From: Haliotis rufescens
Lineage: Eukaryota
Assembly (NCBI RefSeq): GCF_023055435.1
Contig: NW_025963924.1
Location: 5,270,001-5,334,000, forward strand
DNA: 64,000 nucleotides
Reading direction: 5' to 3'
Shown: positions 1 to 64,000 of the stretch, one piece after another
Layout: every line of letters begins with the position of its first letter
How positions within the stretch are numbered: the stretch's first letter is position 1
Program-made: the position numbers and the translations under genes
The notes under the pieces: generated by a model
Told to the model about the DNA's origin: nothing
Databases searched by the model: none
What the model saw: the letters and a program-made list of their open reading frames with translations, nothing else

Positions 1-584
1 ACATGTACTACAATATAGAAAACCAAACTTTACTTGTTTGAAAAATACACTAAAATATTGGTGTCACGGGAACTTTTGTTGTTGAGCATATTTTAAGTCA
101 ATATTTCGCCAATGTGAAGTGAGAATCACAGAATAAGTCAAATTGTCAAACATTGGGCGTAATATACCAAACAAAAAGTGAATTAATTCAAATATTACGA
201 CAGGTTGCACATTGCTTCCGGCAAAAGCGAATGTGGGAACTACCGTAAACTATGACGTCATCGTAACCTCGTGTATGACATCAATGGAATGTCGCTGAAC
301 ATTAGGAATTGAATGAAATACGAAAATGGGAACGTTCTTATCCATTTGCTACGATATAAGCACACTATGGGGAATGCACCTTATTATACCCTGGGTTTAG
401 TTGCTGATTTCGCCTCTCTTTATTGCGTTTCATTTAACCAAATGTAAGCCCATGGCTTAAACACGAAAAAGGACAAAATCATGAAAGGAAAAATGAATAA
501 CCCAAGTTTACTGAAGCAATGTTCACAAATGGAATGAGAGAGCAACTCTTTAACATCAGACATGATTTTCTTCTTCAATTTTAA

Positions 585-958
585 GACCGCCTACGTGGTC
601 TTGTGGTAGAGCGTCCGCCCGGAAAGCGGAAGGTCCGGGGTTCGATCCCCGGCCGCGTCATACCAAAAGACGTTAAAAGATGGTACTTGTTGTTACCCTG
701 TCTGGCGCTGGGCATTAAGGTGCTAAAACAATGACTGGTCGGCTCCGAGTCAGTATACTGTGTCTGAGTGGGGTATTCATGTTAAACTGCGGCATGGTAT
801 CTTAGTGAGCTAGTACTATAAATCGGCATCAGTCCGGACTAGTACAAGCAACCACACACACACGTGCATGCACGTCGCTACATAAGCGCAATAATCTTGG
901 ACGCGACGTTAAACCCAATTTCACCTCACCTCACCTCACCTCACCTCATCTCACCTCC
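585..958 (+). mobile_element. tRNA-derived SINE, family A, full-length with (CACCT)n tail
   Basis: A-box/B-box-like head (gtggtagagcg...ggttcgatccc), same head at 2801 and 3202, ends in a cacct simple-repeat tail. Confidence 0.85.
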
Positions 959-1002
959 TAAAAATTATCAGGAGTCAAGAACACATACAAACTTAAATTG
1001 AC

Positions 1003-1266
1003 AGGTGGCCCAGTCGTCTAAGGCACCGCGATTCGCCGTGCCTTCGATTCGCCAGAAACCTATGATTCTGGATTCGAATCCCGGTTCGCCCCGATTATGT
1101 TTCTATGTGTGTCAGCACCATACCCGTGCTCGTGGGTTTCACCAAAGTGGTAAACGTCTGGAACCTACATCATTTCGGGCTTACCTCACACATTAATGTG
1201 ACACGCCGCTATATAACTGGAATACTGTAAAAAGCGGCGTTAAACCCAACTCGCTCACTCACTCAC
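1003..1266 (+). mobile_element. tRNA-derived SINE, family B, (ACTC)n tail
   Basis: tRNA-like head (gtggcccagtcgtctaaggc...gattcgaatccc), tail gcggcgttaaacccaactc(actc)n; inverted homologue at 1875-2156. Confidence 0.8.
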
Positions 1267-1752
1267 TTAATCCGGACGATTTCGGACGAAGGATTTATGA
1301 CGTTGAGCTCGTTGTGGTCTCGAGCAGATTGTGTTGCACGTGCGAACATGACACGGCGTTGGTCGAGTCTACTTCTGTACAGGGGAACAAGGATATGAAG
1401 TAAGCTGTTTAACACGATATCTGTCGTTCTTTCTCAAGTATTTTGACATTTTTGTCGTTGTTTATCATCTAGATAACACACATTTCGGTTATACTTGTAC
1501 TAGTAAACGCTCGAGAGGAGGAATAAAGTCTTTCTTCCTCTCGCCTCTCTCCTCTCTCCCCTGGGGTCCGAGTCCCATAACCAACTGGTCACGTTATCAA
1601 CACTGGTTGCATTGCCTCGAAATACCAGTGGATAATGTGCCCAGCTTGCGTTATTATTGCACATATCCCACACAGATTCGCTGACACTGGTTTCCAAACA
1701 TTCAGACAATTTGTGCCTAATATATTAATTTTGCAGATGTGACCTTTTCCAG

Positions 1753-1851
1753 ATTGTAAAGGCATGGCGTGTCTCAATGGAGGGACTCTCGACGGAAACA
1801 CCTGCTCCTGCACGTGCCCTGACACGTGGGAGGGAAACACGTGCAGTAAAA
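1753..1851 (+). CDS. Internal exon encoding an EGF-like module (CKGMACLNGGTLDGNTCSCTCPDTWEGNTC) of a cysteine-rich protein gene
   Basis: ttttccag acceptor, gtatgt donor, 99 nt phase 1-1, CLNGG...CxC...WxGxxC pattern; phase-compatible with the exon at 2946. Confidence 0.8.
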
Positions 1852-1874
1852 GTATGTTGAAAACAAAGCAAGAG

Positions 1875-2156
1875 TGGGTGAGTGAGTGAGTTGGGTTTAA
1901 CGCCGCTTTGAACAGTGTTCCAGTTATATCACGGCATGTCAGCTTAATTTGGGAGGAAAGCCCGAAACGATGCAGGTCTCAGACGTTTACCACTTCGGTG
2001 AAACCCACGAGCACGGGTATGATGCTGACAAACCTAGAAACATAATCGGGTCGAACCGGGATTCGAATCCACAATCATAGGTTTCTGGCGTGCCCAAGGG
2101 ACGCAACTCTGCACAGCGAACCGCGGCGCCTTAGACGAATGGCCACCCGTGCCCCC
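1875..2156 (-). mobile_element. tRNA-derived SINE, family B, reverse strand, with 16-bp target-site duplication
   Basis: Reverse-complement homologue of 1003-1266; direct repeat gaaaacaaagcaagag at 1859-1874 and 2157-2172. Confidence 0.85.
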
Positions 2157-2211
2157 GAAAACAAAGCAAGAGAATGAGTTTATTGATAGGCATTACTTAG
2201 AAGTTGACGCA

Positions 2212-2410
2212 TGACAAAGTAGACACAATTTATGGATAACAACTTCTTTAATACTGTTAATCGTCTACTGTTAATCCTCCACCTACTATATATGTTCTGT
2301 ACAATATTCCTCATTCAGCCTTGCTTGTCAACGGTATAAGGATCTATACCGAAACGTCGCCTTTACGGCATTAAAGAAGTTGTTATCCATAAATTGTGTC
2401 TACTTTGTCA
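2212..2410. mobile_element. Small element with perfect 41-bp inverted repeats; Penelope-like terminal remnant or MITE
   Basis: 2212-2252 is the exact reverse complement of 2370-2410; internal ggtata-aggatc-tatacc stem followed by gaaacgtcg. Confidence 0.65.
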
Positions 2411-2800
2411 AAGCAAGAGAATATAAAAAAAAGTAAAAAGTAACTGACTGCATGAGAACAATATATACCATTATTTTAATATTCCTTAAGCATTAAGCAA
2501 ACATAAGTTTGCATTCAAATAATTAAACATTCTTTTGGCGAGTTGAATTAAAATTTTTATCCACTTAGAAAATATTTGTCTTCGCTTAATTTTCGGAATA
2601 CTTTCAGCACAATTTCGACAAGCGATGGCAGCGACCACGTTTTCGAAACACTGGTATTGATTTTGTGAAACGTTCTCTGATTGTACTAATGATGTGTGAG
2701 ATAGTTCATTCATATTTTAGCACAGAAAAGTAGGCTTGAAATGGATAGGGTGAAAACTAGGCTTCGCTATTGGGTAGTGAACAGGCTTAGTTCAGGAAGA

Positions 2801-2863
2801 GACCGCCTCCGTGGTCTAGTGGTAGAGCGTCCGCCCGGAGAGCGGAAGGTCCGGGGTTCGATT
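2801..2863 (+). mobile_element. 5' fragment of SINE family A
   Basis: Matches the tRNA-like head at 3202 up to ggttcgat, then stops. Confidence 0.75.
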
Positions 2864-2945
2864 CAACTCACTCTGTCTTTTCATTTTCGTATTTGATAAA
2901 AGGTAAGTTATACTTTTCACAATGATCTTTTTTTATATTTTCCAG

Positions 2946-3052
2946 AAAAATGTAAAGTGGACCTGGGCCGGTGTGACAGTGTACCGTTAGCACATTGTGA
3001 TTATGCACCCATCGTGAGACGTTTCTGTCCAAGAAAATGTGGCCTGTGCTGA
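2946..3052 (+). CDS. Terminal exon encoding a ShK toxin (ShKT)-like domain (CKVDLGRCDSVPLAHCDYAPIVRRFCPRKCGLC*)
   Basis: Pyrimidine-rich ttttccag acceptor, phase 1, six cysteines ending CPxxCGLC-stop (TGA 3050-3052); EGF+ShKT C-termini occur in molluscan CAP/CRISP-type secreted proteins; upstream exons not identified here. Confidence 0.8.
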
Positions 3053-3097
3053 AAAGTGGAGGATGCATTTGCTCGGAGATGTGCCCGTTAAGCGCCG

Positions 3098-3103
3098 AAT
3101 AAA
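3098..3103 (+). promoter_or_regulatory. Candidate polyadenylation signal of the EGF/ShKT gene
   Basis: AATAAA 45 nt after the stop codon, followed by GT-rich sequence. Confidence 0.55.
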
Positions 3104-3201
3104 AATGTGTATCTTTGTGAGCCTAAAGGTTTTGTATATTGTGGAAATTGCAGTGTATTGATGTGTCCTGGCAGTGTCCGATGCCACTACAACCGGATGA
3201 G

Positions 3202-3470
3202 GACCGCCTCCGTGGTCTAGTGGTAGAGCGTCCGCCCGGAGAGCGGAAGGTCCGGGGTTCGATCCCGGACCGCGTCATACCAAAAGACGTTAAAAGATGG
3301 TACTTGTTGTTTCCCTGTCTGGCGCTCGACATGAAGGGGCTAAAACAAGGACTGGTCGGCATCAGTCCGGACTAGTACAAGCAGCCACACAAACACACAC
3401 AAACGTACATACACGTCGCTATATAAGTGCAATAACCTTGGACGCGACGTTAAACCCCATTTCACCTCAT
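3202..3470 (+). mobile_element. SINE family A with internal deletion
   Basis: Colinear with 585-958 but lacks the central part between gactggtcggc and atcagtccggac. Confidence 0.85.
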
Positions 3471-3879
3471 CTGTTTTGCTGGTTGTGCACGCTTATGAAT
3501 GTAGGTCACAACCCGATGAGATAAAAGCGACGAAATCCTTTCCATAATCATATATTAATTAATGTCTCATTATACGATTCCTACTTTATGACGTGTTTAT
3601 GAATCACTATCAAATAGTGATGATACCCAGTTTTCACGAAAATATGAGCGTATATCCTGCCCCACTGCAGCTGGTGGAATCCGTCACAATCACATGCAAA
3701 GGAAATTCAATTATTCACCTGAAAAAAACCATGGTGACATGTAGTACAAGTCTAATTGCATCGGATATCATTTTTTAAACTGATGCGTCATATTTGGGAT
3801 GTCCTCCCCATGTCAACGAATAAACGTTTTGAAAGCTTAACAAATTTCAGCCTTGAATGGTGTTACTCTGATCGAACAA

Positions 3880-3956
3880 ACCCGTGAAGATCCGGGTTAG
3901 AATAGGTCTTCAGCAACCCATGCTTGTCGTAAAAGGCGACTTACGGGATCGGGTGG
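3880..3956 (+). mobile_element. 5' fragment of interspersed repeat/SINE family C, truncated at the array boundary
   Basis: acccgtgaagatccgggttagaataggtcttcagcaaccc...gggatcgggtgg matches reverse-strand copies at 60745-60968 and 63113-63306, which continue further. Confidence 0.75.
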
Positions 3957-4513
3957 ATATAGTATCTCCCGCGTCCCTCCTCAGAGAATGGATGTTTAGT
4001 TTTCATCTTAATTTTTCCACATCCTACAAGATGTAGTGTTTTTAATGATATATGACCGGATATCGCTGTCAAGCCCTACAGGACTTACAGATCGCGGAAC
4101 ACCAAGGGTCAAATACTTCCACCATAAAATTAAACACGCAAAATCGGCAACCATCTTGCAAGAATTGCGACTTTTAGTATCTCCCGCCCCGCCCCCCCCC
4201 CCCCCCCCCCCCCCCCCCTCGCAGACGGGATATCTATCTATGGATGTAATTTTGTCATATACTTGAGGATATAATCTTTTTAATGATATATAGCACGACA
4301 TCATCGACCAAATCGTACATCAGTTATAAATAGCTGAACATATAGGTTTCAGACACTTGAAAATTGACTGATATAGTCGGCAACTGTAAAGAATTGAGAC
4401 TTTTAGTATCTCCCGACCCCAGATACTTGCACACGTGAAATTTGACTGAAAAAATGTGACTGTGTGGGGCAACCATCAAGAATGCTACTCTGAGTATCTC
4501 ATGCAGTATCTCA

Positions 4514-4681
4514 GAGGCAGTCGGGTAGCCTAGTGGTTAAAGCCTTCGCTCGTCATGCTGAAGACCCGGGTTCGATTCTCGACATGGGTACAATGTGTGA
4601 GGCCAATTTCTGGTGTTCCCCGCCGTGATATTGCGGGAATACTGCTAAAAGCGGCGTAAAACCCTACTCACTCACTCACTC
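4514..4681 (+). mobile_element. tRNA-derived SINE, family D, upstream of each gene copy
   Basis: tagcctagtggttaaagc...gggttcgattc head and (actc)n tail; other copies at ~10249, 15963, 21651, 27373, 33104, 38807, 44465, 50187, 55970. Confidence 0.85.
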
Positions 4682-4802
4682 ATGTACACCAGCCAGCTCG
4701 CAGTCGGGATATTGATCTATCTTCGTAAATTCCCCACATTCTACCAGACGACAAAATTTACCCTAGTCGAGCTCAGCCTGCGATGACGGACTTTACCGAG
4801 AT

Positions 4803-4862
4803 GTGACGGAATCGCCTCTGTGACGTCATAATGGCAACGCCGCCATTGCTTGCGTAGCAACC
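4803..4862 (+). promoter_or_regulatory. Candidate proximal promoter: CRE (TGACGTCA 4821-4828) overlapping an X-box/RFX-like element, plus YY1-like CGCCATT; present in all ten units
   Basis: Perfect palindromic CRE ~100 bp upstream of the ATG, half-CRE tgacg at 4804, gtcataatggcaac 4825-4838, tagcaac half-site; further gttgctagg and cgccatttt at 5054-5072 in intron 1. Confidence 0.5.
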
Positions 4863-4925
4863 AGATTTACATTTGGTCAAGTCTGATAGCTCTGCCAAAA
4901 TTGTCTTTTTCCTTTTTTTACAAGC

Positions 4926-6867
4926 ATGAATGAGATTCACCTTCCAGATTTCCATCATCTTCAGAACGAGGGGGAACTGTAAGTAGATTTTTTTAATTCT
5001 TATATTGTACGTAGCGTGATGGAATCTCCAAATTAAATGTAACGGACGTTCTCGTTGCTAGGTCGCCATTTTGGACCCTGATTTCAAAGGGTATACCGAA
5101 GTGCATATGCCAATTTCAGCGATCCCTCAAACAAAATTGCCCCATGCCGTTCCCGTTTTCAGACAGTATTAAGTATATTGGAAATCGCCGACAATATCAT
5201 AGTGTGGCACGAGGTCATATAATACATTTTCGCCCCAAAACATGCCAATCCTGAGGACCACAATTCGCGCTACTTTAGGCTAAATTTCCCCTGTCTTTTG
5301 CCAGTTTACAAAGAGTTGTTACTGTCTGTTTACAGCATCAACCCTTCTCGTTTCTGGTTTGAACTAATCACTTCCCGGATCGACATCAATCATTCGTACG
5401 CCGAGAGGCTGCTCAGCTGGTGTGAAGATTGTAAAGGCAAGCTTGACACTGTCAGTCAAGACGGTAAGCATGCGATTACTTATTTAGATTAACCCTTTGA
5501 CTTTAAAGTTCCTGTAATGTTGCTTTTAGCTATCATTTTGGTCTATTATCGACTTTGTTGAATGTCTGCATCGCGTTTTGGCTAATACTTTTGCGTTTTT
5601 GGTTTTTAGCATGTTCCGAGAGTTATGAGATTCGTCATCTTCTGGACTGCTACCTGAAATCGTCCGAACAGGAGGCTAACCATATTCTCACCGTGTCACG
5701 TGATCTTACCGGCCAGAACGGATCCATCCGATCTCTAAAAAAGTGAGAAAACTTATTGCATCTGTCGATGGTACTCCCGTGTGACTTCTGACTGTCTCGT
5801 TTTGAGTGAATGATTTATAAAATGGACAGTAAGGTATTCATGGTTGTTGGTGGTTATGTTTTCAGACTGACGTCTACTAACAGGAGAGGCGTGTCATCTG
5901 AGCACAAGGACCTGAGCCGGGAACTTCTGTCCCTGACTGAGAGACACATGGTGTGCCTCAAACATCTCCAGGACGTGAAGGAGGTAAGTTGTTGTGGCGA
6001 CTGCCTTCAGGATGAAGCGTTAATCATAATTTGTTTTGTATTCTCAATGCCATACACATAATCGTATGTTCATCAAAGTAGAATACAACAAGTTGGATGT
6101 TTTCTCCTTCTTGGCAGAACGGAATAATGGCCATGACTGCCTCTCACAATTATGAACGGAGAATAAGCGAGTTGAAGGCTGAGCTGGAGAAGGTGGGGGA
6201 GAAGTCTAAGAGATCCCGGCCCAGCATGGTAGAGAAGAAAGTTCGGACTCTGGAGTCCAAGCTGTTTAAATACGACCAGAAGAAGAGGACCCACAGAATC
6301 CATTACGAACGGCTATTGAAGGAGGAGAGTGAGCTTGTGAACAAGCTGAGAAAGGTGTGCATTTGAAAATAGGGGAGCTTACTTCTGTGTCTCCTGCCAT
6401 TCCTACCCATTCTTGTGTTTGGTTCCTCTGTGTTAGAACTCTTTATCTTAATCTTGATTAACCTTCTTTCTCTATTTAAGTTAACTCTTCCCCTTACCGA
6501 CACAAACAAACCCAAAACTACACAATGACATGCAAAACACAAATATCCGCTCTTGTTCATGTCTGTCTTTCGATATCTTGCCCTCATCTGTTTTCGTGCA
6601 TGTTTCTGTCATTCTCCTGTTACTTTTTGTTTTTCCTTCTGTCATTTCTCTATCAATTCCCTGTTTTGTTTGTCCCCTCTCTCCGCCCACCCAGACCTCT
6701 GACCATGCATGTCAAGAAGCATGTGCCCTGCAGAAGAGTCAGTTGGAGTCCTTGGTCTCCAGTCTCAGAGACTTTGTTGTCAAGACGTGCTCGTCTGACA
6801 ACGCTGACAGGTACAGCAGTAGCATTGGCTTAACTGTGTCACGGTGTATTGTTCTGAAGTTCTGATG

Positions 6868-6918
<51 letters not shown>

Positions 6919-8031
6919 GTTTATAAGAGAGCTACAATCGTCGCATCAGTGTGTTATACGCAGTTTTATCCTTTCTGATTATATTTTAAGTTAATCTTAA
7001 GGTCAGCTGTATTCCCTTTGCATAGCTTTGTTAGCTATCCTCTGTTTTGTTTGAAAAATGATAGGATTTTCTGTTGCTGCAGGACCAACTTCCTAAAGTC
7101 AGCTATAGATGACATAGCTGTCGATGACATTGTCAATGCCACCTGTGATGTGACCTCACGGAAATATGTCTTCCCGGATGTTCAGGGTTGGCATCAGAAA
7201 TTTGGCTTCTTGGAGAAAATTCCAACCTCGTTTATCCGAGCATCTGATGTGGTCATTAGACGAGATCTGAAGAAAGGCCTGACTGAGGAGAACTGCCTGG
7301 CACAAGAAGTCATGTCAGCCATGGGCCAGCCAGTTCACAGGCGCAGATGCTGGATCTCGAAGTCTAGGACCAAGAATGGTGACGACGGTGACATCAATAA
7401 CAATGAGACTGTTGCTGGTAAATAGAGCCTTACGTTATATCCCTCTCTGTGATAATGCTTTGTGTTGCCCGAAACTGTGGCTTGTGCAAACAATGTGGTA
7501 GAGTTCAATTAATAGGATGTATTGGAAGATGTAGACCTTCATCAAATGCCCGTGTCGTTCTTCAGCTGCAGTGGAGGACGACATTAAATACATGGAGGAC
7601 GTTTATGTGCGAGTTGTCCGCCCCTTCAAGCCCACCCACCCTGAGCACCTCCAGCTGAATCTAGGTGAGTGTTCCCACCCAGCAGTGCCTGCAACACTCA
7701 TGGGTCGGATGTAGGAGCGCCTATAGTTGCACATGGATGACCTTGCATGGATGCTGCATGTGTGAGGTTAAGCCTAAGTGGTCCTACTCTTTATGAGCAG
7801 AAGTAGAGCGAATGATTACTGGAAAAATGTTGATGATATTTGTATTTTTTTATACTTGTGTGGTTCTCTTGGGTTATGGTGTTACTTTTGTTTCTTGCAG
7901 GCATGCGCATCAAGCAAAAGTTCCCAATGGATGTGAGGGGCATGTCCTTTGGGTGGTGCCGGAGTGGGCTTGTCGGCCGTAACAAACAGTATGGCTTCTA
8001 CCCTGCTGACCACGTGATTCTGGAGACATAG
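4926..8031 (+). CDS. Divergent PACSIN/syndapin-like F-BAR + SH3 protein, copy 1 (9 coding exons, 449 aa)
   Basis: Exons 4926-4978, 5336-5463, 5610-5742, 5866-5983, 6118-6354, 6695-6810, 7083-7417, 7566-7664, 7901-8031; all GT-AG, phases join into 1350 nt with no internal stop. ELITSRIDINHSYAERLLSW resembles the FCH motif ERARIEKAYAQQLTEW; C-terminal VRVVRPF...HLQLNLG...GFYPADHV resembles the PACSIN SH3 (GLYPANYV). Exon 1 is the least certain exon. Confidence 0.85.
6870..6918. repeat. (CT)n microsatellite in intron 6, length differs between copies
   Basis: Directly visible; short in copy 6 (~35450), long in copy 9 (~52545). Confidence 0.95.
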
Positions 8032-9169
8032 ACTATTTGTTTCCTCTGCTTTAAACCATAATCCATCTTGACTGTATATATTGTAAAAATGTTTTCATGT
8101 AAATACATATTGATAACTGTGTACACATTTTGTCGGCTTCGTTATTTTGTTCCTTCCTTGGGTCTGACATAGACGAGGAGGCAACATCAGAACTGTAGAG
8201 GCAGGCTGAGAATATCCATCTTGGATGATGAGTGGGCCTCAGAGCACAGTTACCTCCCACCCCACTGAGGTTTACCATGAACCGGAAGGAAATTAAGATA
8301 ATATAGTGCCTTGTTTAAATGGGCTGTTCAGTCCGTGCCAATGTTTTTAGTGTGACTTGGGATAGCTTAAATGTAAGATTAGACATTGTTGTTTGTCGCA
8401 AATCTTTCGTTAGCCACAGCCTTTGCAAGGGTATTGATTCCAGCTTCCCATGACTTGACCCCAAGTTGAAAACCACTATGTGTGTTTCGGCTCGAAATAT
8501 CCGGTGAACATTGTTGACAGTTGTTACTGCCAAATTTGACTGGAGTAGCCAGGCCGATACGTTGCGTTATAAGTGACAAGTGGCAGGTTGGTCAGCATGC
8601 AACAGGAGAACAGCCCACAACCGATATTAATTAGGGTGGGCTGTTATGTCATTGTAGATAGCAAAGAAGGAAAATAATTGTGGTCTGAGGCCAGTGTTCT
8701 ACTTCATTTGATCTTGGGGGTCATAGGTGAAAACACAGGGAAGCGGTCGTAAAATGCACGTGGCCGTGGGGGTCGGGTGGACAGCATTAGGCCGAGTCGA
8801 GCAGGTCGGGTGGGTTGATGTACCTTTTAAGTTGTTCCCCTCAACAGTGAAGGTGGGGAGGTGGGCTGTAGCGGGGGGTAGCTGGGTCCACTTGCGTCAC
8901 CCCTGAGTGCAGGGAGGGACAGACGCAGTAGTTCAGAAGAGCAGTGATGGGGCACATCTTCCTCGATCAAGGGACTATTTCAGTAGCAGACGGTACGAGG
9001 CTCGCCGGCCACGTCGATCCTGGACATGCCTATAGAGATATTAAATCAGAACGTGTCGTCTTTACATTGGTTTCTGATTCAATAAGGATGACGAATTATT
9101 GTAATAAAGAACAATCGAGAAAACATTACTGTGTCGAAATTGCAAATCCAAAACCATCTTGAAATGGGA

Positions 9170-10235
9170 CTTTTAATATGTCCCGCCTCTCTCACAGAAA
9201 GGATATTTGGGTATTCACATATAGTTTACCTAATTACTTAGACGCTGTTGCTGTTATTTTGATATCTTTTTCAATTCTGTAAAGAGTTCCGAGAGTATTA
9301 CCAAGCGTTGCACAAATGTATGCAGGATCGGCTACATTCGGAAACAATCAACATTTGCGGCTTTTAGTATCTCCCGTGTCCCTCCTTACAGAATGGATGT
9401 TTGGTTTTCAGCTTAATTTTTTCACATACTGCAAGGTATAGCGCATTTATTGATATATGACGGGATATCACTGAAAATATCTTACATGACTTATAAAATC
9501 GCGGAACATTAAATGTCATACTTCAGCCATGAAATTGGACTAAAAGTCGGCAACTGTAAAGAATTGCGGCTTTTAGTATATCCCGCGTCCCTCCTCAGAG
9601 AATGGATGTTTAGTTTTCATCTTAATTTTTCCACATCCTACAAGATGTAGTGTTTTTAATGATATATGACCGGATATCGCTGACAAGCCCTACAGGACTT
9701 ACAGATCGCGGAACACCAAGGGTCAAAAACTTCCACCATAAAATTTAACACGCAAAATCGGCAACCATCTTGCAAGAATTGCGACTTTTAGTATCTCCCG
9801 CCCCCCTCCTCGCAGACGGGATATCTATCTATGGTTGTAATTTTGTCATATACTTGAGGATATAATCTTTTTAATGATATATAGCACGACATCATCGACA
9901 AAATCGTACATCAGTTAAAAATAGCTGAACATATAGGTTTCAGACACTTGAAAATTGACTGATATAGTCGGCAACCATAAAGAATTGAGACTTTTAGTAT
10001 CTCCCGACCCCTTCTCGCAGACGGGATATCTACCCATGATTGTAATTTTGTCATATATTTGAGGACATAATCCTTTTAATGGTACATGTGTATATAACAC
10101 AATGTCATCGACAATATCGTACAGTACTAACAAATACGTGAACTTGGGGGGGGGGGGGGGGGGTCCAGATACTTGCACACATGAAATTTGACTGAAAAAA
10201 TGGGCAACCATCAAGAATGCTACTCTGAGTATCTC
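9170..10235. repeat. About five diverged ~190-230-bp tandem sub-repeats with an embedded poly-G tract, in every unit
   Basis: Anchor cttttagtatctccc (or variants) at 9170, 9361, 9570, 9785, 9991 and degenerate at ~10223; each preceded by a ggcaac...aagaatt-like motif; partial set at 3960-4500. Confidence 0.85.
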
Positions 10236-10652
10236 ATGCAGTATCTCAGGGGTAGTGGGATAGCTTAGTGGTTAAAGCCTTCGCTCGTCACGCTGAAGAC
10301 CCGGGTTCGATTCTCGACAGGAGTACAATGTGTGAAGCCAATTCCTGGTGTCCCCCGCCGTGATATTGCTGGAATATTGCTAAAAGCGGTGTAAAACCCT
10401 ACTCACTCATGCACGCCACCCAGCTCGCAGTCGGGATATTGATCTATCTTCGTTAATTCCCCACATTCTACCAGACGATAAAATTTACGCTAGTCGAGCT
10501 CAGCCTGCAATGACGGACTTTACCGAGATGTGACGGAATCGCCTCTGTGACGTCATAATGGCAACGCCGCCATTGCTTGCGTAGCAACCAGATTTACACT
10601 TGCTCAAGTCTGATAGCTCTGCCAAAATTGTCTTTTTCCTTTTTTTACAAGC

Positions 10653-12597
10653 ATGAATGAGATTCACCTTCCAGATTTCCATCATCTTCAGAACGAGGGG
10701 GAACTGTAAGTAGATTTTTTTAATTCTTATATTGCACGTAGCGTGATGGAATCTCCAAATTAAATGTAACGGACGTTCTCGTTGCTAGGTCGCCATTTTG
10801 GACCCTGATTTCAAAGGGTATACCGAAGTGCATATGCCAATTTCAGCGATCCCTCAAACAAAATTGCCCCATGCCGTTCCCGTTTTCAGACAGTATTAAG
10901 TATATTGGAAATCGCCGACAATATCATAGTGTGGCACGAGGTCATATAATACATTTTCGCCCCAAAACATGCCAATCCTGAGGACCACAATTCGCGCTAC
11001 TTTAGGCTAAATTTCCCCTGTCTTTTGCCAGTTTACAAAGAGTTGTTACTGTCTGTTTACAGCATCAACCCTTCTCGTTTCTGGTTTGAACTAATCACTT
11101 CCCGGATCGACATCAATCATTCGTACGCCGAGAGGCTGCTCAGCTGGTGTGAAGATTGTAAAGGCAAGCTTGACACTGTCAGTCAAGACGGTAAGCATGC
11201 GATTACTTATTCAGATTAACCCTTTGACTTTAAAGTTCCTGTAATGTTGCTTTTAGCTATCATTTTGGTCTGTTATCGACTTTGTTGAATGTCTGCATCG
11301 CGTTTTGGCTAATACTTTTGCGTTTTTGGTTTTTAGCATGTTCCGAGAGTTATGAGATTCGTCATCTTCTGGACTGCTACCTGAAATCGTCCGAACAGGA
11401 GGCTAACCATATTCTCACCGTGTCTCGTGATCTTACCGGCCAGAACGGATCCATCCGATCTCTAAAAAAGTGAGAAAACTTATTGCATCTGTCGATGGTA
11501 CTCCTGTGTGACTTCTGACTGTCTCGTTTTGAGTGAATGATTTATAAAATGGACAGTAGGGTATTCATGTTGTTGGTGGTTATGTTTTCAGACTGACGTC
11601 TACTAACAGGAGAGGCGTGTCATCTGAGCACAAGGACCTGAGCCGGGAACTTCTGTCCCTGACTGAGAGACACATGGTGTGCCTCAAACATCTCCAGGAC
11701 GTGAAGGAGGTAAGTTGTTGTGGCGACTGCCTTCAGGATGAAGCGTTAATCATAATATGTTTTGTATTCTCAATGCCATATACATAATCGTATGTTCATC
11801 AAAGTAGAATACAACAAGTTGGATGTTTTCTCCTTGGCAGAACGGAATAATGGCCATGACTGCCTCTCACAATTATGAACGGAGAATAAGCGAGTTGAAG
11901 GCTGAGCTGGAGAAGGTGGGGGAGAAGTCTAAGAGATCCCGGCCCAGCATGGTAGAGAAGAAGGTTCGCACTCTGCACTCTAAGCTGTTTAAATACGACC
12001 AGAAGAAGAGGACCCACAGAATCCATTACGAGCAGCTATTGAAAGAGGAGAGTGAGCTTGTGAACAAGCTGAGAAAGGTGTGCATTTGAAAATAGGGGAG
12101 CTTACTTCTGTGTCTCCTGCCATTCCTACCCATTCTTGTGTTTGGTTCCTCTGTGTTAGAACTCTTTATCTTAATCTTGATTAACCTTCTTTCTCTATTT
12201 AAGTTAACTCTTCCCCTTACCGACACAAACAAACCCAAAACTACACAATGACATGCAAAACACAAATATCCGCTCTTGTTCATGTCTGTCTTTCGATATC
12301 TTGCCCTCATCTGTTTTCGTGCATGTTTCTGTCATTCTCCTGTTACTTTTTGTTTTTCCTTCTGTCATTTCTCTATCAATTCCCTGTTTTGTTTGTCCCC
12401 TCTCCCCGCCCACCCAGACCTCTGACCATGCATGTCAAGAAGCATGTGCCCTGCAGAAGAGTCAGTTGGAGTCCTTGGTCTCCAGTCTCAGAGACTTTGT
12501 TGTCAAGACGTGCTCGTCTGACAACGCTGACAGGTACAGCAGTAGCATTGGCTTAACTGTGTCACGGTGTATTGTTCTGAAGTTCTGATGCTCTCTC

Positions 12598-12634
<37 letters not shown>

Positions 12635-13744
12635 TATAAGAGAGCTACAATCGTTGCATCAGTGTGTTATACGCAGTTTTATCCTTTCTGATTATATTTT
12701 AAGTTAATCTTAAGGTCAGCTGTATTCCCTTTGCATAGCTTTGTTAGCTAGCCTCTGTTTTGTTTGAAAAATGATAGGATTTTCTGTTGCTGCAGGACCA
12801 ACTTCCTAAAGTCAGCTATAGACGACATAGCTGTCGATGACATTGTCAATGCCACCTGTGATGTGACCTCACGGAAATATATCTTCCCGGATGTTCAGGG
12901 TTGGCATCAGAAATTTGGCTTCTTGGAGAAAATTCCAACCTCGTTTATCCGAGCATCTGATGTGGTCATTAGACGAGATCTGAAGAAAGGCCTGACTGAG
13001 GAGAACTGCCTGGCACAAGAAGTCATGTCAGCCATGGGCCAGCCAGTTCACAGGCGCAGATGCTGGATCTCTAAGTCTAGGACCAAGAATGGTGACGACG
13101 GTGACATCAATAACAATGAGACTGTTGCTGGTAAATAGAGCCTTACGTTATATCCCTCTCTGTGATAATGCTTTGTGTTGCCCGAAACTGTGGCTTGTGC
13201 AAACAATGTGGTAGAGTTGAATTAATAGGATGTATTGGAAGATGTAGACCTTCATCAAATGCCCGTGTCTTTCTTCAGCTGCAGTGGAGGACGACATTAA
13301 ATACATGGAGGACGTTTATGTGCGAGTTGTCCGCCCCTTCAAGCCCACCCACCCTGAGCACCTCCAGCTGAATCTAGGTGAGTGTTCCCACCCAGCAGTG
13401 CCTGCAACACTCATGGGTCGGATGTAGGAGCGCCCATAGTTGCACATGGATGACCTTGCATGGATGCTGCATGTGTGAGGTTAAGCCTAAGTGGTCCTAC
13501 TCTTTGTGAGCAGAAGTAGAGCGAATGATTACTGGAAAAATGTGGATGATATTTGTATTTTTTTATACTTGTGTGGTTCTCTTGGGTTATGGTGTTACTT
13601 TTGTTTCTTGCAGGCATGCGCATCAAGCAAAAGTTCCCAATGGATGTGAGGGGCATGTCCTTTGGGTGGTGCCGGAGTGGGCTTGTCGGCCGTAACAAAC
13701 AGTATGGCTTCTACCCTGCTGACCACGTGATTCTGGAGACATAG
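10653..13744 (+). CDS. PACSIN-like F-BAR + SH3 gene, copy 2 (lineage B, apparently intact)
   Basis: Same nine exons and splice sites as copy 1; VRTLHSK/YEQLL/YIFP variants; 3-nt intronic deletion before exon 5. Confidence 0.83.
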
Positions 13745-16366
13745 ACTATTTGTTTCCTCTGCTTTAAACCATAATCCATCTTGACTGTATATATTGTAAA
13801 AATGTTTTCATGTAAATACATATTGATAACTGTGTACACATTTTGTCGGCTTCGTTATTTTGTTCCTTCCTTGGGTCTGACATAGACGAGGAGGCAACAT
13901 CAGAACTGTAGAGGCAGGCTGAGAATATCCATCTTGGATGATGAGTGGGCCTCAGAGCACAGTTACCTCCCACCCCACTGAGGTTTACCATGAACCGGAA
14001 GGAAATTAAGATAATATAGTGCCTTGTTTAAATGGGCTGATCAGTCCGTGCCAATGTTTTTAGTGTGACTTGGGATAGCTTAAATGTAAGATTAGACATT
14101 GTTGTTTGTCGCAAATCTTTCGTTAGCCACAGCCTTTGCAAGGGTATTGATTCCAGCTTCCCATGACTTGACCCCAAGTTGAAAACCACTATGTGTGTTT
14201 CGGCTCGAAATATCCGGTGAACATTGTTGACAGTTGTTACTGCCAAATTTGACTGGAGTAGCCAGGCCGATACGTTGCGTTATAAGTGACAAGTGACAGG
14301 TCGGTCAGCATGCAACAGGAGAACAGCCCACAACCGATATTAATTAGGGTGGGCTGTTATGTCATTGTAGATAGCAAAGAAGGAAAATAATTGTGGTCTG
14401 AGGCCAGTGTTCTACTTCATTTGATCTTGGGGGTCATAGGTGAAAACACAGGGAAGCGGTCGTAAAATGCACGTGGCCGTGGGGGTCGGGTGGACAGCAT
14501 TAGGCCGAGTCGAGCAGGTCGGGTGGGTTGATGTACCTTTTAAGTTGTTCCCCTCAACAGTGAAGGTGGGGAGGTGGGCTGTAGCGGGGGGTAGCTGGGT
14601 CCACTTGCGTCACCCCTGAGTGCAGGGAGGGACAGACGCAGTAGTTCAGAAGAGCAGTGATGGGGCACATCTTCCTCGATCAAGGGACTATTTCAGTAGC
14701 AGACGGTACGAGGCTCGCCGGCCACGTCGACCCTGGACATGCCTATAGAGATATTAAATCAGAACGTGTCGTCTTTACATTGGTTTCTGATTCAATAAGG
14801 ATGACGAATTATTGTAATAAAGAACAATCGAGAAAACATTACTGTGTCGAAATTGCAAATCCAAAACCATCTTGAAATGGGACTTTTAATATGTCCCGCC
14901 TCTCTCACAGAAAGGATATTTGGGTATTCACATATAGTTTACCTAATTACTTAGACGCTGTTGCTGTTATTTTGATATATTTTTCAATTCTGTAAAGAGT
15001 TCCGAGAGTATTACCAAGCGTTGCACAAATGTATGCAGGATCGGCTACATTCGGAAACAATCAACATTTGCGGCTTTTAGTATCTCCCGTGTCCCTCCTT
15101 ACAGAATGGATGTTTGGTTTTCAGCTTAATTTTTTCACATACTGCAAGGTATAGCGCATTTATTGATATATGACGGGATATCACTGAAAATATCTTACAT
15201 GACTTATAAAATCGCGGAACATTAAATGTCATACTTCAGCCATGAAATTGGACTAAAAGTCGGCAACTGTAAAGAATTGCGGCTTTTAGTATATCCCGCG
15301 TCCCTCCTCAGAGAATGGATGTTTAGTTTTCATCTTAATTTTTCCACATCCTACAAGATGTAGTGTTTTTAATGATATATGACCGGATATCGCTGACAAG
15401 CCCTACAGGACTTACAGATCGCGGAACACCAAGGGTCAAAAACTTCCACCATAAAATTTAACACGCAAAATCGGCAACCATCTTGCAAGATGCGACTTTT
15501 AGTATCTCCCGCCCCCCTCCTCGCAGACGGGATATCTATCTATGGTTGTAATTTTGTCATATACTTGAGGATATAATCTTTTTAATGATATATAGCACGA
15601 CATCATCGACAAAATCGTACATCAGTTAAAAATAGCTGAACATATAGGTTTCAGACACTTGAAAATTGACTGATATAGTCGGCAACCATAAAGAATTGAG
15701 ACTTTTAGTATCTCCCGACCCCTTCTCGCAGACGGGATATCTACCCATGATTGTAATTTTGTCATATATTTGAGGACATAATCCTTTTAATGGTACATGT
15801 GTATATAACACAATGTCATCGACAATATCGTACAGTACTAACAAATACGTGAACTTGGGGGGGGGGGGGGGGGGTGGTCCAGATACTTGCACACATGAAA
15901 TTTGACTGAAAAAATGGGCAACCATCAAGAATGCTACTCTGAGTATCTCATGCAGTATCTCAGGGGTAGTGGGATAGCCTAGTGGTTAAAGCCTTCGCTC
16001 GTCACGCTGAAGACCCGGGTTCGATTCTCGACAGGAGTACAATGTGTGAAGCCAATTCCTGGTGTCCCCCGCCGTGATATTGCTGGAATATTGCTAAAAG
16101 CGGTGTAAAACCCTACTCACTCATGCACGCCACCCAGCTCGCAGTCGGGATATTGATCTATCTTCGTTAATTCCCCACATTCTACCAGACGATAAAATTT
16201 ACGCTAGTCGAGCTCAGCCTGCAATGACGGACTTTACCGAGATGTGACGGAATCGCCTCTGTGACGTCATAATGGCAACGCCGCCATTGCTTGCGTAGCA
16301 ACCAGATTTACACTTGGTCAAGTCTGATAGCTCTGCCAAAATTGTCTTTTTCCTTTTTTTACAAGC

Positions 16367-18318
16367 ATGAATGAGATTCACCTTCCAGATTTCCATCATC
16401 TTCAGAACGAGGGGGAACTGTAAGTAGATTTTTTTAATTCTTATATTGCACGTAGCGTGATGGAATCTCCAAATTAAATGTAACGGACGTTCTCGTTGCT
16501 AGGTCGCCATTTTGGACCCTGATTTCAAAGGGTATACCGAAGTGCATATGCCAATTTCAGCGATCCCTCAAACAAAATTGCCCCATGCCGTTCCCGTTTT
16601 CAGACAGTATTAAGTATATTGGAAATCGCCGACAATATCATAGTGTGGCACGAGGTCATATAATACATTTTCGCCCCAAAACATGCCAATCCTGAGGACC
16701 ACAATTCGCGCTACTTTAGGCTAAATTTCCCCTGTCTTTTGCCAGTTTACAAAGAGTTGTTACTGTCTGTTTACAGCATCAACCCTTCTCGTTTCTGGTT
16801 TGAACTATTCACTTCCCGGATCGACATCAATCATTCGTACGCCGAGAGGCTGCTCAGCTGGTGTGAAGATTGTAAAGGCAAGCTTGACACTGTCAGTCAA
16901 GACGGTAAGCATGCGATTACTTATTCAGATTAACCCTTTGACTTTAAAGTTCCTGTAATGTTGCTTTTAGCTATCATTTTGGTCTGTTATCGACTTTGTT
17001 GAATGTCTGCATCGCGTTTTGGCTAATACTTTTGCGTTTTTGGTTTTTAGCATGTTCCGAGAGTTATGAGATTCGTCATCTTCTGGACTGCTACCTGAAA
17101 TCGTCCGAACAGGAGGCTAACCATATTCTCACCGTGTCTCGTGATCTTACCGGCCAGAACGGATCCATCCGATCTCTAAAAAAGTGAGAAAACTTATTGC
17201 ATCTGTCGATGGTACTCCTGTGTGACTTCTGACTGTCTCGTTTTGAGTGAATGATTTATAAAATGGACAGTAGGGTATTCATGTTGTTGGTGGTTATGTT
17301 TTCAGACTGACGTCTACTAACAGGAGAGGCGTGTCATCTGAGCACAAGGACCTGAGCCGGGAACTTCTGTCCCTGACTGAGAGACACATGGTGTGCCTCA
17401 AACATCTCCAGGACGTGAAGGAGGTAAGTTATTGTGGTGACTGCCTTCAGGATGAAGCGTTAATCATAATATGTTTTGTATTCTCAATGCCATACACATA
17501 ATCGTATGTTCATCAAAGTAGAATACAACAAGTTGGATGTTTTCTCCTTCTTGGCAGAACGGAATAATGGCCATGACTGCCTCTCACAATTATGAACGGA
17601 GAATAAGCGAGTTGAAGGCTGAGCTGGAGAAGGTGGGGGAGAAGTCTAAGAGATCCCGGCCCAGCATGGTAGAGAAGAAGGTTCGCACTCTGCACTCTAA
17701 GCTGTTTAAATACGACCAGAAGAAGAGGACCCACAGAATCCATTACGAGCAGCTATTGAAAGAGGAGAGTGAGCTTGTGAACAAGCTGAGAAAGGTGTGC
17801 ATTTGAAAATAGGGGAGCTTACTTCTGTGTCTCCTGCCATTCCTACCCATTCTTGTGTTTGGTTCCTCTGTGTTAGAACTCTTTATCTTAATCTTGATTA
17901 ACCTTCTTTCTCTATTTAAGTTAACTCTTCCCCTTACCGACACAAACAAACCCAAAACTACCCAATGACATGCAAAACACAAATATCCGCTCTTGTTCAT
18001 GTCTGTCTTTCGATATCTTGCCCTCATCTGTTTTCGTGCATGTTTCTGTCATTCTCCTGTTACTTTTTGTTTTTCCTTCTGTCATTTCTCTATCAATTCC
18101 CTGTTTTGTTTGTCCCCTCTCTCCGCCCACCCAGACCTCTGACCATGCATGTCAAGAAGCATGTGCCCTGCAGAAGAGTCAGTTGGAGTCCTTGGTCTCC
18201 AGTCTCAGAGACTTTGTTGTCAAGACGTGCTCGTCTGACAACGCTGACAGGTACAGCAGTAGCATTGGCTTAACTGTGTCACGGTGTATTGTTCTGAAGT
18301 TCTGATGCTCTCTCTCTC

Positions 18319-18365
<47 letters not shown>

Positions 18366-19475
18366 TATAAGAGAGCTACAATCGTTGCATCAGTGTGTTA
18401 TACGCAGTTTTATCCTTTCTGATTATATTTTAAGTTAATCTTAAGGTCAGCTGTATTCCCTTTGCATAGCTTTGTTAGCTATCCTCTGTTTTGTTTGAAA
18501 AATGATAGGATTTTCTGTTGCTGCAGGACCAACTTCCTAAAGTCAGCTATAGATGACATAGCTGTCGATGACATTGTCAATGCCACCTGTGATGTGACCT
18601 CACGGAAATATATCTTCCCGGATGTTCAGGGTTGGCATCAGAAATTTGGCTTCTTGGAGAAAATTCCAACCTCGTTTATCCGAGCATCTGATGTGGTCAT
18701 TAGACGAGATCTGAAGAAAGGCCTGACTGAGGAGAACTGCCTGGCACAAGAAGTCATGTCAGCCATGGGCCAGCCAGTTCACAGGCGCAGATGCTGGATC
18801 TCTAAGTCTAGGACCAAGAATGGTGACGACGGTGACATCAATAACAATGAGACTGTTGCTGGTAAATAGAGCCTTACGTTATATCCCTCTATGTGATAAT
18901 GCTTTGTGTTGCCCGAAACTGTGGCTTGTGCAAACAATGTGGTAGAGTTGAATTAATAGGATGTATTGGAAGATGTAGACCTTCATCAAATGCCCGTGTC
19001 TTTCTTCAGCTGCAGTGGAGGACGACATTAAATACATGGAGGACGTTTATGTGCGAGTTGTCCGCCCCTTCAAGCCCACCCACCCTGAGCACCTCCAGCT
19101 GAATCTAGGTGAGTGTTCCCACCCAGCAGTGCCTGCAACACTCATGGGTCGGATGTAGGAGCGCCCATAGTTGCACATGGATGACCTTGCATGGATGCTG
19201 CATGTGTGAGGTTAAGCCTAAGTGGTCCTACTCTTTGTGAGCAGAAGTAGAGCGAATGATTACTGGAAAAATGTGGATGATATTTGTATTTTTTTATACT
19301 TGTGTGGTTCTCTTGGGTTATGGTGTTACTTTTGTTTCTTGCAGGCATGCGCATCAAGCAAAAGTTCCCAATGGATGTGAGGGGCATGTCCTTTGGGTGG
19401 TGCCGGAGTGGGCTTGTCGGCCGTAACAAACAGTATGGCTTCTACCCTGCTGACCACGTGATTCTGGAGACATAG
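16367..19475 (+). CDS. PACSIN-like F-BAR + SH3 gene, copy 3 (lineage B, apparently intact)
   Basis: Same exon structure; private ELFTS variant in exon 2. Confidence 0.83.
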
Positions 19476-22054
19476 ACTATTTGTTTCCTCTGCTTTAAAC
19501 CATAATCCATCTTGACTGTATATATTGTAAAAATGTTTTCATGTAAATACATATTGATAACTGTGTACACATTTTGTCGGCTTCGTTATTTTGTTCCTTC
19601 CTTGGGTCTGACATAGACGAGGAGGCAACATCAGAACTGTAGAGGCAGGCTGAGAATATCCATCTTGGATGATGAGTGGGCCTCAGAGCACAGTTACCTC
19701 CCACCCCACTGAGGTTTACCATGAACCGGAAGGAAATTAAGATAATATAGTGCCTTGTTTAAATGGGCTGTTCAGTCCGTGCCAATGTTTTTAGTGTGAC
19801 TTGGGATAGCTTAAATGTAAGATTAGACATTGTTGTTTGTCGCAAATCTTTCGTTAGCCACAGCCTTTGCAAGGGTATTGATTCCAGCTTCCCATGACTT
19901 GACCCCAAGTTGAAAACCACTATGTGTGTTTCGGCTCGAAATATCCGGTGAACAGGCCGATACGTTGCGTTATAAGTGACAAGTGACAGGTCGGTCAGCA
20001 TGCAACAGGAGAACAGCCCACAACCGATATTAATTAGGGTGGGCTGTTATGTCATTGTAGATAGCAAAGAAGGAAAATAATTGTGGTCTGAGGCCAGTGT
20101 TCTACTTCATTTGATCTTGGGGGTCATAGGTGAAAACACAGGGAAGCGGTCGTAAAATGCACGTGGCCGTGGGGGTCGGGTGGACAGCATTAGGCCGAGT
20201 CGAGCAGGTCGGGTGGGTTGATGTACCTTTTAAGTTGTTCCCCTCAACAGTGAAGGTGGGGAGGTGGGCTGTAGCGGGGGGTAGCTGGGTCCACTTGCGT
20301 CACCCCTGAGTGCAGGGAGGGACAGACGCAGTAGTTCAGAAGAGCAGTGATGGGGCACATCTTCCTCGATCAAGGGACTATTTCAGTAGCAGACGGTACG
20401 AGGCTCGCCGGCCACGTCGACCCTGGACATGCCTATAGAGATATTAAATCAGAACGTGTCGTCTTTACATTGGTTTCTGATTCAATAAGGATGACGAATT
20501 ATTGTAATAAAGAACAATCGAGAAAACATTACTGTGTCGAAATTGCAAATCCAAAACCATCTTGAAATGGGACTTTTAATATGTCCCGCCTCTCTCACAG
20601 AAAGGATATTTGGGTATTCACATATAGTTTACCTAATTACTTAGACGCTGTTGCTGTTATTTTGATATATTTTTCAATTCTGTAAAGAGTTCCGAGAGTA
20701 TTACCAAGCGTTGCACAAATGTATGCAGGATCGGCTACATTCGGAAACAATCAACATTTGCGGCTTTTAGTATCTCCCGTGTCCCTCCTTACAGAATGGA
20801 TGTTTGGTTTTCAGCTTAATTTTTTCACATACTGCAAGGTATAGCGCATTTATTGATATATGACGGGATATCACTGAAAATATCTTACATGACTTATAAA
20901 ATCGCGGAACATTAAATGTCATACTTCAGCCATGAAATTGGACTAAAAGTCGGCAACTGTAAAGAATTGCGGCTTTTAGTATATCCCGCGTCCCTCCTCA
21001 GAGAATGGATGTTTAGTTTTCATCTTAATTTTTCCACATCCTACAAGATGTAGTGTTTTTAATGATATATGACCGGATATCGCTGACAAGCCCTACAGGA
21101 CTTACAGATCGCGGAACACCAAGGGTCAAAAACTTCCACCATAAAATTTAACACGCAAAATCGGCAACCATCTTGCAAGATGCGACTTTTAGTATCTCCC
21201 GCCCCCCTCCTCGCAGACGGGATATCTATCTATGGTTGTAATTTTGTCATATACTTGAGGATATAATCTTTTTAATGATATATAGCACGACATCATCGAC
21301 AAAATCGTACATCAGTTAAAAATAGCTGAACATATAGGTTTCAGACACTTGAAAATTGACTGATATAGTCGGCAACCATAAAGAATTGAGACTTTTAGTA
21401 TCTCCCGACCCCTTCTCGCAGACGGGATATCTACCCATGATTGTAATTTTGTCATATATTTGAGGACATAATCCTTTTAATGGTACATGTGTATATAACA
21501 CAATGTCATCGACAATATCGTACAGTACTAACAAATACGTGAACTTGGGGGGGGGGGGGGGGTGGTCCAGATACTTGCACACATGAAATTTGACTGAAAA
21601 AATGGGCAACCATCAAGAATGCTACTCTGAGTATCTCATGCAGTATCTCAGGGGTAGTGGGATAGCCTAGTGGTTAAAGCCTTCGCTCGTCACGCTGAAG
21701 ACCCGGGTTCGATTCTCGACAGGAGTACAATGTGTGAAGCCAATTCCTGGTGTCCCCCGCCGTGATATTGCTGGAATATTGCTAAAAGCGGTGTAAAACC
21801 CTACTCACTCATGCACGCCACCCAGCTCGCAGTCGGGATATTGATCTATCTTCGTTAATTCCCCACATTCTACCAGACGATAAAATTTACGCTAGTCGAG
21901 CTCAGCCTGCAATGACGGACTTTACCGAGATGTGACGGAATCGCCTCTGTGACGTCATAATGGCAACGCCGCCATTGCTTGCGTAGCAACCAGATTTACA
22001 CTTGGTCAAGTCTGATAGCTCTGCCAAAATTGTCTTTTTCCTTTTTTTACAAGC

Positions 22055-24002
22055 ATGAATGAGATTCACCTTCCAGATTTCCATCATCTTCAGAACGAGG
22101 GGGAACTGTAAGTAGATTTTTTTAATTCTTATATTGCACGTAGCGTGATGGAATCTCCAAATTAAATGTAACGGACGTTCTCGTTGCTAGGTCGCCATTT
22201 TGGACCCTGATTTCAAAGGGTATACCGAAGTGCATATGCCAATTTCAGCGATCCCTCAAACAAAATTGCCCCATGCCGTTCCCGTTTTCAGACAGTATTA
22301 AGTATATTGGAAATCGCCGACAATATCATAGTGTGGCACGAGGTCATATAATACATTTTCGCCCCAAAACATGCCAATCCTGAGGACCACAATTCGCGCT
22401 ACTTTAGGCTAAATTTCCCCTGTCTTTTGCCAGTTTACAAAGAGTTGTTACTGTCTGTTTACAGCATCAACCCTTCTCGTTTCTGGTTTGAACTAATCAC
22501 TTCCCGGATCGACATCAATCATTCGTACGCCGAGAGGCTGCTCAGCTGGTGTGAAGATTGTAAAGGCAAGCTTGACACTGTCAGTCAAGACGGTAAGCAT
22601 GCGATTACTTATTTAGATTAACCCTTTGACTTTAAAGTTCCTGTAATGTTGCTTTTAGCTATCATTTTGGTCTGTTATCGACTTTGTTGAATGTCTGCAT
22701 CGCGTTTTGGCTAATACTTTTGCGTTTTTGGTTTTTAGCATGTTCCGAGAGTTATGAGATTCGTCATCTTCTGGACTGCTACCTGAAATCGTCCGAACAG
22801 GAGGCTAACCATATTCTCACCGTGTCTCGTGATCTTACCGGCCAGAACGGATCCATCCGATCTCTAAAAAAGTGAGAAAACTTATTGCATCTGTCGATGG
22901 TACTCCTGTGTGACTTCTGACTGTCTCGTTTTGATTGAATGATTTATAAAATGGACAGTAGGGTATTCATGTTGTTGGTGGTTATGTTTTCAGACTGACG
23001 TCTACTAACAGGAGAGGCGTGTCATCTGAGCACAAGGACCTGAGCCGGGAACTTCTGTCCCTGACTGAGAGACACATGGTGTGCCTCAAACATCTCCAGG
23101 ACGTGAAGGAGGTAAGTTGTTGTGGCGACTGCCTTCAGGATGAAGCGTTAATCATAATATGTTTTGTATTCTCAATGCCATACACATAATCGTATGTTCA
23201 TCAAAGTAGAATACAACAAGTTGGATGTTTTCTCCTTCTTGGCAGAACGGAATAATGGCCATGACTGCCTCTCACAATTATGAACGGAGAATAAGCGAGT
23301 TGAAGGCTGAGCTGGAGAAGGTGGGGGAGAAGTCTAAGAGATCCCGGCCCAGCATGGTAGAGAAGAAGGTTCGCACTCTGCACTCTAAGCTGTTTAAATA
23401 CGACCAGAAGAAGAGGACCCACAGAATCCATTACGAGCAGCTATTGAAAGAGGAGAGTGAGCTTGTGAACAAGCTGAGAAAGGTGTGCATTTGAAAATAG
23501 GGGAGCTTACTTCTGTGTCTCCTGCCATTCCTACCCATTCTTGTGTTTGGTTCCTCTGTGTTAGAACTCTTTATCTTAATCTTGATTAACCTTCTTTCTC
23601 TATTTAAGTTAACTCTTCCCCTTACCGACACAAACAAACCCAAAACTACACAATGACATGCAAAACACAAATATCCGCTCTTGTTCATGTCTGTCTTTCG
23701 ATATCTTGCCCTCATCTGTTTTCGTGCATGTTTCTGTCATTCTCCTGTTACTTTTTGTTTTTCCTTCCGTCATTTCTCTATCAATTCCCTGTTTTGTTTG
23801 TCCCCTCTCTCCGCCCACCCAGACCTCTGACCATGCATGTCAAGAAGCATGTGCCCTGCAGAAGAGTCAGTTGGAGTCCTTGGTCTCCAGTCTCAGAGAC
23901 TTTGTTGTCAAGACGTGCTCGTCTGACAACGCTGACAGGTACAGCAGTAGCATTGGCTTAACTGTGTCACGGTGTATTGTTCTGAAGTTCTGATGCTCTC
24001 TC

Positions 24003-24049
<47 letters not shown>

Positions 24050-25159
24050 TATAAGAGAGCTACAATCGTTGCATCAGTGTGTTATACGCAGTTTTATCCT
24101 TTCTGATTATATTTTAAGTTAATCTTAAGGTCAGCTGTATTCCCTTTGCATAGCTTTGTTAGCTATCCTCTGTTTTGTTTGAAAAATGATAGGATTTTCT
24201 GTTGCTGCAGGACCAACTTCCTAAAGTCAGCTATAGACGACATAGGTGTCGATGACATTGTCAATGCCACCTGTGATGTGACCTCACGGAAATATATCTT
24301 CCCGGATGTTCAGGGTTGGCATCAGAAATTTGGCTTCTTGGAGAAAATTCCAACCTCGTTTATCCGAGCATCTGATGTGGTCATTAGACGAGATCTGAAG
24401 AAAGGCCTGACTGAGGAGAACTGCCTGGCACAAGAAGTCATGTCAGCCATGGGCCAGCCAGTTCACAGGCGCAGATGCTGGATCTCTAAGTCTAGGACCA
24501 AGAATGGTGACGACGGTGACATCAATAACAATGAGACTGTTGCTGGTAAATAGAGCCTTACGTTATATCCCTCTCTGTGATAATGCTTTGTGTTGCCCGA
24601 AACTGTGGCTTGTGCAAACAATGTGGTAGAGTTGAATTAATAGGATGTATTGGAAGATGTAGACCTTCATCAAATGCCCGTGTCTTTCTTCAGCTGCAGT
24701 GGAGGACGACATTAAATACATGGAGGACGTTTATGTGCGAGTTGTCCGCCCCTTCAAGCCCACCCACCCTGAGCACCTCCAGCTGAATCTAGGTGAGTGT
24801 TCCCACCCAGCAGTGCCTGCAACACTCATGGGTCGGATGTAGGAGCGCCCATAGTTGCACATGGATGACCTTGCATGGATGCTGCATGTGTGAGGTTAAG
24901 CCTAAGTGGTCCTACTCTTTGTGAGCAGAAGTAGAGCGAATGATTACTGGAAAAATGTGGATGATATTTGTATTTTTTTATACTTGTGTGGTTCTCTTGG
25001 GTTATGGTGTTACTTTTGTTTCTTGCAGGCATGCGCATCAAGCAAAAGTTCCCAATGGATGTGAGGGGCATGTCCTTTGGGTGGTGCCGGAGTGGGCTTG
25101 TCGGCCGTAACAAACAGTATGGCTTCTACCCTGCTGACCACGTGATTCTGGAGACATAG
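22055..25159 (+). CDS. PACSIN-like F-BAR + SH3 gene, copy 4 (lineage B, apparently intact)
   Basis: Same exon structure; DIGVDD variant shared with copy 5. Confidence 0.83.
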
Positions 25160-27776
25160 ACTATTTTTGTTTCCTCTGCTTTAAACCATAATCCATCTTG
25201 ACTGTATATATTGTAAAAATGTTTTCATGTAAATACATATTGATAACTGTGTACACATTTTGTCGGCTTCGTTATTTTGTTCCTTCCTTGGGTCTGACAT
25301 AGACGAGGAGGCAACATCAGAACTGTAGAGGCAGGCTGAGAATATCCATCTTGGATGATGAGTGGGCCTCAGAGCACAGTTACCTCCCACCCCACTGAGG
25401 TTTACCATGAACCGGAAGGAAATTAAGATAATATAGTGCCTTGTTTAAATGGGCTGATCAGTCCGTGCCAATGTTTTTAGTGTGACTTGGGATAGCTTAA
25501 ATGTAAGATTAGACATTGTTGTTTGTCGCAAATCTTTCGTTAGCCACAGCCTTTGCAAGGGTATTGATTCCAGCTTCCCATGACTTGACCCCAAGTTGAA
25601 AACCACTATGTGTGTTTCGGCTCGAAATATCCGGTGAACATTGTTGACAGTTGTTACTGCCAAATTTGACTGGAGTAGCCAGGCCGATACGTTGCGTTAT
25701 AAGTGACAAGTGACAGGTCGGTCAGCATGCAACAGGAGAACAGCCCACAACCGATATTAATTAGGGTGGGCTGTTATGTCATTGTAGATAGCAAAGAAGG
25801 AAAATAATTGTGGTCTGAGGCCAGTGTTCTACTTCATTTGATCTTGGGGGTCATAGGTGAAAACACAGGGAAGCGGTCGTAAAATGCACGTGGCCGTGGG
25901 GGTCGGGTGGACAGCATTAGGCCGAGTCGAGCAGGTCGGGTGGGTTGATGTACCTTTTAAGTTGTTCCCCTCAACAGTGAAGGTGGGGAGGTGGGCTGTA
26001 GCGGGGGGTAGCTGGGTCCACTTGCGTCACCCCTGAGTGCAGGGAGGGACAGACGCAGTAGTTCAGAAGAGCAGTGATGGGGCACATCTTCCTCGATCAA
26101 GGGACTATTTCAGTAGCAGACGGTACGAGGCTCGCCGGCCACGTCGACCCTGGACATGCCTATAGAGATATTAAATCAGAACGTGTCGTCTTTACATTGG
26201 TTTCTGATTCAATAAGGATGACGAATTATTGTAATAAAGAACAATCGAGAAAACATTACTGTGTCGAAATTGCAAATCCAAAACCATCTTGAAATGGGAC
26301 TTTTAATATGTCCCGCCTCTCTCACAGAAAGGATATTTGGGTATTCACATATAGTTTACCTAATTACTTAGACGCTGTTGCTGTTATTTTGATATATTTT
26401 TCAATTCTGTAAAGAGTTCCGAGAGTATTACCAAGCGTTGCACAAATGTATGCAGGATCGGCTACATTCGGAAACAATCAACATTTGCGGCTTTTAGTAT
26501 CTCCCCCGTCCCTCCTTACAGAATGGATGTTTGGTTTTCAGCTTAATTTTTTCACATACTGCAAGGTATAGCGCATTTATTGATATATGACGGGATATCA
26601 CTGAAAATATCTTACATGACTTATAAAATCGCGGAACATTAAATGTCATACTTCAGCCATGAAATTGGACTAAAAGTCGGCAACTGTAAAGAATTGCGGC
26701 TTTTAGTATATCCCGCGTCCCTCCTCAGAGAATGGATGTTTAGTTTTCATCTTAATTTTTCCACATCCTACAAGATGTAGTGTTTTTAATGATATATGAC
26801 CGGATATCGCTGACAAGCCCTACAGGACTTACAGATCGCGGAACACCAAGGGTCAAAAACTTCCACCATAAAATTTAACACGCAAAATCGGCAACCATCT
26901 TGCAAGATGCGACTTTTAGTATCTCCCGCCCCCCTCCTCGCAGACGGGATATCTATCTATGGTTGTAATTTTGTCATATACTTGAGGATATAATCTTTTT
27001 AATGATATATAGCACGACATCATCGACAAAATCGTACATCAGTTAAAAATAGCTGAACATATAGGTTTCAGACACTTGAAAATTGACTGATATAGTCGGC
27101 AACCATAAAGAATTGAGACTTTTAGTATCTCCCGACCCCTTCTCGCAGACGGGATATCTACCCATGATTGTAATTTTGTCATATATTTGAGGACATAATC
27201 CTTTTAATGGTACATGTGTATATAACACAATGTCATCGACAATATCGTACAGTACTAACAAATACGTGAACTTGGGGGGGGGGGTGGTCCAGATACTTGC
27301 ACACATGAAATTTGACTGAAAAAATGGGCAACCATCAAGAATGCTACTCTGAGTATCTCATGCAGTATCTCAGGGGTAGTGGGATAGCCTAGTGGTTAAA
27401 GCCTTCGCTCGTCACGCTGAAGACCCGGGTTCGATTCTCGACAGGAGTACAATGTGTGAAGCCAATTCCTGGTGTCCCCCGCCGTGATATTGCTGGAATA
27501 TTGCTAAAAGCGGTGTAAAACCCTACTCACTCATGCACGCCACCCAGCTCGCAGTCGGGATATTGATCTATCTTCGTTAATTCCCCACATTCTACCAGAC
27601 GATAAAATTTACGCTAGTCGAGCTCAGCCTGCAATGACGGACTTTACCGAGATGTGACGGAATCGCCTCTGTGACGTCATAATGGCAACGCCGCCATTGC
27701 TTGCGTAGCAACCAGATTTACACTTGGTCAAGTCTGATAGCTCTGCCAAAATTGTCTTTTTCCTTTTTTTACAAGC

Positions 27777-29724
27777 ATGAATGAGATTCACCTTCCAGAT
27801 TTCCATCATCTTCAGAACGAGGGGGAACTGTAAGTAGATTTTTTTAATTCTTATATTGCACGTAGCGTGATGGAATCTCCAAATTAAATGTAACGGACGT
27901 TCTCGTTGCTAGGTCGCCATTTTGGACCCTGATTTCAAAGGGTATACCGAAGTGCATATGCCAATTTCAGCGATCCCTCAAACAAAATTGCCCCATGCCG
28001 TTCCCGTTTTCAGACAGTATTAAGTATATTGGAAATCGCCGACAATATCATAGTGTGGCACGAGGTCATATAATACATTTTCGCCCCAAAACATGCCAAT
28101 CCTGAGGACCACAATTCGCGCTACTTTAGGCTAAATTTCCCCTGTCTTTTGCCAGTTTACAAAGAGTTGTTACTGTCTGTTTACAGCATCAACCCTTCTC
28201 GTTTCTGGTTTGAACTAATCACTTCCCGGATCGACATCAATCATTCGTACGCCGAGAGGCTGCTCAGCTGGTGTGAAGATTGTAAAGGCAAGCTTGACAC
28301 TGTCAGTCAAGACGGTAAGCATGCGATTACTTATTTAGATTAACCCTTTGACTTTAAAGTTCCTGTAATGTTGCTTTTAGCTATCATTTTGGTCTGTTAT
28401 CGACTTTGTTGAATGTCTGCATCGCGTTTTGGCTAATACTTTTGCGTTTTTGGTTTTTAGCATGTTCCGAGAGTTATGAGATTCGTCATCTTCTGGACTG
28501 CTACCTGAAATCGTCCGAACAGGAGGCTAACCATATTCTCACCGTGTCTCGTGATCTTACCGGCCAGAACGGATCCATCCGATCTCTAAAAAAGTGAGAA
28601 AACTTATTGCATCTGTCGATGGTACTCCTGTGTGACTTCTGACTGTCTCGTTTTGATTGAATGATTTATAAAATGGACAGTAGGGTATTCATGTTGTTGG
28701 TGGTTATGTTTTCAGACTGACGTCTACTAACAGGAGAGGCGTGTCATCTGAGCACAAGGACCTGAGCCGGGAACTTCTGTCCCTGACTGAGAGACACATG
28801 GTGTGCCTCAAACATCTCCAGGACGTGAAGGAGGTAAGTTGTTGTGGCGACTGCCTTCAGGATGAAGCGTTAATCATAATATGTTTTGTATTCTCAATGC
28901 CATACACATAATCGTATGTTCATCAAAGTAGAATACAACAAGTTGGATGTTTTCTCCTTCTTGGCAGAACGGAATAATGGCCATGACTGCCTCTCACAAT
29001 TATGAACGGAGAATAAGCGAGTTGAAGGCTGAGCTGGAGAAGGTGGGGGAGAAGTCTAAGAGATCCCGGCCCAGCATGGTAGAGAAGAAGGTTCGCACTC
29101 TGCACTCTAAGCTGTTTAAATACGACCAGAAGAAGAGGACCCACAGAATCCATTACGAGCAGCTATTGAAAGAGGAGAGTGAGCTTGTGAACAAGCTGAG
29201 AAAGGTGTGCATTTGAAAATAGGGGAGCTTACTTCTGTGTCTCCTGCCATTCCTACCCATTCTTGTGTTTGGTTCCTCTGTGTTAGAACTCTTTATCTTA
29301 ATCTTGATTAACCTTCTTTCTCTATTTAAGTTAACTCTTCCCCTTACCGACACAAACAAACCCAAAACTACACAATGACATGCAAAACACAAATATCCGC
29401 TCTTGTTCATGTCTGTCTTTCGATATCTTGCCCTCATCTGTTTTCGTGCATGTTTCTGTCATTCTCCTGTTACTTTTTGTTTTTCCTTCCGTCATTTCTC
29501 TATCAATTCCCTGTTTTGTTTGTCCCCTCTCTCCGCCCACCCAGACCTCTGACCATGCATGTCAAGAAGCATGTGCCCTGCAGAAGAGTCAGTTGGAGTC
29601 CTTGGTCTCCAGTCTCAGAGACTTTGTTGTCAAGACGTGCTCGTCTGACAACGCTGACAGGTACAGCAGTAGCATTGGCTTAACTGTGTCACGGTGTATT
29701 GTTCTGAAGTTCTGATGCTCTCTC

Positions 29725-29769
<45 letters not shown>

Positions 29770-30879
29770 TATAAGAGAGCTACAATCGTTGCATCAGTGT
29801 GTTATACGCAGTTTTATCCTTTCTGATTATATTTTAAGTTAATCTTAAGGTCAGCTGTATTCCCTTTGCATAGCTTTGTTAGCTATCCTCTGTTTTGTTT
29901 GAAAAATGATAGGATTTTCTGTTGCTGCAGGACCAACTTCCTAAAGTCAGCTATAGACGACATAGGTGTCGATGACATTGTCAATGCCACCTGTGATGTG
30001 ACCTCACGGAAATATATCTTCCCGGATGTTCAGGGTTGGCATCAGAAATTTGGCTTCTTGGAGAAAATTCCAACCTCGTTTATCCGAGCATCTGATGTGG
30101 TCATTAGACGAGATCTGAAGAAAGGCCTGACTGAGGAGAACTGCCTGGCACAAGAAGTCATGTCAACCATGGGCCAGCCAGTTCACAGGCGCAGATGCTG
30201 GATCTCTAAGTCTAGGACCAAGAATGGTGACGACGGTGACATCAATAACAATGAGACTGTTGCTGGTAAATAGAGCCTTACGTTATATCCCTCTCTGTGA
30301 TAATGCTTTGTGTTGCCCGAAACTGTGGCTTGTGCAAACAATGTGGTAGAGTTGAATTAATAGGATGTATTGGAAGATGTAGACCTTCATCAAATGCCCG
30401 TGTCTTTCTTCAGCTGCAGTGGAGGACGACATTAAATACATGGAGGACGTTTATGTGCGAGTTGTCCGCCCCTTCAAGCCCACCCACCCTGAGCACCTCC
30501 AGCTGAATCTAGGTGAGTGTTCCCACCCAGCAGTGCCTGCAACACTCATGGGTCGGATGTAGGAGCGCCCATAGTTGCACATGGATGACCTTGCATGGAT
30601 GCTGCATGTGTGAGGTTAAGCCTAAGTGGTCCTACTCTTTGTGAGCAGAAGTAGAGCGAATGATTACTGGAAAAATGTGGATGATATTTGTATTTTTTTA
30701 TACTTGTGTGGTTCTCTTGGGTTATGGTGTTACTTTTGTTTCTTGCAGGCATGCGCATCAAGCAAAAGTTCCCAATGGATGTGAGGGGCATGTCCTTTGG
30801 GTGGTGCCGGAGTGGGCTTGTCGGCCGTAACAAACAGTATGGCTTCTACCCTGCTGACCACGTGATTCTGGAGACATAG
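27777..30879 (+). CDS. PACSIN-like F-BAR + SH3 gene, copy 5 (lineage B, apparently intact)
   Basis: Same exon structure; DIGVDD and private MSTMG variants. Confidence 0.83.
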
Positions 30880-33507
30880 ACTATTTGTTTCCTCTGCTTT
30901 AAACCATAATCCATCTTGACTGTATATATTGTAAAAATGTTTTCATGTAAATACATATTGATAACTGTGTACACATTTTGTCGGCTTCGTTATTTTGTTC
31001 CTTCCTTGGGTCTGACATAGACGAGGAGGCAACATCAGAACTGTAGAGGCAGGCTGAGAATATCCATCTTGGATGATGAGTGGGCCTCAGAGCACAGTTA
31101 CCTCCCACCCCACTGAGGTTTACCATGAACCGGAAGGAAATTAAGATAATATAGTGCCTTGTTTAAATGGGCTGATCAGTCCGTGCCAATGTTTTTAGTG
31201 TGACTTGGGATAGCTTAAATGTAAGATTAGACATTGTTGTTTGTCGCAAATCTTTCGTTAGCCACAGCCTTTGCAAGGGTATTGATTCCAGCTTCCCATG
31301 ACTTGACCCCAAGTTGAAAACCACTATGTGTGTTTCGGCTCGAAATATCCGGTGAACATTGTTGACAGTTGTTACTGCCAAATTTGACTGGAGTAGCCAG
31401 GCCGATACGTTGCGTTATAAGTGACAAGTGACAGGTCGGTCAGCATGCAACAGGAGAACAGCCCACAACCGATATTAATTAGGGTGGGCTGTTATGTCAT
31501 TGTAGATAGCAAAGAAGGAAAATAATTGTGGTCTGAGGCCAGTGTTCTACTTCATTTGATCTTGGGGGTCATAGGTGAAAACACAGGGAAGCGGTCGTAA
31601 AATGCACGTGGCCGTGGGGGTCGGGTGGACAGCATTAGGCCGAGTCGAGCAGGTCGGGTGGGTTGATGTACCTTTTAAGTTGTTCCCCTCAACAGTGAAG
31701 GTGGGGAGGTGGGCTGTAGCGGGGGGTAGCTGGGTCCACTTGCGTCACCCCTGAGTGCAGGGAGGGACAGACGCAGTAGTTCAGAAGAGCAGTGATGGGG
31801 CACATCTTCCTCGATCAAGGGACTATTTCAGTAGCAGACGGTACGAGGCTCGCCGGCCACGTCGATCCTGGACATGCCTATAGAGATATTAAATCAGAAC
31901 GTGTCGTCTTTACATTGGTTTCTGATTCAATAAGGATGACGAATTATTGTAATAAAGAACAATCGAGAAAACATTACTGTGTCGAAATTGCAAATCCAAA
32001 ACCATCTTGAAATGGGACTTTTAATATGTCCCGCCTCTCTCACAGAAAGGATATTTGGGTATTCACATATAGTTTACCTAATTACTTAGACGCTGTTGCT
32101 GTTATTTTGATATCTTTTTCAATTCTGTAAAGAGTTCCGAGAGTATTACCAAGCGTTGCACAAATGTATGCAGGATCGGCTACATTCGGAAACAATCAAC
32201 ATTTGCGGCTTTTAGTATCTCCCGTGTCCCTCCTTACAGAATGGATGTTTGGTTTTCAGCTTAATTTTTTCACATACTGCAAGGTATAGCGCATTTATTG
32301 ATATATGACGGGATATCACTGAAAATATCTTACATGACTTATAAAATCGCGGAACATTAAATGTCATACTTCAGCCATGAAATTGGACTAAAAGTCGGCA
32401 ACTGTAAAGAATTGCGGCTTTTAGTATATCCCGCGTCCCTCCTCAGAGAATGGATGTTTAGTTTTCATCTTAATTTTTCCACATCCTACAAGATGTAGTG
32501 TTTTTAATGATATATGACCGGATATCGCTGACAAGCCCTACAGGACTTACAGATCGCGGAACACCAAGGGTCAAAAACTTCCACCATAAAATTTAACACG
32601 CAAAATCGGCAACCATCTTGCAAGAATTGCGACTTTTAGTATCTCCCGCCCCCCTCCTCGCAGACGGGATATCTATCTATGGTTGTAATTTTGTCATATA
32701 CTTGAGGATATAATCTTTTTAATGATATATAGCACGACATCATCGACAAAATCGTACATCAGTTAAAAATAGCTGAACATATAGGTTTCAGACACTTGAA
32801 AATTGACTGATATAGTCGGCAACCATAAAGAATTGAGACTTTTAGTATCTCCCGACCCCTTCTCGCAGACGGGATATCTACCCATGATTGTAATTTTGTC
32901 ATATATTTGAGGACATAATCCTTTTAATGGTACATGTGTATATAACACAATGTCATCGACAATATCGTACAGTACTAACAAATACGTGAACTTGGGGGGG
33001 GGGGGGGGGGGGGGGTGGTCCAGATACTTGCACACATGAAATTTGACTGAAAAAATGGGCAACCATCAAGAATGCTACTCTGAGTATCTCATGCAGTATC
33101 TCAGGGGTAGTGGGATAGCCTAGTGGTTAAAGCCTTCGCTCGTCACGCTGAAGACCCGGGTTCGATTCTCGACAGGAGTACAATGTGTGAAGCCAATTCC
33201 TGGTGTCCCCCGCCGTGATATTGCTGGAATATTGCTAAAAGCGGTGTAAAACCCTACTCACTCATGCACGCCACCCAGCTCGCAGTCGGGATATTGATCT
33301 ATCTTCGTTAATTCCCCACATTCTACCAGACGATAAAATTTACGCTAGTCGAGCTCAGCCTGCAATGACGGACTTTACCGAGATGTGACGGAATCGCCTC
33401 TGTGACGTCATAATGGCAACGCCGCCATTGCTTGCGTAGCAACCAGATTTACACTTGGTCAAGTCTGATAGCTCTGCCAAAATTGTCTTTTTCCTTTTTT
33501 TACAAGC

Positions 33508-36500
33508 ATGAATGAGATTCACCTTCCAGATTTCCATCATCTTCAGAACGAGGGGGAACTGTAAGTAGATTTTTTTAATTCTTATATTGCACGTAGCGTG
33601 ATGGAATCTCCAAATTAAATGTAACGGACGTTCTCGTTGCTAGGTCGCCATTTTGGACCCTGATTTCAAAGGGTATACCGAAGTGCATATGCCAATTTCA
33701 GCGATCCCTCAAACAAAATTGCCCCATGCTGTTCCCGTTTTCAGACAGTATTAAGTATATTGGAAATCGCCGACAATATCATAGTGTGGCACGAGGTCAT
33801 ATAATACATTTTCGCCCCAAAACATGCCAATCCTGAGGACCACAATTCGCGCTACTTTAGGCTAAATTTCCCCTGTCTTTTGCCAGTTTACAAAGAGTTG
33901 TTACTGTCTGTTTACAGCATCAACCCTTCTCGTTTCTGGTTTGAACTAATCACTTCCCGGATCGACATCAATCATTCGTACGCCGAGAGGCTGCTCAGCT
34001 GGTGTGAAGATTGTAAAGGCAAGCTTGACACTGTCAGTCAAGACGGTAAGCATGCGATTACTTATTCAGATTAACCCTTTGACTTTAAAGTTCCTGTAAT
34101 GTTGCTTTTAGCTATCATTTTGGTCTGTTATCGACTTTGTTGAATGTCTGCATCGCGTTTTGGCTAATACTTTTGCGTTTTTGGTTTTTAGCATGTTCCG
34201 AGAGTTATGAGATTCGTCATCTTCTGGACTGCTACCTGAAATCGTCCGAACAGGAGGCTAACCATATTCTCACCATGTCTCGTGATCTTACCGGCCAGAA
34301 CGGATCCATCCGATCTCTAAAAAAGTGAGAAAACTTATTGCATCTGTCGATGGTACTCCTGTGTGACTTCTGACTGTCTCGTTTTGAGTGAATGATTTAT
34401 AAAATGGACAGTAGGGTATTCATGTTGTTGGTGGTTATGTTTTCAGACTGACGTCTACTAACAGGAGAGGCGTGTCATCTGAGCACAAGGACCTGAGCCG
34501 GGAACTTCTGTCCCTGACTGAGAGACACATGGTGTGCCTCAAACATCTCCAGGACGTGAAGGAGGTAAGTTGTTGTGGCGACTGCCTTCAGGATGAAGCG
34601 TTAATCATAATATGTTTTGTATTCTCAATGCCATACACATAATCGTATGTTCATCAAAGTAGAATACAACAAGTTGGATGTTTTCTCCTTCTTGGCAGAA
34701 CGGAATAATGGCCATGACTGCCTCTCACAATTATGAACGGAGAATAAGCGAGTTGAAGGCTGAGCTGGAGAAGGTGGGGGAGAAGTCTAAGAGATCCCGG
34801 CCCAGCATGGTAGAGAAGAAGGTTCGCACTCTGCACTCTAAGCTGTTTAAATACGACCAGAAGAAGAGGACCCACAGAATCCATTACGAGCAGCTATTGA
34901 AAGAGGAGAGTGAGCTTGTGAACAAGCTGAGAAAGGTGTGCATTTGAAAATAGGGGAGCTTACTTCTGTGTCTCCTGCCATTCCTACCCATTCTTGTGTT
35001 TGGTTCCTCTGTGTTAGAACTCTTTATCTTAATCTTGATTAACCTTCTTTCTCTATTTAAGTTAACTCTTCCCCTTACCGACACAAACAAACCCAAAACT
35101 ACACAATGACATGCAAAACACAAATATCCGCTCTTGTTCATGTCTGTCTTTCGATATCTTGCCCTCATCTGTTTTCGTGCATGTTTCTGTCATTCTCCTG
35201 TTACTTTTTGTTTTTCCTTCTGTCATTTCTCTATCAATTCCCTGTTTTGTTTGTCCCCTCTCCCCGCCCACCCAGACCTCTGACCATGCATGTCAAGAAG
35301 CATGTGCCCTGCAGAAGAGTCAGTTGGAGTCCTTGGTCTCCAGTCTCAGAGACTTTGTTGTCAAGACGTGCTCGTCTGACAACGCTGACAGGTACAGCAG
35401 TAGCATTGGCTTAACTGTGTCACGGTGTATTGTTCTGAAGTTCTGATGCTCTCTCTCACTCTCTCTCTCTCTCGTTAATAAGAGAGCTACAATCGTTGCA
35501 TCAGTGTGTTATACGCAGTTTTATCCTTTCTGATTATATTTTAAGTTAATCTTAAGGTCAGCTGTATTCCCTTTGCATAGCTTTGTTAGCTATCCTCTGT
35601 TTTGTTTGAAAAATGATAGGATTTTCTGTTGCTGCAGGACCAACTTCCTAAAGTCAGCTATAGACGACATAGCTGTCGATGACATTGTCAATGCCACCTG
35701 TGATGTGACCTCACGGAAATATATCTTCCCGGATGTTCAGGGTTGGCATCAGAAATTTGGCTTCTTGGAGAAAATTCCAACCTCGTTTATCCGAGCATCT
35801 GATGTGGTCATTAGACGAGATCTGAAGAAAGGCCTGACTGAGGAGAACTGCCTGGCACAAGAAGTCATGTCAGCCATGGGCCAGCCAGTTCACAGGCGCA
35901 GATGCTGGATCTCTAAGTCTAGGACCAAGAATGGTGACGACGGTGACATCAATAACAATGAGACTGTTGCTGGTAAATAGAGCCTTACGTTATATCCCTC
36001 TCTGTGATAATGCTTTGTGTTGCCCGAAACTGTGGCTTGTGCAAACAATGTGGTAGAGTTGAATTAATAGGATGTATTGGAAGATGTAGACCTTCATCAA
36101 ATGCCCGTGTCTTTCTTCAGCTGCAGTGGAGGACGACATTAAATACATGGAGGACGTTTATGTGCGAGTTGTCCGCCCCTTCAAGCCCACCCACCCTGAG
36201 CACCTCCAGCTGAATCTAGGTGAGTGTTCCCACCCAGCAGTGCCTGCAACACTCATGGGTCGGATGTAGGAGCGCCCATAGTTGCACATGGATGACCTTG
36301 CATGGATGCTGCATGTGTGAGGTTAAGCCTAAGTGGTCCTACTCTTTGTGAGCAGAAGTAGAGCGAATGATTACTGGAAAAATGTGGATGATATTTGTAT
36401 TTTTTTATACTTGTGTGGTTCTCTTGGGTTATGGTGTTACTTTTGTTTCTTGCAGGCATGCGCATCAAGCAAAAGTTCCCAATGGATGTGAGGGGCATGT

Positions 36501-36586
36501 CCTTTGGGTGGTGCCGGAGTGGGCTTGTCGGCCGTAACAAACAGTATGGCTTCTACCCTGCTGACCACGTGATTCTGGAGACATAG
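33508..36586 (+). CDS. PACSIN-like F-BAR + SH3 gene, copy 6 (lineage B, apparently intact)
   Basis: Same exon structure; private LTMSR variant in exon 3. Confidence 0.83.
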
Positions 36587-39210
36587 ACTATTTTTGTTTC
36601 CTCTGCTTTAAACCATAATCCATCTTGACTGTATATATTGTAAAAATGTTTTCATGTAAATACATATTGATAACTGTGTACACATTTTGTCGGCTTCGTT
36701 ATTTTGTTCCTTCCTTGGGTCTGACATAGACGAGGAGGCAACATCAGAACTGTAGAGGCAGGCTGAGAATATCCATCTTGGATGATGAGTGGGCCTCAGA
36801 GCACAGTTACCTCCCACCCCACTGAGGTTTACCATGAACCGGAAGGAAATTAAGATAATATAGTGCCTTGTTTAAATGGGCTGATCAGTCCGTGCCAATG
36901 TTTTTAGTGTGACTTGGGATAGCTTAAATGTAAGATTAGACATTGTTGTTTGTCGCAAATCTTTCGTTAGCCACAGCCTTTGCAAGGGTATTGATTCCAG
37001 CTTCCCATGACTTGACCCCAAGTTGAAAACCACTATGTGTGTTTCGGCTCGAAATATCCGGTGAACATTGTTGACAGTTGTTACTGCCAAATTTGACTGG
37101 AGTAGCCAGGCCGATACGTTGCGTTATAAGTGACAAGTGACAGGTCGGTCAGCATGCAACAGGAGAACAGCCCACAACCGATATTAATTAGGGTGGGCTG
37201 TTATGTCATTGTAGATAGCAAAGAAGGAAAATAATTGTGGTCTGAGGCCAGTGTTCTACTTCATTTGATCTTGGGGGTCATAGGTGAAAACACAGGGAAG
37301 CGGTCGTAAAATGCACGTGGCCGTGGGGGTCGGGTGGACAGCATTAGGCCGAGTCGAGCAGGTCGGGTGGGTTGATGTACCTTTTAAGTTGTTCCCCTCA
37401 ACAGTGAAGGTGGGGAGGTGGGCTGTAGCGGGGGGTAGCTGGGTCCACTTGCGTCACCCCTGAGTGCAGGGAGGGACAGACGCAGTAGTTCAGAAGAGCA
37501 GTGATGGGGCACATCTTCCTCGATCAAGGGACTATTTCAGTAGCAGACGGTACGAGGCTCGCCGGCCACGTCGATCCTGGACATGCCTATAGAGATATTA
37601 AATCAGAACGTGTCGTCTTTACATTGGTTTCTGATTCAATAAGGATGACGAATTATTGTAATAAAGAACAATCGAGAAAACATTACTGTGTCGAAATTGC
37701 AAATCCAAAACCATCTTGAAATGGGACTTTTAATATGTCCCGCCTCTCTCACAGAAAGGATATTTGGGTATTCACATATAGTTTACCTAATTACTTAGAC
37801 GCTGTTGCTGTTATTTTGATATCTTTTTCAATTCTGTAAAGAGTTCCGAGAGTATTACCAAGCGTTGCACAAATGTATGCAGGATCGGCTACATTCGGAA
37901 ACAATCAACATTTGCGGCTTTTAGTATCTCCCGTGTCCCTCCTTACAGAATGGATGTTTGGTTTTCAGCTTAATTTTTTCACATACTGCAAGGTATAGCG
38001 CATTTATTGATATATGACGGGATATCACTGAAAATATCTTACATGACTTATAAAATCGCGGAACATTAAATGTCATACTTCAGCCATGAAATTGGACTAA
38101 AAGTCGGCAACTGTAAAGAATTGCGGCTTTTAGTATATCCCGCGTCCCTCCTCAGAGAATGGATGTTTAGTTTTCATCTTAATTTTTCCACATCCTACAA
38201 GATGTAGTGTTTTTAATGATATATGACCGGATATCGCTGACAAGCCCTACAGGACTTACAGATCGCGGAACACCAAGGGTCAAAAACTTCCACCATAAAA
38301 TTTAACACGCAAAATCGGCAACCATCTTGCAAGATGCGACTTTTAGTATCTCCCGCCCCCCTCCTCGCAGACGGGATATCTATCTATGGTTGTAATTTTG
38401 TCATATACTTGAGGATATAATCTTTTTAATGATATATAGCACGACATCATCGACAAAATCGTACATCAGTTAAAAATAGCTGAACATATAGGTTTCAGAC
38501 ACTTGAAAATTGACTGATATAGTCGGCAACCATAAAGAATTGAGACTTTTAGTATCTCCCGACCCCTTCTCGCAGACGGGATATCTACCCATGATTGTAA
38601 CTTTGTCATATATTTGAGGACATAATCCTTTTAATGGTACATGTGTATATAACACAATGTCATCGACAATATCGTACAGTACTAACAAATACGTGAACTT
38701 GGGGGGGGGGGGGGGGGGGGGTCCAGATACTTGCACACATGAAATTTGACTGAAAAAATGGGCAACCATCAAGAATGCTACTCTGAGTATCTCATGCAGT
38801 ATCTCAGGGGTAGTGGGATAGCCTAGTGGTTAAAGCCTTCGCTCGTCACGCTGAAGACCCGGGTTCGATTCTCGACAGGAGTACAATGTGTGAAGCCAAT
38901 TCCTGGTGTCCCCCGCCGTGATATTGCTGGAATATTGCTAAAAGCGGTGTAAAACCCTACTCACTCATGCACGCCACCCAGCTCGCAGTCGGGATATTGA
39001 TCTATCTTCGTTAATTCCCCACATTCTACCAGACGATAAAATTTACGCTAGTCGAGCTCAGCCTGCAATGACGGACTTTACCGAGATGTGACGGAATCGC
39101 CTCTGTGACGTCATAATGGCAACGCCGCCATTGCTTGCGTAGCAACCAGATTTACACTTGGTCAAGTCTGATAGCTCTGCCAAAATTGTCTTTTTCCTTT
39201 TTTTACAAGC

Positions 39211-42200
39211 ATGAATGAGATTCACCTTCCAGATTTCCATCATCTTCAGAACGAGGGGGAACTGTAAGTAGATTTTTTTAATTCTTATATTGCACGTAGC
39301 GTGATGGAATCTCCAAATTAAATGTAACGGACGTTCTCGTTGCTAGGTCGCCATTTTGGACCCTGATTTCAAAGGGTATACCGAAGTGCATATGCCAATT
39401 TCAGCGATCCCTCAAACAAAATTGCCCCATGCCGTTCCCGTTTTCAGACAGTATTAAGTATATTGGAAATCGCCGACAATATCATAGTGTGGCACGAGGT
39501 CATATAATACATTTTCGCCCCAAAACATGCCAATCCTGAGGACCACAATTCGCGCTACTTTAGGCTAAATTTCCCCTGTCTTTTGCCAGTTTACAAAGAG
39601 TTGTTACTGTCTGTTTACAGCATCAACCCTTCTCGTTTCTGGTTTGAACTAATCACTTCCCGGATCGACATCAATCATTCGTACGCCGAGAGGCTGCTCA
39701 GCTGGTGTGAAGATTGTAAAGGCAAGCTTGACACTGTCAGTCAAGACGGTAAGCATGCGATTACTTATTTAGATTAACCCTTTGACTTTAAAGTTCCTGT
39801 AATGTTGCTTTTAGCTATCATTTTGGTCTGTTATCGACTTTGTTGAATGTCTGCATCGCGTTTTGGCTAATACTTTTGCGTTTTTGGTTTTTAGCATGTT
39901 CCGAGAGTTATGAGATTCGTCATCTTCTGGACTGCTACCTGAAATCGTCCGAACAGGAGGCTAACCATATTCTCACCGTGTCTCGTGATCTTACCGGCCA
40001 GAACGGATCCATCCGATCTCTAAAAAAGTGAGAAAACTTATTGCATCTGTCGATGGTACTCCTGTGTGACTTCTGACTGTCTCGTTTTGAGTGAATGATT
40101 TATAAAATGGACAGTAGGGTATTCATGTTGTTGGTGGTTATGTTTTCAGACTGACGTCTACTAACAGGAGAGGCGTGTCATCTGAGCACAAGGACCTTAG
40201 CCGGGAACTTCTGTCCCTGACTGAGAGACACATGGTGTGCCTCAAACATCTCCAGGACGTGAAGGAGGTAAGTTATTGTGGTGACTGCCTTCAGGATGAA
40301 GCGTTAATCATAATATGTTTTGTATTCTCAATGCCATACACATAATCGTATGTTCATCAAAGTAGAATACAACAAGTTGGATGTTTTCTCCTTCTTGGCA
40401 GAACGGAATAATGGCCATGACTGCCTCTCACAATTATGAACGGAGAATAAGCGAGTTGAAGGCTGAGCTGGAGAAGGTGGGGGAGAAGTCTAAGAGATCC
40501 CGGCCCAGCATGGTAGAGAAGAAGGTTCGCACTCTGCACTCTAAGCTGTTTAAATACGACCAGAAGAAGAGGACCCACAGAATCCATTACGAGCAGCTAT
40601 TGAAAGAGGAGAGTGAGCTTGTGAACAAGCTGAGAAAGGTGTGCATTTGAAAATAGGGGAGCTTACTTCTGTGTCTCCTGCCATTCCTACCCATTCTTGT
40701 GTTTGGTTCCTCTGTGTTAGAACTCTTTATCTTAATCTTGATTAACCTTCTTTCTCTATTTAAGTTAACTCTTCCCCTTACCGACACAAACAAACCCAAA
40801 ACTACACAATGACATGCAAAACACAAATATCCGCTCTTGTTCATGTCTGTCTTTCGATATCTTGCCCTCATCTGTTTTCGTGCATGTTTCTGTCATTCTC
40901 CTGTTACTTTTTGTTTTTCCTTCCGTCATTTCTCTATCAATTCCCTGTTTTGTTTGTCCCCTCTCTCCGCCCACCCAGACCTCTGACCATGCATGTCAAG
41001 AAGCATGTGCCCTGCAGAAGAGTCAGTTGGAGTCCTTGGTCTCCAGTCTCAGAGACTTTGTTGTCAAGACGTGCTCGTCTGACAACGCTGACAGGTACAG
41101 CAGTAGCATTGGCTTAACTGTGTCACGGTGTATTGTTCTGAAGTTATGATGCTCTCTCTCACTCTCTCTCTCTCTCTCTCTCTCTCGTTTATAAGAGAGC
41201 TACAATCGTTGCATCAGTGTGTTATACGCAGTTTTATCCTTTCTGATTATATTTTAAGTTAATCTTAAGGTCAGCTGTATTCCCTTTGCATAGCTTTGTT
41301 AGCTATCCTCTGTTTTGTTTGAAAAATGATAGGATTTTCTGTTGCTGCAGGACCAACTTCCTAAAGTCAGCTATAGATGACATAGCTGTCGATGACATTG
41401 TCAATGCCACCTGTGATGTGACCTCACGGAAATATATCTTCCCGGATGTTCAGGGTTGGCATCAGAAATTTGGCTTCTTGGAGAAAATTCCAACCTCGTT
41501 TATCCGAGCATCTGATGTGGTCATTAGACGAGATCTGAAGAAAGGCCTGACTGAGGAGAACTGCCTGGCACAAGAAGTCATGTCAGCCATGGGCCAGCCA
41601 GTTCACAGGCGCAGATGCTGGATCTCTAAGTCTAGGACCAAGAATGGTGACGACGGTGACATCAATAACAATGAGACTGTTGCTGGTAAATAGAGCCTTA
41701 CGTTATATCCCTCTATGTGATAATGCTTTGTGTTGCCCGAAACTGTGGCTTGTGCAAACAATGTGGTAGAGTTGAATTAATAGGATGTATTGGAAGATGT
41801 AGACCTTCATCAAATGCCCGTGTCTTTCTTCAGCTGCAGTGGAGGACGACATTAAATACATGGAGGACGTTTATGTGCGAGTTGTCCGCCCCTTCAAGCC
41901 CACCCACCCTGAGCACCTCCAGCTGAATCTAGGTGAGTGTTCCCACCCAGCAGTGCCTGCAACACTCATGGGTCGGATGTAGGAGCGCCCATAGTTGCAC
42001 ATGGATGACCTTGCATGGATGCTGCATGTGTGAGGTTAAGCCTAAGTGGTCCTACTCTTTGTGAGCAGAAGTAGAGCGAATGATTACTGGAAAAATGTGG
42101 ATGATATTTGTATTTTTTTATACTTGTGTGGTTCTCTTGGGTTATGGTGTTACTTTTGTTTCTTGCAGGCATGCGCATCAAGCAAAAGTTCCCAATGGAT

Positions 42201-42299
42201 GTGAGGGGCATGTCCTTTGGGTGGTGCCGGGGTGGGCTTGTCGGCCGTAACAAACAGTATGGCTTCTACCCTGCTGACCACGTGATTCTGGAGAAATAG
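39211..42299 (+). CDS. PACSIN-like F-BAR + SH3 gene, copy 7 (lineage B, apparently intact)
   Basis: Same exon structure; WCRGG variant shared with copies 8-9 and private ILEK C-terminus. Confidence 0.83.
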
Positions 42300-44876
42300 A
42301 CTATTTGTTTCCTCTGCTTTAAACCATAATCCATCTTGACTGTATATATTGTAAAAATGTTTTCATGTAAATACATATTGATAACTGTGTACACATTTTG
42401 TCGGCTTCGTTTTTTTGTTCCTTCCTTGGGTCTGACATAGACGAGGAGGCAACATCAGAACTGTAGAGGCAGGCTGAGAATATCCATCTTGGATGATGAG
42501 TGGGCCTCAGAGCACAGTTACCTCCCACCCCACTGAGGTTTACCATGAACCGGAAGGAAATTAAGATAATATAGTGCCTTGTTTAAATGGGCTGATCAGT
42601 CCGTGCCAATGTTTTTAGTGTGACTTGGGATAGCTTAAATGTAAGATTAGACATTGTTGTTTGTCGCAAATCTTTCGTTAGCCACAGCCTTTGCAAGGGT
42701 ATTGATTCCAGCTTCCCATGACTTGACCCCAAGTTGAAAACCACTATGTGTGTTTCGGCTCGAAATATCCGGTGAACATTGTTGACAGTTGTTACTGCCA
42801 AATTTGACTGGAGTAGCCAGGCCGATACGTTGCGTTATAAGTGACAAGTGACAGGTCGGTCAGCATGCAACAGGAGAACAGCCCACAACCGATATTAATT
42901 AGGGTGGGCTGTTATGTCATTGTAGATAGCAAAGAAGGAAAATAATTGTGGTCTGAGGCCAGTGTTCTACTTCATTTGATCTTGGGGGTCATAGGTGAAA
43001 ACACAGGGAAGCGGTCGTAAAATGCACGTGGCCGTGGGGGTCGGGTGGACAGCATTAGGCCGAGTCGAGCAGGTCGGGTGGGTTGATGTACCTTTTAAGT
43101 TGTTCCCCTCAACAGTGAAGGTGGGGAGGTGGGCTGTAGCGGGGGGTAGCTGGGTCCACTTGCGTCACCCCTGAGTGCAGGGAGGGACAGACGCAGTAGT
43201 TCAGAAGAGCAGTGATGGGGCACATCTTCCTCGATCAAGGGACTATTTCAGTAGCAGACGGTACGAGGCTCGCCGGCCACGTCGATCCTGGACATGCCTA
43301 TAGAGATATTAAATCAGAACGTGTCGTCTTTACATTGGTTTCTGATTCAATAAGGATGACGAATTATTGTAATAAAGAACAATCGAGAAAACATTACTGT
43401 GTCGAAATTGCAAATCCAAAACCATCTTGAAATGGGACTTTTAATATGTCCCGCCTCTCTCACAGAAAGGATATTTGGGTATTCACATATAGTTTACCTA
43501 ATTACTTAGACGCTGTTGCTGTTATTTTGATATCTTTTTCAATTCTGTAAAGAGTTCCGAGAGTATTACCAAGCGTTGCACAAATGTATGCAGGATCGGC
43601 TACATTCGGAAACAATCAACATTTGCGGCTTTTAGTATCTCCCGTGTCCCTCCTTACAGAATGGATGTTTGGTTTTCAGCTTAATTTTTTCACATACTGC
43701 AAGGTATAGCGCATTTATTGATATATGACGGGATATCACTGAAAATATCTTACATGACTTATAAAATCGCGGAACATTAAATGTCATACTTCAGCCATGA
43801 AATTGGACTAAAAGTCGGCAACTGTAAAGAATTGCGGCTTTTAGTATATCCCGCGTCCCTCCTCAGAGAATGGATGTTTAGTTTTCATCTTAATTTTTCC
43901 ACATCCTACAAGATGTAGTGTTTTTAATGATATATGACCGGATATCGCTGACAAGCCCTACAGGACTTACAGATCGCGGAACACCAAGGGTCAAAAACTT
44001 CCACCATAAAATTTAACACGCAAAATCGGCAACCATCTTGCAAGAATTGCGACTTTTAGTATCTCCCGCCCCCCTCCTCGCAGACGGGATATCTATCTAT
44101 GGTTGTAATTTTGTCATATACTTGAGGATATAATCTTTTTAATGATATATAGCACGACATCATCGACAAAATCGTACATCAGTTATAAATAGCTGAACAT
44201 ATAGGTTTCAGACACTTGAAAATTGACTGATATAGTCGGCAACCATAAAGAATTGAGACTTTTAGTATCTACCGACCCCTTCTCGCAGACGGGATATCTA
44301 CCCATGATTGTAATTTTGTCATAATGTCATCGACAATATCGTACAGTACTAACAAATACGTGAACTTGGGGGGGGGGGGTCCAGATACTTGCACACATGA
44401 AATTTGACTGAAAAAATGGGCAACCATCAAGAATGCTACTCTGAGTATCTCATGCAGTATCTCAGGGGTAGTGGGATAGCTTAGTGGTTAAAGCCTTCGC
44501 TCGTCACGCTGAAGACCCGGGTTCGATTCTCGACATGGGTACAATGTGTGAGGCCAATTTCTGGTGTTCCCCGCCGTGATATTGCGGGAATACTGCTAAA
44601 AGCGGCGTAAAACCCTACTCACTCACTCACTCATGTACACCAGCCAGCTCGCAGTCGGGATATTGATCTATCTTCGTAAATTCCCCACATTCTACCAGAC
44701 GACAAAATTTACGCTAGTCGAGCTCAGCCTGCGATGACGGACTTTACCGAGATGTGACGGAATCGCCTCTGTGACGTCATAATGGCAACGCCGCCATTGC
44801 TTGCGTAGCAACCAGATTTACATTTGGTCAAGTCTGATAGCTCTGCCAAAATTGTCTTTTTCCTTTTTTTACAAGC

Positions 44877-46818
44877 ATGAATGAGATTCACCTTCCAGAT
44901 TTCCATCATCTTCAGAACGAGGGGGAACTGTAAGTAGATTTTTTTAATTCTTATATTGTACGTAGCGTGATGGAATCTCCAAATTAAATGTAACGGACGT
45001 TCTCGTTGCTAGGTCGCCATTTTGGACCCTGATTTCAAAGGGTATACCGAAGTGCATATGCCAATTTCAGCGATCCCTCAAACAAAATTGCCCCATGCCG
45101 TTCCCGTTTTCAGACAGTATTAAGTATATTGGAAATCGCCGACAATATCATAGTGTGGCACGAGGTCATATAATACATTTTCGCCCCAAAACATGCCAAT
45201 CCTGAGGACCACAATTCGCGCTACTTTAGGCTAAATTTCCCCTGTCTTTTGCCAGTTTACAAAGAGTTGTTACTGTCTGTTTACAGCATCAACCCTTCTC
45301 GTTTCTGGTTTGAACTAATCACTTCCCGGATCGACATCAATCATTCGTACGCCGAGAGGCTGCTCAGCTGGTGTGAAGATTGTAAAGGCAAGCTTGACAC
45401 TGTCAGTCAAGACGGTAAGCATGCGATTACTTATTTAGATTAACCCTTTGACTTTAAAGTTCCTGTAATGTTGCTTTTAGCTATCATTTTGGTCTATTAT
45501 CGACTTTGTTGAATGTCTGCATCGCGTTTTGGCTAATACTTTTGCGTTTTTGGTTTTTAGCATGTTCCGAGAGTTATGAGATTCGTCATCTTCTGGACTG
45601 CTACCTGAAATCGTCCGAACAGGAGGCTAACCATATTCTCACCGTGTCACGTGATCTTACCGGCCAGAACGGATCCATCCGATCTCTAAAAAAGTGAGAA
45701 AACTTATTGCATCTGTCGATGGTACTCCCGTGTGACTTCTGACTGTCTCGTTTTGAGTGAATGATTTATAAAATGGACAGTAAGGTATTCATGGTTGTTG
45801 GTGGTTATGTTTTCAGACTGACGTCTACTAACAGGAGAGGCGTGTCATCTGAGCACAAGGACCTGAGCCGGGAACTTCTGTCCCTGACTGAGAGACACAG
45901 GGTGTGCCTCAAACATCTCCAGGACGTGAAGGAGGTAAGTTGTTGTGGCGACTGCCTTCAGGATGAAGCGTTAATCATAATTTGTTTTGTATTCTCAATG
46001 CCATACACATAATCGTATGTTCATCAAAGTAGAATACAACAAGTTGGATGTTTTCTCCTTCTTGGCAGAACGGAATAATGGCCATGACTGCCTCTCACAA
46101 TTATGAACGGAGAATAAGCGAGTTGAAGGCTGAGCTGGAGAAGGTGGGGGAGAAGTCTAAGAGATCCCGGCCCAGCATGGTAGAGAAGAAAGTTCGGACT
46201 CTGGAGTCCAAGCTGTTTAAATACGACCAGAAGAAGAGGACCCACAGAATCCATTACGAACGGCTATTGAAGGAGGAGAGTGAGCTTGTGAACAAGCTGA
46301 GAAAGGTGTGCATTTGAAAATAGGGGAGCTTACTTCTGTGTCTCCTGCCATTCCTACCCATTCTTGTGTTTGGTTCCTCTGTGTTAGAACTCTTTATCTT
46401 AATCTTGATTAACCTTCTTTCTCTATTTAAGTTAACTCTTCCCCTTACCGACACAAACAAACCCAAAACTACACAATGACATGCAAAACACAAATATCCG
46501 CTCTTGTTCATGTCTGTCTTTCGATATCTTGCCCTCATCTGTTTTCGTGCATGTTTCTGTCATTCTCCTGTTACTTTTTGTTTTTCCTTCTGTCATTTCT
46601 CTATCAATTCCCTGTTTTGTTTGTCCCCTCTCTCCGCCCACCCAGACCTCTGACCATGCATGTCAAGAAGCATGTGCCCTGCAGAAGAGTCAGTTGGAGT
46701 CCTTGGTCTCCAGTCTCAGAGACTTTGTTGTCAAGACGTGCTCGTCTGACAACGCTGACAGGTACAGCAGTAGCATTAGCTTAACTGTGTCACGGTGTAT
46801 TGTTCTGAAGTTCTGATG

Positions 46819-46868
<50 letters not shown>

Positions 46869-48002
46869 TTCTCTCTCGTTTATAAGAGAGCTACAATCGT
46901 CGCATCAGTGTGTTATACGCAGTTTTATCCTTTCTGATTATATTTTAAGTTAATCTTAAGGTCAGCTGTATTCCCTTTGCATAGCTTTGTTAGCTATCCT
47001 CTGTTTTGTTTGAAAAATGATAGGATTTTCTGTTGCTGCAGGACCAACTTCCTAAAGTCAGCTATAGATGACATAGCTGTCGATGACATTGTCAATGCCA
47101 CCTGTGATGTGACCTCACGGAAATATGTCTTCCCGGATGTTCAGGGTTGGCATCAGAAATTTGGCTTCTTGGAGAAAATTCCAACCTCGTTTATCCGAGC
47201 ATCTGATGTGGTCATTAGACGAGATCTGAAGAAAGGCCTGACTGAGGAGAACTGCCTGGCACAAGAAGTCATGTCAGCCATGGGCCAGCCAGTTCACAGG
47301 CGCAGATGCTGGATCTCGAAGTCTAGGACCAAGAATGGTGACGACGGTGACATCAATAACAACGAGACTGTTGCTGGCACCTCCCGTGGTAAATAGAGCC
47401 TTACGTTATATCCCTCTCTGTGATAATGCTTTGTGTTGCCCGAAACTGTGGCTTGTGCAAACAATGTGGTAGAGTTCAATTAATAGGATGTATTGGAAGA
47501 TGTAGACCTTCATCAAATGCCCGTGTCTTTCTTCAGCTGCAGTGGAGGACGACATTAAATACATGGAGGACGTTTATGTGCGAGTTGTCCGCCCCTTCAA
47601 GCCCACCCACCCTGAGCACCTCCAGCTGAATCTAGGTGAGTGTTCCCACCCAGCAGTGCCTGCAACACTCATGGGTCGGATGTAGGAGCGCCCATAGTTG
47701 CACATGGATGACCTTGCATGGATGCTGCATGTGTGAGGTTAAGCCTAAGTGGTCCTACTCTTTGTGAGCAGAAGTAGAGCGAATGATTACTGGAAAAATG
47801 TTGATGATATTTGTATTTTTGTATATGTGTGTGGTTCTCTTGGGTTATGGTGTTACTTTTGTTTCTTGCAGGCATGCGCATCAAGCAAAAGTTCCCAATG
47901 GATGTGAGGGGCATGTCCTTTGGGTGGTGCCGGGGTGGGCTTGTCGGCCGTAACAAACAGTATGGCTTCTACCCTGCTGACCACGTGATTCTGGAGACAT
48001 AG
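44877..48002 (+). CDS. PACSIN-like F-BAR + SH3 gene, copy 8 (lineage A, +GTSR, 453 aa)
   Basis: Same exon structure; VRTLESK/YERLL/YVFP, ERHRV, 12 extra in-frame nt at the end of exon 7. Confidence 0.83.
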
Positions 48003-50068
48003 ACTATTTGTTTCCTCTGCTTTAAACCATAATCCATCTTGACTGTATATATTGTAAAAATGTTTTCATGTAAATACATATTGATAACTGTGTACACATT
48101 TTGTCGGCTTCGTTATTTTGTTCCTTCCTTGGGTCTGACATAGACGAGGAGGCAACATCAGAACTGTAGAGGCAGGCTGAGAATATCCATCTTGGATGAT
48201 GAGTGGGCCTCAGAGCACAGTTACCTCCCACCCCACTGAGGTTTACCATGAACCGGAAGGAAATTAAGATAATATAGTGCCTTGTTTAAATGGGCTGATC
48301 AGTCCGTGCCAATGTTTTTAGTGTGACTTGGGATAGCTTAAATGTAAGATTAGACATTGTTGTTTGTCGCAAATCTTTCGTTAGCCACAGCCTTTGCAAG
48401 GGTATTGATTCCAGCTTCCCATGACTTGACCCCAAGTTGAAAACCACTATGTGTGTTTCGGCTCGAAATATCCGGTGAACATTGTTGACAGTTGTTACTG
48501 CCAAATTTGACTGGAGTAGCCAGGCCGATACGTTGCGTTATAAGTGACAAGTGACAGGTCGGTCAGCATGCAACAGGAGAACAGCCCACAACCGATATTA
48601 ATTAGGGTGGGCTGTTATGTCATTGTAGATAGCAAAGAAGGAAAATAATTGTGGTCTGAGGCCAGTGTTCTACTTCATTTGATCTTGGGGGTCATAGGTG
48701 AAAACACAGGGAAGCGGTCGTAAAATGCACGTGGCCGTGGGGGTCGGGTGGACAGCATTAGGCCGAGTCGAGCAGGTCGGGTGGGTTGATGTACCTTTTA
48801 AGTTGTTCCCCTCAACAGTGAAGGTGGGGAGGTGGGCTGTAGCTGGGGGTAGCTGGGTCCACTTGCGTCACCCCTGAGTGCAGGGAGGGACAGACGCAGT
48901 AGTTCAGAAGAGCAGTGATGGGGCACATCTTCCTCGATCAAGGGACTATTTCAGTAGCAGACGGTACGAGGCTCGCCGGCCACGTCGATCCTGGACATGC
49001 CTATAGAGATATTAAATCAGAACGTGTCGTCTTTACATTGGTTTCTGATTCAATAAGGATGACGAATTATTGTAATAAAGAACAATCGAGAAAACATTAC
49101 TGTGTCGAAATTGCAAATCCAAAACCATCTTGAAATGGGACTTTTAATATGTCCCGCCTCTCTCACAGAAAGGATATTTGGGTATTCACATATAGTTTAC
49201 CTAATTACTTAGACGCTGTTGCTGCTATTTTGATATCTTTTTCAATTCTGTAAAGAGTTCCGAGAGTATTACCAAGCGTTGCACAAATGTATGCAGGATC
49301 GGCTACATTCGGAAACAATCAACATTTGCGGCTTTTAGTATCTCCCGTGTCCCTCCTTACAGAATGGATGTTTGGTTTTCAGCTTAATTTTTTCACATAC
49401 TGCAAGGTATAGCGCATTTATTGATATATGACGGGATATCACTGAAAATATCTTACATGACTTATAAAATCGCGGAACATTAAAGGTCATACTTCCACCA
49501 TGAAATTGGACTAAAAGTCGGCAACTGTAAAGAATTGCGGCTTTTAGTATATCCCGCGTCCCTCCTCAGAGAATGGATGTTTAGTTTTTATCTTAATTTT
49601 TCCACATCCTACAAGATGTAGTGTTTTTAATGATATATGACCGGATATCGCTGACAAGCCCTACAGGACTTACAGATCGCGGAACACCAAGGGTCAAAAA
49701 CTTCCACCATAAAATTTAACACGCAAAATCGGCAACCATCTTGCAAGAATTGCGACTTTTAGTATCTCCCGCCCCCCTCCTCGCAGACGGGATATCTATC
49801 TATGGTTGTAATTTTGTCATATACTTGAGGATATAATCTTTTTAATGATATATAGCACGACATCATCGACAAAATCGTACATCAGTTATAAATAGCTGAA
49901 CATATAGGTTTCAGACACTTGAAAATTGACTGATATAGTCGGCAACCATAAAGAATTGAGACTTTTAGTATCTCCCGACCCCTTCTCGCAGACGGGATAT
50001 CTACCCATGATTGTAATTTTGTCATAATGTCATCGACAATATCGTACAGTACTAACAAATACGTGAAC

Positions 50069-50102
<34 letters not shown>

Positions 50103-50598
50103 CCAGATACTTGCACACATGAAATTTGACTGAAAAAATGGGCAACCATCAAGAATGCTACTCTGAGTATCTCATGCAGTATCTCAGGGGTAGTGGGATA
50201 GCTTAGTGGTTAAAGCCTTCGCTCGTCACGCTGAAGACCCGGGTTCGATTCTCGACATGGGTACAATGTGTGAGGCCAATTTCTGGTGTTCCCCGCCGTG
50301 ATATTGCGGGAATACTGCTAAAAGCGGCGTAAAACCCTACTCACTCACTCACTCATGTACACCAGCCAGCTCGCAGTCGGGATATTGATCTATCTTCGTA
50401 AATTCCCCACATTCTACCAGACGACAAAATTTACGCTAGTCGAGCTCAGCCTGCGATGACGGACTTTACCGAGATGTGACGGAATCGCCTCTGTGACGTC
50501 ATAATGGCAACGCCGCCATTGCTTGCGTAGCAACCAGATTTACATTTGGTCAAGTCTGATAGCTCTGCCAAAATTGTCTTTTTCCTTTTTTTACAAGC

Positions 50599-52540
50599 AT
50601 GAATGAGATTCACCTTCCAGATTTCCATCATCTTCAGAACGAGGGGGAACTGTAAGTAGATTTTTTTAATTCTTATATTGTACGTAGCGTGATGGAATCT
50701 CCAAATTAAATGTAACGGACGTTCTCGTTGCTAGGTCGCCATTTTGGACCCTGATTTCAAAGGGTATACCGAAGTGCATATGCCAATTTCAGCGATCCCT
50801 CAAACAAAATTGCCCCATGCCGTTCCCGTTTTCAGACAGTATTAAGTATATTGGAAATCGCCGACAATATCATAGTGTGGCACGAGGTCATATAATACAT
50901 TTTCGCCCCAAAAAATGCCAATCCTGAGGACCACAATTCGCGCTACTTTAGGCTAAATTTCCCCTGTCTTTTGCCAGTTTACAAAGAGTTGTTACTGTCT
51001 GTTTACAGCATCAACCCTTCTCGTTTCTGGTTTGAACTAATCACTTCCCGGATCGACATCAATCATTCGTACGCCGAGAGGCTGCTCAGCTGGTGTGAAG
51101 ATTGTAAAGGCAAGCTTGACACTGTCAGTCAAGACGGTAAGCATGCGATTACTTATTTCGATTAACCCTTTGACTTTAAAGTTCCTGTAATGTTGCTTTT
51201 AGCTATCATTTTGGTCTATTATCGACTTTGTTGAATGTCTGCATCGCGTTTTGGCTAATACTTTTGCGTTTTTGGTTTTTAGCATGTTCCGAGAGTTATG
51301 AGATTCGTCATCTTCTGGACTGCTACCTGAAATCGTCCGAACAGGAGGCTAACCATATTCTCACCGTGTCACGTGATCTTACCGGCCAGAACGGATCCAT
51401 CCGATCTCTAAAAAAGTGAGAAAACTTATTGCATCTGTCGATGGTACTCCCGTGTGACTTCTGACTGTCTCGTTTTGAGTGAATGATTTATAAAATGGAC
51501 AGTAAGGTATTCATGGTTGTTGGTGGTTATGTTTTCAGACTGACGTCTACTAACAGGAGAGGCGTGTCATCTGAGCACAAGGACCTGAGCCGGGAACTTC
51601 TGTCCCTGACTGAGAGACACAGGGTGTGCCTCAAACATCTCCAGGACGTGAAGGAGGTGAGTTGTTGTGGCGACTGCCTTCAGGATGAAGCGTTAATCAT
51701 AATTTGTTTTGTATTCTCAATGCCATACACATAATCGTATGTTCATCAAAGTAAAATACAACAAGTTGGATGTTTTCTCCTTCTTGGCAGAACGGAATAA
51801 TGGCCATGACTGCCTCTCACAATTATGAACGGAGAATAAGCGAGTTGAAGGCTGAGCTGGAGAAGGTGGGGGAGAAGTCTAAGAGATCCCGGCCCAGCAT
51901 GGTAGAGAAGAAAGTTCGGACTCTGGAGTCCAAGCTGTTTAAATACGACCAGAAGAAGAGGACCCACAGAATCCATTACGAACGGCTATTGAAGGAGGAG
52001 AGTGAGCTTGTGAACAAGCTGAGAAAGGTGTGCATTTGAAAATAGGGGAGCTTACTTCTGTGTCTCCTGCCATTCCTACCCATTCTTGTGTTTGGTTCCT
52101 CTGTGTTAGAACTCTTTATCTTAATCTTGATTAACCTTCTTTCTCTATTTAAGTTAACTCTTCCCCTTACCGACACAAACAAACCCAAAACTACACAATG
52201 ACATGCAAAACACAAATATCCGCTCTTGTTCATGTCTGTCTTTCGATATCTTGCCCTCATCTGTTTTCGTGCATGTTTCTGTCATTCTCCTGTTACTTTT
52301 TGTTTTTCCTTCTGTCATTTCTCTATCAATTCCCTGTTTTGTTTGTCCCCTCTCTCCGCCCACCCAGACCTCTGACCATGCATGTCAAGAAGCATGTGCC
52401 CTGCAGAAGAGTCAGTTGGAGTCCTTGGTCTCCAGTCTCAGAGACTTTGTTGTCAAGACGTGCTCGTCTGACAACGCTGACAGGTACAGCAGTAGCATTG
52501 GCTTAACTGTGTCACGGTGTATTGTTCTGAAGTTCTGATG

Positions 52541-52613
<73 letters not shown>

Positions 52614-53738
52614 GTTTATAAGAGAGCTACAATCGTCGCATCAGTGTGTTATACGCAGTTTTATCCTTTCTGATTATATTTTAAGTTAATCTTAAGGTCA
52701 GCTGTATTCCCTTTGCATAGCTTTGTTAGCTATCCTCTGTTTTGTTTGAAAAATGATAGGATTTTCTGTTGCTGCAGGACCAACTTCCTAAAGTCAGCTA
52801 TAGATGACATAGCTGTCGATGACATTGTCAATGCCACCTGTGATGTGACCTCACGGAAATATGTCTTCCCGGATGTTCAGGGTTGGCATCAGAAATTTGG
52901 CTTCTTGGAGAAAATTCCAACCTCGTTTATCCGAGCATCTGATGTGGTCATTAGACGAGATCTGAAGAAAGGCCTGACTGAGGAGAACTGCCTGGCACAA
53001 GAAGTCATGTCAGCCATGGGCCAGCCAGTTCACAGGCGCAGATGCTGGATCTCGAAGTCTAGGACCAAGAATGGTGACGACGGTGACATCAATAACAACG
53101 AGACTGTTGCTGGCACCTCCCGTGGTAAATAGAGCCTTACGTTATATCCCTCTCTGTGATAATGCTTTGTGTTGCCCGAAACTGTGGCTTGTGCAAACAA
53201 TGTGGTAGAGTTCAATTAATAGGATGTATTGGAAGATGTAGACCTTCATCAAATGCCCGTGTCTTTCTTCAGCTGCAGTGGAGGACGACATTAAATACAT
53301 GGAGGACGTTTATGTGCGAGTTGTCCGCCCCTTCAAGCCCACCCACCCTGAGCACCTCCAGCTGAATCTAGGTGAGTGTTCCCACCCAGCAGTGCCTGCA
53401 ACACCCATGGGTCGGATGTAGGAGCGCCCATAGTTGCACATGGATGACCTTGCATGGATGCTGCATGTGTGAGGTTAAGCCTAAGTGGTCCTACTCTTTG
53501 TGAGCAGAAGTAGAGCGAATGATTACTGGAAAAATGTTGATGATATTTGTATTTTTGTATATGTGTGTGGTTCTCTTGGGTTATGGTGTTACTTTTGTTT
53601 CTTGCAGGCATGCGCATCAAGCAAAAGTTCCCAATGGATGTGAGGGGCATGTCCTTTGGGTGGTGCCGGGGTGGGCTTGTCGGCCGTAACAAACACTATG
53701 GCTTCTACCCTGCTGACCACGTGATTCTGGAGACATAG
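50599..53738 (+). CDS. PACSIN-like F-BAR + SH3 gene, copy 9 (lineage A, +GTSR, 453 aa)
   Basis: As copy 8, with private NKHYG variant. Confidence 0.83.
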
Positions 53739-55854
53739 ACTATTTGTTTCCTCTGCTTTAAACCATAATCCATCTTGACTGTATATATTGTAAAAATGTT
53801 TTCATGTAAATACATATTGATAACTGTGTACACATTTTGTCGGCTTCGTTATTTTGTTCCTTCCTTGGGTCTGACATAGACGAGGAGGCAACATCAGAAC
53901 TGTAGAGGCAGGCTGAGAATATCCATCTTGGATGATGAGTGGGCCTCAGAGCACAGTTACCTCCCACCCCACTGAGGTTTACCATGAACCGGAAGGAAAT
54001 TAAGATAATATAGTGCCTTGTTTAAATGGGCTGATCAGTCCGTGCCAATGTTTTTAGTGTGACTTGGGATAGCTTAAATGTAAGATTAGACATTGTTGTT
54101 TGTCGCAAATCTTTCGTTAGCCACAGCCTTTGCAAGGTATTGATTCCAGCTTCCCATGACTTGACCCCAAGTTGAAAACCACTATGTGTGTTTCGGCTCG
54201 AAATATCCGGTGAACATTGTTGACAGTGGTTACTGCCAAATTTGACTGGAGTAGCCAGGCCGATACGTTGCGTTATAAGTGACAAGTGACAGGTCGGTCA
54301 GCATGCAACAGGAGAACAGCCCACAACCGATATTAATTAGGGTGGGCTGTTATGTCATTGTAGATAGCAAAGAAGGAAAATAATTGTGGTCTGAGGCCAG
54401 TGTTCTACTTCATTTGATCTTGGGGGTCATAGGTGAAAACACAGGGAAGCGGTCGTAAAATGCACGTGGCCGTGGGGGTCGGGTGGACAGCATTAGGCCG
54501 AGTCGAGCAGGTCGGGTGGGTTGATGTACCTTTTAAGTTGTTCCCCTCAACAGTGAAGGTGGGGAGGTGGGCTGTAGCTGGGGGTAGCTGGGTCCACTTG
54601 CGTCACCCCTGAGTGCAGGGAGGGACAGACGCAGTAGTTCAGAAGAGCAGTGATGGGGCACATCTTCCTCGATCAAGGGACTATTTCAGTAGCAGACGGT
54701 ACGAGGCTCGCCGGCCACGTCGATCCTGGACATGCCTATAGAGATATTAAATCAGAACGTGTCGTCTTTACATTGGTTTCTGATTCAATAAGGATGACGA
54801 ATTATTGTAATAAAGAACAATCGAGAAAACATTACTGTGTCGAAATTGCAAATCCAAAACCATCTTGAAATGGGACTTTTAATATGTCCCGCCTCTCTCA
54901 CAGAAAGGATATTTGGGTATTCACATATAGTTTACCTAATTACTTAGACGCTGTTGCTGTTATTTTGATATCTTATTCAATTCTGTAAAGAGTTCCGAGA
55001 GTATTACCAAGCGTTGCACAAATGTATGCAGGATCGGCTACATTCGGAAACAATCAACATTTGCGGCTTTTAGTATCTCCCGTGTCCCTCCTTACAGAAT
55101 GGATGTTTGGTTTTCAGCTTAATTTTTTCACATACTGCAAGGTATAGCGCATTTATTGATATATGACGGGATATCACTGAAAATATCTTACATGACTTAT
55201 AAAATCGCGGAACATTAAAGGTCATACTTCCACCATGAAATTGGACTAAAAGTCGGCAACTGTAAAGAATTGCGGCTTTTAGTATATCCCGCGTCCCTCC
55301 TCAGAGAATGGATGTTTAGTTTTCATCTTAATTTTTCCACATCCTACAAGATGTAGTGTTTTTAATGATATATGACCGGATATCGCTGACAAGCCCTACA
55401 GGACTTACAGATCGCGGAACACCAAGGGTCAAAAACTTCCACCATAAAATTTAACACGCAAAATCGGCAACCATCTTGCAAGAATTGCGACTTTTAGTAT
55501 CTCCCGCCCCCCTCCTCGCAGACGGGATATCTATCTATGGTTGTAATTTTGTCATATACTTGAGGATATAATCTTTTTAATGATGTATAGCACGACATCA
55601 TCGACAAAATCGTACATCAGTTATAAATAGCTGAACATATAGGTTTCAGACACTTGAAAATTGACTGATATAGTCGGCAACCATAAAGAATTGAGACTTT
55701 TAGTATCTCCCGACCCCTTCTCGCAGACGGGATATCTACCCATGGTTGTAATTTTGTCATATATTTGAGGACATAATCCTTTTAATGGTACATGTGTATA
55801 TAACACAATGTCATCGACAATATCGTACAGTACTAACAAATACGTGAACTTGGT

Positions 55855-55885
<31 letters not shown>

Positions 55886-56373
55886 CCAGATACTTGCACA
55901 CATGAAATTTGACTGAAAAAATGGGCAACCATCAAGAATGCTACTCTGAGTATCTCATGCAGTATCTCATGGGTAGTGGGATAGCCTAGTGGTTAAAGCC
56001 TTCGCTCGTCACGCTGAAGACCCGGGTTCGATTCTCGACAGGAGTACAATGTGTGAAGCCAATTCCTGGTGTCCCCCGCCGTGATATTGCTGGAATATTG
56101 CTAAAAGCGGTGTAAAACCCTACTCACTCATGCACGCCACCCAGCTCGCAGTCGGGATATTGATCTATCTTCGTTAATTCCCCACATTCTACCAGACGAC
56201 AAAATTTACGCTAGTCGAGCTCAGCCTGCAATGACGGACTTTACCGAGATGTGACGGAATCGCCTCTGTGACGTCATAATGGCAACGCCGCCATTGCTTG
56301 CGTAGCAACCAGATTTACATTTGGTCAAGTCTGATAGCTCTGCCAAAATTGTCTTTTTCCTTTTTTTACAAGC

Positions 56374-58315
56374 ATGAATGAGATTCACCTTCCAGATTTC
56401 CATCATCTTCAGAACGAGGGGGAACTGTAAGTAGATTTTTTTATATTCTTATATTGCACGTAGCGTGATGGAATCTCCAAATTAAATGTAACGGACGTTC
56501 TCGTTGCTAGGTCGCCATTTTGGACCCTGATTTCAAAGGGTATACCGAAGTGCATATGCCAATATCAGCGATCCCTCAAACAAAATTGCCCCATGCCGTT
56601 CCCGTTTTCAGACAGTATTAAGTATATTGGAAATCGCCGACAATATCATAGTGTGGCACGAGGTCATATAATACATTTTCGCCCCAAAACATGCCAATCC
56701 TGAGGACCACAATTCGCGCTACTTTAGGCTAAATTTCCCCTGTCTTTTGCCAGTTTACAAAGAGTTGTTACTGTCTGTTTACAGCATCAACCCTTCTCGT
56801 TTCTGGTTTGAACTAATCACTTCCCGGATCGACATCAATCATTCGTACGCCGAGAGGCTGCTCAGCTGGTGTGAAGATTGTAAAGGCAAGCTTGACACTG
56901 TCAGTCAAGACGGTAAGCATGCGATTACTTATTTAGATTAACCCTTTGACTTTAAAGTTCCTGTATTGTTGCTTTTAGCTATCATTTTGGTCTGTTATCG
57001 ACTTTGTTGAATGTCTGCATCGCGTTTTGGCTAATACTTTTGCGTTTTTGGTTTTTAGCATGTTCCGAGAGTTATGAGATTCGTCATCTTCTGGACTGCT
57101 ACCTGAAATCGTCCGAACAGGAGGCTAACCATATTCTCACCGTGTCACGTGATCTTACCGGCCAGAACGGATCCATCCGATCTCTAAAAAAGTGAGAAAA
57201 CTTATTGCATCTGTCGATGGTACTCCCGTGTGACTTCTGACTGTCTCGTTTTGAGTGAATGATTTATAAAATGGACAGTAGGGTATTCATGGTTGTTGGT
57301 GGTTATGTTTTCAGACTGACGTCTACTAACAGGAGAGGCGTGTCATCTGAGCACAAGGACCTGAGCCGGGAACTTCTGTCCCTGACTGAGAGACACAGGG
57401 TGTGCCTCAAACATCTCCAGGACGTGAAGGAGGTGAGTTGTTGTGGCGACTGCCTTCAGGATGAAGCGTTAATCATAATTTGTTTTGTATTCTCAATGCC
57501 ATACACATAATCGTATGTTCATCAAAGTAGAATACAACAAGTTGGATGTTTTCTCCTTCTTGGCAGAACGGAATAATGGCCATGACTGCCTCTCACAATT
57601 ATGAACGGAGAATAAGCGAGTTGAAGGCTGAGCTGGAGAAGGTGGGAGTGAAGTGTAAGAGATCCCGGCCCAGCATGGTAGAGAAGAAAGTTCGGACTCT
57701 GGAGTCCAAGCTGTTTAAATACGACCAGAAGAAGAGGACCCACAGAATCCATTACGAACGGCTATTGAAGGAGGAGAGTGAGCTTGTGAACAAGCTGAGA
57801 AAGGTGTGCATTTGAAAATAGGGGAGCTTACTTCTGTGTCTCCTGCCATTCCTACCCATTCTTGTGTTTGGTTCCTCTGTGTTAGAACTCTTTATCTTAA
57901 TCTTGATTAACCTTCTTTCTCTTTTTAAGTTAACTCTTCCCCTTACCGACACAAACAAACCCAAAACTACACAATGACATGCAAAACACAAATATCCGCT
58001 CTTGTTCATGTCTGTCTTTCGATATCTTGCCCTCATCTGTTTTCGTGCATGTTTCTGTCATTCTCCTGTTACTTTTTGTTTTTCCTTCTGTCATTTCTCT
58101 ATCAATTCCCTGTTTTGTTTGTCCCCTCTCTCCGCCCACCCAGACCTCTGACCATGCATGTCAAGAAGCATGTGCCCTGCAGAAGAGTCAGTTGGAGTCC
58201 TTGGTCTCCAGTCTCAGAGACTTTGTTGTCAAGACGTGCTCGTCTGACAACGCTGACAGGTACAGCAGTAGCATTGGCTTAACTGTGTCACGGTGTATTG
58301 TTCTGAAGTTCTGAT

Positions 58316-58352
<37 letters not shown>

Positions 58353-59419
58353 TATAAGAGAGCTGCAATCGTCGCATCAGTGTGTTATACGCAGTTCTAT
58401 GCTTTCTGATTATATTTTAAGCTATTCTTAAGGTCAGCTGTATTCCCTTTGCATAGCTTTGTTAGCTATCCTCTGTTTTGTTTGAAAAATGATAGGACGA
58501 CATAGCTGTCGATGACATTGTCAATGCCACCTGTGATGTGACCTCACGGAAATATATCTTCCCGGATGTTCAGGGTTGGCATCAGAAATTTGGCTTCTTG
58601 GAGAAAATTCCAACCTCGTTTATCCGAGCATCTGATGTGGTCATTAGACGAGATCTGAAGAAAGGCCTGACTGAGGAGAACTGCCTGGCACAAGAAGTCA
58701 TGTCAGCCATTGGCCAGCCAGTTCACAGGCGCAGATGCTGGATCTCTAAGTCTAGGACCAAGAATGGTGACGACGGTGACATCAATAACAATGAGACTGT
58801 TGCTGGTAAATAGAGCCTTACGTTATATCCCTCTCTGTGATAATGCTTTGTGTTGCCCGAAACTGTGGCTTGTGCAAACAATGTGGTAGAGTTGAATTAA
58901 TAGGATGTTTTGGAAGATGTAGACCTTCATCAAATGCCCGTGTCTTTCTTCAGCTGCAGTGGAGGACGACATTAAATACATGGAGGACGTTTATGTGCGA
59001 GTTGTCCGCCCCTTCAAGCCCACCCACCCTGAGCACCTCCAGCTGAATCTAGGTGAGTGTTCCCACCCAGCAGTGCCTGCAACACTCATGGGTCGGATGT
59101 AGGAGCGCCCATAGTTGCACATGGATGACCTTGCATGAATGCTGCATGTGTGAGGTTAAGCCTAAGTGGTCCTACTCTTTGTGAGCAGAAGTAGAGCGAA
59201 TGATTACTGGAAAAATGTGGATGATATTTGTATTTTTTTATACTTGTGTGGTTCTCTTGGGTTATGGTGTTACTTTTGTTTCTTGCAGGCATGCGCATCA
59301 AGCAAAAGTTCCCAATGGATGTGAGGGGCATGTCCTTTGGGTGGTGCCGGACTGGGCTTGTCGGCCGTAACAAACAGTATGGCTTCTACCCTGCTGACCA
59401 CGTGATTCTGGAGACATAG
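56374..59419 (+). pseudogene. PACSIN-like gene, copy 10, probably disrupted
   Basis: 43-nt deletion at ~58497 removes the exon-7 acceptor (ctgttgctgcag) and the first codons; the two nearest AGs give immediate stops; extra substitutions VGVKCKR, SAIG, WCRTG. Confidence 0.7.
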
Positions 59420-59749
59420 ACTATTTGTTTCCTCTGCTTTAAACCATAATCCATCTTGACTGTATATATTGTAAAAATGTTTTCATGTAAATACATATTG
59501 ATAACTGTGTACACATTTTGTCGGCTTCGTTATTTTGTTCCTTCCTTGGGTCTGACAAAGACGAGGATGCAACATCAGGACTGGAGAGGCAGGCTGCTGA
59601 GCAGGAACAGTACCATTGAGAGAAACAGATTCTCAGAGTGTGTCTGTACTAGTCTGGATAAATGGTGGTTTAGTGGTGCTCGCTGGTTGAGATATAATGC
59701 CATATTTAAACATACTTAAACACAGTTTACTGACAGGTATACAATGAGA

Positions 59750-59772
59750 TGTTAAACCCCATTTCACCTCAC
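59750..59772 (+). mobile_element. 3' tail fragment of SINE family A
   Basis: gttaaaccccatttcacctcac matches the ends of the 585 and 3202 copies. Confidence 0.5.
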
Positions 59773-60744
59773 TTCATATTCCTTCTGCATAAACAGACTG
59801 GGAACATCTTTGGCATCAATGCAGCCACATTTTTAACTTCCAAGACTAAGACTGGATTTCATGAACAAACAAAAGACAATTTAGTAAATGTTTATTTGTG
59901 ATCCATTAGTCTGTACCAGCAGACTGTAAAACATGATATGTGGAATGAATGATTTAAACGATGAGTATCATGGCCAACAAATCTCCCCACCATCAAAGTG
60001 AAAAAAAAAGTCAAGTTCTTATAGATTCAAACAAAATTCCACATCAAATACAGATTTTGATTCTGTTTGACCGAAGTTCTTATCAAGTATTGCAGAAATA
60101 TCTGTATTTAAGTATAAACAGTTGTTACACAGATGTAACCATTCACAAGGGGTGACATAAGAGAAACCTGGTGTGAAAAATCACATGGTCTTACATCACA
60201 GTTACAACAATGCTGGGAAGGCCTTAATACAAACACTTGGCACTGTGTCATCGATTATCAAGGGTACAATATCCCAACTGTACACTGACAAACACCAGAT
60301 ACCCATTCACTACCACAGCTACATCTCTAACATGGGACAGTGTGTCTCTCGCTCATTAGAGTGACTTGATTGTGGTTCTATTGATCTACGCGATATTGGA
60401 CTCGAATCGATCCTATGGTAGCAACTGGGTCCATCGTATCTATCAGAGCAGTACGGACACATAATACCCTGTATACTGATCATGTGGCATCTGAAATTGA
60501 CTTAGTTTGTTATATCAAATACAACCAGAGTAGCCCCAACAGGCAAATCACTTGGACGATTTAAGGATGTCTGCTGATCTCCGTTCAGTGCATGTAATTA
60601 TTTTTATTTATATCTGGTAAATTAAATTAAATAAATGTTAAAAATAACAATTTTTCCAAATAAAAAAGGAAGGGGGCTCGTGTGCATTCTATTGAGCAAA
60701 GCATGATTATCATTTACCGTTCCAAATACGTACTATACTATGAT

Positions 60745-60968
60745 TTTGTTTGTTGTTTAACACCGCACTCAGCAATATTCCAGCAATATGACAGCAGTCT
60801 GTAAATAATGGAGTCTGGACCAGACAATCCTGTGACTGACATCATGAGCATCAATCTGCGCAATTGGGATATGAAGAGATGCATCAACGCCTCTTACAAC
60901 AAGTATTGACTCTTTTTATGGCAAGCTTGGGTTGCCGAAGACCTTTTCTAACCCACATCTTCACCGGT
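60745..60968 (-). mobile_element. Interspersed repeat/SINE family C, reverse strand
   Basis: Homologous to 63113-63306 and 3880-3956; on the - strand ends gctggaatattgctgagtgcggtgttaaacaac, similar to the 3' ends of SINE B and D. Confidence 0.75.
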
Positions 60969-61875
60969 TCACTACACTTTGAAGGCATATAGGGAAATCG
61001 TTCACTGTTTTAATAGTTTGCATTAAAGTATCATTAATAGTATATTAATCTTTCTTAGACATAAAATATCTGAAGGCAAGTGCCCAATTTTTGGAGCAAG
61101 TGGATAAATACTTTCACATTTATTTCCACAATTTCTAACATGAAACTTTGTTCCATTGATGACGTCTTACAGTGCTATGGCATCGAAAACGATGTTACAA
61201 TGCAGAAACGTCTGATTTCGCTACTAACATTCTCTTTTTCACTAAGCAAAACATGACCACTCGTCAATTGAGACTTTTTGTCTAATTTGTAACACCACAT
61301 CACTGATGATGTGACTCATATAAGATTCTCGACTGTACTACTTTATCTTAGTGATAGATGTACTGAAAATATGTCGAAGCACTCCTGATTCACGACACAT
61401 TGAACACAAAACCTGCAGACATCCTTGATAGGACGTCCCACTCCACAGACCTGACTAGCCTGCAACAACGCTATTTTATTGATAACAGCTCTCGTTCTTG
61501 GCACTTGCATATAAACGTAAATATTTCATTTCGTGCATTTCATGTCCTTAAGATAATCAGAAATATTTCTTTGTGAGAGCACTCTCTACACTTACATCCT
61601 TTGTAGCCAACAGCTCGGAGAGATCACATATACTACTCAAAAGAAGTTAAGGACCATGCAATTCGGGTGGTCATTAACTTCTTTTTCGTAATATATATGA
61701 AATATCTTTTCTGCTATTATTATATAGTTTGTTGTACATGTTGTAGACATCAAGGAATTGTTCAGAAATTAACCCGTTTTCATTATGCATGGTGTGAATG
61801 ACTGCAGTGTATATTTTACACTGCATAGAGACTTGTACAACTTTAATAAGAAACATCACAAAGCATGTGTGACCA

Positions 61876-62428
61876 CATCTTCCCGAGGCAAGAGAGTTAA
61901 CTGACTTTAAAAGTCCAGTTTCCACCCTTGCCGAACTAGGCTGGAATTCCTGGGCTCGATCGTAGCGCCACCAGTGGCTATTACGAGTAATGTCCTTTCT
62001 ATGCCTCTCCTATTGACCAATCAGATTCAACCTATCGTATCACTAACATTTGCTTCAAACAAAACGGTGGCGCCCAGTCAAGATGATCAGATCGATAATC
62101 AAGATCTATATTGTGATCAAACGAGTCTTACATCGCGAAGTGCATCAAATTACGTGAGCACCTTGATCAAAACATGAAAAGATATAGAAAATATTTGTTG
62201 ACAACGAGCTAGCGGTGCACATGCTTTGCAAATCCTGCAGTCGACCGAACTATGCATGACACTTTACGAACCGGATTTCGATTTCGGTGCGCGATTTTGA
62301 TTGGACTATGTATAGACTCGTTAGTGCAGCCAAAATGTAACTCCATAATACCAGCCTAGTTCAGCAAGGGTGGAAACTGGACTTTTACAGTCAGTTAACA
62401 ACTTAACACACTTGCCTCAGGAAGATGG
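61876..62428. mobile_element. Non-autonomous TIR element (MITE-like), ~550 bp
   Basis: 61896-61944 and 62351-62399 are 49-bp inverted repeats with 2 mismatches; an outer imperfect pair catcttcccgaggcaag / cttgcctcaggaagatg extends them. Confidence 0.75.
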
Positions 62429-63112
62429 TGTGACCAAGACACAAGGCAGAAACTATCATCAAAAGACATGCCATTGTCTGAAACAGCAGCAAAATATATG
62501 AATAGGTGTGACAGGTTGTAAAAACACTACACTTGTGCAACAAACACATGGTACAGAAAGTTTGTACCACACAGATACAAACAGGATACACCTAATATTA
62601 AAGAAATTCAGCTCAGTTCCTTCATAATGCACACAGAGGTGGACAAATTGTTCATGCCATATGCAGTCCTGCTGCATGCATGTCACAGCTATTGAACCTG
62701 CTAAACTAAACACTAATCTAAAAATCATAAAAAATCAAACATTTAAAAAACAAAATAAATATGAAAAACATCACAGTAGTTTTTTTAAATATCTTAAGTT
62801 TCAGCATCTAGTTTAGCATATACAGGATCTAGTCATAATATTGCATACATTACAGAGAATATGGCTAGAACTGAAACATATAATTAGCCTTTTAAAAGAT
62901 CATAAGGCTTGTTTCACATGAGGAAAAAATAACCCAGTTTATCTCTCTGAATTATACTTATAACCAATATCATCCACAACTTGAAATTTAGGTAACTGGT
63001 GTACTAAGTTTTATTGATAACTGGCACACCTCGCATTATTTCTGATGATACACCTTTCATTGTTAATAGAAAGAGAGATTGACAAGTTACATGCGCCGGT
63101 TTTCTTTCACTT

Positions 63113-63306
63113 AATATATTCAATATGACAGCGGTCTGTAAATAATTGAGTCTCGACCAGACAATCAAGTGATTGACATTATGAGCATCGATCCACACAA
63201 TTGGGATACGATGACATGCATCAAGCGAGTCTGACCACCCGATCCCATTAGTATCCTCTTAGCATTGGTTACAGAAGACCAATTCTAACCCGGATTTTCA
63301 CAGGTC
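63113..63306 (-). mobile_element. Interspersed repeat/SINE family C, reverse strand, degraded
   Basis: Homologous to 60745-60968 and to the reverse complement of 3880-3956. Confidence 0.7.
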
Positions 63307-64000
63307 ACTGGTTTAAACAAAACAAACTAAATATTGTTAATTCAAGTGATATTTCTCAAAATAATAATAAGTCGCAATATGCTGGTAAACATATATGTCT
63401 AATAATCTCACCCTTGAGTAGAACTCATGATCAGTGTGTTCTAGTGAATAGCATATGTGTAAATTCTTACAGAAGGTTTTATGAAAGGGATGTTTGTACA
63501 CTCTGTGAGGGGGACATGATGACACTTTCCTTACGAGTCACAAATGAACTGGATTGGAATGATATTGTGTTACCACGGAATGCTTGGTCATCCACCGTTT
63601 ATCACACACTAAATAAAAAAATTTCAATATGTTCAGGGCCTACCTCCAGTAAGACACCCATTTCGTTTCAAAGCTTCAAGTGTCGTTTCAGTATGTTAAC
63701 ACATAGATATCTTCTCCTTATGTACTTTTCAAATTTCTTTCACTCAGTTTCACCTAGTTCAAAATAATCATGCAATTATACCACTCAACATTTGCTCAGG
63801 ACAACACCTTTGACGAAATACGACTATTTCAGTCCTTAGCAAATGTTGAGTACCGGTAGTATTGATTGCTAGAAGCCGTCACTCCTGGAAACTCGGATGT
63901 GGCGGGGTGATTATAACATATAGTGTACCATACGTATATAAATACATACACATTGCAAGGATGTGGAGAATAATCTCCTAAGATGAAGACTACAATTCTG

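What the first reader, a model, noticed from the sequence alone, without database searches (positions are those of the whole stretch)
3960..59596. Ten-copy tandem amplicon of a hidden, strongly diverged F-BAR/SH3 (PACSIN/syndapin-like) gene
Seen: ten ~5.7-kb units, each with nine GT-AG exons that splice to an open 449-453 aa frame (copies 1-9). No long ORF reveals the gene. Knowledge: F-BAR + linker + C-terminal SH3 of ~450 aa is the PACSIN/syndapin layout, and syndapin is usually a conserved single-copy gene in invertebrates. By-eye matches run along the whole protein: RIDINHSYAERLLSW ~ RARIEKAYAQQLTEW; CQEACALQKSQLESL ~ FEQCQQFEEKRLRFF; LKSAIDDIAVDD...FPDVQGW ~ LEQSIRAADAVED...WPQFEEW; GFYPADHV ~ GLYPANYV. 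Inference: a fast-evolving, dosage-amplified membrane-shaping paralogue. This pattern is typical of ampliconic germline or conflict genes and unexpected for an endocytic scaffold family.
Basis: partly seen in the sequence, partly recalled or inferred. Interest (0 to 1): 0.85.

Follow-up and report, generated by a model that had tools for sequence, protein, structure and literature searches.

The report
Amplified abalone syndapin-derived gene array
Red abalone carries ten tandem copies (nine intact) of a gene that arose from the membrane-bending protein syndapin/PACSIN but has diverged so far that standard domain searches miss it; it is real and unusual, though its function and expression were not tested.

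Summary
Window 3960-59596 is a head-to-tail array of ten ~5.7-kb units that differ by 0.1-1.2% in substitutions. Each unit carries a nine-exon GT-AG gene on the + strand. Copies 1-9 are open (449 or 453 aa); copy 10 is broken.

Two corrections:
- The genes are not hidden. Copies 1-9 are letter-identical to RefSeq models of Haliotis rufescens named "uncharacterized protein LOC...".
- The first coding exon conserved across species lies at 10653-10705 in unit 2 and joins an acceptor at 11063. An ATG at 10871 joined to 11032 is also open for 449 aa.

The PACSIN/syndapin reading is largely supported, although Pfam finds no FCH or SH3 domain. The support is:
- five of the eight introns match those of the abalone's genuine syndapin gene (contig C556) in phase and place;
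- pairwise similarity to that syndapin beats all but 3 of 1000 shuffles;
- Foldseek's top hits for two low-confidence models are PACSIN F-BAR domains;
- language-model features point to F-BAR/SH3 families;
- a symmetric homodimer is predicted.

dN/dS is about 0.27, so selection is purifying, not conflict-like. The family was found only in Haliotis, and copies cluster by species.

The parts
3960..59596 (+). Tandem array of ten ~5.7-kb units. The left edge lies inside a 209-bp minisatellite; the right edge is 177 bp after the stop codon of copy 10.
   Evidence: Self-BLAST; whole-genome profile search
4926..8031 (+). Copy 1, ATG to stop, nine exons, 449 aa. Letter-identical to P0017 (LOC124116982).
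10653..13744 (+). Copy 2 (reference model), 449 aa, identical to P0007 (LOC124116992). Exons: 10653-10705, 11063-11190, 11337-11469, 11592-11709, 11841-12077, 12418-12533, 12796-13130, 13279-13377, 13614-13744 (stop included).
16367..19475 (+). Copy 3, 449 aa, identical to P0011 (LOC124116984).
22055..25159 (+). Copy 4, 449 aa, identical to P0015 (LOC125383459).
27777..30879 (+). Copy 5, 449 aa, identical to P0008 (LOC125383473).
33508..36586 (+). Copy 6, 449 aa, identical to P0016 (LOC125383494).
39211..42299 (+). Copy 7, 449 aa, identical to P0004 (LOC124116988).
44877..48002 (+). Copy 8, 453 aa (exon 7 is 12 nt longer), identical to P0014 (LOC125383474).
50599..53738 (+). Copy 9, 453 aa, identical to P0013 (LOC124146595 isoform X1). 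Isoform X2 (P0012, 449 aa) would fit use of the upstream exon-7 donor; this was not verified.
56374..59419 (+). Copy 10, broken. A ~38-bp deletion removes the exon-7 acceptor and the first ~22 nt of exon 7. RefSeq models a 279-aa product (P0009) that reads from exon 6 into intron 6.
15051..15854 (+). Diverged 209-bp minisatellite, about 0.5-1.3 kb upstream of the next copy's ATG. It is present in every unit (TRF calls 49326-49853 and 55061-55522). The array's left end falls inside it.

Best explanation
The array holds nine intact copies and one truncated copy of a Haliotis-restricted gene. The gene arose by DNA-level duplication of a PACSIN/syndapin-type gene (N-terminal F-BAR domain, linker, C-terminal SH3 domain) and then diverged to about 13-16% identity with PACSINs. 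The product is a soluble protein of about 450 aa with no signal peptide or membrane segment. It most likely forms a symmetric antiparallel F-BAR-like homodimer. It has lost the NPF motifs of the syndapin linker, has a conserved middle region instead, and ends in a basic, SH3-like domain whose usual ligand-binding residues are changed. By inference it works as a dimeric membrane or cytoskeleton scaffold with new partners, not as a spare syndapin. The tandem array grew recently by unequal crossing-over, possibly seeded at the 209-bp minisatellite, and raises gene dosage. Copies 2-6 are the youngest. Shown here: the array structure, the open frames, identity to RefSeq models, shared gene structure with syndapin, and purifying selection. 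Inferred: the fold, dimerisation, loss of canonical partners, the dosage effect, and every cellular role.
For: Array and open frames.

The canonical syndapin of this genome lies elsewhere, at C556:43.549-43.590 Mb. One of its exons matches Drosophila Syndapin F-BAR at E 6.8e-20.

Introns, given as residue/phase. Array gene: 17/2, 60/1, 104/2, 144/0, 223/0, 261/2, 373/1, 406/1. Syndapin F-BAR: 69/1, 136/0, 182/0, 224/0, 257/2, 298/0. Four pairs match in phase within 9 residues; random placement does as well in 0.035% of trials.

Three of those junctions have sequence anchors:
- the intron after the R-x-x-I-x-x-x-Y-A-x-x-L-x-x-W motif;
- the phase-0 intron 4-5 residues before a shared C-Q;
- the phase-2 intron that splits an AG|G arginine codon in both genes.

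In both genes the last intron is phase 1 inside the glycine codon that precedes the GWCRG...G-x-[FY]-P-A-x-x-V half of the SH3 domain, and the stop follows 3-4 codons after that motif.

Other support:
- Local alignment of residues 1-300 to the syndapin F-BAR scores 68 against shuffles of 38.6 +/- 6.1; 3 of 1000 shuffles reach it.
- The family HMM's best hit among 754 and among 2583 ORFs at true F-BAR loci is the syndapin FCH exon (E 0.18 and 0.27).
- Foldseek: the top 12 hits (E from 4.5e-3) and the top 24 hits (E from 0.02) for two models are F-BAR domains, mostly or all PACSIN.
- ESM features: PSTPIP1/PACSIN2 clusters at 0.91 with 175 shared features; the C-terminal 78 aa gives SH3 clusters at 0.87.
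- Exon 9 against PDB: 3 of 4 hits are SH3 domains, including PACSIN1 and PACSIN2 (E 1.2-1.5).
- Homodimer of residues 1-300: score 0.60, best control 0.00. That mark was reached by 21 of 30 proteins solved as pairs of one chain and 0 of 23 solved as single chains (microbes). Partner pLDDT is at least 76, and the runs share at least 72% of contacts. The interface is symmetric over residues 20-81 and 243-278.
- dN/dS is 0.26-0.29 against the C101 paralogue.
- Open orthologues exist in H. asinina and H. cracherodii; H. rubra has shorter or partial models (228-460 aa).
Against: - Pfam finds no FCH or SH3 domain in the full-length relative P0001 at E <= 1, nor in exon ORFs at E <= 10.
- The genome-wide FCH scan does not hit the window.
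- Profile-profile comparison to FCH exons gives only P = 0.065.
- Both AlphaFold models are poor (mean pLDDT 45 and 47, C-terminus about 25, no SH3 fold formed). Foldseek TM-scores are 0.2-0.35 and E-values are above 0.001.
- The rigid structural aligner ranks generic long-helix proteins (Z 9-10.7) above F-BAR domains (Z 8.8).
- The dimer pass may reflect the model's memory of solved F-BAR dimers.
- The +/-9-residue tolerance in the intron test was chosen after seeing the data. At +/-4 residues only two pairs match (P = 0.036).
- Shuffling does not preserve helical periodicity.
- There is no expression evidence. Within the array, exons (0.67%) are no more conserved than introns (0.76%), so the array copies themselves give no signal of selection.
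Confidence: 0.75

Rival explanations
1. The family descends from a different F-BAR/SH3 gene (PSTPIP, NOSTRIN, CIP4/TOCA or GAS7) and not from PACSIN/syndapin.
For: The ESM feature search ties PSTPIP1 with PACSIN2 at 0.91 and also lists TOCA, CIP4 and Nostrin. GAS7, Hof1, FCHO2 and PSTPIP1 F-BAR domains appear among the Foldseek and VIA hits. I did not map the introns of the other abalone F-BAR genes (L002, L003, L006, L007).
Against: PACSIN chains fill ranks 1-4 and 1-24 in the two Foldseek runs. The W that ends the Y-A-x-x-L-x-x-W motif and the GWCRG SH3 motif are shared with the abalone syndapin. Five introns match that gene. PACSIN1 and PACSIN2 SH3 domains are among the four PDB hits for exon 9.
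Confidence: 0.1
2. It is a lineage-specific helical protein with no F-BAR ancestry, and the resemblances are convergent or come from learned-model bias toward long helices followed by a small C-terminal domain.
For: No Pfam match. No relatives outside Haliotis among 5.8 and 1.84 billion proteins. Low-confidence models. Generic helical proteins score as well as F-BAR domains in rigid alignment.
Against: Collinear intron phase and position matches, including two split codons shared with syndapin, are hard to reach by convergence. Pairwise similarity is significant against shuffles. The Foldseek hits are specific to PACSIN, not to coiled coils in general.
Confidence: 0.08
3. The ten-copy number is partly an assembly artefact, or the array is a very young, largely functionless expansion that is transcriptionally silent or decaying.
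For: Copies 2-6 differ by only 0.09-0.28%. Exons are no better conserved than introns within the array. Copy 10 is already broken. No read-depth or RNA data could be obtained.
Against: The units carry distinct substitutions and indels and fall into sub-types: copies 1, 8, 9 and 10 against copies 2-7. Nine of ten frames and all their splice sites are intact. H. rubra also has at least six loci on one contig and H. asinina has two. The family as a whole is under purifying selection.
Confidence: 0.12

Closest known systems
PACSIN/syndapin (F-BAR + NPF linker + SH3). The genuine abalone orthologue is at G000:C556:43548969-43590400 (- strand).
   Same: - Overall layout and length: about 300 aa of helices, a linker, then a C-terminal domain of about 60 aa.
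- Five shared intron positions and phases.
- The N-terminal S-x-F-W and R-x-x-I-x-x-x-Y-A-x-x-L-x-x-W motifs, a central C-Q motif, and the SH3 motifs GWCRG and G-x-[FY]-P-A-x-x-V.
- A predicted symmetric dimer.
- PACSIN F-BAR domains as the best Foldseek hits.
   Different: - No Pfam FCH or SH3 match, and only about 13-16% identity.
- About 20 residues missing between the F-W and Y-A motifs.
- About 17 extra residues and an extra intron in the region where syndapin has its wedge loop (K-S-M-M-H-F).
- No NPF motifs. The 301-385 stretch is instead the most constrained part (dN/dS 0.125).
- The SH3-like domain is basic (pI 10.2), with ALYDY replaced by VVRPF and P-A-N-Y-V by P-A-D-H-V.
- Multi-copy and restricted to Haliotis, whereas syndapin is single-copy and conserved.
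PSTPIP1/2 and other F-BAR/SH3 adaptors (NOSTRIN, CIP4/TOCA, GAS7)
   Same: F-BAR followed by a C-terminal SH3 domain. They appear beside PACSIN in the feature and fold searches.
   Different: They rank lower in Foldseek and lack the PACSIN-type SH3 motif GWC[KR]G. Their intron maps were not compared.
Lineage-specific tandem gene amplifications in molluscs (for example expanded IAP genes in oysters, actinoporin-like genes in mussels)
   Same: Recent species-specific tandem expansion, with copies that cluster by species.
   Different: Those families keep recognisable domains and have proposed immune or toxin roles (titles seen, papers not read). Here the parent is an endocytic scaffold and no role is known.

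Membership tests
PACSIN/syndapin | N-terminal FCH/F-BAR domain recognised by profile (Pfam PF00611) | tested here: not met
   No FCH hit for P0001 at E <= 1 or for exon ORFs at E <= 10. The genome-wide PF00611 scan hits seven other loci but not the window.
PACSIN/syndapin | F-BAR fold (elongated helical bundle) | tested here: inconclusive
   The predicted helices (about 21-56, 62-94, 116-173, 179-254, plus short ones) fit the pattern. Foldseek's top hits are PACSIN F-BAR domains over about 290 columns (E 4.5e-3 and 0.02, prob up to 1.0). But the models have pLDDT 45-47 and TM 0.2-0.35. VIA gives Z 8.8 over 211 aa, no better than generic helical proteins.
PACSIN/syndapin | Antiparallel symmetric homodimer of the F-BAR domain | tested here: met
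   This is a prediction only. Score 0.60 against a best control of 0.00. The mark was reached by 21 of 30 proteins solved as pairs of one chain and 0 of 23 solved as single chains (microbes). Partner pLDDT is at least 76 and the runs share at least 72% of contacts. The two-fold axis is at residue 39, with the interface over 20-81 and 243-278. The pass may come from the model's memory of solved F-BAR dimers.
PACSIN/syndapin | C-terminal SH3 domain | tested here: inconclusive
   No Pfam SH3 match and no SH3 fold in the models. In favour: ESM features of residues 372-449 point to SH3 clusters at 0.87 and 0.85; 3 of 4 PDB hits for exon 9 are SH3 domains including PACSIN1 and PACSIN2 (E 1.2-1.5); and the phase-1 intron sits in the same Gly codon as in the syndapin SH3.
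PACSIN/syndapin | NPF motifs in the linker (EHD binding) | tested here: not met
   P0004 has no NPF. The genuine abalone syndapin has two, in separate exons.
PACSIN/syndapin | Descent from a PACSIN gene, shown by shared gene structure | tested here: met
   Four F-BAR introns share phase within 9 residues (P about 3.5e-4 by random placement; tolerance chosen after the fact). The SH3 intron is identical in codon and phase.
PACSIN/syndapin | Hydrophobic wedge loop | tested here: inconclusive
   Syndapin has K-S-M-M-H-F. The corresponding low-confidence stretch of the array protein (about 92-118) is polar and basic and about 17 residues longer. The alignment there is not reliable.
PACSIN/syndapin | Membrane tubulation and binding of dynamin or N-WASP proline-rich ligands | not testable with these tools
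   This needs liposome and pull-down assays.

The most novel reading that the evidence does not exclude
A PACSIN-derived scaffold has been neofunctionalised in abalone. It keeps the F-BAR dimer but has swapped its partner-binding parts. It is amplified repeatedly and independently in different Haliotis species because dosage matters for a lineage-specific process, for example in gametes or in defence. Alternatively it pairs with or competes against canonical syndapin as a modulator.
Probability: 0.15. Interest if true: 0.7.

Novelty: new variant of a known kind. Interest (0 to 1): 0.5.

Why it matters
F-BAR/SH3 adaptors such as syndapin are conserved, usually low-copy parts of the endocytic machinery. 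Here a copy has escaped that constraint. It has diverged beyond profile detection, lost its NPF motifs and changed its SH3 surface, yet it stays under purifying selection and is amplified in tandem in a species-specific way. Public annotation calls all these genes "uncharacterized". Linking them to syndapin gives them a testable biochemical hypothesis: dimerisation, membrane binding and new ligands. It also shows that intron maps can recover homology that sequence profiles miss. Without expression data the biological importance remains open.

Tried and rejected
- Pfam on exon ORFs and on the full-length relative: no FCH or SH3 match.
- Profile search of PDB sequences with the family alignment: only a chance Syncytin-2 hit at E 0.34.
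- phmmer of exon 2 against PDB: one unrelated hit.
- Profile-profile comparison with the FCH exons of five abalone F-BAR genes: correct register but P = 0.065.
- Two AlphaFold runs (4 and 11 sequences): pLDDT 45 and 47, so of little use for rigid comparison. The VIA second look is dominated by generic helical proteins.
- Searches for relatives outside Haliotis: exon 7 against 1.84 billion representatives, P0001 against 5.8 billion proteins and the family profile against 5.8 billion proteins. All returned only Haliotis proteins, one unnamed 97-aa fragment (P0002, source unknown) and one chance hit.
- The diverged copies at C146:1.366-1.369 and 1.391 Mb are fragmentary and no closer to canonical domains.
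- Rfam on one unit: nothing.
- Literature: no paper mentions the LOC identifiers, or Haliotis together with F-BAR.
- Positive-selection or conflict reading: rejected for now, because dN/dS is 0.26-0.29 overall and 0.56 at most in residues 146-225.
Full report
**1. Observation**

Self-BLAST of the first unit against the window finds ten head-to-tail copies between 3960 and 59596, with a period of about 5.7 kb. The window contains no N. A MAFFT alignment of units 1-9 gives substitution distances of 0.09-1.15%. Copies 2-6 are nearly identical (0.09-0.28%), and copies 1, 8 and 9 form a second type. A six-frame search of the whole 1.33-Gb genome with the family profile places all array copies inside this window. 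The left edge (3960) lies within a diverged 209-bp minisatellite that recurs in every unit. The right edge is 177 bp after the stop codon of copy 10.

**2. Gene model**

From open frames and splice-site phases I derived nine GT-AG exons on the + strand that give 449 aa. Mapping them to every unit shows that copies 1-7 are open for 449 aa and copies 8-9 for 453 aa (exon 7 is 12 nt longer). Copy 10 has lost the exon-7 acceptor.

A search with exon 7 by reference returned a 450-aa protein. Further look-ups showed that the genome is Haliotis rufescens and that RefSeq already models these genes as "uncharacterized protein LOC...". RefSeq and the orthologues use a different first coding exon: ATG at 10653 in unit 2, spliced to 11063. 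With that exon, my spliced copies 1-9 are letter-identical to P0017, P0007, P0011, P0015, P0008, P0016, P0004, P0014 and P0013. Copy 10 corresponds to the truncated 279-aa model P0009, which reads into intron 6.

Exons were searched by reference, and full-length work used the identical database proteins. Splicing was done only inside scripts, to check frames and to count substitutions.

**3. Family and evolution**

Relatives were found only in Haliotis:
- a paralogue on contig C101 (P0001, 87% identical);
- fragmentary diverged copies at C146:1.366-1.369 and 1.391 Mb;
- H. cracherodii (453 aa);
- H. asinina (two proteins, 76-78% identical);
- H. rubra (seven models from at least six loci on one 1.5-Mb contig, plus one on another contig).

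No other credible hit appeared among 1.84 billion representatives or 5.8 billion proteins, even with the family profile at E <= 10. One unnamed 97-aa fragment (P0002, 63% identical, source unknown) also matched.

In a maximum-likelihood tree the copies cluster by species. The H. rufescens array is monophyletic relative to H. cracherodii (support 82/89), and C101 branches outside both. The amplification is therefore recent and species-specific, or else homogenised by gene conversion.

dN/dS by the Nei-Gojobori method is 0.26-0.29 between array copies and C101 (dS 0.216). It is lowest in residues 301-385 (0.125) and highest in 146-225 (0.56). Within the array dS averages 0.016, and exons, introns and spacers are equally similar. 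That pattern indicates purifying selection on the family and gives no information from the array copies themselves.

**4. Is it F-BAR/SH3?**

Pfam finds no FCH or SH3 domain in P0001 (E <= 1) or in exon ORFs (E <= 10), and the genome-wide FCH scan misses the window.

- (a) ESM feature search of P0004 gives PSTPIP1 and PACSIN2 clusters at 0.91 with 175 shared features. The last 78 residues give SH3 clusters at 0.87 and 0.85.
- (b) Two AlphaFold models (H. rufescens and H. asinina proteins) are poor (pLDDT 45 and 47) but show the expected series of long helices. Their Foldseek hit lists are headed by F-BAR domains: the first 12 for one model (mostly PACSIN, with GAS7 and Hof1) and the first 24 for the other (all PACSIN1/2/3). 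E starts at 4.5e-3 and 0.02, with about 290 aligned columns, but TM is only 0.2-0.35. A rigid aligner cannot separate F-BAR (Z 8.8, 211 aa) from generic helical proteins.
- (c) A homodimer of residues 1-300 scores 0.60 against a best control of 0.00. That mark was reached by 21 of 30 proteins solved as pairs of one chain and 0 of 23 solved as single chains (microbes). Partner pLDDT is at least 76, and the runs share at least 72% of contacts. The interface is symmetric and antiparallel, centred on residue 39. The pass may reflect the model's memory of F-BAR dimers, which is itself a likeness.
- (d) The family HMM's best hit among 754 ORFs of seven FCH loci, and among 2583 ORFs of the syndapin locus, is the syndapin FCH exon in the expected register (E 0.18 and 0.27). 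hhalign gives P = 0.065.
- (e) Exon 9 against PDB gives four hits, three of them SH3 domains, including PACSIN1 and PACSIN2 (E 1.2-1.5).

**5. Independent test by gene structure**

I located the genuine abalone syndapin on contig C556. Its exon 2 matches Drosophila Syndapin F-BAR at E 6.8e-20. I read its exons from ORFs and splice sites.

Its F-BAR introns fall after codons 69 (phase 1), 136 (0), 182 (0), 224 (0), 257 (2) and 298 (0). The array gene has introns at 17 (2), 60 (1), 104 (2), 144 (0), 223 (0), 261 (2), 373 (1) and 406 (1). Four pairs agree in phase within 9 residues, and random placement achieves this in 0.035% of trials. At +/-4 residues two pairs agree (P = 0.036). The tolerance was chosen after the fact.

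Local sequence anchors support three of these junctions:
- the intron just after the Y-A-x-x-L-x-x-W motif;
- the phase-0 intron 4-5 residues before a shared C-Q;
- the phase-2 intron that splits an AG|G arginine codon in both genes.

In both genes the last intron is phase 1 inside the glycine codon that precedes the second half of the SH3 domain. Both carry the GWCRG motif, and the stop follows 3-4 codons after the final valine. Most SH3 domains in this genome are not split at all, and only a few break near that position.

A direct local alignment of residues 1-300 to the syndapin F-BAR scores 68 against shuffles of 38.6 +/- 6.1; 3 of 1000 shuffles reach it. Shuffling does not keep helical periodicity, so this somewhat overstates the significance.

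**6. Differences from syndapin**

- There are no NPF motifs, whereas syndapin has two.
- About 20 residues are missing between the F-W and Y-A motifs.
- There is a longer, polar stretch with an extra intron where syndapin has its K-S-M-M-H-F wedge loop.
- The middle segment (301-385) is conserved rather than variable.
- The C-terminal domain is basic (pI 10.2) with altered canonical ligand residues.
- There is no signal peptide or membrane segment.

**7. Verdict**

The PACSIN-derived reading is the best explanation (about 0.75). The words "hidden", "conflict gene" and "germline" are not supported or were not testable. The genes are annotated but uncharacterised. No paper was found that mentions the LOC identifiers, or Haliotis together with F-BAR.

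I class it as a new variant of a known kind, of moderate interest.

Noticed in passing
window 15051-15854 (unit 2); TRF calls at 49326-49853 and 55061-55522: A diverged 209-bp minisatellite (about 3-4 copies) sits upstream of every gene copy, and the array's left end (3960) falls inside it. The best genome-wide DNA matches are all within this array (that tool scores only the best candidates). It may have seeded unequal crossing-over.
   Followed up: partly
window 10871-10892 and 11032-11190: An alternative ATG exon spliced to an upstream acceptor of exon 2 also gives an open 449-aa frame, the same length as the RefSeq model. It could be chance or an alternative 5' exon. The N-terminus conserved across species comes from 10653-10705.
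   Followed up: partly
window 47377-47388 and 53113-53124 (end of exon 7 in copies 8 and 9): Copies 8 and 9 carry 12 extra nt (four residues). The C101 paralogue, H. asinina and H. cracherodii share this length, so the 453-aa form looks ancestral and copies 1-7 have a shifted donor. RefSeq isoform X2 of copy 9 is 449 aa, which would fit use of the upstream donor (not verified).
   Followed up: partly
G000:C556:43548969-43590400 (- strand); loci L001, L025-L029: This is the genuine abalone syndapin/PACSIN gene, spanning about 41 kb. It has a canonical FCH exon, a K-S-M-M-H-F wedge loop, two NPF motifs and a split SH3 domain. I used it as the comparator.
   Followed up: yes
L023 (G000:C146:1365000-1374500) and L024 (G000:C146:1386000-1395500): Fragmentary paralogues, 56% identical in exon 7, lie 3.9 Mb upstream on the same contig. 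They include two partial copies in head-to-head orientation and are probably pseudogenes.
   Followed up: partly
L006 (G000:C101:2210737-2210841, - strand): A weak FCH-like exon (E 0.41) carries a PACSIN-like E-R-A-R-V-E-M-N-Y...W-N-R-K-L motif. It may be another diverged F-BAR gene, on the same contig as the C101 paralogue but 9.8 Mb away.
   Followed up: no
window 12590-12640 (intron 6 of copy 2, and equivalents in other copies): A CT-rich microsatellite that reads as a run of S-L repeats in translation.
   Followed up: no
window 60000-64000: GC content drops from about 0.44 to 0.37 just past the array. No convincing ORF was seen in either flank (1-3960 or 59597-64000).
   Followed up: partly
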